Source: Heterodontus francisci
Lineage: Eukaryota
Reading direction: 5' to 3'
DNA length: 64,000 nt
Assembly (NCBI RefSeq): GCF_036365525.1
Contig: NC_090419.1
Coordinates: 13,144,001-13,208,000 of the forward strand
Shown: one piece after another, positions 1 through 64,000 of the stretch
How the letters are laid out: each line of letters opens with the position of its first letter
Numbering within the stretch: the first letter of the stretch is position 1
Made by a program: the position numbers and the translations under genes
The notes under the pieces: model-generated
Told to the model about the DNA's origin: nothing
The model's database searches: none
What the model saw: the letters and a program-made list of their open reading frames with translations, nothing else

Positions 1-419
1 TTTATGGGGATATGTCCAGGAATGGAGAATTTGAGCTAAGAGGGAAGATTGGATAGGCTAGAACAGAGGAAGCTGAGGGGAGATTGACTTGAAGTGTATA
101 AAATTATGAGATAGAGTGGATCGGAAGTTTCTACTTCAATGAGGAGGGATCAATAACTGGGGGTGTCGATTTAAAGCAATTGGTAGAAGGATTAGTGGGG
201 GGGGGAAGTTGAGTAATATTTTCCCACAGAGGGTGGTGGGGGTCTGGAACTCACAGCCCGAAAGGGTGGTAAGGAAAGAAACCCTCATCACATTTTTAAA
301 AAATACTTGAATGGGCACGAGGTGCTGTAACCTATGGACCAAGAGCTGGAAGGTGGGAGCACTCACTCGTGGGTACCAGGAGCCCCTCAGGAGAGTGCCT
401 GGTGAGCAGTCCAACTCAC

Positions 420-475
420 CCGAAATATGACCCAGCACTGACAACACACACAGACACACACATATCACACCTCAT
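420..475 (-). pseudogene. Probable leader exon of a WA gene head-to-head with WB-a; frameshifted as assembled, remainder off the left edge
   Basis: Minus strand ATGAGGTGTGATATGTGTG...CATATTTCGG|GTGAGT. The hydrophobic frame VICVCLCVLSVLGHIS ends at a phase-1 donor, but the ATG at 475 is out of frame (56-nt exon). ATG lies 327 bp from the WB-a ATG in divergent orientation. Confidence 0.5.
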
Positions 476-802
476 CAAAGGGTGTCAGCCAGTCACTATT
501 TATGACGAGACTATCCCTTTAAGAGAAACTATCCCTTTAATGGAAGTTTTGTGACAAGCACGAGGAAGTGGAATCAAATTAATTGTCTGTCAAAGTGCAG
601 CTGCCGGATAAACCACAGGTGTAATCGGAGTCTTCAATGGTGTGTGTTTCTGTGACCGAGGAGCTTCAGTGGGTGGAGTCAGTGATCTTAATGGAAGGGC
701 TCGTCTCTCAGGAATTCAAAGCAAGTCTTAGCGGACTCCTCAATTCAATCAGTCGCACCTTTAATTCAGGCCTGCGAGGAGATCCATTGCCTTCCTTTCG
801 AG

Positions 803-3800
803 ATGTCAGTTTTCTACAGATGGGTGTTTGTGGCTGTTTCTGTTCTGGCTGTGGTGGACAGTTCGAGCGGTGAGTAGGTTATGACCCTCCCCCTCACTTT
901 AACACACTACCTGAGGGGTTTGGATCAAGTACATCGGGGAGAAGCTACTGCTCAGTGATTCACTATACGGAGGGTTATCAGGAGATAGGACGTGCTGCCA
1001 GAAACCGTGGTAGGAGCAGAACTCATAATAGCTTTTAAAAGGGAAAGTTGAAGAAGAGAAATGAAAGGCTTGTGGGGAAAGACCAGGGGAATGGGACTCA
1101 GGGTGGAGCTCAGAGAATTGGTACAGGTGCGATGGGCTGAATGGCCTCCAGAATCCACATGTCATTCTTCAATTACGGACTTGCCGGCCATCCCACTTCT
1201 AAATTGGTATGCCTCGTGTCCGTTTTATGCCCGAGAAAGGGCGCAATGTGGGTTAATTGTATAATAATTGAGTATTTAATTGTATGCAGGTGGTGGGTAT
1301 TAACTCGTCATAAAGTGGAGTCATCGAGCCATTTACGGCACAGAAGGAGGCCACTTGGCCCACCGAGTTCATGCTGCCTCTCTGCAGAACTATCCTGTCA
1401 GTCCCACTCCCCTCCTTGATCCAGGTAGCCCTGCAAGTTTATTTCCTTCAAAGTGCCCATCCAACTTCCTTTTTAAACCATGATTTAATAATCATGATGT
1501 CAGCTAGCAAAAAATATAAAAATGGACTGTAAAAGCTTCTGTAGGTACGTAAAAAGGAAACGTTTGGCTAAGACAAATGTGGGTCCATTACAGGCAGAGT
1601 CAGGAGAGTTTATAATGGGGAAATGACAGTGAAGCTAAATGATTACTTTGCGTCTGTCTTCACTGAGGAAGAGACAAGAAATCTCCCAGAATTAGCGATC
1701 CAAGGGATTAGGGGGAATGAGGAATTGAAGGAAATTAGTCTCAGTAAGAACATTGTATTGGAGAAATTAATGGGGCTGAAGGTTGATAAGTCCCCAGGAC
1801 CTGATATTCTACATCCCAGAGTGTTGGAAAAGAGGTAGCTATGGAGATAGTGGATGCATTGGTGATCATCTTCCACAATTCTATAGATTCTGGAGTGATT
1901 CCTGCAGATCGGAAGGTAGCAAATATCACCGCACCATTTAAAAAGGGAGGGAGAGAGAAATCAGGGAATTACAGACCTGCTATAGCCTTACATCAGTCAT
2001 TGGGAAAATGCTAGAATCTATTCTAAAGGATGTGATAAATGGACATTTGGATAATAATGATCTGATTGGGCATAGTCAACATGGATTTATGAATGGGAAA
2101 TCACGTTTGACGAACCTGTTGGGAGTTTTCTGAGGGGGTTACTAACAGAATTGATGAAGGGGAGTTGGTGGATGTGGGAACTTGGATTTTCAGAAGGCTT
2201 TTGATCAGGTCCCCCACAGGAGGTTGGTAAGCAAAATTAAAGCACACGGGATAGGAGGTAATAAACTGGCATGGATTAAGGATTGGTTAACAGGCAGAAA
2301 GCAGAGAGTAGGAATAAACTGGTCATTCTCACATTGGTAGGCTGTGACTAGTGGGGTAACGCAGGGATCAGTGCTTGGGGCCCCAGCTGTTCACAATATA
2401 TATCAGTGATTTGGATGTGGGGACTAAATGTATATTTCCAAGTTTGCGGATGACACAAAACTAGGTGGGAATGTGTGTTGTGAGGAAGATGCAAAGCAGC
2501 TTCAAGGGGATTTGGACAGACTTAGTGAGTGGGCAAGAACGTGGCAGATGGAATATAATGTGGAAAAGTGTGAGGTTATCCACTTTGGTAGGAGGAATAG
2601 ATGTGCAGAGTATTTCTGAAATGGTAAGAGATTAGAAAGTGTAGATGGACAAAGGGACCTGGGTGTCCTTGCCAATAAGTCACTGAAAGTTAACATGCAG
2701 GTGCAGCAAGCAATTAAGAAGGCTAATGGTATGTTAGCCTTTATCGCAAGAGGATTTGAGTACAGGAGTAGTGTGAAGTCTTGCTTCAATTGTATAGAAC
2801 CTTGGTTAGACCGCACCTGCAGTACTGTGTGCAGTTTTTGTCCCCTTACCTTAGGAAGGATATTATTGCCATAGAGGGAGTGCAACGAAGGTTCACCAGA
2901 CTTGTTCCTGGGATGACGGGACTGTCCTGTGAAGAGAGATTGGGAAAACTGGGCCTGTATTCTCTAGAGTTTTGAAGAATGAGAGGTGATCTCATTGAAA
3001 CCTACAAAACACTTAAAAGGATAGACAGGGTAGATGCAGCTAAGATGTTTCCCCTGGTTGAGGAGTCTAGAACCAGGGGACACCATTTCAAAATAAGGGG
3101 GAAGCCACTTAGGACAGAGAGGAGGAGAAATTTCTTTACTCAGAGGGTTGTGAATCTTTGTAATTCTGTCATTGAGTATGTTTCAAGCAGAAATTGACTG
3201 ATTTCTAAATATAAATGACGTAAGGGGATATGAGGGTAGTGTGGGAAAAAAGCATTGAAGTGGTTGATCAGCCATGATCAGACTGAATGGCGGGGCAGGC
3301 TCGATGGGCTGAATGGCCTACTCCTAATGTCTCCACTTTCACCATCCTTGCGGGCAGCGAGTTCCCGGTCATTACCACTCACTGCGTAAAAATGTTCTTC
3401 CTCACACCCCCCCCCCCCCCCCCCGCATCTCTGACCCAAATCTTCAATCTGTGTCCCCTAGTCCTTGTACAATTAGTTAATGGGGACAGTTTTTCCTTGT
3501 CTATTAAATATCCCAACAATCTGTTTTGCTCCAAACAGAACAACTCCAGCTTTTCCAACCTAAATGTGTAACTAAAACCCCTTATCCCTGGAACCATTCC
3601 GGTAAATCTCCTCTGCACCCCCTCAAGGACCCGCACATCCTTCCTAACGTGTGGTGACCAGAACTGGATGCAATACTCCAGTTGGGGCCTAACCAGAGCT
3701 TTTATAAAGGTTCAGCATAACTTCCTGGCTTTTGTACTCAATGCCTCTATTTACGAAGCCCAAGATCCCATATGCTTTACTAACCACTCTCTCAATATGT

Positions 3801-6800
3801 CCCGCCACCTTCAAAGATCAATTCACATGCACCCCCAGGTCCCTCTGTTCCTGCACACTCTTTAGAACTGTGCCATTAACTCTATACTGCCTCATCCTAT
3901 CCCTTCTGCCAAAATGCATCACCTCACGCTTCCCTGTGTTAAATTTCACCTGCACTGTTTGCCACTCCTCCATGTTTGGTATCATCACCAAATTTGGAGA
4001 CTCTACTCTGTATTCCAAGATCCAAATCATGTGTATATCAAGAAAAGCATTGGTTCCAGCACTGACCCTTGGGGAACACCACCGTCGACCATCCTCCAGT
4101 CTGAAAAATATCCATTTACCACAACTCGCTGTTTTTTGTTCTTAAGCCAATTTTTTTTTTAACCCAGTTGGACACAATTCCATGAGCCTCAATTTTGTTA
4201 ACCAGCCTTGTATGTGGTACCTTATCAAATGCGTTCTTAAAATCCATATAAACAACATCCACTACATTCCCTTCATCAATCTTCCCTGTTACGTCATCAA
4301 AATATTCGGTTAGATTTGTCAACGTGATCTGCCTTTTACAAATCCACGCTGGCTATCCTTAATTAACTCGAAGCTCTCCAAGTGCCCCATTATTGTTTCT
4401 GAATCCTTACCCACCACTGAGCTTAGACCAACTGGCCTGTAGTTGCTGGGGCTGTCCTTACAACTTCTCTGGAATAAGGGTGTCGCATTTTTCTGCACCT
4501 CCCCCATGTCTAGGGAAGACTGGAAGATTGTGGCAAGCCCTTCCGCTATCTCCACCCCCACTTCCTTTAGCAACCTGGGATGCAAGCCATCGGGACCAGG
4601 TGACTTATCTACCCTAAGCATAGCCAGCCCTTCCAGTACCTCCTCTCGCTATTTTTACCCTATCCTTTGCCTATACTCTCTCCAATTCCACTGATATTTT
4701 GTCAGATTCCTCTTCCTGAGTAATCACCGATACAAAGCACTTATTAAGCATTCAAACCTTGCTCTGTGCCTTTAAGCATATATTACCCTCTTTGCTCCTA
4801 ATGTCCTCTATAAATAAGAACATAGGAGATGGTGGCATAGTGGTAATGTCACTGAATTAGTAATCCAGAGGTTCAGGCTAAGGTCCCGGGGACACCGCAG
4901 CTGGTAGAATTTAACTTCAATAAATTAATAAAAATCTGGAATTGAAAGCTGGCCTCATTGATCTTCATGAAAACCTCATCTGGCTCACTCATTTTCTTCA
5001 GGGAAGGAAATCTGCCGTCCTTACCAGGTGACTCCAGACCCACATTAATATGGCTGACTCTTAACTGCCCTCAGTTGTCAAAGGGCAATTCGGAATGGGC
5101 GACAAGTGCGGACTGAAACGGTGGTTAATTAAAAACAGAAAATGCTGGGAATGCTCAGCAGGTCTGGCAGCATCTGTGGAGAGAGAAGCAGAGTTAACGT
5201 TTCAGGTCTGTGACCCTGCACCAGAATTGGCAAAAGGCATTTCTAACCCATTTTCCAGCAGTTTCTGATTTTATTTCCCATTTCCAGCATCTGCAGTATT
5301 TTGCTTGTACTGAAACAGGGGTTGCTGGGTGAAGAGGTGCATGTTTGTGATGTGTATCTCAGTAAAGGATAGGCTCCTGTATATCCTTCGCCACCAGGCT
5401 TTCAGGAATAGAACCTGCCGACCGGTTTCCACTGCACAAGGCATCTCCCTGAAAGAAATGAACAACACTCATGTCTCTCTCGGCCTCAGTTGGTAGCAAA
5501 CCTACTGTGCAGGTTACACGCCACCGTGCTGCCGCGATCTGCCGTGTGGCGGACTCCGTGGCAGGCCGCTGCCCGCACAATCTTCTGGTACCCCCTTCCA
5601 CCAAGGATCCTGGCGTCAGGACCGCAAGAAAATCCAGGCCTGTGCGTGCATGGAACGGTGATCCTGTCTGCATTACTTGGTATAACGCTCCTGTTGTATC
5701 ATCTGACTTACTATCAGCAATGAATGGCACAGGAGGTCCATGCCACTGGTTGGAAAAAGTGCTCAGATCAGGTCCTGGTACACGGCTTGGCTGGAAGACT
5801 GCCCTTTCGTGCATCCGTCATTCCCGCGACCTTCTGTTGTGTTTCTCTTTCAGATCTTCACCTGTTTCATGTGCAGTGCGAATGCATCTATCGTGACAAT
5901 AAACTGGCCGATTTATCTTGGCAAGATGCTTACGATGGCACTACCGTCATGTACTACGACACTGCTGGCAAGACATTCGTCGCAGTACAGCCTATTGCGC
6001 GAGCTGAGGTGGACAGGCGGAACTCGAACACAGATTACACTGAATCTGTTCCACGCCTTATCGAGGGTCTCTGTGACAAGATTAAACAAACAGCTGGAAC
6101 AAGCAACTTCACCCTGGAAAAAATGGGTAGGTTATAAAGACAGCAATTTACACTTAAATAAAAATGTCCTAAAGTACTTTGCCCAGAGAGAGGGTGGGGG
6201 GGAGGGTGCGGAATTGAGAGAGAATAAGCATACAGTGGGAAAGAGATAACTGTTTGCATTAATGTTTGGCAAAGGTAATTCTCAAAGTATTCAGCAATGA
6301 ACCTTACTGCTATTCTGACACCGCAGATTTACAGAGCGAGATCTCATCAAAAAAAGGTGTGGGATTGAAATTTAGTCTCTGCAATGGTGCCACGACAATA
6401 TCATCGATTGTCACCAACAAAAAAAAACAACATCTGGTTCACCAATGTCCTTAAGGGAAGGAAATCTGCTGTCCTTACCTGGTCTGGCCTACATATGACT
6501 CCATGTCCACAACTATGTGGTTGACTCTTAACTGAATTTTGAAATGGCCTAGCCAGCCACTCAATTATCAAGGGCAATTAAGGATGGGGAACAAATGCTG
6601 GCCTTGCCAGTGACGCCCACATCCCATGAAAAAAACAATCTGCCATATGATCACATCTCCGACAATGTGTTGTAATGAAACCGTTGCATTGGTGGTGCTA
6701 CCGTATGGAAAAGATATTAAACTGCTACCCTATCTGCCTGTTCTAGTGAACAATGTGAATACGAAATCTCTCTATCTCAAAAAGCTCCGCTTAGACAGCC

Positions 6801-9407
6801 CCCATCAAACACTCCCAGGACAGGTACAGCACGGGGGTTAGATACAGAGTAAAGCTCCCTCTACACTGTCCCCCATCAAACACTCCCAGGACAGGTACAG
6901 TATGGGGGTTAGATACAGAGTAAAGCTCCCTAAAGAAAAAAAAATGGGGTTAGATACAGAGTAAAGCTCCCTCTACACTGTCCCCCATCAAACACTCCCA
7001 GGACAGGTACAGCACGGGGGTTAGATACAGAGTAAAGCTCCCTCTACACTGTCCCCCATCAAACACTCCCAGGACAGGGACAGCAAGGGGGTTAGATACA
7101 GAGTAAAGCTCCCTCTACACTGTCCCCCATCAAACACTCCCAGGACAGGGACAGCAAGGGGGTTAGATACAGAGTAAAGCTCCCTCTACACTGTCCCCCA
7201 TCAAACACTCCCAGGACAGGGACAGCAAGGGGGTTAGATACAGAGTAAAGCTCCCTCTACACTGTCCCCCATCAAACACTCCCAGGACAGGGACAGCAAG
7301 GGGGTTAGATACAGAGTAAAGCTCCCTCTACACTGTCCCCCATTAAACACTCCCAGGACAGGTACAGTATGGGGGTTAGATACAGAGTAAAGCTCCCTAA
7401 AGAAAAAAAAATGGGGTTAGATACAGAGTAAAGCTCCCTCTATATTGTCCCCATCAAACACTCCCAGGACAGGTACAGCACGGGGGTTAGCTGCTGCCTG
7501 ATTGAGGACTGCTCAGTGGTTAACGAGGTTCAGCTGCAAGAGGAAGACTGAGACTTTAAGGAGGGTTTTTCCATCTAGCCCTGTCTCCAAAAGAGGAAAG
7601 CAGGAGGCCAGAAGAACTGACAGCTCTTATGGGTTTGGCTTTTTGAAGCCCTTTCATTGATTGTTGTGGGGAGGGGGAAAGAAGAGACCTGAAGATCTTG
7701 GGTGGGGCTGTTTTGTTTGAACAGGGGGATCCCGTGTTTTAACAGCATCGAATAGGAACTCCCTCCCCACCCCAATGACCTAGCCTGGGATAGCTGGAGC
7801 TGCCCAGATGAAGAGACTTTCTCCTTTCCCTTTTCTGTTTTCCCTCAATGCTGGAAGCAACGTGTGCTTGGGCAACTTACAGCTGTCCCAGGTGAAGATA
7901 TCGCAACCCCCCCCCCCCTCCTCCCCCAACTGGAAGACCAGCGAGAGGACTGACTTGATGCAACATCTGAAAAGAGACTGATTCCTCCTGACCTTCCTCT
8001 CCTTCAGCCTCTCTCCCTTGCCATAACCTCCAGCAGAGTATTTGTGGGACAATTTGTTATTATTATTTTTTGTTCTCCTTTCTCTCAAACCTTATTTTAT
8101 TTCAACGGTGGGTGTGACTGTTCCACCCCATGGCTTCACAGTCCTCTCCGGTGGTGGGGCCTTCCTATGCTGCAGCAGCCACTCCTGTATCCCCATCACC
8201 ATTTAAAATCTTGACATCAAGGCATGGGGTGAAGTGTTACACCCACCCGACCACGAATACTGAGGCATGTGTTAAGGCAATGGTCGAGGTAGTCAACCCC
8301 TCGGCCATTGTTGCAGCCTCAAAGATGTACGGGAAGGCAGTGTCTTTCCTGAAGACTGAGCAGGCGGGGAGGCCCTGGCCCCAAGCGGGGGCTCTACCGT
8401 GGGCTGGACCTTCCTGCCAGCGAACCCTCTGGAGGAGAGCGCCTCGGCTGTCCGGGCAGCCGACTCCGGGGATGGACCGGTGTGCGGAGGAGCAGCTGAA
8501 GCCCCTCACTGCGGGTGACGAGGGGGCTCGGGAGTGTGGAGCGCTCCCGGCCGAGTTGACCCCCTGCTCAGCCAGAACTGCTCATTGGACCCAGGCCCCG
8601 AAATCCTCCTCGGGAGCTGCCTCTCGGAAATGCCCTCCGTGCCATTCTAATCGGCGCGGAGGGGTTTCCTGTACGGGCTGCTCCTGCACACTCTCCACTT
8701 CCTCACCCTCGTCAGCTGGCCAGACACACCCTGGTGGTCCGCGTTGCCATCTGGCGGCGAGGGGAAACCCCGATGGAGGTCTCTGTACGTGGGAGTCCTC
8801 CCCCTTTACATCAGGGACCTGGGGTGGAGGATGTTGCACAGGGCAGTCCTGTGCAATAGACTTTTAAGTAGGTTCACGGACTCCCAGGCCGCCTGTACTT
8901 TCTGCGGCCTGGACGAGTCCGTATTCCACGAATATATGGAGTGTGCGAGGTTGCAGCCCCTCTTTGAGTATTTGAAGGGGCTGCTCCTCAAATTCTGGCT
9001 GCACTTCAGTCCCATGCTCCTGATCTTTGGTCACCCGGTGCGGAAGGGCGTGGACCGGGAGGAGGATCTCCTCGTCGGTCTGCTCCTGGGCCTGGCCAAG
9101 GTGGCAATTCACAGATCCACACTGTGGGCTGTCAGGGGTGCGGGGGAGGGTGGGTGGGGGGTCCGTCCTCCCTGATTGCCTGCCCCTCTTCCGCGGTTAT
9201 GTTCGTGCCCGGGCATCCCTGGAGGAGGAGCATGCGGTGTCCGCCGGTACGCTTGAGGCCTTCCGCGACCGGTGGGCACCGCAGGGACTGGAGTGCATCG
9301 TCGACGCCGAGAATGGCATTTTAATTTGAGTTTTTGTTTTATTTATCTGTTTTTAATAAAGTTATTTATTTAAAATGTATATAAAGGAGGCCTGGGGAAT
9401 AAAGGTC

Positions 9408-9445
<38 letters not shown>

Positions 9446-11651
9446 CAGGTTTGATACAAAGTAAAGCTCCAAAAAATAAATGGGTTAGATATCGAGTAAA
9501 GCTCACTCTACACTGTCCACATCAGAAAAGGTCTCCACCCAAGGTGGAGCTGCCATTCTTGTGGTTTCTCTGTGTTCACTTATTCATGAGTATCATATTG
9601 AAGAAAACCTTCGAGCTGCAGTGAGATTGTCCCAAATTCAGTTTACACCCGAGTAAACTGTTCCAGCCAACACGGGGGAGAGTTTTATTCCATTATTCTG
9701 GAGCTGCACTCAGACCCAGGGTGACAGGATGGCACTTGAACCATTTCACCATCATTTCATGAAGAACCAGGTTCTGGGAGATTCTAGACGATGCTGATTA
9801 TAACCTGCAATCCATTCCTGTCTGGTTTTTTTTTCACAGCTCCCACATTTACCAGAACCTTTATTGAGAAGAAAGCCGGTCGGAGTAATTTGGTGTGTTT
9901 GGTGAAGGGCTTTTCCCCCAGTGACATTAAAGTGAGCTGGGCGAGAAACGGAGTCACTGTCAACGGATCAGAGATAACAAACATCCTACCTCAAAGGGAT
10001 GGGACCTTTCAGGCGAGAAGTATCCTCACATTGAGTGGAGATGTTGATGCTTCATATTCCTGTCAAGTGGAACATGAGACCATCACTGGCAAACTCATAG
10101 TACTGCTCGGTAAGGAAATAAAAAACAGCAGTCTTTCACTAAGATTGTGGTGGTCTTCTACCATAACTTCACCTTACTGCACTGTCTACATATCTCTAAT
10201 TCCCTTCGTACTCAAAAATCTATCCACCTCTGTCTTGAATATACTCAACCACTGATCGTCCACAGATCTCTGGGGTTGAGAATTCCAAAGATTCGCAACC
10301 CTCTGAGTGAAGAAATTTCTCCTCTTCTCAGTTGTGGCCTCTCCCCCAGTCAGTAATGGGAAGTGACCATGTATCTGCTTCCTTCCCTGTCTCTCACAAC
10401 CTTCTACCACCTCCTGCAACTCACTGTCACACCATTGCCATGGGCCATTTACTGGTGGGTAATGTTCAGGGAGCTTTAACACCTACGGAACCGGATGAGT
10501 GTGAAGTGTGTGTGTGGGGAACGTCCTGGTGTCAAACACAAAGTAAACTATCTCCCCCCCTCCCCCTCCCCCTCCCAACGGTCCTTTCCTCAGAACGCAA
10601 CAGGATCGCAGAAAATGAAGCTTTGATCATCGTTGGAGCCGTGCTGGGAATACTGGGAATAAGTGCGGCTGTGGTGACTGGAATTCTCTACTGCTGCATC
10701 TTAAATCGTAAGTTACTACACTAGATATAAACTCTCGTTAATGTTACAGATTAAATTGGGTTGATGTTGAATTGTTAACCTTCCTGTTTCTCATGCAGGT
10801 GGCAACCAGTTCAGTGTTCACCCAACAGGTAAGAGAAACTGTCCTTTACTCTGAATAATTGTGGCCGGGTAAGAATATTTTAGGTTTGGAGATATGTTTA
10901 ACACGGCCGGACAATTTGGTGTTTTACTGTTTGCAGCGAAGTTCACAAACCGGGCAGGACCGTGTGGAGTGAATCCATGCAACGCCAGTGTGCGGTCCAA
11001 CACCTCAAACTCCTCCAACTCCAGCAGCACATCAGGTAACGGGGGTTTTGTAACCTCGTGAACTCAAAAACAGATCCACACCAACCATCCATCTCAACAA
11101 TGTGATCTTACCCAGGAATAACGTAACTGGATCCCCCCTCCCCGCAGACCAGGAAGCTCCCACGCTTGGCCCCTGGGTTGATGCTAAGATCCTTCATCAC
11201 AGCTGGTGCAGGACAGGAGTGGAACGGTTGGTCTCAGTGCCCCTGGGCTGGGCGGGGTTGGGGAACATTCATAACCATCCCTGCTCCTGGCCACGATCCG
11301 GTGATTCCTGCGGGAAAGAGCGCAGGAGTGGACATTAGGATCAGGATCCGCGATGCCTATCCCACCAACTGTTGACCCTCACAGTTAGGAGACACACCTG
11401 GTCAATGACTGCTAACATGGGCTACCCAGTAGGTGCCATGTGTGTGGGACTGTGCTCAAACAGGGGGGCATCATCCAGAGGGGAAGGGGAGAGGCTGGTG
11501 AGAGAATAACAATATTCTTTATATCTGTGAACCGGTTTTCAGCAACGGTTTCCTGGTTTGCAACCCAGGACTGACAAAAGCTTTGAACGAATTAACACGA
11601 CACCTTGTTCTCTTCTTTACAGCTGATGGTTTGACTAAATCCCATGCATAA
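803..11651 (+). CDS. WB: MHC W-category beta chain gene (WB-a), 7 exons, 293 aa
   Basis: Exons 803-869 (leader MSVFYRWVFVAVSVLAVVDSSS), 5854-6126 (beta1), 9840-10109 (beta2 IgC1), 10594-10707 (TM, IIVGAVLGILGISAAVVTGILY), 10799-10828, 10937-11035, 11623-11651 (TAA). All introns are GT-AG phase 1; total 882 nt, open frame. AATAAA at 11783 and 11815. Class II beta-type exon layout, but beta2 has class I alpha3-like ILPQRDGTFQ. Confidence 0.88.
1490..3330 (+). mobile_element. CR1 LINE, degenerate ORF2 (RT) and 3' end
   Basis: [40 protein letters not shown] and RRNFFTQRVVNL, broken by stops and frameshifts. Confidence 0.9.
3335..4790 (-). mobile_element. CR1 LINE fragment
   Basis: KSPGPDGLHPRLLKE, YMDFKNAFDKVPH and VQRRFTGMVPG on the minus strand. 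Confidence 0.88.
4826..5110 (+). mobile_element. tRNA-derived SINE with LINE-derived tail (related copies ~6390-6630, 13100-13270, 14440-14584, 25600-25860)
   Basis: GGTGGCATAGTGG A-box-like head and a shared body GGGAAGGAAATCTGCCGTCCTTACC...CTCTTAACTGCCCTC. Confidence 0.6.
5854..6126 (+). CDS. WB: WB-a beta1 (membrane-distal) exon
   Basis: cag|ATC...ATGG|gtagg. DLHLFHVQCECIYRD...DAYDGTTVMYYD...LIEGLCDKIK...NFTLEKM, with the class I alpha2/class II beta1-type Cys pair and AYDG motif. Confidence 0.88.
6797..7490 (+). repeat. ~72-bp minisatellite in the WB-a beta1-beta2 intron
   Basis: Unit GGGGTTAGATACAGAGTAAAGCTCCCTCTACACTGTCCCCCATCAAACACTCCCAGGACAGGTACAGCAC; a remnant resumes at ~9448-9525. 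Confidence 0.95.
7491..9445 (+). mobile_element. Tx1-clade (L1-Tx1) LINE, internally deleted
   Basis: ORF1-like GVKCY...EACVKAM...AIVAASKMYGKAV; ORF2 C-terminal zinc knuckle DLGWRMLH...CTFCGLDESVFH...C; AATAAA followed by a (TA)n tail. Confidence 0.75.
9840..10109 (+). CDS. WB: WB-a beta2 IgSF C1 exon
   Basis: LVCLVKGFSPSDIKVSW...LPQRDGTFQ...YSCQVEH: C1-set motifs plus the class I alpha3-like P..DGTFQ. Confidence 0.92.
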
Positions 11652-11939
11652 GGTGAAAGGTCTGTCGAATGTATTCACTGTTACTGCAGAAACTGGGGCC
11701 TGTGTCTCTGTGCTGTGAGGGATTCATCTGTCACCTCAACAGATAGGACGCAGATCGTCCGTGGGCAAATAAGCATTCATTAAATAAAACCTCAATGAGA
11801 ACCTTCCTGTATACAATAAAGACTGTCACTGTATTGATTCAATAATTCAGTGTCAAATTATTTGTCTTGGATTTTCTGAAGGAACTGTGCTGTCAGTGCA
11901 GACACAAATGGTAACAATTACACATCCACTTTAGAAAGC

Positions 11940-12200
11940 ACATGAACGAGGCTGATGCTAAAGTGCAGTATCGAGGGAGTGCTGCATTGTCACTGGCACT
12001 GTCTTTTGCATGAGATATTGACGGAGCCCCGTCTGTCTGTTCAGTTCAATGTTAAAGATCCCACGCCATTGTTTAAAGGAACAAAGAGTTCTTCTTGTGC
12101 TGAAGACACTCTCTCTTATCAAAAACAGATTAACCAGTCACGCACCTAATTCATCACTGTGAGATTTTGTTGAATACTAAATGGCTGCAATTTGCTTACA
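11940..12200 (+). mobile_element. Deu-domain SINE (other copies ~18350-18480, 45190-45445, 55340-55610, 62690-62880)
   Basis: GAGGGAGTGCTGCATTGTC...CCCCGTCTG...GTTAAAGATCCCAC resembles the AmnSINE1/SacSINE1 Deu domain. Confidence 0.65.
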
Positions 12201-13276
12201 CAGGTCATGTCAAACTAATTCATTATCGAGTGTTTTGGACTGTTTGAGAAACATGATCACAGTGTTAGACAAACACCAGTATCTCCTCTTTCATCTCATT
12301 CCCTTTTCCTTCCTGGAATGCAAAGTCAGAGATGAAGCATCCCGGCAAAGTTTGAAGAGTTTTATTGTCAGGTTTCTGTTTGTATTTGCTGTATTTTTTT
12401 AGGATCAAAGATTGTGCTGTCATTGACACTCAGTTTCTCAGTGTCTTTGTTTGCTTGTGTTTTCACTGGGATTTGGGATCAATCACACACACTGTTCTGA
12501 GTCGATTTATCGTTGACGGTCATCATTTCCCCCAGAACATGATCAGTAAACGATGGGGTGCGTTGATTCAACCCATTAAAATAAATATGAGTGAATATCT
12601 CCTCTTACACAGTTCCCAACAATGCAAACTGGTTAAAACTAAAGCGTGCAACCTAAAATTCAGAATCCCAGGCATTTGGCAAAAATACACAGGTGTAGAA
12701 ATTGGAATGCTCCTGAATCGGGGTGAGATCCGGGTGCAAGGTGCTGTGCACAGAGTTAAAGAGAGACCATGGGAAACTGTTCCACCAGCCTCATTACTAT
12801 CGGACTCTCGAGCTGTGGGCACAGTCGCAGCCCCTGAGGCAGCTCACTGCCCATCTTAGAAGCAGCGGGCATTACTGCACTTGCAGCAAAACCCTACACA
12901 GTCTCATGAGCCAACCCTGCACCATACTGTATGCCCCTCAATCCCTCACCCTCTGGTGCCTTCGCCACCAACACCCACCAGACCCTGTCTGATGCATGCC
13001 CGAGAATGAAAAGACTGTAAAATGTTTTCTTAAAAATACATATGTCCTTTAAAAAGCTGCATGGTTTTGCTGTTATATTTATCTTCCAGCCTGCGGGATT
13101 TTTTTTCAAATTTTTTCATGGGATGTGGGCGTCACTGGCAAGGCCAGCATTTGTTGCCCATCCCTAATTGGCTTTGACAACTGAGTGGCTTGCTACGCCA
13201 TTTCAGAGGGCAGTAAAGAGTCAACCATACTGCTTTGGGTCTGGAGTCACATATAGGCCAGACCAGGTAAGGTGAG

Positions 13277-14445
13277 GTGACAGTGACTGCCATTGACATC
13301 AAGGCAGCATTTGACTTGAGTATCGCATCAAGGAACCCTAGCAAAACTGGAATCAGGGGGAAACCCTCTTCTAGTTTGAATCATACCGAGCACAAAGGAA
13401 GACGGTTGTGGTTGTTGGATGTCAATCATCTCAGCTCCAGGACATCACTGCAGGAGTTCCTCAGGCTAGTGTTTTAGGCCCAACCATCTTCAGCTGCTTC
13501 ATCAATGACCTTCCCTCCATCATTAGGTCAGAAGTGGGGATGTTTGCTGATGATTGCACAATGTTCAGCACCATTCGCGACTCCTCAGATACTGAAGTAA
13601 TCTGTGTAGAAATGCAGCAAGACCTGGACAATATCCAGGCTTGGGCTGATAAGTGGCAAGTAACATTTGCACCACACAAATGCCAGGCAATGACTATCCC
13701 AAACAAGAGAGAATCTAACCATCTCCCCTTGATGTTCAATGGCATTACCATTGCTGAATCCCCCACTATCAACATCCTGGGGGTTACCATTGACCAGGAA
13801 CTGAACTGGACCAGCCATATAAATACCGTGGCTACAAGAGCAGGACAGAGGCTGGGAATTCTGAGGTGAGTAACTCACCACCTGACTCCCCAAAGCCTGT
13901 CCACCATCTACAAGGCACAAGTCCAGAGTGTGATGGAATACTCTCCACTTGCCTGGATGGGTGCAGTTCCAACAACACTCAAGAAGCTCGACACCATCCA
14001 GGACAAAGCAGGCCTGCTTAATCGGCACCCCATCCACCACCTTCAACATTCACTCCCTCCACCACCATGCACAGTGGCAGCAGTGTGTACCATCTACAAG
14101 AAACAGTGCAGCAACTCACCAAGCCTCCTTCGACAGCACCTTCCAAACCCACGACCTCTACCACCTAGGACAAGGGCAGCAGAAGCATGGGAACACCACC
14201 ACCTGCAAGTTCCCCTCCAAGCCACACACCATCCTGACTTGGAACTATATCGGCCGTTCCTTCACTGTCGCTGGGTCAAAAACCTGGAACTCCCTCCCTA
14301 ACAGCACTGTGGGTGTACCTTCACCCCAGGGACTGCAGCGGTTCAAGAAGGCAGCTCACCCTCATTTTCTCAAGGGGCAATTAGGAATGGGCAATAAATG
14401 CTGGCCTTGCCAGTGACGCCTACATCCCACTAACAAATATAAAAA
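13277..14445 (+). mobile_element. CR1-group LINE 3' portion (second family; another copy 32230-32990, minus)
   Basis: GVPQASVLGPTIFSCFINDL...MFADDC and MEYSPLAW; 3' tail GGGCAATAAATGCTGGCCTTGCCAG. Confidence 0.85.
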
Positions 14446-14584
14446 TGGCAGACTTCCTTCCCTAAAGGACATTAGTGAACCAGATGGGCTTTTATGACAA
14501 TAGCAGTTTCATTGCACCACTATTAATTAATTGAATTTAAATTCAACCAGCTGTCATGATCGGATTGGAATCCGTGTCCCCAGG

Positions 14585-15617
14585 TGTCACGCCAACGTGC
14601 TATGTTGAATTATAAATTTTTAACCCACCAGCTGGAGACCTGAATTTGTTTTTTTTTAAGAAATTAAAAAGGAAGAGATAAAGGGTGACTTTGCTAGCAG
14701 CTTAAGATGGCCACCTAATTTGCAACATTGTATCCTACATTGCACGGCCTGTGAGGTAGAGATGAAGAGTCTGGCCCTTTCCAGCAAGAACCAAGACTTG
14801 GGAAATTTAAGGGAACTGCCTGTTCCCATTAGCAAGGCATCAAGATTATCACGTGAACAATGGGACCCTGGTGTGAGCAAGAAATCCCCCGTCATGGGCT
14901 CTTAAGTTGCAAGAAGAAATACACACTGATAACTACCATGCTTGAATCACTGGGAGACTGCCATGTGACAAGTCCCCTCCCTCCTGTGTGGTTTGAGCTG
15001 CTGTCTCTCTGCAGCAGGCTGACAAGCATCTGGACTCTGACGAGTGGGAGTCCCTTCTTTCTCTCCATTCCAGCTGGCAAGCTTCAAACCCTGCCCGCTG
15101 ATTGTGCCCACCTCTGCGTACCCTGGCTTACAACCAGAGACCCCTTGAAGTAAATTATCCGCATCGCTGTCTCCAAGAGACACGCTGAATCAGCCTTCTA
15201 CGTCTTCAAACCGAAAGCCTCACGACCACCGAATCCAGCTAGAAGCCAGATGAATCATCAAACTCCACAGACTGTATACCCCTTGTTTCTATGGACACTA
15301 ATTCGACCAATCTATCCTTCCCCACTCTGTACCCTATTTGTGTGTGTATAAACCTCAAGTGTGTGTGTGTGTATGTGAAAGTTGGAGCATAGTTTATTAT
15401 TTTACTTAGATTGGTTTAAGTACAATAAAGCTAACCACTCTCTTTGTTAAACTCAAGAAAACCTGTCCAATTGGTTCTTTTTATGATTATAGCACTTAAA
15501 TCATCACTCACTGAATTGTCAATTACATCCACTTAAAAATAAAATAAACCTGTTGTGGTCAAACAAGGGGAGAGAAAAGAGGGAAGCCCTTCGACTCCTC
15601 CTCACCTGACTGTAACA
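14585..15617 (+). mobile_element. Probable solo LTR inserted in a SINE
   Basis: TGTCAC...GTAACA termini, CCAG near both junctions, internal AATAAA. The interrupted SINE continues on both sides. Related 3' sequence at ~19400-19890. Confidence 0.55.
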
Positions 15618-17599
15618 CCAGCACATTAGCCTAGGCTTTTGGATTACTAGTTCAGTGAAATTACACTACGCCACCATCTCCCCATGTGGATCTACAGCAC
15701 TGCCTCAGCCAGTGAGAGCTGAAGATGGGCGCTCAAGAGTGGGCACAGTACCCTCCCCCATTGACCGTGTGCAGTGGCATTGGGGTGTCATCAAGACAGT
15801 AGCGGAGAGTGGGACATGAACGGATTGGAGAACGGGCCAGTCATTAATAAAAGTTGTCCATTTAAGGGTGGCATTTATTGAAATGCTTGTGCTCGCCCCG
15901 AACGACTGGCAGGACATTTGGCATTTCAGGTGCCAAGCCTGACTAGGAATCTGCCACCTGCACCCAGAATGTTCATCTAGGGTGACCCTGTTTTCCAGGG
16001 GACAGTCCTGGATAAGGTACCACGTCCCTCAGCTGAGGTATTGTGTCCTTTCGGATGTCAATCGCATGTTTTCAACTAGTAGAAGGGGTGGATTTGGAGA
16101 GGGACTTTTTGCACAGGTCACACCCTATGGCTGCACTGCTCATGCCCCTGCCCTCAACACACAACGACCCTCCCCCCACAACCCCTCACCATCCGACTTC
16201 CTGAATAATCCTCAGATTGTGCACAGTTTTCCTGTGAAATTTGGTTGAAAAGAGAACGAACCCTCAGCTCTAGAATGTATGGTTACCCCCAAGATAAACC
16301 CATCTTTTCCCCTCAGACCTCTGGCGGGCAGGGAATTTCTAGAGTTTGCAGTTAACGTTAATATTACAAGTTTCCAGTTCTTCCTATTCTGTGCCCCTCG
16401 CCCCCCCCCAATCCCGCGCCCCATTGCACCCTTGCCATAATGATGCATCCTTGGAGGTAATCTCACCACAGTTGAATATCCCTTTATTCTCCGTGGCCAG
16501 ACCTGCCCCTGAAGAATGGGTACATTGGTGCAATCATCAGCCACAGTCATGGACTTGCTAGATGCTCCCCCCGGTGCCTAAGGAACCCCACCAATGGCTT
16601 CAGGAGAGATGGGCAGAACACTGCCAAATATAAGAGGATTTACAGGCGACCACATATGAATTCTCCCCTCCAACTCCCGTCATTCTTCAGTCCCGCTGAG
16701 CAACCCGCTCCTTGTCGCTTTCGTCTCATGTTCCCAGTTCAAGCAAGTACTGGCTGGTAAAACCAGAGGGATTTAAACAGCGGTGTCTCCAAGATACGGT
16801 ATTAGGACCACTGCTCTTTTTGATACACATTAATGACCTGAATTTGGGAAGACAGAGCATCATTTCAAATCTTGCAGATGACGCAAAGCTCGGAAACGCA
16901 GTAAACAGTGAAGGGAATAGTAACTGACTTCAGAAGAACATGGGCAGACCAGTGAGATGGGCAGACATACGGCAGATGCAGTTTAACAGAGGAGTGTGAA
17001 GCGATGTATTTTGGTAGGAAGAATGAGGAGAGGCGATAAAATTTAATCACGGGTTAGATTACATTTCTGTTTATTGCTTGCCAGCAGCAAAGGGGCATGT
17101 GTTGACGAAGAGGCTAAACCTGCCCGGTAGGCACAATGCTTGACTGAAAACCCATTGTGAGCACAAATAATAACTCGTTAACTTTATACAAAGCCACATC
17201 TTATCCCTTTGACAAAAGATATGGCTACATAAGAATGAGATTTAAGTTCTGATAAACATGAGCACCTTTAAACTGGAAGCCTGCCCTCTGTTTAATACAG
17301 GAACCCCCAGGCTTTCAGTTCAACTTCCTTACTGGAACTGGGTCTGTATCTTCACTGATCAAGTTGCTCGGCTTGCGTCAGAAAAGAGGAACCTATCAGT
17401 CCACGGATGTGAGGGATTTAGATTTAAAATACTGATTTTGGGGGAATGTGAAAAGTGTTTCTTGAACAATCTCGTGCATTTCCAAAGCACCTTTCACCTC
17501 AAGGTACTTTTTTAAAGTGCAGTTACAGCTGTAACGCAGCCAACTGCAGCACAGCAAGATCCCACAAGTTGTAAGGAGTCCAATCAGCAGATTTTTTTT

Positions 17600-17920
17600 T
17601 TAGATTTAGAGATACAGCACTGAAACAGGCCATTCAGCCCACCGAGTCTGTGCCGACCATTAACCACCCATTTATACTAATCCTATATTCCTATCACATC
17701 CTCACCTGTCCCTATATTCCCCTACCACCTACCTATACTAGTGGCAATTTATAATGGCCAATTCACCTATCAACCTGCAAGTCTTTTGGCTGTGGGAGGA
17801 AACCGGAGCACCCGGAGAAAACCCACGCAGACACAGGGAGAACTTGCAAACTCCACACAGGCAGTACCCAGAATTGAACCCGGGTCGCTGGAGCTGTGAG
17901 GCTGCGGTGCTAACCACTGA
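17600..17920 (-). mobile_element. V-SINE (HE1-like)
   Basis: tRNA-like B-box GGTTCAATT, V-domain CTCCGGGTGCTCCGGTTTCCTCCCACA and CR1-like tail; very similar to 42890-43235. Confidence 0.8.
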
Positions 17921-19904
17921 CCCACTCTAAAGTTATGCTGGCTGAGGGATGAATGCTGGGAGAACTGGAATGAATCTTTGGCTGGGTGCCAGCGCTAGCA
18001 TCTGTGAATCAGAAAAGGTGCAGGGTTCAGCACCGTCCCCCCTCCCCCACAGTTCCAGACAGTCCAGGGGAGGGGAGAGCAGAACTCCGGGTCTGAATTT
18101 CAGATTGATATCCAGTGGGATTCTTGCCTCAAGTGGCCGTTCACGGCCCAGCAACCCCCTCATCGTATGGGTTGTGGGAGCCCATAAACCCCTCTGCACC
18201 GCCCCCCCCGAGGTATTGGACTATTGGCTAGTATAGAGAGGGTTTTGGCCAAGGGCAGTGTGATCACATCGGGACCTGCCAGATTTGTTAATCAGCCCAT
18301 GAATCCTCCACTACCCCAAGGGAAGAGCACAATAACAACTAGCACCACCTTGGTTTAACATTGCATCATGAAAGGTGGCACCTCTGACAGTGCAGCACTC
18401 CTTCAATGCCGCAGTGCAGTTTCAGCCTGTGCAGTGGGACTTGAACCCGTGCCCACAGGACTCCAACGTGGGAGTGCTACCACTGAGAGAGAGAGTGAGT
18501 GAGTGAGTGAGTGAGTGAGAGAGAGAGAGAGAATGGGACCTTCAAGACCAAAGACATTTTTGAGCAGCGGAGGGAGGGGGTGAGGAATAAAGAGAATCTT
18601 CGCCAAGCCCCAGTCGGGGGCATTGACTGGAAGTTTGGTTAAAGAAGTAAGTTTAAGATCTTGAAAGGTGCAGAAGCAGAGGGGCTTAGAGGGAGGTTCC
18701 ATCAGGCTGCCAATGGTGAGGGAGAGGAGAGAGATGTACAGAAAGAGGGAGGGGAGATAAGATTGGGAGACATTATCATGGTCAAGGGGCAAAGGTCATG
18801 GAGGGATCTGGTGGATATGTGAGATTGGGGGGGTGGGGGTGGGATGATGAGGGGGGAGGAAAAGGAGCCGATGTCAGACAGCCAGGATGGGACTGATGGG
18901 TGAGGAGACTCACTATGGGAAACAATAAGGGCATCTGGGTTTAGGACAAGTAGGAGTTTATGGAGGGTAAAGAACAGGCAGCTCAACATCGGAATAGTCA
19001 AGTCTAGAGTGGACGGGGGACAAAAACAATTAAATATGTTGTGACTGGGGTGGGAGGAGTGCACTGTTAATTCAGTCCCACTTCTCCACAGGTCACAACA
19101 CATTCTTTAAAATGTTCCCACTTATCGATACATTTAATCACATACTCTATTTTCCCCAGAATAGAACAGCCTTCTCCTGTTCCTATTTAAGCTCATACCG
19201 TGCCCATTTAGACCACTTCCCCACAGGCAGTTCCTGCACCTTAGAGGAAGAAGACAGGTTAAACACAGCCATGCTTCAAACTGCAAACTGGACATCAGCT
19301 ACCCCCACAAAGACTAGCTAGATTACAATAAAAACCTACAAACATGCAAGCAGACAGTGTTGGAACAAGGGACCCAGTCCTTGCTTCCCCAATACACAGA
19401 AGAAGTGGTCAGACCAGGTTAGTCGTGAAACCAGAGAGAGAGGAGTCTCCTACGTGAACAAGGTTTAAGAAGAATACTGGGCCCCAACGAAAAGTAGAGC
19501 TGTCTACAATCAAAGACTCTACAGCGAGCTGGAAACACAGAAACAGTAACAAGAAACCCCCTTCAGAGACTGCCTCAAACCTCTCAACTTTATTTTCCTT
19601 CTGCTCTTTTCTGTCCCTATTTGCACGAGTGTATCGCGTGTGCATGCTAGCGTGGGCGCAGGCGTTAACCGAATTAGAGTTTAAGTTTAAGCTTCAATAA
19701 ATTTCACTTTTCTTCTTTAAACCCAAGAAAACCTAGTGTGCTCATTTCTTTGCCTTATAATTGGAAAGTGGTGAACAAGAATTCACCAAGGGGAGGAGCT
19801 CAAAATACAGTGTGTTTAAAAATCAAACCCTGTTACAATAAGACCAGGTGAAGACAGTAAAAGACCCCCTGGACACCTTTCTCACCTGGTGAAGGATTAA
19901 GTAG

Positions 19905-20595
19905 GAAGTATGACAAAAGAACACAAAAGTCCGAGTGTTTCAAGCCTGTGTCCTCAGTACCTTGCTCTACGGCAGCGAGGCCTAGACAACGTATGTCAGC
20001 CAAGAGCGACGTCTCAACTCATTCCATCTTCGCTGCCTCTGGAGAATCCCTGGCATCAGGTAGCAGGACTGTATCTCCAACACAGAAGTCCTCGAGGCGG
20101 CCAACATCCCCAGCATATACACCCTACTGAGCCAGCGGCGCTTGAGATGGCTTGGCCATGTGAGCCGCATGAAAGATGGTAGGATCCCCAAGGACACATT
20201 TTACAGCGAGCTCGGCACTGGTATCAGACCCACCGGCCGTCCATGTCTCCGCTTTAAAGACGTCTGCAAACGCGATATAAAGTCCTGTGACATTGACCAC
20301 AAGTCGTGGGAGTCAGTTGCCAGCGATCGTCAGAGCTGGCGGGCAGCCATAAAGGCGGGGCTAAAGAATGGCGAGTCAAAGAGACTTAGCTGTTGGCAGG
20401 AAAAAAGGCAGAAGCGCAAAGAGAGAGCCAACTGTGTAACAGCCCCGACAACCAATTTTATCTGCAGCGCCTGTGGAAGAGTCTGTCACGCTACAATTGG
20501 CCTTTATAGCCACTCCAGGCGCTGCTCCACAAACCACTGACCACCTCCAGGCGCTTACCCATTGTCTCTCGAGTCAAGGAGGCCAAAGAAGATGA
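19905..20595 (+). mobile_element. RTE-clade LINE 3' end
   Basis: LRWLGHVSRMKDGRIPKDTFYSEL...GRPCLRFKDVCKRD and C-terminal CSACGRVC..H. Confidence 0.85.
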
Positions 20596-21001
20596 TTAGT
20601 CTGATACTAGCACAATAAGCAACTCTTAGCTCCCTGGGAAACACAAAAAAAAAATCAAATTGACTGTGGCTTAAGCTAAGGTGATGAATCTCATAAAGTA
20701 ATTGACTGTGCTGGGCGTTCTCCTACTGTTTGAAAAGCGCACTTTGCCAAGAATCTTCAACTAGGCCAAGGCATTAGCATCCCACTTCCAGGTTGCCCAA
20801 GCAATCATTGAGTGCAGGCGTGATGATGAAGGGATATTCAAAAGAAGGATTTCTGGTTAAGGGAACCCTGGCAGAGGTCAGAATGGCTGAATTCTACATT
20901 GCTTCCTGAGGCTTCAGCAAACACAGGAATATAAAAGGACACCGAGTGGCTCCTTCCTGCAGATCTTGCTGTGGGAACTGAGGAACTGAAGTGAAGTAAT
21001 G

Positions 21002-23645
21002 GTTCCCTCAGTACTGACCCTCCGACAGTACGGCGCCCCCTCAGTACTGACCCTCCGACAGCGTGACACTCCCGCAGTACTGACCCTCCGACAGTGCGGT
21101 GCTCCCTCAGTACTGACCCTCCGACAGTGCGGTGCTCCCTCAGTACTGACCCTCCGACAGCGTGACACTCCTGCAGTACTGACCCTCCGACAGTGCGGTG
21201 CTCCCTCAGTACTGACCCTCCGACAGTGCGGTGCTCCCTCAGTACTGACCCTCCGACAGTGCGGCGCTCCCTCAGTACTGCCCCTCCGACAGTGCGGCGC
21301 TCCCTCAGTACTGACCCTCCGACAGTGCGGTGCTCCCTCAGTACTGACCCTCCAACAGCGCAGCGCTCCCGCGGTAATGACCCTCCGACAGCGCAGCGCT
21401 CCCTCAGTACTGACCCTCCGACAGCGCAGCGCTCCCTCAGTACTGACCCTCCGACAGTGCGGCGCTCCCGCAGTACTGACCCTCCGACAGTGCGGTGCTC
21501 CCTCAGTACTGACCCTCCAACAGCGCAGCGCTCCCGCGGTAATGACCCTCCGACAGCGCAGCGCTCCCTCAGTACTGACCCTCCGACAGCGCAGCGCTCC
21601 CTCAGTACTGACCCTCCGACAGTGCGGCGCTCCCTCAGTACTGACCCTCCGACAGCGCAGCGCTCCCTCAGTACTGACCCTCCGACAGTGCGGCGCTCCC
21701 TCAGTACTGACCCTCCGACAGTGCGACGCTCCCGCAGTACTGACCCTCCGACAGCGTGACGCTCCCGCAGTACTGACCCTCCGACAGTGCGGTGCTCCCT
21801 CAGTACTGACCCTCCGACAGCGCAGCGCTCCCTCAGTACTGACCTTCCGACAGTGCGGCGCTCCCTCAGTACTGACCCTCCGACAGTGCGACGCTCCCGC
21901 AGTACTGACCCTCTGACAGTGCGGCACTCCCTCAGTACCGACCCTCCAACAGTGCGGCGTTCCCTCAGTACTGACGTTCCGACAGTGCGGTGCTCCCTCA
22001 GTACTGACCCTCCGACAGTGCGGTGATCACTCAGTATTGACCCTCCGACAGTACGGTGATCACTCAGTACTGACCCTCCGACAGCGTGACACTCCCTCAG
22101 TAATGACCCTCCAACAGTGCGGTGATCACTCAGTATTGACCCTCCGACAGTACGGTGATCACTCAGTACTGACCCTCCGACAGCGTGACGCTCCCTCAGT
22201 ATTGACCCTCCGACAGTGCGGCGCTCCCTCAGTACTGACCCTCTGACTGGGCGGCGCTCCCTCAGTACTGACCCTCCGACAGTGCGGCGCTCCCTCAGTA
22301 CTGACCCTCCGACAGCGCAGCGCTCCCTCAGTACTGACCCTCCGACAGTGCGGTGCTCCCTCAGTAATGACCCTCTGACTGGGCGGCGCTCCCTCAGTAC
22401 TGACCCTCCGACAGTGCGGCGCTCCCTCAGTACTGACCCTCCGACAGCGCGACGCTCCCGCAGTACTGATCCGACGACAGTCCGGCACTCCCTCAGTACT
22501 GACCCTCCGACAGCACGGAGCTCCCTCAGCACTGACCCTCCGACAGCACGGAGCTCCCTCAGTACTGACCGTCCGACAGTGTGGCACTCCCTCAGTACTG
22601 ACCCTCCGACAGTGCGGCGCTCCCTCAGTACTGATCATCCGACAGTCCGGCGCTCCCTCAGTACTGACCCTCCGACAGCACGGAGCTCCCTCAGTACTGA
22701 CCGTCCGACAGTGTGGCACTCCCTCAGTACTGACCCTCCGACAGTGCGGCGCTCCCTCAGTACTGATCATCCGACAGTCCGGTGCTCCCTCAGTACTGAC
22801 CCTCCGACAGCACGGAGCTCCCTCAGTACTGACCCTCCGACATTGCGGCGCTCTCTCAGTACTGACCCTTCAACAGCGTGGCGCTCCCTCAGTACTGACC
22901 CTCCCACAGTGCGGCGCCCCCTCAGTACTGACCCTCCGACAGTGTGGTGCCCCCTCGGTACTGACCCTCCCACAGTCTGGTGCCCCCTCAGTACTGACCC
23001 TCCCACAGTGCGGCGCTCCCTCAGTACTGACTCTCCCACAGTGCAGTGCTCCCTCAGTAATGACCCTCAGTGCGGTGCTCCCTCAGTAATGACCCTCTGA
23101 CTGGGCGGCGCTCCCTCAGTACTGACCCTCCGACAGTGCGGCGCTCCCTCAGTACTGACCCTCTGACAGTGTGGCACTCCCGCAGTACTGACCCTCCCAC
23201 AGTGCGGCGCCCCCTCAGTGCTGACCCTCCCACAGTGCGGCGCTCCCTCAGTACTGACTCTCCTACAGTGCGGTGCTCCCTCAGTACTGACCCTCCGACA
23301 GTGTGATGCCCCCTCAGTACTGACCCTCCCACAGTGCGGCGCTCCCTCAGTACTAACTCTCCCACAGTGCGGCGCTCCCTCAGTAATGACCCTCAGTGCG
23401 GTGCTCCCTCAGTAATGACCCTCTGACTGGGCGGCGCTCCCTCAGTACTGACCCTCCGACAGTGCGGCGCTCCCTCAGTACTGACCGTCTGACAGTGTGG
23501 CACTCCCGCAGTACTGACCCTCCCACAGTGCGGCGCTCCCTCAGTACTGACCCTCCGACAGTGCGGCGCTCCCTCAGTACTGACTCTCCCACAGTGCGGC
23601 GCTCCCTCAGTAATGACCCTTTGACAGGGCGGCACTCCCTTGGTA
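21002..23645 (+). repeat. 33-bp GC-rich minisatellite (~80 units)
   Basis: Unit CTCCCTCAGTACTGACCCTCCGACAGTGCGGCG; 11-aa periodic ORFs. Confidence 0.97.
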
Positions 23646-24209
23646 CCATAAATAATTTAAAAAGGGAGTTGGACAGGTACTTGAGGATGAGGAACTCACA
23701 AGGTTAAAGACAAAAAGCAGGGGATGCGGGATTAAGCACAACTGCTTAGAAACACCGACGTGTTTATTGGTGCTCAGAAGCTGGTATAAAGCACCATACA
23801 TGTGAGGGAGAATAGAATCTGGATTTATTGCACAGGAAGAGGACAGCCAGCACAATCAGATAAGTTTCATACATTAAATAGACCTAGTCAAGACATTCCC
23901 AATTTATTATTTCATCATCAACAACAGTATATCTTGGTGTTTAACCCACACTGAAAAATGCTTTCTTTTTCCTGTTTTATCCACATAGCATATCCTGCCT
24001 TACCTCTCCCGAAGGTGCTGAATTCCATTAGACACTCTCCCAAGCGACCCGTTCTCCATCTCTGAGCTCAGAAGGCACATAAACGCAGGGGAATACGACC
24101 CTGGTTCTCTCCTGATGTCTACAGACATGAGCTTCCCAGCAGGGTCACACCGGACTGTTAATCAGAAGAAGGAACCCTGGCTGAGTTTAAAGCCACGGTC
24201 GGTGGCCAT

Positions 24210-25070
24210 TCGGCCCATTGAGTCAATGGCAGCACTCTAACAGCAATTCAGCTAGTTCCACTCCCCTGCCCGTTCCCTAGCAGTCCTGTAAACTTTCCCT
24301 TTGGGTGTTCATCCAATTCCCTTTTGAAAGTCATGATTGAATCTGCCTCCACCACACTCTCAGGCAGCACATTCCAGATCCTAACAACTCTGCGTAAAAA
24401 TCTCTTTCCTCATGTTGCCATTGGTTCTTTTTACCAATCACTATGAATCAGTGTCCTCTGGTTCTCGATCCTTCTGCCAATGGGAACAGTTTCTCCCGAT
24501 CTACTCTGTCCCGATCCCTCATGATTTTAAACTCTGCTATCAAATCTCCTCTCAATCTTCTCTTCTCCAAGGAGAACAACCCCAGCTTCTCCAATCTATC
24601 CATGTAACTGAAATCTCTCACCCTTGGAACCATTCTGCAACTTCTCTAAACCCTTCACATCCTTCCTAAAATGTGATGCCCAGAATTGGACACAAACTCC
24701 AGCTGAGGCCGAGACAGTGTTTTATAAGGCTTCGCCACAACTTCCTGGCTTTGGTACTCTATGCCTCTTTTTCTAAAGCCCAGGATCCCGTATGCCTTTT
24801 AAACCACGTTCTCAACCTGCCCTGCCACCTTCAACTACTTGTGCACATATACCCCCATGTCCCTTTGCTCCTGCGCCCTGCACACCCAAGTCTAGATCAC
24901 TAATCTCGAACAAGAAAAGCAGCAGGGGTTTTAGTACTGACCCCTGGGGAACTTTACCATATACCTTCCTCCAGTCCAAAAAACAAGCAACCATTCACCA
25001 GGCTGTTTCTTGTCCTTAAATCAATTTTGTATCCATGCTGCCACTGTTCCTTTTATTCCATGGGCTTCAG
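24210..25070 (-). mobile_element. CR1 LINE 3' fragment
   Basis: RLEKLGLFSLEKRRLRGDLI and VPQGSVL. Confidence 0.8.
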
Positions 25071-27079
25071 GGAAGCACAGGAGGGAGCTAGCTCACTAGC
25101 AGCAACTTAAATGATAATAATCAGAAATGTATTCAAAAAAAGTACAGTGCTTCAAGAAATTGCCGGTGACATTTCTTTAAGGGAGCACTGCTGAAGAGTA
25201 ACAGCCTGTGTGAGAGAGTGCACACAGATTGGTTCCATGTTCTGCTCGGTGTTTGGATCACTCCTACCCCACACAGGTCCTTCCATGTTGTATCCCATTC
25301 TCCATTCAGTGTCAACCCCTGTGTTTCCTAGCCCCTGGACCCAACCTCGTTTGGAACAAAAGACAGTTGTAGGATCGTAAAGTTAGTTTCTTTCAAACTG
25401 AGCCCCAACCGCAGTTTCAATATTCTTTCCATCCGCTTATTCTCCTCCTCCTCTTTGGCTGGTTCCCTGGGAGCTGGTCGCCCTCAGGTACATCACCTGA
25501 GACGCTGTTCTTCATGTGTGCAGGGACTCTCAGCGGGCTATTCGAGCTTGGAGCCGAACCCAAAGCTACCCCAACCCAACGTCCAAGTAGACAGGCCTGC
25601 TTATAACTAAATAAATCTGGAATAAAAAGCTAGTCTCGAGTCTTGGCGACCACGAAACTATCGGATTGTAGCAAAAACCCAGTTGGTTCAATAATTAGGG
25701 AAGGAAATCTGCCGTCCTTTACCTGGTCTCGGCTAGATGTCTCCAGACCCACAGCAATGTGGCTGACTCGTCACTGCCCTCTGAAACGGCCCAGCAAGCC
25801 ACGCAGTTGTACTGACGGGGGCTCACCACCACATTCTCAAGGGCAATGCCTGCATGCTGTGAATGAATGATGAAAGAATAGCTGCTATGTGCCTGAACTA
25901 TAGCACACACCGCACATCCAAAAGTATGTGAAGTGCTTTGCCTTGTTTGTTAAGCATTGGGTAAAAGCAAGGTGGTCTTTCTTTAAGACTATGGCACTCA
26001 CAAGGATGGAATGATATTCAGGCTAGAAGCAGCAGTGTTTGGTTGAAGTGTTGAGGTGCACTGGCCAAACCCTGAAGGAAAGAGGTTTGACATGGACTGC
26101 TGCCAAAATCTGATCGAGGGACAATTCAGTGTCTGCACTTCAGAGACAGAAGCACCCCGAGTGGTATCTGGATACTAATAGCCATACTAGCATGCCAAGG
26201 CTTAAATGTTTAGTTAAATTGCGTTCTCCCATCCTATTTGCATTCGTTATGATCTAATCAGATTTTCTGTCACTATTGAAGAGTGAAAACACATCAAGCT
26301 TTTACATTAAAATAAAATTAACCGAGCAGCTGGAGTACAACACATTTTCAACATCTCTCGGGCTACTGATCCTCCGAGAGACTGGTCAATACCTGATTTA
26401 ACTAAAAACAGACAATGCTGGAAACACTCGACAGGTCAGGCAGCATCTGTGGAGAGACAAAGGTCGGGTTAACAATTCAGATCCATGGTCAGAACCTAAC
26501 TTTCCTCGCTCCACAGATGCTGCCTGGACCCTGCTCAGCGTTCTCTGTTTCTGTTTTAGAGTGCAGTATTTTTTCACTTTTTTTTTGTCTCACCCGATTG
26601 TATGAATTATTTTAACGTGCGACAGTTGCAATGGCACTCACGTACAGGAAAACACCTCACAGCACTTCACAAGAAGTGAAAATTGGGGAAATGGAGAAGC
26701 CCGGGCTATCCAGGAATAGGCATTTTTAAGAAGGGCTTTTGAAAGCAGGGAGGGAGATGGCACAGCAGAGGGAGACAGGCAGGGGGATGAGAGAGCAGGG
26801 ACAAAGTAGCTTAAGCAGCAAGTGCCACTGGCACAGTGGATGAGGCAGGAAAACAGAGTACCCTGGCCTCAGAGGAGCAGAGAAAGTGCATATGGGACTG
26901 CATGGCCCTGATTGACAGGGTAAAGGGATTTCAAAGTGAGCAAGCAGATTTTGAGATCAACACACCAGCGACAGGACAGAGAGCAACGGCCCACAAACTC
27001 GTGTCCAGTATCCTGGGAGAGATCGAGGCACAGACCGCCAGCAATTATTGCACAAAGTTACAGTCAGTCAAGTCACGTT

Positions 27080-30000
27080 TCACGCCGATGACCTCATGCA
27101 GGGACACTTTTGGATTATCTGAATGGCTCGAGTGACCAGCTTCGGATGGAAACATAAGCAGAGTCCAAATGCTGTCCCAAGTAATCCTATAATCAGTCCA
27201 CAGATGAAACAGGCAAGTTGACTTGAGTCCGAGTCAGTGGTTTCTTCTGAGGGGTCCAGAATTTCTGGCTCTGTAAACAAGTCACAAGCTTATTCGGGAC
27301 TGTTTGGATCAGAAATCAACCCTGAGCCAGTTCCAACAGCGAGGTCGGGTCCTAGCTCAAACTGCCTATAGTGCTCGGTTCCATTTCTACTCTAGGCAGT
27401 ATTCCCCCTTCTCTCCCGACGGTGCTGACTATTATTGGGGTAAGGGTTCCAAAGGCTACCAACCATGTGTAAGGCCAGACAACATCAGCAGCAGGTTTGA
27501 TCATATGGAGCCCAATTCAAGACCTCCGCGCTCCTCCTATTCTGGCCTCTTGCAACCCACCTGCCCGATTTCCATCACTCCACCATTGGCGGCCGTGCCT
27601 TCAGCTGCCTGGGGCCCTGAGCTCTGGAATTCCCTCCCTAAACCTCTCCGCTCCCCACCTCTCTCCTCCTTTAAGACGCTCCTTAAAACCTACTCTTTGA
27701 CCCGGCTCTGAAGTAAGAAAGTATTGCAGGTGTCCTAGACACATTTCCATTGAAGAGCCTGCAGTTCTACATCTGGAGGATGTTGTAGTGAAGTTCCCTG
27801 GGGTCCCCACTGATTTCAAAGCATCAAATGCCCAACTGCAACACGCTGAAGGATTACACTATAATCTTTCTGTGATGTCCTGCACGCGCCCAACCTACAT
27901 TGCAAAATCACGTTCATTTTCCATTGACTCAGTTCCAAAATGAAGTGGCTGTGCTTGGGAACCCTGTGTAATTTGGCTGATCATGGTTCCACATCTCTTA
28001 CCCCAGTAGGTTATCATCTCCTCATTGCTGATTGTGTGAACCACTTTGCAGGAATACACGTCCCCAGCGGCTGGCTGGATTTGTGCGTATCTGAACACCT
28101 GGAATCGCCAGTCATCACCAAACGAGAGCTTTGAGGAGTTCACGTCGCCGTCGAGAGGCACCTCGTTCTTCTGCAGAGTGATGTTAATTGTCGGAGGGAA
28201 TAAACCACTGACTAAACAGGTCAAAACGTTTGTCTCGCCGAAGGCAACCGCTTTCTCCGGATACAGGAAGAGCTCGGCAATTTCTGAAAAGATCCAATTA
28301 AATATTTCATAATAAGCGGCTGACTAATGCTTATGAATTTCTTCCAGTTCTGCTCACTACAGTTGCTGATCCATGTTGAAGTACTGCACCACAAACATAC
28401 CTATCGCATGATGACAGCAATGTCATCTCAATTTCCAACTCAAACGTATAGATCAAAAACCCCAAAGAAGCCAGGGTTATTGATGAAAATGGACCAAAGT
28501 CTCGCCTCCTAATGTCCTGGCCAGTTGCCTGATACGACAAAGTAACTTGGAAGTGCAAATCACTGATAATATAGGCGAACATAGGCAGCTGGCAGCATCC
28601 CACAGGGAGCTGCTAATGTTCTTGGCATCAGTGACTGCGGGGAGAGCATTTAACCACACTCACCATGTTATAAAAAGGATATGGAGGCACTGGAGAGGCT
28701 GCAGAAAAAGATTCACAAAGATGATTCCAGAAATATGGGGGTATACATATCAGGGGAAGATGGATAGGTTTGGTGTCTTTTTTCTTGCAAAGCGAAGGCT
28801 GAGGGGTGACTTAATAAAGGTCTTTATTATGAAAGGTTTTGATAAGAGTGGATACAGAGAGAATGTTGTGGGGAAGAACAAAACTAGAAGCCATCAGTGT
28901 AACATTTTGGTTAAGAAATCCAATCAGGCATACTTCTTTCCCCAGAGAGTGGTGAGAATGTGGAACTCGCTACCACAGGAAATGGTTGAGGTGAATAGTA
29001 TCGATGCATTTATGGGAAGCTAGATATGCATATGAGGAAGAAGGGACTAGAGGGTTATACTGATAGAGCTAGATGAGGAATGGCAGCAAAGACATGGACT
29101 GGTGGGGGTCAAATGGCCTGTTTCTGTGCTGTACGTCTTCTGTAATCTCAGCTCTTTTGAGCAGCCAGATAGGGCCTCAGCAGAGGGACCAACATATGAA
29201 TTAGGAGCAGGAGTAGGCCACTCGACCCCTCGAGCCTGCTCCGCCTTTCAACAAGTTCATGGCTGAACTGATCACTCCACATTTCCACCGACCCCCGATA
29301 ACCTTCCACCCCCTCCCCCTTGCTTATCAAGAATCTATCTACCTCTGCCTTAAAATTATCCAAAGAAAACATTTCTCCTCATCTCTTTCTTAAATGGGCG
29401 ACCCTTTATTTTTAGACAGTGACCCCTAGTTCTAGATTCTCCCACAAGGGGAAACATCCTTTCCACATCCACCCTGTCAAGCCCCCTCAGGATCTTATAT
29501 GTTTCAATCAAGTCGCCTCTTACTCTTCTAAATTCCAGCGGATACAAGCCTAGCCTGTCCAATCTTTCCTCGTAAGACAGCCCGCCCATTCCAGGTATTA
29601 TTCTAGTAAACCTTCTCTGAACTGCCTCCAACGCATTTACATCCTTCCTTAAATAAGGAGACCAGTGGTGTACACAGTACTCCAGACGTGGTCTCACCAA
29701 TGCCCTGTATAACTGAAGCATAACCTGCCTACTTTTATATTCAATTCCCCTCGCGATAAACGATAACATTCTATTAGCTTTCCTAATTACATGCTGTACC
29801 TGTATATTAACCTTTTGCGATTCATGCACTAGGACACCCAGATACCTCTGCATCTCAGAGCTTTGCAATCTCTCACCATTTAGATAATATGCTTCCTTTT
29901 TTATTCTTCCTGACAAAGTAGACAATTTCACACTTTCCCACATTATACTCCAATTTGCCAGGTCTTCGCCCACTCACTTAACCTATCTATATCCCTTTGT

Positions 30001-33000
30001 AGCCTCCTTCTGTCCTCTTCACAAGTTACTTTCCTACCTATCTTTGTATCGTCAGCAAATTTAGCAACCATACCTTTGGTCCCTTCATTTAAGTCATTTA
30101 TATAAATTGTAAAAAGTTGAGGCCCCAGCACAGATCCCTGTGACACACCACTCGTTACATCTTGCCAACCAGAAAATGACCCATTTATGCCTACTCTCTG
30201 TTTCCTGTTCGCTAACCAATCTTCTATCCATGCCAATATGTTACCCCCTACACCATCAGCTTTTATTTTCTGCAATAACCTTTGATGTGGCACCTTATCA
30301 AATGCCTTCTGGAAATCTAAGTACAATACATCCACCGGTTCCCCTTTATCCACAGCACATGTAACTCCCTCAAAGAACTCCAATAAATTGGTTAAACATG
30401 ATTTCCCTTTCACAAAACCATGTTGACTCTGCCTGATTATCCTGAATTTTTCTAAATGCCCTGCTATAACATCTTTAATAATTACTTCTAACATGTTCCC
30501 TAAGACAGAAGTTAAGCAACTGGCCTGTAGTTGCCTGCTTTCTGTCTCCCTCCCTTTTTGAATAAAGGAGTTACAGTTGCTATTTTCCAATCTAATGGAA
30601 CCTTCCCCGAATCTAGGGAATTTTGGAAAATTAAAACTAAATCATCAACTATCTCACTAGCCACTTCTTTTAACACCCTAGGATGAAGTCCATCAGGACC
30701 CGGGGACTTGTCAGCCCGCAGCTCCAACAGTTTGTACACCACTTCCCTGGTGCTTGTAATTTTCTTGAGTTCCTCCCTCCCTTCCATTTCCTGACTTACA
30801 GCTAATACTGGGATCTTACTTGCATCCTCAATAGTGATTACCGATGCAAAATATCTGTTCAAGTCATCTGTCATCTCCTTATTATCCATTATTAATTCCC
30901 CAGCCTCACTTTCTATAGGACCATGCTCACTTTGTTAACGCTTTTCTTTATTAACTATCTATAGAAATCTTACTATCTGTCTTTATATTTCTAGCTAGCT
31001 TTCTCTCATACTCTAATTTTACCTTCCTTATCAACCTTTTAGTCATTCTTTGCTGTTTTTTATATTCTGTCCAATCACACCTCTGCCAATGCAGCACCCC
31101 CATCAACACTACACTGGAGTGTCAGACATGCTGCGTCTATAAAAAGAGGAACATTTAAATGAAGTGCTGTGTTTGTGTGAAAGTATTCGCTGCAGACGTT
31201 GTCATTGTGAGGTCCCACAGTGTGAGCCCCTTGTACACTCTGTCTTAACTCAAACCTCTAGTTGTAGCAGTAAATGTAGTAGGTGGCACTGAGGAAGCCT
31301 TGTCAGCTACTTGTGGGTGTAGTCCCTGCCCTTCCGCACCACAGAATATCCTGTGATGTATTTGCTGTGGCATCTATATACGTTCAGGGGTACACCCTGC
31401 CACTTGAACAGATGCAGGCGATGGCACAAGACTGGCACTGATGCGTCAAAGGACAGCAGACTGCTTACCCCTGTGGTATGCCATGCCTGCCCCTGCGACT
31501 GGCCAAGGCCTCTGGCACACTGACTGTGACCTTGCCAGTCACTGCTCGGAGCTGCAGCCCTCCTACCCGGACTCACCATTTGGGGGAGGTGAATTGTTGG
31601 TCAGTGCTATTGCTATGTCCATCATCCTCCGCTGCGATGCTATGGTTCTGCTGCTTTGCTGCACAAGTTCCGCCAAAATCCCACGATACTGCTCGAAGCC
31701 ACTCACTTGGAACTGGACACTTGACAAGGTGGTGTCATAGTAAATGAAGATTCTGTCTTCCGTCTTCAGCTCACAGGCCAGGTCCATGAGGCTGGGATCA
31801 TCTGTGACGAAACAGACGAGCTGCACCTTCCCTTTTTCTGAAAGGGGTAAGAACATGGAGAAAAACGGCCCTTGGATTCAACAACCACATTATCGTCTGC
31901 TGTAGCTTACAACCCAACCTCGAGCTTATTGTGCACTGGGTTAAAGAGCGTGTGTTTATACAAACCAGGCAGACAACTCGTGCAATAAAATCCCATAAAC
32001 ATCAGTAAAATGGTGGCAGTTGAAAACATTCCTGCAGCATTGATGTGAGGAATAAAAATTGATTCGAGATCCAGAGATCGCCTGTGCTAGCAGTTAAGAC
32101 GAGTTCTTTCATCCCTGGAATCAAATCCTCCTGCCTGGAAGCGTCCAACCTAGATTGATTCCCGGGATGAGGGGGTGGTCCTACAAGGAGAGATCAAGTA
32201 GAATGGGCTTATCATTTTATTTCTTTGAGCAAGGGATGTGGGCGTCGCTAGCCAGGCCAGCATTTATTGCCCATCCCTAATCGCCCTTGAGAAGGTGGTG
32301 GTGAGCTGCCTTCTTGAACCGCTGCAGTCCGTGTGGAATAGTTAGGAAGGGAGTTCCAGGATTTTAACCCAGCGACAGTGAAGGAACGGCGATACAGTTC
32401 CAAGTCAAGATGGTGTGTGGCTTGGAGGGAGCTTGTAGGTGGTGGTGTTCCCATACGTTTGCTGCCCTTGTCCTTCTAGGTGGTAGAGGTCGTGGGTTTG
32501 GAAGGTGCTGTCGAAGGAGCCTTGGTGCGTTGCTGCAGTGCATCTTGTAGATGGTACACACTGCTGCCACTGTGCGTCGGTGGTGGAGGGAGTGAATGTT
32601 TAAGATGGTGGATGGGGTGCCGATCATGCGGGCTGTTTTGTCCTGGATTATAGCGAACTTCTTGAGTGTTGTTGGAGCTGCACCCATCCAGGCAAGTGGA
32701 GAGTATTCCATCACACTCCTGACTTGTGCCTTGTAGATGGTGGACAGGCTTTGGGGGAGTCCGGAGGCGAATTACTCGCCACAGGATTCCCAGCTTCTGA
32801 CTTGCTCTTGCAGCCACGGTATTTATAAGGCTAGTCCAGTTCAGTTTCTGGTCAATGGCAACCACCCCCCCCCCCCCCACCCCCACAGGATGTTGATAGT
32901 GGGGGATTCAGCGACGGTAACGCCCTTGAACGTCAAGGGGAGATGGTTAGATTCTCTCCTGTTGGAGATAGTCAACGCCTGGCACTTATTGAGTCACAAC

Positions 33001-34244
33001 AGCACAAAAGCAGGCCATTCTGCCCATCGCGCCTGGGCCAACCCTCTGCAGAGCAATCCAGCCAGTCCCACTCCCCCCGGCTCTATCCCCCCCTTGTACC
33101 CCTACACGTTTGTATCCCTCACGTGCCCATCCAATCTCATTTCGAGATAATTCACCATCTCCGCTTCCACCGCCCTCGTGGGCAGCGAGTTCCCGGTCAT
33201 TGCCACCCGCTGCGTTAGAAAAAGGTTCTTCCCCGCATTCCCCGCCCCCTCCTCTGCATCTCTGACCCAAAACCTTCAATCTGTGTCCCCTAGTCCTTGT
33301 ATCGTCCGCTAAGGGGAACAACATAACTGAGAGCGAATTTATCGCCGCTAGGGGAATCTAGAAAGAGGGGTCACAGTCGCAGGATAAAGGAGGGGAGGGG
33401 GGGTGACCATTTCAGACGGAGATGGGGAGAAATTTCTTCAAAGAGTCATTTACGGCACCAAAGGAGGCCTTTCGGCCCATCCAGCCCGTGCCGGACTCAC
33501 TCGGACGGTTGTGAATCTTTGGGACTCTCTAACCCGGGGGCGGTGAGAAATCTCCTTTGGGGAGGCGGCAATATTCGTCCTTCAACCCAGACCTCGGTCA
33601 CGACTCACTTGGGGGGTGGGGGGGGGGGGGGGAAGGGGCTGGTGCGTGGGATCTTGCTGTGCGTTGCCCCAATGGCGGCACTTCACGACTTAGAGAATTT
33701 AAAAAAATAATTGTTTATTCTCACCCCCCCCCCCCACCTCAGATAGAGATAGTCTGCTGTTCCCCACTGCCGCCCCCCCCCCAACCCCACCACCACGGCC
33801 CCTTCCCCTCTACTCACCAAGTGCCGACACGGGACTGAGCGGGAGGAGGAGGAGGATGGAGAGGAGGCGGATGGAGGGGAGGAGGATGGAGGGGAAGAGT
33901 TTGGAGGGCAGGAGGAGGAGGGAGGGGAAGAGTTTGGAGGGGAGGAGGAGGGAGGGGAAGAGTTTGGAGGGCAGGAGGAGAAGGGAGGGGAAGAGTTTGG
34001 AGGGGAGGAGGAGGGAGGGGAAGAGTTTGGAGGGGAGGAGGAGGGAGGGGAAGAGTTTGGAGGGAAGGAGTTTGGAGGGGAAGAGTTTGGAGGGCAGGAG
34101 GAGAAGGGAGGGGAAGGGTTTGGAGGGGAGGAGGAGGATGAAGGGCAGGAGGAGGGAGGGGAAGATTTTGGAGGGGAGGAGGAGGGAGGGGAAGAGTTTG
34201 GAGGGCAGGAGGAGGGAGGGGAGGTTGTTGTTGTCTCGCTCCAT
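27080..34244 (-). CDS. WA: MHC W-category alpha chain gene (WA), 4 exons, 386 aa
   Basis: Exons 34244-33818 (repeat-expanded leader ending LLSILLLLPLSPVSAL), 31837-31577 (alpha1), 28283-28002 (alpha2), 27270-27080 (CP/TM/cytoplasmic, CFICGLIIGLLGTAFG, class II alpha-like Cys/Gly pattern, TGA). Phase-1 GT-AG introns; total 1161 nt, open frame. Confidence 0.87.
28002..28283 (-). CDS. WA: WA alpha2 IgSF C1 exon (beta2-microglobulin-like)
   Basis: NVLTCLVSGLFPPTINITLQKN has Leu in place of the C-strand Trp, as in b2m. LSFGDDWRF matches b2m LSFSKDWSF (F56/W60). Ends YSCKVVH...YW. Confidence 0.92.
28660..29145 (+). mobile_element. CR1 LINE 3' fragment
   Basis: KRRLRGDLIKVF and FFPQRVVRMWNSLP. Confidence 0.8.
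29190..31075 (-). mobile_element. CR1 LINE ORF2 fragment in WA intron 2
   Basis: [37 protein letters not shown] and LEYCVHHWSPY. Confidence 0.92.
31577..31837 (-). CDS. WA: WA alpha1 exon
   Basis: cag|AAAAAGGG...AATG|gtgagt; 87 codons EKGKVQLVCFVTDD...IFIYYD...ALTNNSPPPN. Size, YYD strand and proline-rich end resemble class II alpha1. Confidence 0.82.
33818..34244 (-). CDS. WA: WA leader exon with in-frame ~30-bp minisatellite (LFPSLLLPSK)n
   Basis: Strong Kozak gagATGg, no other Met in the exon, donor CTTG|GTGAGT in phase 1. Confidence 0.7.
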
Positions 34245-34402
34245 CTCCTCAGTTTCTTTCTTTCTTCCTCAGGTTTCGGAGCAGAAACAGGAAATAAATC
34301 AAGTCAAATCAGTTCAAACTGTAAAGTGAAAGCGCGAGGAAGCGGCTCCTCCTCGGAGAATCCGAGCGAACAATCCGGAAGCTTCTGGAACCCGCGGAGA
34401 GA
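34245..34402. promoter_or_regulatory. Compact bidirectional promoter region shared by WA and WB-b
   Basis: Only 158 bp between divergent ATGs (34244 minus, 34403 plus). IRF-E-like AAAGTGAAAGC at 34323-34333, ETS-like GAGGAAG at 34336-34342, ISRE-like AGTTTCTTTC at 34251. Confidence 0.65.
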
Positions 34403-37400
34403 ATGAGCGGAGGAGCCGCCAACCGTCTGGACATCAGAGGCTTCATCCTCCTGAGCTGGGGGCTAACGGACACCCTGGGTGAGGGAGGAGTGAGGGGGAA
34501 TGAGGGTGAGGGAGGAGTGAGGGTGAGGGGAGGGGGGAGTGAGGGTGAGGGGAGGGGGGAGTGAGGGTGCGGGAGGAGTGAGGGTGAGGGGAGGGGGTAG
34601 TGAGGGTGAGGGGAGGGGGGAGTGAGGGTGAGGTGAGGAGTGAGGGTGAGGGGAGGGAGGAGTGAGGGTGAGGTGAGGGGAGGGGGTAGTGAGGGTGAGG
34701 GGAGGGGGGAGTGAGGGTGAGGGGAGGGGGAGTGAGGGTGAGGGGAGGGGGGAGTGAGGGTGAGGTGAGGGGAGAGGAGAGTGAGGGGAGGGGGAGTGAG
34801 GGAGGGTAGGAGGAGGGAGGAAGGGTGAGGGGGAGGGAGGGAGGAAGGGTGAGGGGGAGGGAGGAAGGGTGAGGAGGGTGAGGGGAGGGGGGAGTGAGGG
34901 TGAGGGGGGAGTGAGGTGAGGGGGGAGTGAGGGTGAGGGGAGAGTGAGGGAGGGTAGGAGGAGGGAGGAAGGGTGAGGGGAGGGAGGGAGGAAGGGTGAG
35001 GAGAGGAGGGGGTGAGGGAGGAGGGGGGAGGTGATGAGGGAGGTAGAGGTAGGTGAGGGGGGAAGGAGGGGGTGAGGGAGGGAGGGGGTGAGGGAAGGAG
35101 GGAGGCGGTGAGGGACGGAGTGGGGAAGTGGGAGGGAGGATTTGGGCATTCCGAGAGGAGATGGGAGAGGGGAAAGAGGGAGGGGGCAGTGGAGGCGGGA
35201 GTGGGGTGAGAAGGGAGGAATGGTAGGGGGAGAGTAGGGGAATGGAGCGTGTATGCAGGGGTTTCGGGAAGGGGGGAGGGGATAGGAAGGGGGGGGCGAG
35301 GCGAGGGGTGTAAGGGAGGGAGGAGATGGGGGAGTGGGTAAGAGGGGGTGGGTCGCATGGGGGGGATGGGAGAAGAGGAGATGGAGGCGTGGAAAGGGGA
35401 GTGGAAAAAGGGGGGCATGGGAGTCATGGGGCGGGGGGGGGGGGTGAGGGTGGGAGTGGCCATTCGGAGAAGGGGAGGAGGTGTGGGGAGCATGGCCTCT
35501 ACACCTGAGCCTCGCTCTCCAGCCTGAGGGCCATCGACACCTGAGCCTCGCCCTCCAGCCTGAGGGCCATTGACCGCCGCAGCTTCCCGCATGAGGTCTC
35601 AGTGGTCAGCAGGCAGTTCCCAGGTTGATATTCCCCCTCCCCTGACTCATTCCCGCTGTTTGCACAGAGATGGGGCAAACTGCTAAAACAGAGTGGCGTC
35701 GGGAATTGGGTGAGGGTGGGAATTCGGTGCAGGAGGGGAAGGCAACAGTAAACAAGTACAGAGGATGTCAAGGTTCACAGATGACACAGACCACCCGTAA
35801 GTGGGAACTCTGTGTGGCTTGGCACCTGACCTCTTTACTCTGTCTTTTTTTTTGTGTGTGTTGGGTCAGTCTTGCGTGGATTCTGATGCCACCCTTGGGT
35901 GGGGTTTTTTTTTTTGTCATGTTCTTTTCCAGGAATACACCTGATCCAGCTGCTTTTCTCCTGCGACGGGCCTCACCCCTGGGTGTCGAGCCTGCGGTTT
36001 GCTTACGACGGGGAAGACTACATTAAATTTAACTACACCACAGATAAATTCGTGGCCGCCAACCCACTCGCGCAGCCTTTTGTCGACAGCTTTAACAGCG
36101 ACGCAAAGATGGTCAGAAAGTACGTCCGCTACGGTTATTACGGGACTTTGGTGGCGGAGGCGGTGCTGCAGGTCGCTCAGACCCTCACTGGTAAGCTGCC
36201 ACGCGGCGCACAGGCTTAACAAGCAGCCCGTCTGGTATGTATCATGGAATCATGGAAAGGTTAGAGCACAGGAGGAGGCCATTTGGCCCATCCTGTCCGT
36301 GCCGTCCCTCTGCGAGAGCAGCTCACCCAGTCCCACTCTCCCTGCCTTTTACCCCGTTCTCTTTTGAAAGCCACGGTCGAACCTGCCTCCACCACGCTCT
36401 CAGGCAGCGCGATTCGGACCACTCGCTGCGTGGAAAGGTCTTTCCCCATGCCGCCGTTGCATGGTACTCGCAGGCCTCGAAGAACTTCATTCCCATCTAT
36501 GCCGACACCTCAACTGACTCAGCCCAAGAACCCGAAGGGAGATGAGCGAGAAATTCACACAGCGAGTTACTATCAGGAACGTGCCACCTGAAAAGGCGGT
36601 GGAAGCAGATTCAGCAGCAACTATTTGCCAACTCCTTCCTGAATAAACCGCGACGGCCTATATTTACATATACGTCTTTAACATAGTGAAACTTCCCAGG
36701 AGCATCCTGAAGCAAACTGAAGCCCCGAGCCATATGAGGGTCAGGTGACCAAACGTTTGGTCAAAGCAGTCAGTTATCTTAAAGGAGGAGAGAGAGAGAA
36801 GAGGCGGAGAGGTTTAGGGAGGGAATTCCAGAGCTTAGGGCCCCAGGCAGCTGAGGGCACGGCCGCCGATGGTGGAGCGATGGGAATCGGGGGATGCTTG
36901 AGAGGCCGGAATTGGAGGAGCGCAGAGATCTCGGAGGGTTGTAGGGGGCTGGAGGAGGTTACAGAGATAGGGAGGGAGGGTGAGGGCCGTGGAGGGATCA
37001 TGTGGTCAACGAGGACAAACAAGGTGATTTTATTTGAAGTTTGTTGCCTTCAGGGTTTCCTATCCTACTTTGCTGACGAGATTTAAACCCATTGCCCTTC
37101 CCTGTTTTGCAGCCAAGCCTTCCATCGCAATAACTGCACACCGCCTGAGTGGGGGGAACGGTCACTTGCTTCTGAACTGCCGTATAGGTGGATTTTACCC
37201 GAGAGCCATCAACACAACCTGGCTGCAGGATGGCGGCGCCGTTGAACAGGAAGTGTTGAAGAGCAGGATTTTACCAAATAAGGACGGGACATTCCAGGTC
37301 ACACTGCGGATCAGCATTGATCCCGGGAGGGGCGACTCCTACACCTGTCAAGTGGAGCACAGAAGCGCCCCCGAGAAACTAACAGCAGTTTGGGGTAAGA

Positions 37401-40400
37401 TCCGGCATCTGAACTGTCGGGCAGTCCAACGCCACGTTCTTCTTTAATGCAAGTATCCACTGGGCTGTTAAAGCCTCCCCAATGTGTCAGAGCACAAATA
37501 TACATTGCCTGGTGCATTACTGACCCTTATGAACCAGGAAAATTAGCCCCTTAGATTCTTGCAGTGACTTAACTGCTCAGTATAATTTTCTTGCTTGCAA
37601 ATAAATGTCACTATTAGCTTTAGCCTGAAGAGAATGGTTTGCTTGTGGTATTTACCACATTTAAAGTGGACGGGACAATATGGTGGGCATTTTATTGTAA
37701 CTAAAGAATAATTATTCTATTAGCATGGCATCCCCTCAAGGCATGAGTACACATGATCTACTTAAGTAAAGTGTCATTCTGCCCCCTCCACAGTCGAATG
37801 CCTTGCTGTGCTCGCACCTGGAGGTGATACCAGAGGGCAGCCAGTGCCCATGGAACCTGCGACCGGTTGCCTTTGGGAGGGGAAGCGAGAAGACTCAGGG
37901 AATCTGTTAGAATACCAGCATCCAAGTTGGCCTGTGTATGCGACACCTCTCATTGATGGGACAATGTGCAGGGGGTAGTTGCAGCAGAAGCATCACTGGG
38001 TTGGCTTCTGGAGTTTGCCAGTTGCATGGATACTCGCCTGAGAGCAGCTTGCCTACCCAGCCTCTCGGTTGCATTGACCCATGATCTCAGGAGACCGAGG
38101 GTCTCACGGAGAAAATAAAGAGGGACCGATGACCCGCCCATTGCAGCCAAACCTCCCTACACTGTAATATCTTTCAACCCTAACTCGATGTTGTTTTCCC
38201 CAGTTCCCAAGAGGAAAAACGTGCTGCTGACTCACGGAAAAGTGATCGGGCTGATACTCATGGTAGTTGGCGTCATTATTGCTGCAATTGGGGCGTTCAT
38301 CGGATGGAAAGGTAGGAATATTGCTACACGTTCAAACCAGCCATTGAAACACTGCCCTTTGCAAACTACTCGGACAGTCCCTTCCAGATGGCACAGTCGG
38401 TGTATTTGCGCGTTTGCTATGCCTCCCTGGGTCACTTAGAGCCCATTCGCGCTCTGACAAATGTCAGAGAGGTCTGACCGACTTCCCTTTTTCTCGATTT
38501 GTTTTCTTTTTAAAACTGTGGACTGTTTAAATTGATGAGGTGGAACTTCCTCCCGAGGGAGCAGTTTTGCGACAGATTGGAAATGGCTGTGTATCCTCGC
38601 ACTTCCTGACATGTCACTGAGAGATGTGGCAGCTGAAGTGAGACTGGTATGTTTTCAAGCCTGTTGCGCTTCGCCAAACCGATAGATAAACCAGGTAGCT
38701 GTGCAGGCAGGCACGTCCAGCCCACGAGCTCAGTGGTCCAGTGGGGAATCTCCTGGTATCTCTGACATTCCCCTCCCGTTAAAGGTACGGATTGCAGGTT
38801 AACCCGCTGACGGATGAGTCAGACTGTGTTTCACCGGGAGGTGGTTTCTCTCAGATCTGCGAGGGGAGGCAGAGGGAGAGTTAAACACGTAATCAGAGCT
38901 GTGTTAATTATTTCTTCTCAGGGCGCCATGCCAGTGGCTCACAACCTGGGCCGAATCAGGGTCAAGCCAACACACATTTGGATGCCTATGGCTGTAGCAC
39001 AAATTCAGGTAACTGCTTCCCCGGCACAACATACCATCAGTCTCTGCATTGTTCCCACAGACATTGAGATGTGGCGGTTTATTCTCTCCAGGAATAATGC
39101 ACAGCAATTGTTTACAAACTCGCAGCCAAGTTCTAGGTGGGGCCTATATCCCGGGCTGCTGCTACACAAGGTCACTGAGTCTCTCCCTCAACACTGGCAT
39201 GAGGACCTGAAAAGCGAATATAGGGGGTTAGGTTGGAAGCTAAAAGGCAGGACGAGCAGGATAGTAATCTCAGGATTGACACCGGTGCCACGTGCTAGTG
39301 AGGCTAGAAACAGAGAGTGAGTGCAGCTGAACACGTGGCTACAGAGCTGGTGTAGGAGGGAGGGCTTCAGATATGTGGATCATTGGGATATCTTCTGGGG
39401 AAGGTGGGACCTGTACAAGAAGGACGGGTTGCATCTGAACTGGAGGGGCACCAATATCCTGGGCGGGAGGTTTGCTAGCGCTCTTCGGGAGGGTTTAAAC
39501 TAGTTTGGCAGGGGGATGGGAACCGGAGCTACGGATCAGTGGATGGGGTAGCTGTTGAACAGGCAGATACAGAGTTCAGAGAGTCTGTGAGGAAGGTTAG
39601 ACAGTTGACAGGGCAAAGTTGCAACCAGTATGATGGGTTGAAGTGTGTCTATTTTAATGCAAGAAGTGTCAGGAATAAGGGTGATGAACTTAGAGCATGG
39701 ATCAGTACTTGGAGCTACGATGTTGTGGCCATTATGGAGACTTGGATATCACAGGGGCAGGAATGGATGTTGGATGTTCCGGGGTTTAGATGTTTCAAAA
39801 GGAATAGGGAGGGAGGTAAAAGAGGTGGGGGAGTGGCATTGCTAATCAGGGATAGTATCACAGCTGCAGAAAGGGAGGTCGTCGAGGAGGGTTTGTCTAC
39901 TGAGTCAATATGGGTGGAAGTCCGAAACAGGAAAGGAGCAGTCACTTTATTGGGAGTTTTCTATAGACCCCCCATTAGCAACAGAGACACGGAGGAACAG
40001 ATTGGGAGGCAGATTTTGGAAAGGTGCAGAAGTAACAGGGTTGTTGACAACTTCCCTAATATTGATTGGAACCTCCTTAGTGCAAATAGTTTGGATGGAG
40101 CAGTTTTGGTCTGGTGCGTCCAGGAAGGTTTCCTGACTCAATATGTAGATAGGCCGACTAGAGGGGAGGCTATGTTGGATTTGGTGCTTGGCAACAAACC
40201 AGGCCAGGTGGCAGATCTCTCGGTGGGAGAGCATTTCGGTGATAGTGATCACAACTCCCTGACCTTGACTATAGTCATGGAGAGGGACAGGAGCAGACGG
40301 GATGGGAAAATATTTAATTGGGGGAGGGGAAATTACAATGCTATTAGGCAGGAACTGGGGAGCATAAATTGGGAACAGATGTTCTCAGGGAAATGCACGA

Positions 40401-43400
40401 CAGAAATGTGGAGGTTGTTTAGGGAGCACTTGCTGCGACTGCTGGATAGGTTTGTCCCGATGAGGCAAGGAAGGGATGGTAGGGTGAAGGAACCTTGGAT
40501 GACAAGAGATGTGGAACAGCTAGTCAAGAGGAAGAAGAAATCTTACTTAAGGTTGAGGAAGCAAGGATCAGACAGGACTCTAGAGGGTTACAAGGTAGCC
40601 AGGAAGGAACTGAAGAATAGACTTAGGAGAGCTAGAAGGGGACATGAAAAAGTCTTGGCAGGTAGGATTAAGGAAAATCCCAAGGCGTTCTACACTTATG
40701 TGAGGAACAAGAGGATGGCCAGAGTGAGGGTAGGGCCGATCAGGGATAGTGGAGGGAACTTGTGCCTGGAGTCGGAGGAGGTAGGGGAGGTCCTAAATGA
40801 ATACTTTGCTTCAGTATTCACTAGTGAGAGGGACCTGGTCGTTTGTGAGGACAGCATGAAACAGGCTGATATGCTCGAACAGGTTGATGTTAAGAGGGAG
40901 GATGTGCTGGAAATTTTGAAAGGCATGAGGACAGATAAGTCCCCGGGGCCAGACGGGATATACCCAAGGATATTACGGGAAGCGAGGGAAGAGTTTGCCG
41001 TGTCTTTGGCAATGATCTTTGCGTCCTCACTGACCACTGGAGTAGTACCAGATGATTGGAGGGTGGCAAATGTTATTCCCTTGTTCAAGAAAGGGAATAG
41101 GGATAACCCTGGGAATTATAGACCAGTCAGTCTTACGTCGGTAGTGGGCAAATTATTGGAGAGGATTCTGAGAGGCAGGATTTATGATTATTTGGAAAAG
41201 CATAGTTTGATTAGAGACAGTCAGCATGGCTTTATGAGGGGCAGGTCATGCCTCACAAGCCTTATTGAATTCTTTGAAGATGTGACAAAACACGTTGATG
41301 AAGGAAGAGCAGTGAATGTGGTGTATATGGATTTTAGCAAGGCGTTTGATAAGGTTCCCCATGGTAGGCTCATTCAGAAAGTAAGGAGGCATGGGATACA
41401 GGGAAAGTTGGCTGTCTGGATACAGAATTGGCTGGCTCATAGAAGACAGAGGGTGGTAGTAGATTGAAAGTATTCAGCTCGGTGACCAGTGGTGTTCCAC
41501 AAGGATCTGCTCTTTGTGATTTTTATAAATGACTTGGATGAGGAAGTGGAAGGTTGGGTTAGCAAGTTTGCCGATGACACGAAGGTTGCTGGAGTTGTGG
41601 ATAGTGTGGAAGGCTGTAGTAGGTTGCAACGGGACATTGACAGGATGTAGAGCTGGGCTGAGAAGTGGCAGATGGAGTTTAACCTGGAAAAGTGTGAAGT
41701 GATTCATTTTGGAAGGTCGAATTTGAATGCAGAATACAGGTTTAAAGACAGCATTCTTGGTAGTGTGGAGGAACAGAGGGATCTTGGGGTCCATGTCCAT
41801 AGATCGCTCAAAGTTGCCACCCAAGTTGATAGGGTTGTTAAGAAAGCGTATGGTGTGTTGGCTTTCATTAACAGGGGGATTGAGTTTAAGAGCCGCGAGG
41901 TTATGCTGCAGCTCTATAAAGCCCTGGTTAGACCACACTTGGAATATTGTGTTCAGTTCTGGTCGCCTCATTATAGGAAGGATGTGGAAGCTTTAGAGAG
42001 GGTGCAGAGGAGATTTACCAGGATGCTGCCTGGACTGGAGGGCATGTCCTCCGAAGAAAGATTGAGGGAGCTAGGGCTTTTCTCTGGAGCAAAGAAGGAT
42101 GAGAGGTGACTTGATAGAGGGGTACAAGATGATGAGAGGCATAGATAGAGTGAATAGCCAGAGACTTTTTCCCAGGGCGGAAAGGGCTATCACCAGGGGG
42201 CATAATTTTAAGGTGATTGGAGGAAGGTTTCAGGGAGATGTCAGAGGTAGGTTCTTTACACAGAGAGTGGTGGGTGCGTGGAATGCACTGCCAGCGGTGG
42301 TAGTAGAAGCAGATACATTAGGGATATTTAAGCGACTCTTGGATAGGTACATGGATGACAGTAGAATGAAGGGTATGTAGGTAGTTTGATCTTAGAATAG
42401 GTTAAAGGTTCGGCACAACATAGTGGGCCAAAGGGCCTGTACTGTTCTGTGTTCTATGAGTACTACCCAACCTGGTTCAACCTCTTGAGGTTCAGCAGTC
42501 TTTCTCCCGGCCCCTCCAATCTGAGCAGAATTTCCTAGCTGATGCCTGTCCGTTAATTCCTGGTGGAGATCGCCCCGGCCGGCACAAGGTGAGTATGCGA
42601 TTGGGCCCGGCCATGACGTCAGACACCCAGCCGATACACACAGGCCGGGCTCCCACAGAAAGTACAACCCCCCCCCGCTTGGGTGAGGGGGTGGGTGGGG
42701 CGTCGGGTGCCTGTGGAACCTGAACCCCACCAACTGCAGGAGAGACGGGAAGAAATGAGGAGATGGGGAAGATGTTACATGCTAAAAATCAATGGTGGGA
42801 AGTCAGAGACTGTAGACAGTATGAGAGACAATATTGTGAGATCACTGCAGCGTTACAATTTTTATTAACGTGATTTAAAAAAAAAAATTATTTATTTAGA
42901 GATGCAGCACTGAAACAGGCCCTTCGGCCCACCGAGTCTGTGCCGACCATCAACCACCCATTAAACTAATCCTACATTAATCCCATATTCCTATTCCATC
43001 CCCACCTTCCCTCAGTGCCCCTACCACCTACCTATACTAGGGGCAATTTATAATGGCCAATTTACCTATCAACCTGCAAGTCTTTGGCTGCGGGAGGAAA
43101 TGGGAGCACCCGGAGAAAGCCCACGCAGTCACAGGGAGAACTTGCAAACTCCGCACAGGCAGTACCCAGAATTGAACCCGGGTCGCTGGAGCTCTGAGGC
43201 TGCGGTGCTAACCACTGCGCCACTGTGCCGCCCATAGATAATTTAGATTATTTTCTAAAATTAATATCCACGACATAACTTTTACCCACAAAATGATCAA
43301 ACGCCATTGAAAAATAGCTGCTCAGGGCCAGTACTTAATGGGGTCAGGAGAATGTAAGACAACGGGTGTGTTACAGGCAATACTGAGCTGTTGTTGCTTG

Positions 43401-43642
43401 TAAATATACCCTGACTGCTATTTGCATCCACTTTGTTCTCAGGAGTCTGCTCACAGGCTGAGCACCTGTGTGAAGAAATTGAATGGTCTCCAAGTCCTAC
43501 GCCCGCTGAAAGCGAACCGTCAAATTCAGAAGGCCCACCGATATTTGGAGGTGAGGTGGCCAGTGTCTACGTCCTTGCGGGTCTGGATGAATCTGACTCC
43601 TGTCGCTGCTCTGCTTCCAGAGTGGAACCACTCGCCTTGTAA
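34403..43642 (+). CDS. WB: MHC W-category beta chain gene (WB-b), 6 exons, 336 aa
   Basis: Exons 34403-34478 (leader), 35933-36190 (beta1), 37113-37394 (beta2), 38204-38311 (TM), 38922-39008, 43443-43642 (TAA). All phase 1; total 1011 nt, open frame. AATAAA at 43948. The last two exons are less certain. Confidence 0.84.
34479..35490 (+). repeat. G/A-rich low-complexity tract (GAGGGT/GGGA-like repeats) in WB-b intron 1
   Basis: About 1 kb made almost entirely of G, A and some T on the plus strand; the Pro-rich minus-strand ORFs derive from it. Confidence 0.9.
35933..36190 (+). CDS. WB: WB-b beta1 exon
   Basis: [11 protein letters not shown] (cf. class I H93/Q96/C101) and [11 protein letters not shown] (cf. 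class I A117/D119/G120/D122). Confidence 0.88.
37113..37394 (+). CDS. WB: WB-b beta2 IgSF C1 exon (class I alpha3-like)
   Basis: [17 protein letters not shown]...[10 protein letters not shown]...YTCQVEH...VW|gtaag. Confidence 0.92.
39200..42455 (+). mobile_element. 5'-truncated CR1 LINE: end of ORF1 (SGNH esterase) plus ORF2 (APE endonuclease and RT)
   Basis: ORF1 [10 protein letters not shown]; ORF2 [32 protein letters not shown] open for 642 aa, then disrupted; short-repeat tail at ~42440-42455. Confidence 0.93.
42890..43235 (-). mobile_element. Full-length V-SINE (HE1-like)
   Basis: GGGCGGCACAGTGGCGCAGTGGTTAGCAC head (A-box), B-box, V-domain and CR1-type tail. Confidence 0.82.
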
Positions 43643-44679
43643 AGAGCTCCTTCCGTTTAACCAGCATTTGAACTCCAGAATGGTCGATCGTTTCAGAGAC
43701 TGAGAGACGTGAGGCACTTGAGCGGAGCTGGATCTGAAATACAGTCAGCCCCTGGTTTAATATTTTTAGCTAACCCTGGCTCTTGTTAAATGCAGAAACT
43801 CAGGGAACTGTTGCACTATTATTGTGACTAATGGCGTGTTGACACTATAATGTGGCAAGGGTTAATAATCTAAGCAAATCATTTTGTTGCATTTACTTTT
43901 GGAGTGGGATTCTCTTCTATCTCTTTTAAAGTTACATTTCCCCTTGCAATAAATTTCATCTCTCTGCACAATGTTCTGTTGGGTCTCTAGGCAGGCATCT
44001 GTCATGTACTCATCCATCCCCCTGAGCCTTAAACTCAAATGTGTGTCCCATTCGGCTGTGCATAATGTTTTGTGATGTGACATTTTCTGCGCTGAAGGCA
44101 CGATCTAAATACAGGTTCACTGATCAGTTCCATGCTGGTGACTGGCACTCAATGTAGTCCGTTCCATTTCATTGCACCTGTTCGTGAAACTGCCGGTGCA
44201 GCAGCTCCTCGTTCGTAGCGTCACCAGAAATGTTGGCGCTAACTTATTTTACGCGGACAGGATTCCCACTGCGCGTTCAGTGAGGTTACCTCGGCAGTGC
44301 GGAGGATCTCGGTCTTGGTGGAGAGGATTAATCCAGTCCGTGTTAGAGGTCAGAGGCGGTTCAGCACTTCCGAGGTGCTCAGCGAGCCCAAGTGACGCAG
44401 TTCCTCGTGTCAGTCACTGGGACCTTGTACCCAAACTGCGCCCCCAGTCGACTCACTATTTAACCCTAGGAAGTCCAGGTATCATTCTGGTAAATCTACA
44501 CTGCCCTCCCTCCAAGGCCAGTGTATCCTTCCGCGGGTGTGGTGCCCAGAACTGCTCACGGCGCTCCAAGTGTGGACTACCTCTTTTAATTCAACCAATC
44601 AGAGTATTTCGCCAGTTAAGAGGTAATTAGTGTCCCCCGTCTGAATGGTGCACCACTAATAAGTAAAACGTTAAAGAAA

Positions 44680-45090
44680 ACTTAAATCAAAATAACACTC
44701 CCAGGGATGATAGTGCACTGCAGTTCCTCCAGTGCCCACCAGTCAGGGAAGACCTCGAGCGTGCCGGCAGACACCGCGCGCTCCCTCACAGGGACGGACG
44801 CCCGCCCGCCCGGGCACGGGCGTGGCTGCGGAAGAGAAGGCAGGCCGTTGGGCCAACGACCCTCTCGACCACCCAGCGCCTGGAACTGTTAATGGCCACC
44901 TTGGCCAGGCCCAGGAGAAGTCCCACCAGGCTGTCCTCCCAACCAGACTGTCCTCCCAACCAGGCTGTCCTCCCAACCTGCTGGTTCGCTCGCTGCCCTC
45001 TGCACCGAGTGGCCATAGCTCAGGAGCGTGGGACTGAAGTGCAGCCAGAAGCTGAGCAGCCCCTTCACAGAATGGAATAGAGGCTGTCAC
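44680..45090 (-). mobile_element. Tx1-clade LINE 3' fragment
   Basis: LVGLLLGLAKVAIN matches the element at 9060-9330. Confidence 0.7.
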
Positions 45091-45411
45091 CTCTCCCTTT
45101 CAACGTGTAAACCATTCATGACATTTTTGTATTGCAGTGAACTGCATTTCTGTAGCGCCATTCTCGACCTTTAGGCTTTCCGGCCAATGAGGTACTTCGA
45201 GAAGTGTGATCACTGTTGTTGGAAATGTGGCAGCCAACTTCTGAACAGCAAGCTACCTAATAACTAGATAAACTAATCTAATATTGGCCCAGGACACTGG
45301 GGAGAAGTACCACCCACCAAAGCCCATCGCTTACAGTCATGTCAGTGGGATCTTTTACATCCATTTGAGAGGGAAGACCGGGGCCTCGCTTAATGTCTCA
45401 TCTGAAAGACG

Positions 45412-48400
45412 ATACCTCCGACAGTGCTGCGCTCCCTCAGTACTGTCCCTTTGATGGTGCAGCAGTCCCTCAGTACTGACCCTCCGACAGTGCGGCGCTC
45501 CCTCGGTACTAACCCTCCAACAGTGCGGTGCTCCCTCCGAACTGACCCTCCAACAGCGTGGCGCTCCCTCAGTTCTGACCCTCCCACAGGGCGGTGCTCC
45601 CTCAGTACTGACCCTCCGACAGCGCAGTGCTCTCTCCGTACTGACCCTCTGACAGTGCGGCGCTCCCTCAGTACTGACCCTCCGACAGTGCGGCGCTCCC
45701 TCAGTACTGACCCTCCGTCAGTGTGGCGCTCCCTCAGTACTGACCCTCCGACAGTGCGGCGCTCCCTCAGTACTGACCCTCCGTCAGTGTGGCGCTCCCT
45801 CAGTACTGACCCTCCGTCAGTGTGGCGCTCCCTCGGTACTGACCCTCCGACAGTGTGGCGCTCACTCAGTACTGACCCTCCGTCAGTGCGGCGCTCCCTC
45901 AGTACTGACCCTCCGTCAGTGTGGCGCTCCCTCGGTACTAACCCTCCAACAGTGCGGTGCTCCCTCCGAACTGACCCTCCAACAGCGTGGCGCTCCCTCA
46001 GTTCTGACCCTCCCACAGGGCGGTGCTCCCTCAGTACTGACCCTCCGACAGCGCAGTGCTCTCTCCGTACTGACCCTCTGACAGTGCGGCGCTCCCTCAG
46101 TACTGACCCTCCGACAGTGCGGCGCTCCCTCAGTACTGACCCTCCGTCAGTGTGGCGCTCCCTCAGTACTGACCCTCCGACAGTGCGGCGCTCCCTCAGT
46201 ACTGACCCTCCGTCAGTGTGGCGCTCCCTCAGTACTGACTCTCCGTCAGTGTGGCGCTCCCTCGGTACTGACCCTCCGACAGTGTGGCGCTCACTCAGTA
46301 CTGACCCTCCATCAGTGCGGCGCTCCCTCAGTACTGACCCTCCGTCAGTGTGGCGCTCCCTCAGTACTGACCCTGCGACAGTGCGGCGCTCCCTCAGTAC
46401 TGACCCTCCGACAGTGCGGCGCTCCCTCAGTACTGACCCTCCGACAGTGCGGCGCTCCCTCAGTACTGACATTCTCACAGTGCGGCGCTCCCTCAGTACT
46501 GACCCTCCGACAGTGCGGCGCTCCCTCAGTACTGACATTCTCACAGTGCGGCGCTCCCTCAGTACTGACCCTCCGACAGTGCGGTGCTCCCTCAGTACTG
46601 ACCCTCCGACAGTGCGGCGCTCCCTCAGTACTGACATTCTCACAGTGCGGCGCTCCCTCAGTACTGACCCTCCGACAGTGCGGCGCTCCCTCAGTACTGA
46701 CATTCTCACAGTGCGGCGCTCCCTCAGTACTGACCCTCCGACAGTGCGGCGCTCCCTCAGTACTGACATTCTCACAGTGCGGCGCTCCCTCAGTACTGAC
46801 CCTCCGTCAGTGCGGCGTTCCCTCAGTACTGACCCTCCGTCAGTGTGGCGCTCCCTCAGTACTGACCCTCCGACAGTGCGGCGCTCCCTCAGTACTGACC
46901 CTCCGACAGTGCGGCGCTCCCTCAGTACTGACCCTCCGACAGTGCGGCGCTCCCTCAGTACTGACATTCTCACAGTGCGGCGCTCCCTCAGTACTGACCC
47001 TCCGACAGTGCGGTGCTCCCTCAGTACTGACCCTCCGACAGTGCGGCGCTCCCTCAGTACTGAAATTCTCACAGTGCGGCGCTCCCTCAGTACTGACATT
47101 CTCACAGTGCGGCGCTCCCTCAGTACTGACCCTCCGACAGTGCGGCGCTCCCTCAGTACTGACATTCTCACAGTGCGGCGCTCCCTCAGTACTGACCCTC
47201 CGACAGTGCGGCGCTCCCTCAGTACTGACATTCTCACAGTGCGGCGCTCCCTCAGTACTGACCCTCCGACAGTGCGGCGCTCCCTCAGTACTGACATTCT
47301 CACAGTGCGGCGCTCCCTCAGTACTGACCCTCCGACAGTGCAGCGCTCCCTCAGTACTGACATTCTCACAGTGCGGCGCTCCCTCAGTACTGACCCTCCG
47401 ACAGTGCGGCGCTCCCTCAGTACTGACATTCTCACAGTGCGGCGCTCCCTCAGTACTGACCCTCCGACAGTGCGGTGCTCCCTCAGTACTGACCCTCCGA
47501 CAGTGCGGCGCTCCCTCAGTACTGACCCTCTGACAGTGCAGCGCTCCCTCAGTACTGACCCTCTGTCAGTGTGGCGCTCCCTCAGTACTGACCCTGCGAC
47601 AGTGCGGCGCTCCCTCAGTACTGACCCTCCGACAGTGCGGCGCTCCCTCAGTACTGACCCTCCGACAGTGCGGCGCTCCCTCAGTACTGACATTCTCACA
47701 GTGCGGCGCTCCCTCAGTACTGACCCTCCGACAGTGCGGCGCTCCCTCAGTACTGACATTCTCACAGTGCGGCGCTCCCTCAGTACTGACCCTCCGACAG
47801 TGCGGTGCTCCCTCAGTACTGACCCTCCGACAGTGCGGCGCTCCCTCAGTACTGACATTCTCACAGTGCGGCGCTCCCTCAGTACTGACCCTCCGACAGT
47901 GCGGCGCTCCCTCAGTACTGACATTCTCACAGTGCGGCGCTCCCTCAGTACTGACCCTCCGACAGTGCGGCGCTCCCTCAGTACTGACATTCTCACAGTG
48001 CGGCGCTCCCTCAGTACTGACCCTCCGTCAGTGCGGCGTTCCCTCAGTACTGACCCTCCGTCAGTGTGGCGCTCCCTCAGTACTGACCCTCCGACAGTGC
48101 GGCGCTCCCTCAGTACTGACCCTCCGACAGTGCGGCGCTCCCTCAGTACTGACCCTCCGACAGTGCGGCGCTCCCTCAGTACTGACATTCTCACAGTGCG
48201 GCGCTCCCTCAGTACTGACCCTCCGACAGTGCGGTGCTCCCTCAGTACTGACCCTCCGACAGTGCGGCGCTCCCTCAGTACTGACATTCTCACAGTGCGG
48301 CGCTCCCTCAGTACTGACCCTCCGACAGTGCGGCGCTCCCTCAGTACTGACATTCTCACAGTGCGGCGCTCCCTCAGTACTGACCCTCCGACAGTGCAGC

Positions 48401-51400
48401 GCTCCCTCAGTACTGACATTCTCACAGTGCGGCGCTCCCTCAGTACTGACCCTCCGACAGTGCGGCGCTCCCTCAGTACTGACATTCTCACAGTGCGGCG
48501 CTCCCTCAGTACTGACCCTCCGACAGTGCGGTGCTCCCTCAGTACTGACCCTCCGACAGTGCGGCGCTCCCTCAGTACTGACCCTCTGACAGTGCAGCGC
48601 TCCCTCAGTACTGACCCTCCGTCAGTGTGGCGCTCCCTCAGTACTGACCCTGCGACAGTGCGGCGCTCCCTCAGTACTGACCCTCCGACAGTGCGGCGCT
48701 CCCTCAGTACTGACCCTCCGACAGTGCGGCGCTCCCTCAGTACTGACATTCTCACAGTGCGGCGCTCCCTCAGTACTGACCCTCCGACAGTGCGGCGCTC
48801 CCTCAGTACTGACATTCTCACAGTGCGGCGCTCCCTCAGTACTGACCCTCCGACAGTGCGGTGCTCCCTCAGTACTGACCCTCCGACAGTGCGGCGCTCC
48901 CTCAGTACTGACATTCTCACAGTGCGGCGCTCCCTCAGTACTGACCCTCCGACAGTGCGGCGCTCCCTCAGTACTGACATTCTCACAGTGCGGCGCTCCC
49001 TCAGTACTGACCCTCCGACAGTGCGGCGCTCCCTCAGTACTGACATTCTCACAGTGCGGCGCTCCCTCAGTACTGACCCTCCGTCAGTGCGGCGTTCCCT
49101 CAGTACTGACCCTCCGTCAGTGTGGCGCTCCCTCAGTACTGACCCTCCGACAGTGCGGCGCTCCCTCAGTACTGACCCTCCGACAGTGCGGCGCTCCCTC
49201 AGTACTGACCCTCCGACAGTGCGGCGCTCCCTCAGTACTGACATTCTCACAGTGCGGCGCTCCCTCAGTACTGACCCTCCGACAGTGCGGTGCTCCCTCA
49301 GTACTGACCCTCCGACAGTGCGGCGCTCCCTCAGTACTGACATTCTCACAGTGCGGCGCTCCCTCAGTACTGACCCTCCGACAGTGCGGCGCTCCCTCAG
49401 TACTGACATTCTCACAGTGCGGCGCTCCCTCAGTACTGACCCTCCGACAGTGCAGCGCTCCCTCAGTACTGACATTCTCACAGTGCGGCGCTCCCTCAGT
49501 ACTGACCCTCCGACAGTGCGGCGCTCCCTCAGTACTGACATTCTCACAGTGCGGCGCTCCCTCAGTACTGACCCTCCGACAGTGCAGCGCTCCCTCAGTA
49601 CTGACATTCTCACAGTGCGGCGCTCCCTCAGTACTGACCCTCCGACAGTGCGGTGCTCCCTCAGTACTGACCCTCCGACAGTGCGGCGCTCCCTCAGTAC
49701 TGACATTCTCACAGTGCGGCGCTCCCTCAGTACTGACCCTCCGACAGTGCGGCGCTCCCTCAGTACTGACATTCTCACAGTGCGGCGCTCCCTCAGTACT
49801 GACCCTCCGACAGTGCGGTGCTCCCTCAGTACTGACCCTCCGACAGTGCGGCGCTCCCTCAGTACTGACATTCTCACAGTGCGGCGCTCCCTCAGTACTG
49901 ACCCTCCGACAGTGTGGCGCTCCCTCAGTACTGACATTCTCACAGTGCGGCGCTCCCTCAGTACTGACCCTCCGACAGTGCAGCGCTCCCTCAGTACTGA
50001 CATTCTCACAGTGCGGCGCTCCCTCAGTACTGACCCTCCGACAGTGCGGCGCTCCCTCAGTACTGACATTCTCACAGTGCGGCGCTCCCTCAGTACTGAC
50101 CCTCCGACAGTGCGGTGCTCCCTCAGTACTGACCCTCCGACAGTGCGGCGCTCCCTCAGTACTGACCCTCTGACAGTGCAGCGCTCCCTCAGTACTGACC
50201 CTCCGTCAGTGTGGCGCTCCCTCAGTACTGACCCTGCGACAGTGCGGCGCTCCCTCAGTACTGACCCTCCGACAGTGCGGCGCTCCCTCAGTACTGACCC
50301 TCCGACAGTGCGGCGCTCCCTCAGTACTGACATTCTCACAGTGCGGCGCTCCCTCAGTACTGACCCTCCGACAGTGCGGCGCTCCCTCAGTACTGACATT
50401 CTCACAGTGCGGCGCTCCCTCAGTACTGACCCTCCGACAGTGCGGTGCTCCCTCAGTACTGACCCTCCGACAGTGCGGCGCTCCCTCAGTACTGACATTC
50501 TCACAGTGCGGCGCTCCCTCAGTACTGACCCTCCGACAGTGCGGCGCTCCCTCAGTACTGACCCTCCGACAGTGCGGCGCTCCCTCAGTACTGACCCTCC
50601 GACAGTGCGGCGCTCCCTCAGTACTGACCCTCCGACAGTGCGGCGCTCCCTCAGTACTGACATTCTCACAGTGCGGCGCTCCCTCAGTACTGACCCTCCG
50701 ACAGTGCGGTGCTCCCTCAGTACTGACCCTCCGACAGTGCGGTGCTCCCTCAGTACTGACCCTCCGACAGTGCGGCGCTCCCTCAGTACTGACCCTCTGA
50801 CAGTGCAGCGCTCCCTCAGTACTGACCCTCCGTCAGTGTGGCGCTCCCTCAGTACTGACCCTGCGACAGTGCGGCGCTCCCTCAGTACTGACCCTCCGAC
50901 AGTGCGGCGCTCCCTCAGTACTGACCCTCCGACAGTGCGGCGCTCCCTCAGTACTGACATTCTCACAGTGCGGCGCTCCCTCAGTACTGACCCTCCGACA
51001 GTGCGGCGCTCCCTCAGTACTGACATTCTCACAGTGCGGCGCTCCCTCAGTACTGACCCTCCGACAGTGCGGTGCTCCCTCAGTACTGACCCTCCGACAG
51101 TGCGGCGCTCCCTCAGTACTGACATTCTCACAGTGCGGCGCTCCCTCAGTACTGACCCTCCGACAGTGCGGCGCTCCCTCAGTACTGACCCTCCGACAGT
51201 GCGGCGCTCCCTCAGTACTGACCCTCCGACAGTGCGGCGCTCCCTCAGTACTGACATTCTCACAGTGCGGCGCTCCCTCAGTACTGACCCTCCGACAGTG
51301 CGGTGCTCCCTCAGTACTGACCCTCCGACAGTGCGGCGCTCCCTCAGTACTGACATTCTCACAGTGCGGCGCTCCCTCAGTACTGACCCTCCGACAGTGC

Positions 51401-54400
51401 GGCGCTCCCTCAGTACTGACATTCTCACAGTGCGGCGCTCCCTCAGTACTGACCCTCCGACAGTGCAGCGCTCCCTCAGTACTGACATTCTCACAGTGCG
51501 GCGCTCCCTCAGTACTGACCCTCCGACAGTGCGGCGCTCCCTCAGTAGTGACATTCTCACAGTGCGGCGCTCCCTCAGTACTGACCCTCCGACAGTGCGG
51601 TGCTCCCTCAGTACTGACCCTCCGACAGTGCGGCGCTCCCTCAGTACTGACCCTCTGACAGTGCAGCGCTCCCTCAGTACTGACCCTCCGTCAGTGTGGC
51701 GCTCCCTCAGTACTGACCCTGCGACAGTGCGGCGCTCCCTCAGTACTGACCCTCCGACAGTGCGGCGCTCCCTCAGTACTGACCCTCCGACAGTGCGGCG
51801 CTCCCTCAGTACTGACATTCTCACAGTGCGGCGCTCCCTCAGTACTGACCCTCCGACAGTGCGGCGCTCCCTCAGTACTGACATTCTCACAGTGCGGCGC
51901 TCCCTCAGTACTGACCCTCCGACAGTGCGGTGCTCCCTCAGTACTGACCCTCCGACAGTGCGGCGCTCCCTCAGTACTGACATTCTCACAGTGCGGCGCT
52001 CCCTCAGTACTGACCCTCCGACAGTGCGGCGCTCCCTCAGTACTGACATTCTCACAGTGCGGCGCTCCCTCAGTACTGACCCTCCGTCAGTGCGGCGTTC
52101 CCTCAGTACTGACCCTCCGTCAGTGTGGCGCTCCCTCAGTACTGACCCTCCGACAGTGCGGCGCTCCCTCAGTACTGACCCTCCGACAGTGCGGCGCTCC
52201 CTCAGTACTGACCCTCCGACAGTGCGGCGCTCCCTCAGTACTGACATTCTCACAGTGCGGCGCTCCCTCAGTACTGACCCTCCGACAGTGCGGTGCTCCC
52301 TCAGTACTGACCCTCCGACAGTGCGGCGCTCCCTCAGTACTGACATTCTCACAGTGCGGCGCTCCCTCAGTACTGACCCTCCGACAGTGCGGCGCTCCCT
52401 CAGTACTGACATTCTCACAGTGCGGCGCTCCCTCAGTACTGACCCTCCGACAGTGCAGCGCTCCCTCAGTACTGACATTCTCACAGTGCGGCGCTCCCTC
52501 AGTACTGACCCTCCGACAGTGCGGCGCTCCCTCAGTACTGACATTCTCACAGTGCGGCGCTCCCTCAGTACTGACCCTCCGACAGTGCGGTGCTCCCTCA
52601 GTACTGACCCTCCGACAGTGCGGCGCTCCCTCAGTACTGACCCTCTGACAGTGCAGCGCTCCCTCAGTACTGACCCTCCGTCAGTGTGGCGCTCCCTCAG
52701 TACTGACCCTGCGACAGTGCGACGCTCCCTCAGTACTGACCCTCCGACAGTGCGGCGCTCCCTCAGTACTGACCCTCCGACAGTGCGGCGCTCCCTCAGT
52801 ACTGACATTCTCACAGTGCGGCGCTCCCTCAGTACTGACCCTCCGACAGTGCGGTGCTCCCTCAGTACTGACCCTCCGACAGTGCGGCGCTCCCTCAGTA
52901 CTGAAATTCTCACAGTGCGGCGCTCCCTCAGTACTGACATTCTCACAGTGCGGCGCTCCCTCAGTACTGACCCTCCGACAGTGCGGCGCTCCCTCAGTAC
53001 TGACATTCTCACAGTGCGGCGCTCCCTCAGTACTGACCCTCCGACAGTGCGGCGCTCCCTCAGTACTGACATTCTCACAGTGCGGCGCTCCCTCAGTACT
53101 GACCCTCCGACAGTGCGGCGCTCCCTCAGTACTGACATTCTCACAGTGCGGCGCTCCCTCAGTACTGACCCTCCGACAGTGCAGCGCTCCCTCAGTACTG
53201 ACATTCTCACAGTGCGGCGCTCCCTCAGTACTGACCCTCCGACAGTGCGGCGCTCCCTCAGTACTGACATTCTCACAGTGCGGCGCTCCCTCAGTACTGA
53301 CCCTCCGACAGTGCGGTGCTCCCTCAGTACTGACCCTCCGACAGTGCGGCGCTCCCTCAGTACTGAAATTCTCACAGTGCGGCGCTCCCTCAGTACTGAC
53401 ATTCTCACAGTGCGGCGCTCCCTCAGTACTGACCCTCCGACAGTGCGGCGCTCCCTCAGTACTGACATTCTCACAGTGCGGCGCTCCCTCAGTACTGACC
53501 CTCCGACAGTGCGGCGCTCCCTCAGTACTGACATTCTCACAGTGCGGCGCTCCCTCAGTACTGACCCTCCGACAGTGCGGCGCTCCCTCAGTACTGACAT
53601 TCTCACAGTGCGGCGCTCCCTCAGTACTGACCCTCCGACAGTGCAGCGCTCCCTCAGTACTGACATTCTCACAGTGCGGCGCTCCCTCAGTACTGACCCT
53701 CCGACAGTGCGGCGCTCCCTCAGTACTGACATTCTCACAGTGCGGCGCTCCCTCAGTACTGACCCTCCGACAGTGCGGTGCTCCCTCAGTACTGACCCTC
53801 CGACAGTGCGGCGCTCCCTCAGTACTGACCCTCTGACAGTGCAGCGCTCCCTCAGTACTGACCCTCCGACAGTGCGGCGCTCCCTCAGTACTGACATTCT
53901 CACAGTGCGGCGCTCCCTCAGTACTGACCCTCCGACAGTGCGGCGCTCCCTCAGTACTGACATTCTCACAGTGTGGCGCTCCCTCAGTACTGACCCTCCG
54001 ACAGTGCGGCGCTCCCTCAGTACTGACCCTCTGACAGTGCGGCGCTCCCTCAGTACTGACCCTCCGACAGTGCGGCGCTCCCTCAGTACTGACCCTCCGA
54101 CAGTGCGGCGCTCCCTCAGTACTGACCCTCCGACAATGCGGCACTCCCTCAGTACTGACCCTCCGACAGTGCGGCGCTCCCTCAGTACTGACCCTCCGAC
54201 AGTGCAGCACTCCCTCAGTACTGACCCTCTGACAGTGCGGCGCTCCCTCAGTACTGACCCTCCGACAGTGCGGCGCTCCCTCAGTACTGACCCTCCGACA
54301 GTGCGGCGCTCCCTCAGTACTGACCCTCCGACAGTGCGGCGCTCCCTCAGTACTGACATTCTCACAGTGCGGCGCTCCCTCAGTACTGACCCTCCGACAG

Positions 54401-54582
54401 TGAGGCGCTCCCTCAGTACTGACCCTCCGACAGTGCGGCGCTCCCTCAGTACTGACATTCTCACAGTGCGGCGCTCCCTCAGTACTGACTCTCCGACAGT
54501 GCGGCACTCCCTCAGTACTGACCCTCCGACAGTGCGGCACTCCCTCAGTACTGACTCTCCGACAGTGCGGCGCTCCCTCAGT
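45412..54582 (+). repeat. 33-bp satellite array, ~9.2 kb (~278 units), with higher-order structure
   Basis: Same unit as 21002-23645 plus a frequent GACATTCTCACAG variant; no frame-breaking indel across the array. Confidence 0.98.
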
Positions 54583-54663
54583 CCCTGATTGTGGAGCCGG
54601 GAGGAGTGTGACACTGCGGGGCACTTCCAGTTACTACTCTGCTCACACTCCACTCCCCGTAAC

Positions 54664-57600
54664 CAGTGAGCTGCCTCAGGGGCTGCGACTGTGCCCACAG
54701 CTCGAGAGTCCGATAGTAATGAGGCTGGTGGAACAGTTTCCCATGGTCCTGGCACCGGTCTCTCTTTAATTCTGTGCACAGCACCTTGCACCCGGATCTC
54801 ACCCCGATTCAGGAACATTCCAATTTCTACACCTGTGTATTTTTGCCAAATGCCTGGGATTCTGAATTTTAGGTTGCACGCTTTAGTCTTAACCAGTTTA
54901 AGAACCAGTTTCGTAGTTTGCATTGTTGGGAACTGTGTAAGAGGAGATATTCACTCATATTTATTTTAATGGGTTGAATCAACGCACCCCATCGTTTACT
55001 GATCATGTTCTGGGGGAAATGATGACCGTCAACGATAAATCGACTCAGAACAGTGTGTGTGATTGATCCCAAATCCCAGTGAAAACACAAGCAAACAAAG
55101 ACACTGAGAAACTGAGTGTCAATGACAGCACAATCTTTGATCCTAAAAAAATACAGCAAATACAAACGGAAACCTGACAATAAAACTCTTCAAACTTTGC
55201 CGGGATGCTTCATCTCATTCCCTTTTCCTTGCTGGAATGCAAAGTCAGAGATGAAAGAGGGGATACTGGTGTTTGTCTAACACTGTGATCATGTTTCTCA
55301 AACAGTCCAAAACACTCGATAATGAATTAGTTTGACATGACCTGTGTAAGCAAATTGCAGCCATTTAGTATTCAACAAAATCTCACAGTGATGAATTAGG
55401 TGCGTGACTGGTTAATCTGTTTTTGATAAGAGAGAGTGTCTTCAGCACAAGAAGAACTCTTTGTTCCTTTAAACAATGGCGTGGGATCTTTAACATTGAA
55501 CTGAACAGACAGACGGGGCTCCGTCAATATCTCATGCAAAAGACAGTGCCAGTGACAATGCAGCACTCCCTCGATACTGCACTTAAGCATCAGCCTAGTT
55601 CATGTGCTTTCTAAAGTGGATGTGTAATTGTTACCAGTTGTGTCTGCACTGACAGCACAGTTCCTTCAGAAAATCCAAGACAAATAATTTGACACTGAAT
55701 TATTGAATCAATACAGTGACAGTCTTTATTGTATACAGGAAGGTTCTCATTGAGGTTTTATTTAATGAATGCTTATTTGCCCACGGACGATCTGCGTCCT
55801 ATCTGTTGAGGTGACAGATGAATCCCTCACAGCACAGAGACACAGGCCCCAGTTTCTGCAGTAACAGTGAATACATTCGACAGACCTTTCACCTTATGCA
55901 TGGGATTTAGTCAAACCATCAGCTGTAAAGAAGAGAACAAGGTGTCGTGTTAATTCGTTCAAAGCTTTGGTCAGTCCTGGGTTGCAAACCAGGAAACCGT
56001 TGCTGAAAACCGGCTCACAGATATAAAGAATATTGTGATTCTCTCACCAGCCTCTCCCCTTCCCCTCTGGATGATGCCCCCCTGTTTGAGCACAGTCCCA
56101 CACACATGGCACCTACTGGGTAGCCCATGTTAGCAGTCATTGACCAGGTGTGTCTCCTGACTGTGAGGGTCAACAGTTGGTGGGATAGGCATCGCGGATC
56201 CTGATCCCAATGTTCACTCCTGCGCTCTTTCCCGCAGGAATCACCGGATCGTGGCCAGGAGCAGGGATGGTTATGAATGTTCCCCAACCCCGCCCAGCCC
56301 AGGGGCACTGAGACCAACCGTTCCACTCCTGTCCTGCACCAGCTGTGATGAAGGATCTTAGCATCAACCCAGGGGCCAAGCGTGGGAGCTTCCTGGTCTG
56401 CGGGGAGGAGGGATCCAGTTACATTATTCCTGGGTAAGATCACATTGTTGAGATGGATGGTTGGTGTGGATCTGTTTTTGAGTTCACGAGGTTACAAAAC
56501 CCCCGTTACCTGATGTGCTGCTGGAGTTGGAGGAGTTTGAGGTGTTGGACCGCACGCTGGCGTTGCATGGATTCACTCCACACGGTCCTGCCCGGTTTGT
56601 GAACTTCGCTGCAAACAGTAAAACACCAAATTGTCCGGCCGTGTTAAACATATCTCCAAACCTAAAATATTCTTACCCGGCCACAATTATTCAGAGTAAA
56701 GGACAGTTTCTCTTACCTGTTGGGTGAACACTGAACTGGTTGCCACCTGCATGAGAAACAGGAAGGTTAACAATTCAACATCAACCCAATTTAATCTGTA
56801 ACATTAACGAGAGTTTATATCTAGTGTAGTAACTTACGATTTAAGATGCAGCAGTAGAGAATTCCAGTCACCACAGCCGCACTTATTCCCAGTATTCCCA
56901 GCACGGCTCCAACGATGATCAAAGCTTCATTTTCTGCGATCCTGTTGCGTTCTGAGGAAAGGACCGTTGGGAGGGGAAGGGGGAGGGGGGAGATAGTTTA
57001 CTTTGTGTTTGACACCAGGACGTTCCCCACACACACACTTCACACTCATCCGGTTCCGTAGGTGTTAAAGCTCCCTGAACATTACCCACCAGTAAATGGC
57101 CCATGGCAATGGTGTGACAGTGAGTTGCAGGAGGTGGTAGAAGGTTGTGAGAGACAGGGAAGGAAGCAGATACATGGTCACTTCCCATTACTGACTGGGG
57201 GAGAGGCCACAACTGAGAAGAGGAGAAATTTCTTCACTCAGAGGGTTGTGAATCTTTGGAATTCTCAACCCCAGAGATCTGTGGACGATCAGTGGTTGAG
57301 TATATTCAAGACAGAGGTGGATAGATTTTTGAGTACGAAGGGAATTAGAGATATGTAGACAGTGCAGTAAGGTGAAGTTATGGTAGAAGACCACCACAAT
57401 CTTAGTGAAAGACTGCTGTTTTTTATTTCCTTACCGAGCAGTACTATGAGTTTGCCAGTGATGGTCTCATGTTCCACTTGACAGGAATATGAAGCATCAA
57501 CATCTCCACTCAATGTGAGGATACTTCTCGCCTGAAAGGTCCCATCCCTTTGAGGTAGGATGTTTGTTATCTCTGATCCGTTGACAGTGACTCCGTTTCT

Positions 57601-57880
57601 CGCCCAGCTCACTTTAATGTCACTGGGGAAAAAGCTCTTCACCAAACACACCAAATTACTCCGGCCGGCTTTCTTCTCAATAAAGGTTCTGGTAAATGTG
57701 GGAGCTGTAAAAAAAAAACCAGACAGGAATGGATTGCAGGTTATAATCAGCATCATCTAGAATCTCCCAGAACCTGGTTCTTCATGAAATGATGGTGAAA
57801 TGGTTCAAGTGCCATCCTGTCACCCTGGGTCTGAGTGCAGCTCCAGAATAATGGAATAAAACTCTCCCCCGTGTTGGCTG
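54664..57880 (-). repeat. Right arm of the ~3.2-kb inverted repeat
   Basis: Same match as the left arm; differs by scattered SNPs, a few small indels and one micro-inversion. Confidence 0.95.
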
Positions 57881-59527
57881 TAGTGGTACAATGTAAAGTG
57901 AGTTTGGGAAAATCTCACTGCAACAGATCCACAGCATAAAACTCCTCTTTAGTCGGATATACTGATCGACAAGCGAACACAGAGAAAGCATGAAGCTGGC
58001 TGCTCTGAGATACAGGACCATTCACTGCTGCAGTAAGGAGACATTTCTGATGGGGACAGTGCAGAGGGAGCTTTACTCTGTATCTAACCCCTGTGCTGTA
58101 CCTATCCTGGGGCGTGTTTGATGGCGGACAGTGCAGAGGGAGCTTTACTCTGTATCTAACCCCTGTGCTGTACCTATCCTGGGGCGTGTTTGATGGCGGA
58201 CAGTGCAGAGGGAGCTTTACTCTGTATCTAACCCCTGTGCTGTACCTATCCTGGGGAGTGTTTGATGGGGGACAGTGTAGAGGGAGCTTTACTCTGTATC
58301 TAACCCCTGTGCTGTACCTATCCTGGGGCGTGTTTGATGGGGGACAGTGTAGAGGGAGATTTACTCTGTATCTAACCCCTGTGCTGTACCTATCCTGGGG
58401 CGTGTTTGATGGCGGACAGTGCAGAGGGAGCTTTACTCTGTATCTAACCCCTGTGCTGTACCTATCCTGGGGAGTGTTTGATGGGGACAGTGTAGAGGGA
58501 GCTTTACTCTGCATCTAACCCCTGTGCTGTACCTATCCTGGGGAGTGTTTGATGGGGACAGTGTAGAGGGAGCTTTACTCTGTATCTAACCCCGTGCTGT
58601 ACCTGTCCTGGGGAGTGTTTGATGGGATGGAGGGTATTAGTAAGGCCATTCATCACTGGAACAGACAGACGGGGAAATGGTTTTCTAACGTGTTCATCGG
58701 ACAGCATCTCTGTCCTCTGTACTACATTCTTCTTCTTTCTTTCTTTTGGGCCTCCTTATCTCGAGAGACAATGGATACGCGCATTATTGGTCGTGTTATC
58801 ATGTCAGAATTAAGCTCCCTCTGAAAAGCAGTAATTTTCAATACTGAAAACTTTGAGTATCACATTTGCTCAATTACAATGGCAACAGTAATTGAGCAGT
58901 TTATTAATTTCGAGCTCCGAACACACAACCCAAACGAGTCTTTCCAAGATCATGCTTTCTATCTCATTAACTTCCTCCAGCTGCTCGTCCCTGCTGGCAA
59001 CTCGGAGCCTCAACCATTGTGAGTCCTCGATTCCATCTGTTCCATCCTATGTGGAATACCTTCCACCATCATATCACTAAATTTCCGGAATTCATTTCCC
59101 AAACCCTCTGCCTTGCTATCAAAACCGCCATCTACAACCAGATATTCACCCCACTCCCTGCTCACGGTCTCAATTTCCCTTCTCTCCCTCTGGGCAAAGT
59201 GCGATGGGGCATTTTGATGTTTGCATCAGTTGTTGTTTATGTAAACTATCTCACCTATTTTTTCCAGGGTGGTGTTGCTTGCTACAGCTGCTTGCTTGGT
59301 CTTCTCACATAAGTTCTCAATGAAGAATGGAACAGACTCAATGTAATTTGGATCCGAGTTCCGCCTGTTCACTTCAGCTTGTACGATTGGCTGAGCTGAA
59401 ACCAGTTGTTTCTTTTCTGCATCATAGTAGAAAATAGTGGTTCCATCGAAAGCATCTTCCCAAAAGACATTGAGAAACTTCTGGTCACGATAGACACAAC
59501 CACATCGTGTCTGATACAGGCGCAGTT
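55894..59527 (-). CDS. WB: MHC W-category beta chain gene (WB-a', inverted paralog of WB-a); leader exon not found in window
   Basis: Exons 59527-59255 (beta1), 57704-57435 (beta2), 56951-56838 (TM), 56746-56717, 56608-56510, 55922-55894 (TAA). Exon sizes are identical to WB-a, splice sites intact, frame open. Confidence 0.87.
57435..57704 (-). CDS. WB: WB-a' beta2 IgSF C1 exon
   Basis: Identical to WB-a beta2 except KSFFP versus KGFSP. Confidence 0.92.
58047..58625 (-). repeat. ~72-bp minisatellite in the WB-a' beta1-beta2 intron
   Basis: Reverse complement of the 6797-7490 unit; 24-aa periodic ORF. Confidence 0.95.
59255..59527 (-). CDS. WB: WB-a' beta1 exon (not in the ORF track)
   Basis: Hand translation: ELRLYQTRCGCVYRDQKFLNVFWEDAFDGTTIFYYDAEKKQLVSAQPIVQAEVNRRNSDPNYIESVPFFIENLCEKTKQAAVASNTTLEKI, flanked by cag| and |gtgaga. 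Confidence 0.88.
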
Positions 59528-59799
59528 CTGAAAGAAAAACAAAAGCCGGTCACAAGCATGGAGGCCATATTCAATGACGTTCTGTTCATGCCATTCCAGC
59601 CTCGGATTAGGATCTGACCCAAGCAGTTAAAAGAAAAATCAGCAGTACGGATGTCCTGTGGCATTGCTCATGGTAAGTCAGATGATGCAACAAGTGTTTT
59701 ACCATGTAATGCCCAGTGTGTTATTCTGCTCTCACAGTGGAGCTTGTATTTCAAGTTCACCTGTTTGTTTAAGGCCACAGAGTCTAACTTTTGGTTAGC

Positions 59800-60685
59800 A
59801 CCTCTCAGGGTCAGTTGGAGGCTAATTGCTATGGGCACCTTTTAGGGTTAGTTAGAGGCTAATTTCTATGGGCACCTTTTAGGGTTAGTTAGAGGCTAAT
59901 TTCTATGGGCACATCATCGGGTCAGTTAGAGGCTAATTGCTATGGGCGCATCTTAGGGTCAGTTCGGGGCTAATTGCTATTGCGTGCATCTCAGGTCAGT
60001 TGGAGGGTAATTGCTATGGGTGCATTTAAGGTCAATTAGAGGCTAATTGCTAAGGGCGCATATATAGGGTCAGTTAGAGGCTAATTGCCATGGGCTCATC
60101 TTAGGTTCAGTTAAGGGCTAATTGCTGTGGGCGCATCTTCAGGTCAGTTGGAGGCTAATTGCTATGGGTGCATTTAAGGTCAATTAGAGGCTAATTGCTA
60201 AGGGTGCAGAATCAGGTCAGTTAGAGGCTAATTGCCATGGGCGCATCTTCGGGTCAGTTAGAGGCTAATTGCTATGGGCGTATTTTAGGGTCAATTAGAG
60301 GCTAATTGCTATGGGCACATCTTAGGGTCAGTTAGAGACTAAGTGCTATGGGCACATCGTAGGGTCAGTTAGAGGCTAATTGCTATTGCGTGCATCTCAG
60401 GTCAGTGAGAGGGTAATTGCTATGGGTGCATTTAAGGGGTCAATTAGAGGCTAATTGCCATGGGTGCATCTTAGGTTCAGTTAAGGGCTAATTGCTGTGG
60501 GCGCATCTTCAGGTCAGTTGGAGGCTAATTGCTATGGGTGCATTTAAGGTCAATTAGAGGTTAATTGCTAAGGGCGCAGTATAGGGTCAGTTAGAGGATA
60601 ATTGCTATGGGTGCATCTTAGGGTCAGTTCGAGGCTAATTGCTATGGGCGTATTTTAGGGTCAGTTCGAGATTAATTGCTATGAG
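59800..60685 (+). repeat. ~37-bp minisatellite (~24 units)
   Basis: Unit GGGTCAGTTAGAGGCTAATTGCTATGGGCGCATCTTA. Confidence 0.93.
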
Positions 60686-61603
60686 GTCTCACTGAGACAT
60701 TCATTGTGGTAATTTGCCAAAATCATCCGGCCTCATTCTTTTCTGCTCTGTCCGTTGCCCTGATTTCCCCTCTTTGTAGCTCTTATTCCCTTTCTTTCCC
60801 CTTACTAGTCTCTTTGCCTTTATTTCCTCTCACATTCCCCCCCCCCCCAAATGCAGCTATCAGCATAAAATCAGAGAAACTTACAGTGCAGAAGGAGGCC
60901 ATTTGACCCAGCGTGCCAATGCTAGCTCTTTGAAACAGCAGTCATGCTTGTCCGTAACCCTGTGAGTTCCTCATCCCCAAGTGCCTGTCTAACTCCCTCT
61001 TAAAATTATTTGTGGAATCAGCTTCCACCACCTTTTCAGCTCGAGCTTTCCAGATCCCAGCAATACTGAGTGAGAAAAAATTCTCCTCCTCTCCCCTCGC
61101 GATCTTATTACCTCTGGTATTGACCCACTCCCCAGAGGATATAGTTTTTTTCTCTCTCTACTCTACCTAACCTCTAATCATCTTGAAACCTCCATTCGGT
61201 AACCTCTTAAGCTTCCCTGTTCAAAGGAGAACTTTTCCAATCTTTCCTCCAGCTGCAGTTCTCTGCCTCCTATCCCCACTGGTGTGGCTGCATTTTGATT
61301 CCCTGTCAGGCTCCAGACCAGTACGTGTGGGACGTCCCCACTGGATGTGGCGGTGAGATCAGACCAAAATTAATCAGCTTACGTTACAATTAATTCAACA
61401 TCTATCGGAGTGAAGGCTGTCAGATTTATTACAGCTGGCCTGTTCCTGCATGTTATTCTACATTTCAATCAGGAATTAATAGGCAGGCAGGCTCTAAGCA
61501 AAGAGTAGACATGGAAGATCTGCAGGGGGCTCAGTTGAGGCCAGTTGTCCATTCTGGTTAGATGAGGTTTCAACCAATAATTGGTAAGGAAATGCTGGCA
61601 CGT

Positions 61604-62575
61604 TGTAACGACTGAGGCGGGAGGAGTGCACTGTTTATTCAAGTTCCGCTTATCCACAATTCGCAACATATATTTAAATTTTCCCACTTACTGATACGGT
61701 CGATCTATTTTTCCCAGAATGAAACACACTAACCAGGTTTCTTTAATGAACAACAAAATTATCATTTTATTATAAAACGGATCTTAACCAGTAATGAAGT
61801 AAAGCGTAAACACACAGATTGAAATTTTAAAGTTCCCTTTTCACCTTAGCCACACACACACACCGGTTAACTGGAAAAAAATAGATTTTTGTTGAGAGCT
61901 CTGTTACAGACAAAAGGACACTTGGGCTGAATACTTGCCCATTCGTGAAGAAAACAGCAGATGAGATACGTTGTGTTCCAAAACTGGCATACAGTCTGGC
62001 CTCCGAGTACACCTAGACTGGTCACTGGGATCTTTTAGGACGGTTCTTTTCAGGTGGCGTTGAGAATTAATTTAGCTGGCTTTTCTTCGAAGACAGGAGA
62101 TGAAATGAATTGACACAGTGGACTTCTCAGGGTCGTTTAGAGAGGTGCTGGAAAGCTGAGCTGGGTTGTGGTCTTCGCTGATTCCTTGGGAACTCTCTTC
62201 TCCTTCTGCAGGCTTGATTCTTCAAATATTCAGCGAGGATCTGGTCTCTTCCTCCATGACACATCTTCAGCAGGCTAACTTTATTTCATTCCAGAAGATA
62301 AACAATGCCACTACAACCAAAAGCTTGTGAGTTTGCTGCTGCTCCCGGGCTTGTGCAGTCAAGGCGACTGTCACTTCTCTGCCCACATGTTCCTCAGTTA
62401 CCAGGGTTTCTGTTCTATTTTTTAACTTGAGTCATGGCACAGCCAATAAACATTGTTGCCAAACCACTTCTTTCAGTGTTCTCTTGACAACCCTCTTGAA
62501 ATAAAAACTAGTCCAACATTTCTTCAGTTTGACTGAATTCCTCCAAAGAAATGTTAACAAAAAACAGACGTAACA
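61604..62575. mobile_element. Solo LTR with 4-bp target-site duplication
   Basis: ACGT|TGTAACG...CGTAACA|ACGT: TG...CA ends with imperfect terminal inverted repeat. Related sequence at ~19040-19200. Confidence 0.75.
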
Positions 62576-63579
62576 ACGTCTCCCAGAACATTTAAAATAT
62601 GAGGAAATACTCAGACTGTTGTTATGCAAGCAGATGTGATGGCCGGTTCCCACACAAGTTTCACAAACAGTAATGAGTAGTAGTTAATGGGTTTCGGGTG
62701 TTGGTTGAGGGAGGAATGTTGGCCAGGGGAATTTGCTGCTCTTCATCCTATAGTGGAAGGAATACGATCTTTAACATCCACCTGAACAGGTAGATGGGGC
62801 TTCAGGTTAATGCCTCATCAGAAGGAAGGCATCTCGGGCAGTGCTGCACTCCCTCAGTTCTGCACTGTAGTGTCCATTTAGAGCTTACGTCACGGGTAGT
62901 TGGTGTGTGGGAGGGCTTGTAGCCGCAACTTTTTCACAAGAGGGAGGGTTAACACAAATTGAGCCAAGCCAACATTTGATAAATGCTCATTTCTGTTCCT
63001 TGCAAACTACCAGTCCGTCTCCCACCCCCACCCCCGACTTTCCTCTCCAAAGTCCTTCAATCTGCTGCTTTCTCCCAGATCCATGTTCAACTTTTTCCAT
63101 AACTCTCCTTGGAGCAAAGGAGATTGAGGGGAGATTTGATAGAGGTGTATTCGATGATGACAGGTAGACAAAGAAAAGCTGTTCCTGTTAGCTGATGGTA
63201 CGGGGACTAGGGGATACAGATTGAAGGTTTTGGGTCAGAGATGCTGGGAGGTGGGGGGTGGGGGGGGAGGAGGATGCGAGGAAGAACTTACGCAGCGGGT
63301 AGTAATGACAGGGAACTCGCTGCCCACGAGGGTGGTGGAAGCGGAGTCGATGAATTATTTTTAGATGGGAACTTGAGGGAAATAAACCTGCAGGGCTCCG
63401 GGGATAGAGTGGGAGAATGGGACTGACTGGATTGCTGTGCAGAGGGCTGGCATGGACCCAATGGGCCGAATGGCTGCCTTTTCCGCTGTTATGACTCTAA
63501 ATTCCATTTTTTAACCTTTCCAATCAGGTTCCTACCTGTGCCACAGCAATGAAATATCCCCAATCTAAGTCACAAATGA

Positions 63580-64000
63580 TATCCTCAATGACCGTTTTGC
63601 ACCTCCCCTCCTCGTCCTCCTCGACCTGTCTGCACCCTTTGACACGGATGAACCACACCATCCTCCTCCAACGCCTCTCCGCTGTCGTCCAGCTGGGTGG
63701 GACTGCACTCACCTGCTTCCATTCTTATCTATCTCACCGTAGCTGGAGAATCGCCTGCAATGGCTTCTCTTCCTGCTCCCACCCCATTACCTCTGGTGTC
63801 CCCCCAAGGATCTATCCTCGCCCCCCCCCCCTATTTCCCATCTACATGCTGTCCCCTCGGCGACATCATCCGAAAGCACAACATCAGGTTCTGATAGGTC
63901 CGCTGATGGCACCCAGCTCGACTTCACCACACCTCTCTCGGCTTCTCCACTGCTTCAGAACTGTCAGACTGTGTGAGCAGAGACTTCCTCCTATTAAATA
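63580..64000 (+). mobile_element. L2-like LINE RT fragment
   Basis: Degenerate LDLSAPFDT..HTILLQRL and SGVPQGSIL motifs. Confidence 0.6.

Follow-up and report, generated by a model that had tools for sequence, protein, structure and literature searches.

WB-a and WB-a', two beta-chain genes within the 64,000-nucleotide stretch of Heterodontus francisci DNA that we analysed (the window), carry diverged membrane-distal beta1 domains on an Ig, transmembrane (TM) and cytoplasmic module that is nearly identical between them. This mosaic is best explained by recurrent, 3'-restricted interlocus gene conversion between old WB paralogs, a reading to which we attach a probability of about 85%. WB-a (forward strand) corresponds to XP_067880438.1 and WB-a' (reverse strand) to XP_067880252.1; the genes are inverted relative to one another and lie tail to tail, with ~42 kb between them. 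Full-length comparisons use the RefSeq proteins, each exon of which was checked against the window. The features of the two arms are as follows (CP, connecting peptide).

803-869 (+): WB-a leader exon (MSVFYRWVFVAVSVLAVVDSSS); XP_067880438.1 residues 1-22 match 803-868 at 100%, and the end at 869 is placed by phase
5854-6126 (+): WB-a beta1, the membrane-distal domain, 273 nt, phase 1; AG/GT splice sites and RefSeq protein match
6781-7490 (no strand): 71-bp minisatellite in intron 2 of WB-a, with a remnant unit at 9448-9524
7494-9447 (+): 5'-truncated non-LTR retrotransposon fragment of ~2 kb inside the minisatellite, in arm a only and with no counterpart in a'; its zf-RVT match is weak (E 7.6e-4) and falls short of the Pfam cutoff
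9525-9663 (+): diverged homologous intron stretch directly 5' of the converted tract; global alignment to 58047-57881
9664-12849 (+): converted tract, arm a; 99.2% identical to 57880-54664
9840-10109 (+): WB-a beta2, Ig C1-set (Pfam C1-set E 7.5e-18); RefSeq protein 100%, splice positions taken from the a' joints
10594-10709 (+): WB-a CP and TM exon; RefSeq protein match and equivalent a' RNA joints
10801-10828 (+): WB-a tail exon 1, 28 nt; transferred from a' joints 56744/56717 through the tract alignment
10937-11035 (+): WB-a tail exon 2, 99 nt (AKFTNRAGPCGVNPCNASVR...); a' RNA joints
11623-11651 (+): WB-a last exon, coding part (...ADGLTKSHA, stop), followed by 3' UTR; RefSeq protein and RNA joints
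12298-12328 (no strand): 31-bp micro-inversion between the arms, flanked by an 8-nt inverted repeat (TTCATCTC/GAGATGAA); tract alignment
54664-57880 (-): converted tract, arm a'; alignment, with DNA contigs branching at 57880 and 54664
55894-55922 (-): WB-a' last exon, coding part; RNA joint 55922 to 56510 and RefSeq protein
56510-56608 (-): WB-a' tail exon 2; joints in two RNA runs
56717-56744 (-): WB-a' tail exon 1; joints in two RNA runs
56836-56951 (-): WB-a' CP and TM exon; RNA joints and RefSeq protein
57435-57704 (-): WB-a' beta2; RNA joints and RefSeq protein
57881-58047 (-): diverged homologous intron stretch 5' of the tract, arm a'; global alignment to arm a
58048-58626 (no strand): 72-bp minisatellite in intron 2 of WB-a'; very high k-mer depth, hence a dispersed repeat
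59255-59527 (-): WB-a' beta1, 273 nt, phase 1, AG/GT sites; RefSeq protein, and RNA joint 59255 to 57704 in two species

Both belong to the WB_Nds5L subgroup of W-category MHC beta chains (Okamura et al, 2021), so that the earlier note had named them rightly as W-category WB genes. The order of exons and domains is of class II beta type (leader, beta1, Ig C1 beta2, CP/TM, cytoplasmic exons), as RefSeq protein matches and RNA joints attest, and an AF2 model predicts four strands and a kinked helix for beta1, an Ig domain and a TM helix, with the beta chains of HLA-DR, DP and DO as its closest structural matches (E ~1e-13). The beta2 of both arms reads ILPQRDGTFQ, giving Pro57 and Gly61 and no Trp61; Pro57, with Gly61 (Gly as in class I alpha3) in place of Trp61, is a mark of W-category beta chains (Okamura et al, 2021, PNAS, PMC8713811, Fig 4 legend). 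Seen against classical class II beta chains, Gly61 thus stands where Trp61 is expected, and neither beta1 yields a match to MHC_II_beta (PF00969) at E values up to 1. The closest sequence matches of beta1 are class I-type alpha2 domains, but these are weak (Pfam MHC_I E 0.05; PDB E 0.001-0.05). Of the class I alpha2-like residues A32/G35/D37, the motifs AYDGTT (a) and AFDGTT (a') retain A32 and G35, position 37 being Thr; D37 is likewise absent from other WB_Nds5L rows of the published dataset (PMC8713811). That work lists the WB_Nds5L genes and their pairing with WA_DS5-like genes (Okamura et al, 2021), and its WB_Nds5L genes display the same class II beta-type architecture with beta2 Pro57 and Gly61. 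Individual rows correspond closely: the row "cloudy catshark WB Nds5L 159K" (PMC8713811) has the sequence of S. torazame protein P0004 (159-kb contig), and the beta2 and TM rows of zebra bullhead shark (H. zebra) "WB Nds5L 1" match those of a' almost letter for letter. The RefSeq names "DQ beta-like" and "zinc-alpha-2-glycoprotein-like" are misleading for these genes. A word-indexed protein search with the beta2 ORF (9791-10252, region 17-107) returned nothing; an exhaustive beta1 search and a profile search recovered the family.

The tract (9664-12849 against 57880-54664) holds 24 substitutions over ~3.19 kb (0.75%), indels of 1, 12 and 20 bp and the single 31-bp micro-inversion. It takes in beta2, TM, the three tail exons (on which the RNA splice joints agree with the earlier note), their introns and the 3' flank, ending ~1.2 kb downstream of the stop codon. 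Of 542 coding nucleotides 4 are changed, close to the rate of the tract as a whole; at the protein level only two beta2 residues change (G to S and S to F), with TM and tail residues identical, so that alignment bears out the near-identity previously described for exons, introns and flank alike. Because introns and 3' flank are as alike as the exons, selection at the protein level cannot explain the identity. The substitutions are spaced as for one event, with no patchiness as judged by eye.

The 5' edge of the tract is sharp and falls 176 bp before the beta2 exon start at 9840, close to the ~175 bp of the earlier estimate. Upstream of it the homology is diverged and collinear (9525-9663 against 58047-57881, z = 22 from 500 shuffles), and the diverged motif GCAGTGAGATT.TCCCAAA.TCA.TTTACA that the earlier note placed directly upstream of the tract is present within this stretch. 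Further landmarks of the same kind hold good: the intronic minisatellite is shared (71/72-bp units at 6781-7490 and 58048-58626), and CATCTGACTTAC occurs in intron 1 at 5700-5711 (+) and 59673-59684 (-), 143 and 146 bp upstream of beta1. The two arms can still be aligned over the final 400 bp of intron 1 (z = 11.6), and over its final 200 bp they are 66% identical. Beyond the 3' edge (12849/54664) no homology is left between the arms (z = -0.4). Older, diverged homology bounds the tract on its 5' side only; at the 3' edge the tract may simply end with the old duplicated unit, and replacement by duplication there is indistinguishable from conversion.

Of the 90 in-frame residues of beta1, a and a' share 49; the split first codon encodes D in one gene and E in the other, and nucleotide identity is 68.5%. 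The earlier count of 49 of 91 is thereby reproduced. Synonymous divergence is high (dS ~0.6-0.9), with a pairwise dN/dS of 0.33-0.67, and the adjoining introns are similarly diverged. The hint in the earlier note that the groove domain is under diversifying pressure finds no support in these dN/dS values or in the conservation of beta1 lineages across orders, two of them common to sharks and rays; moreover, a' beta1 differs from that of a close relative at 2 of 274 nt against ~3-4% in introns. Differences between the two beta1 domains fall at 19 of 33 strand and 14 of 36 helix positions, with no clear concentration on ligand-facing positions. These comparisons point to long-term preservation of distinct beta1 types in preference to diversification.

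Exon-wise protein trees across 13 elasmobranch species, in which the patterns outside Heterodontus rest on RefSeq protein models, give conflicting histories for the two extracellular domains. The beta1 tree groups by paralog lineage: a' joins two Scyliorhinus genes (98/97), and an "RLRY" lineage (100/99) and a fourth lineage (100/100) each contain both sharks and rays. The beta2 tree groups by taxon, recovering the Heterodontus pair (100/98), batoids (96/97), orectolobiforms (100/99) and Scyliorhinus (96/96), which is the outcome that had been predicted for concerted evolution. In AU tests, for which the groups were named after the tree was viewed, beta2 data reject the beta1-lineage grouping (p = 3e-62 and 4e-5) and beta1 data reject a grouping by species in both Heptranchias (2e-4) and Scyliorhinus (1e-5); a beta1 clade of Heterodontus a and a' is not rejected (p = 0.09, on 91 columns only). 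Paralogs within a species, in six genera, share 38-66% of beta1, 75-98% of beta2 and 79-100% of TM and tail residues (the 79%, from Chiloscyllium, probably arises artefactually from a gene model whose C-terminus is divergent, and beta1 of the Mustelus pair is not comparable). Between species, the TM, tail and Ig parts are only 50-78% identical. The protein trees indicate that repeated homogenisation is the usual mode in sharks and rays and not a one-off.

That both genes exist and are transcribed is borne out by the reads. In DNA contigs from the sequenced animal the path splits precisely at 57880 and at 54664, continuing into an a-type and an a'-type flank (this read evidence consists of Logan contigs, which merge the arms into mosaic consensus pieces). 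RNA contigs contain the a'-specific beta1-to-beta2 joint, and in a spliced RNA contig that runs from beta2 into the tail, the letters at 57629 and 57636 are of a type. Compared with this genome, a close relative shows ~2% divergence in tract exons (contig depth 184-192) and ~3-4% in introns (one intron contig, of depth 18, at ~3.6%); since the 0.75% between a and a' is less than this divergence, the homogenisation is younger than the species split. The tract-to-unique ratio of contig depth (1.56 and 1.26 in two runs) was set aside, as contig depth is not copy number.

The earlier proposal of old paralogs with a recently converted membrane-proximal and tail module and a spared beta1 thus stands, on tract introns that match as exons do, on diverged upstream homology and on conflicting trees. 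An old duplication would have produced WB-a and WB-a', with beta1 exons belonging to different long-lived lineages. Recent non-reciprocal exchange between the inverted copies, probably break repair templated by the other copy, would then have overwritten at least 3.19 kb, beginning 176 bp ahead of the beta2 exon and reaching ~1.2 kb beyond the stop, to leave different membrane-distal domains on nearly identical Ig, TM and cytoplasmic modules. Family-wide, the 3' module would have been homogenised repeatedly within each lineage, with the beta1 types held apart. The tract, its edges, expression and the beta1/beta2 tree conflict are direct observations; from these we infer the molecular route of conversion, its direction, and the protection of beta1 by selection as opposed to a mere recombination barrier. 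A length of 3.2 kb is long for a single classical meiotic conversion tract. In large inverted repeats such as sex-chromosome palindromes, the arms on one chromosome are kept ~99% or more identical by non-reciprocal exchange; in the WB pair, by contrast, the unit is homogenised only partly, the spacer is 42 kb and the remainder is ~67% identical.

Among the alternatives, a recent partial duplication or exon shuffling, in which a 3.2-kb copy of one gene's 3' module came to lie, inverted, next to a beta1 exon that was unrelated or older, with no homology-driven conversion, would account for the abrupt loss of homology at 12849/54664 and for the transposon and satellite DNA that adjoins both 3' ends. 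We nevertheless hold it unlikely: 5' of the tract, collinear homology at an old level of divergence is retained at the end of intron 1, in beta1, in the minisatellite and in the 139/167-bp stretch, which means that a whole old gene was already in place, and the same mosaic recurs in several species. Still less probable is an assembly artefact in which the assembler entered a single 3' module, or the two alleles of it, at two places. Although the DNA evidence comes from one animal's contigs, which merge the arms into mosaics, the arms are told apart by 24 substitutions, three indels and the micro-inversion, contigs branch into two flanks at both edges, RNA carries both the a' junction and a-type letters, both genes have RefSeq models, and independent assemblies of other species display the same pattern.

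The remaining alternatives dispense with exchange or with an old duplication. The ligand-side domains of MHC molecules are often under positive selection, and on such general grounds one might entertain a whole-gene duplication of recent date, after which beta1 alone diverged very fast under positive selection; the dN/dS and dS values speak against it, as do flanking introns that have diverged as much as the beta1 exon, the grouping of a' beta1 with catshark genes (98/97) and its near-constancy in the sister species, and we give it very little weight. Strong purifying selection alone, with no exchange, might keep stalk, TM and tail identical, and the Ig-like, TM and tail parts are indeed conserved in the family. 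The tract introns (99%) and 3' flank, however, match as closely as the exons, and the same protein parts diverge between species to the 50-78% given above, making this the least credible of the four. Recurrent conversion of the 3' module between old paralogs is the reading that we retain.

The pattern itself is not new for the MHC, with precedents in teleost class I, bird class IIB and a cDNA-based hint for WA_DS5 in PMC8713811, whose text and supplements do not refer to gene conversion or to conflict between domains among the WB_Nds5L copies. In banded houndshark, WA_DS5 n1-n3 and n4, copies at different loci, share 47-48% of alpha1 and 95-99% of leader/alpha2/CP/TM/CY (PMC8713811, SI section 5-1). 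As in the WB pair, a variable top is combined with a constant stalk, and this in the chain that pairs with WB_Nds5L; unlike the WB pair, the case concerns an alpha chain known from cDNA only, and mechanism, tract and cross-species test are absent. Alpha1 lineages of the teleost class I U lineage are in some cases ~300 My old and shared by distant species, and have been recombined onto downstream parts whose alpha3 is homogenised species-specifically (Grimholt et al, 2015, PMC4364491). Most of these are alleles at one or a few classical loci with high polymorphism, whereas the WB genes are fixed paralogous loci of a non-classical, low-polymorphism category, with exchange between inverted genes. 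The avian class IIB duplicates DAB1 and DAB2 are >100 My old and partly homogenised by interlocus conversion (Goebel et al, 2017, PMC5470263); there too, gene parts tell different histories, but the duplication signal of birds resides in exon 3 (beta2) with short tracts, and that of the horn-shark WB pair in beta1 with a tract of >3 kb.

The W category is a recently described third kind of MHC molecule, and this locus affords a base-pair view of how the family evolves, which the trees widen to all major elasmobranch groups. That several beta1 types have been kept, two of them common to sharks and rays, and that the stalk has been reset in each lineage speaks for ligand-side functions that are distinct and conserved, and for a shared constraint acting on stalk and tail. 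For orthology within WB_Nds5L, only beta1 is usable; beta2, TM and tail are unsuitable. More tentatively, WA_DS5/WB_Nds5L pairs could behave as "groove cassettes", in which alpha1 and beta1 exons around a shared head-to-head promoter form at least four fixed types that predate the shark-ray split, and the outward stalk, TM and tail exons of both chains are homogenised per species, possibly because every pair has to suit a single species-specific partner, for example a co-receptor or a signalling adaptor for the long Ser-rich tail. If so, W molecules would be few, ancient, fixed-specificity receptors and not polymorphic presenters.

With the WB-a leader at 803-869, a WA_DS5-like head-to-head partner would lie before the window; the a' leader lies past its end. 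An element shared upstream of three genes (3330-3503, 33158-33301 and 63165-63346) was a candidate leader or promoter but resembles a dispersed repeat.

The inverted, near-identical tract that the earlier note had proposed for WB-a and WB-a' (two W-category MHC beta-chain genes, on the forward and reverse strand, respectively) is present in this window of the horn shark, Heterodontus francisci, spanning 9664-12849 in arm a and 57880-54664 in arm a'. An exhaustive protein search with the arm-a beta1 exon, together with a profile search, retrieved the corresponding RefSeq proteins: WB-a is XP_067880438.1 (referred to hereafter as P0019, named 'SLA class II ... DQ beta chain-like') and WB-a' is XP_067880252.1 (P0020, named 'zinc-alpha-2-glycoprotein-like'). 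Each exon compared matches the window at 100%, and the full-length sequences used here are these database proteins rather than models joined from window exons.

Exons of WB-a and WB-a' (beta1, membrane-distal, ligand-side domain; beta2, Ig C1 domain; CP/TM, connecting peptide/transmembrane).
803-869, +, WB-a leader
5854-6126, +, WB-a beta1
9840-10109, +, WB-a beta2
10594-10709, +, WB-a CP/TM
10801-10828 and 10937-11035, +, WB-a tail exons
from 11623, +, WB-a last exon (stop 11649-11651)
59527-59255, -, WB-a' beta1
57704-57435, -, WB-a' beta2
56951-56836, -, WB-a' TM
56744-56717 and 56608-56510, -, WB-a' tail exons
from 55922, -, WB-a' last exon (leader outside the window)

A base-by-base list of differences between the arms of the tract holds 24 substitutions (0.75%) and indels of 1, 12, and 20 bp. 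Inside this otherwise 99% identical stretch sits a 31-bp micro-inversion (12298-12328 / 55217-55247) flanked by an 8-nt inverted repeat (TTCATCTC/GAGATGAA), which looks like a hairpin-mediated flip postdating the conversion. Both tract edges are abrupt. The 5' edge (9664/57880) lies 176 bp before beta2, and beyond it a diverged 139/167 bp remain alignable (z = 22 against shuffles) and contain the motif quoted in the earlier note; next upstream comes the minisatellite, with a 71/72-bp unit, likewise located in both genes. The arm-a minisatellite (within 6781-9524) is interrupted, in this arm only, by a 2-kb fragment (7494-9447) representing the 3' end of a 5'-truncated non-LTR retrotransposon (weak zf-RVT match). 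On the 3' side of the tract, homology ends (z = -0.4). Comparison of the coding exons bears out the hand alignment reported previously, with 49/91 beta1 residues identical (68.5% nucleotide identity), two residue differences in beta2, and TM and tail the same in both arms. Homology also persists in intron 1, of which the last 200 bp are 66% identical and the last 400 bp align at z = 11.6; a 12-mer noted earlier as shared lies 143 and 146 bp upstream of the two beta1 exons.

Whether both copies are real was assessed with public sequence data for the a' arm, which comprise two DNA runs and an RNA run from the sequenced animal and an RNA run from organism B, a closely related species. All five splice joints are seen in RNA contigs of both species, including the a'-specific beta1-beta2 joint (59255 to 57704) and those of the three tail exons. 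One spliced beta2-to-tail RNA contig from the sequenced animal carries arm-a letters at 57629 and 57636, indicating that WB-a is transcribed too. DNA contigs fork or end exactly at 57880 and 54664, one running on into the arm-a flank and another crossing the a' edge. Both arms are real by this check, which is good but not final, the contigs deriving from the same animal and not from long reads. A single DNA-run contig (depth 8) has a spliced beta2-to-TM joint (56951-57435), which may stem from a processed retrocopy at another genomic site or from RNA that contaminated the DNA library. K-mer depth reaches 10^4 to 10^6 in DNA and RNA runs at intron stretches 57106-57439, 55436-55602, and 57941-58942, which are high-copy dispersed repeats, the 72-bp minisatellite among them.

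In the definition of Okamura et al. (2021, PMC8713811), W-category molecules combine class II architecture with interdomain residues of class I type. In Pfam, beta2 matches the C1-set family (E 7.5e-18); beta1 has no secure match there, and comparison with PDB sequences gives weak matches to class I-type alpha2 domains. An AlphaFold model of P0019 (19 family members as input) shows the membrane-distal fold of MHC molecules together with an Ig domain and a TM helix, its best structural matches being HLA-DR/DP/DO beta chains. The WB criterion includes the absence of Trp61 in beta2 (PMC8713811), and both arms carry ILPQRDGTFQ, that is, Pro57 and Gly61. Two dataset rows of the same paper match our sequences ('cloudy catshark WB Nds5L 159K' with protein P0004, and 'zebra bullhead shark WB Nds5L 1' with the window's beta2 and TM); these matches, with Pro57/Gly61, identify both genes as WB_Nds5L-type. 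Subgroup and genes are already published, and RefSeq carries both genes under names that are of little help. Dataset S1 also holds a third Heterodontus WB_Nds5L beta1 type ('zebra bullhead shark WB Nds5L 2', with 'FLQYAYDG', of the RLRY lineage), which is absent from the window.

WB_Nds5L-type genes pair head to head with WA_DS5-like genes (PMC8713811); the WA partners of WB-a and WB-a' would lie beyond the two ends of the window. Between the two arms lies a second head-to-head W pair (27146-28224, minus strand, and 35830-38440, plus strand). Its minus-strand member is a WA-type gene with a TM exon and a C1 exon (28224-28000) bearing the hallmark Trp61 ('DDWRFQ'); the plus-strand member (35.9-38.4 kb) is WB_DS1-like, has a beta1 without the second cysteine, and corresponds to the 'WB DS1L' rows given for H. 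zebra in Okamura's datasets.

For exon-wise trees, the earlier note had predicted that beta2 would cluster by species and beta1 by paralog. Clustering of beta2 by taxon and of beta1 by paralog lineage is the pattern obtained from an alignment of 23 WB_Nds5L-type proteins of 13 elasmobranch species (those of the other species being protein models; support values in brackets). In the beta1 tree, a' groups with genes of S. canicula and S. torazame (98/97), while Heptranchias, Chiloscyllium, Scyliorhinus, Mustelus, Pristis, and Mobula are united in an 'RLRY' lineage (100/99) and Stegostoma, Hemiscyllium, and two skates in a fourth lineage (100/100); the arm-a beta1 has its closest counterpart in the great white shark, at 73% identity. 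The beta2 tree instead tracks taxonomy, with support for the pairs of Heterodontus (100/98) and Heptranchias (88/86), for the batoids as a whole (96/97), and for orectolobiforms (100/99) and Scyliorhinus (96/96). On beta2 data, AU tests reject the beta1 groupings (p = 3e-62 and 4e-5); on beta1 data, they reject the species clades of Heptranchias (2e-4) and Scyliorhinus (1e-5) but not that of Heterodontus (p = 0.09). These p values are weakened by the groups having been named with the trees already in view. Within species, paralogs are 38-66% identical in beta1 (Mustelus pair omitted), 75-98% in beta2, and 79-100% in TM plus tail (88-100% excluding the Chiloscyllium pair, in which the divergent C-terminus of one protein model is likely an artefact). 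Homogenisation is often stronger in the more 3' parts of the gene. Sharks and rays are both represented in two of the beta1 lineages, which are therefore older than the shark-ray split, placed at about 281 My (PMC8713811 SI).

The homogenisation in H. francisci is recent. Organism B differs from H. francisci at 4/223 nt of beta2, 2/116 nt of the TM exon, and 4/99 nt of the 99-nt tail exon (all well covered), at 7/194 nt (3.6%) of an intron contig of depth 18, and at about 3-6% in thinner intron contigs (less reliable, with depth below 5). Each of these values is larger than the 0.75% separating a from a', which places the homogenisation after the split from organism B. Since PMC8713811 cites a 2018 transcriptome of H. 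zebra, organism B is probably another Heterodontus species. Its letters at diagnostic sites are a-type at 54815, 54888, and 56014 and a'-type at 57629 and 57636, a mixture that favours neither direction for the last transfer.

The suggestion that beta1 is under diversifying pressure is not supported. Pairwise dN/dS ranges from 0.33 (NG86) to 0.67 (YN00) at dS 0.6-0.9, and all beta1 lineages show conservation between orders. Between the two close species the a' beta1 is nearly unchanged (2/274 nt, one synonymous), with introns differing several-fold more. The arms a and a' differ at 19/33 positions of the sheet strands and 14/36 of the helix, if anything more often in the strands.

The simplest account of these patterns is repeated non-reciprocal exchange between paralogs, confined to the more 3' exons and introns; the latest exchange, seen almost fresh in the window, took place between inverted copies 42 kb apart. 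Beta1 has been spared in many lineages over a very long time while all downstream parts were reset, which suggests that hybrids losing a beta1 type are selected against. The diverged, repeat-filled intron 2 directly upstream of the tract edge may add a mechanical barrier.

Comparable phenomena are well known, and the present case is another instance. In teleost class I genes, alpha1 falls into ancient lineages and alpha3 is species-specific (PMC4364491), and bird class IIB genes evolve in concert (PMC5470263). In the partner chain, houndshark WA_DS5 copies at different loci are 47-48% identical in alpha1 and 95-99% in the remainder (PMC8713811 SI), the same pattern as in WB_Nds5L. PMC8713811 and its supplements make no mention of gene conversion, shuffling, or concerted evolution of these genes; the present case adds a clean tract at the level of DNA and shows the pattern across the whole family and at great evolutionary depth.

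Other repeats occur around the arms. One array (45415-54582), 9.2 kb long and made up of a GC-rich satellite with a 33-bp unit, comes to within 80 bp of the 3' tract edge in arm a', and a second, 2.6-kb array of the same unit (21004-23640) lies in the same orientation 8 kb past the arm-a edge; being direct repeats, these arrays fall outside the inverted duplication. A 170-bp element recurs upstream of three W genes (3330-3503, 33158-33301, and 63165-63346; copies 75-84% identical); we rejected it as a leader or promoter, and it looks like a dispersed repeat.
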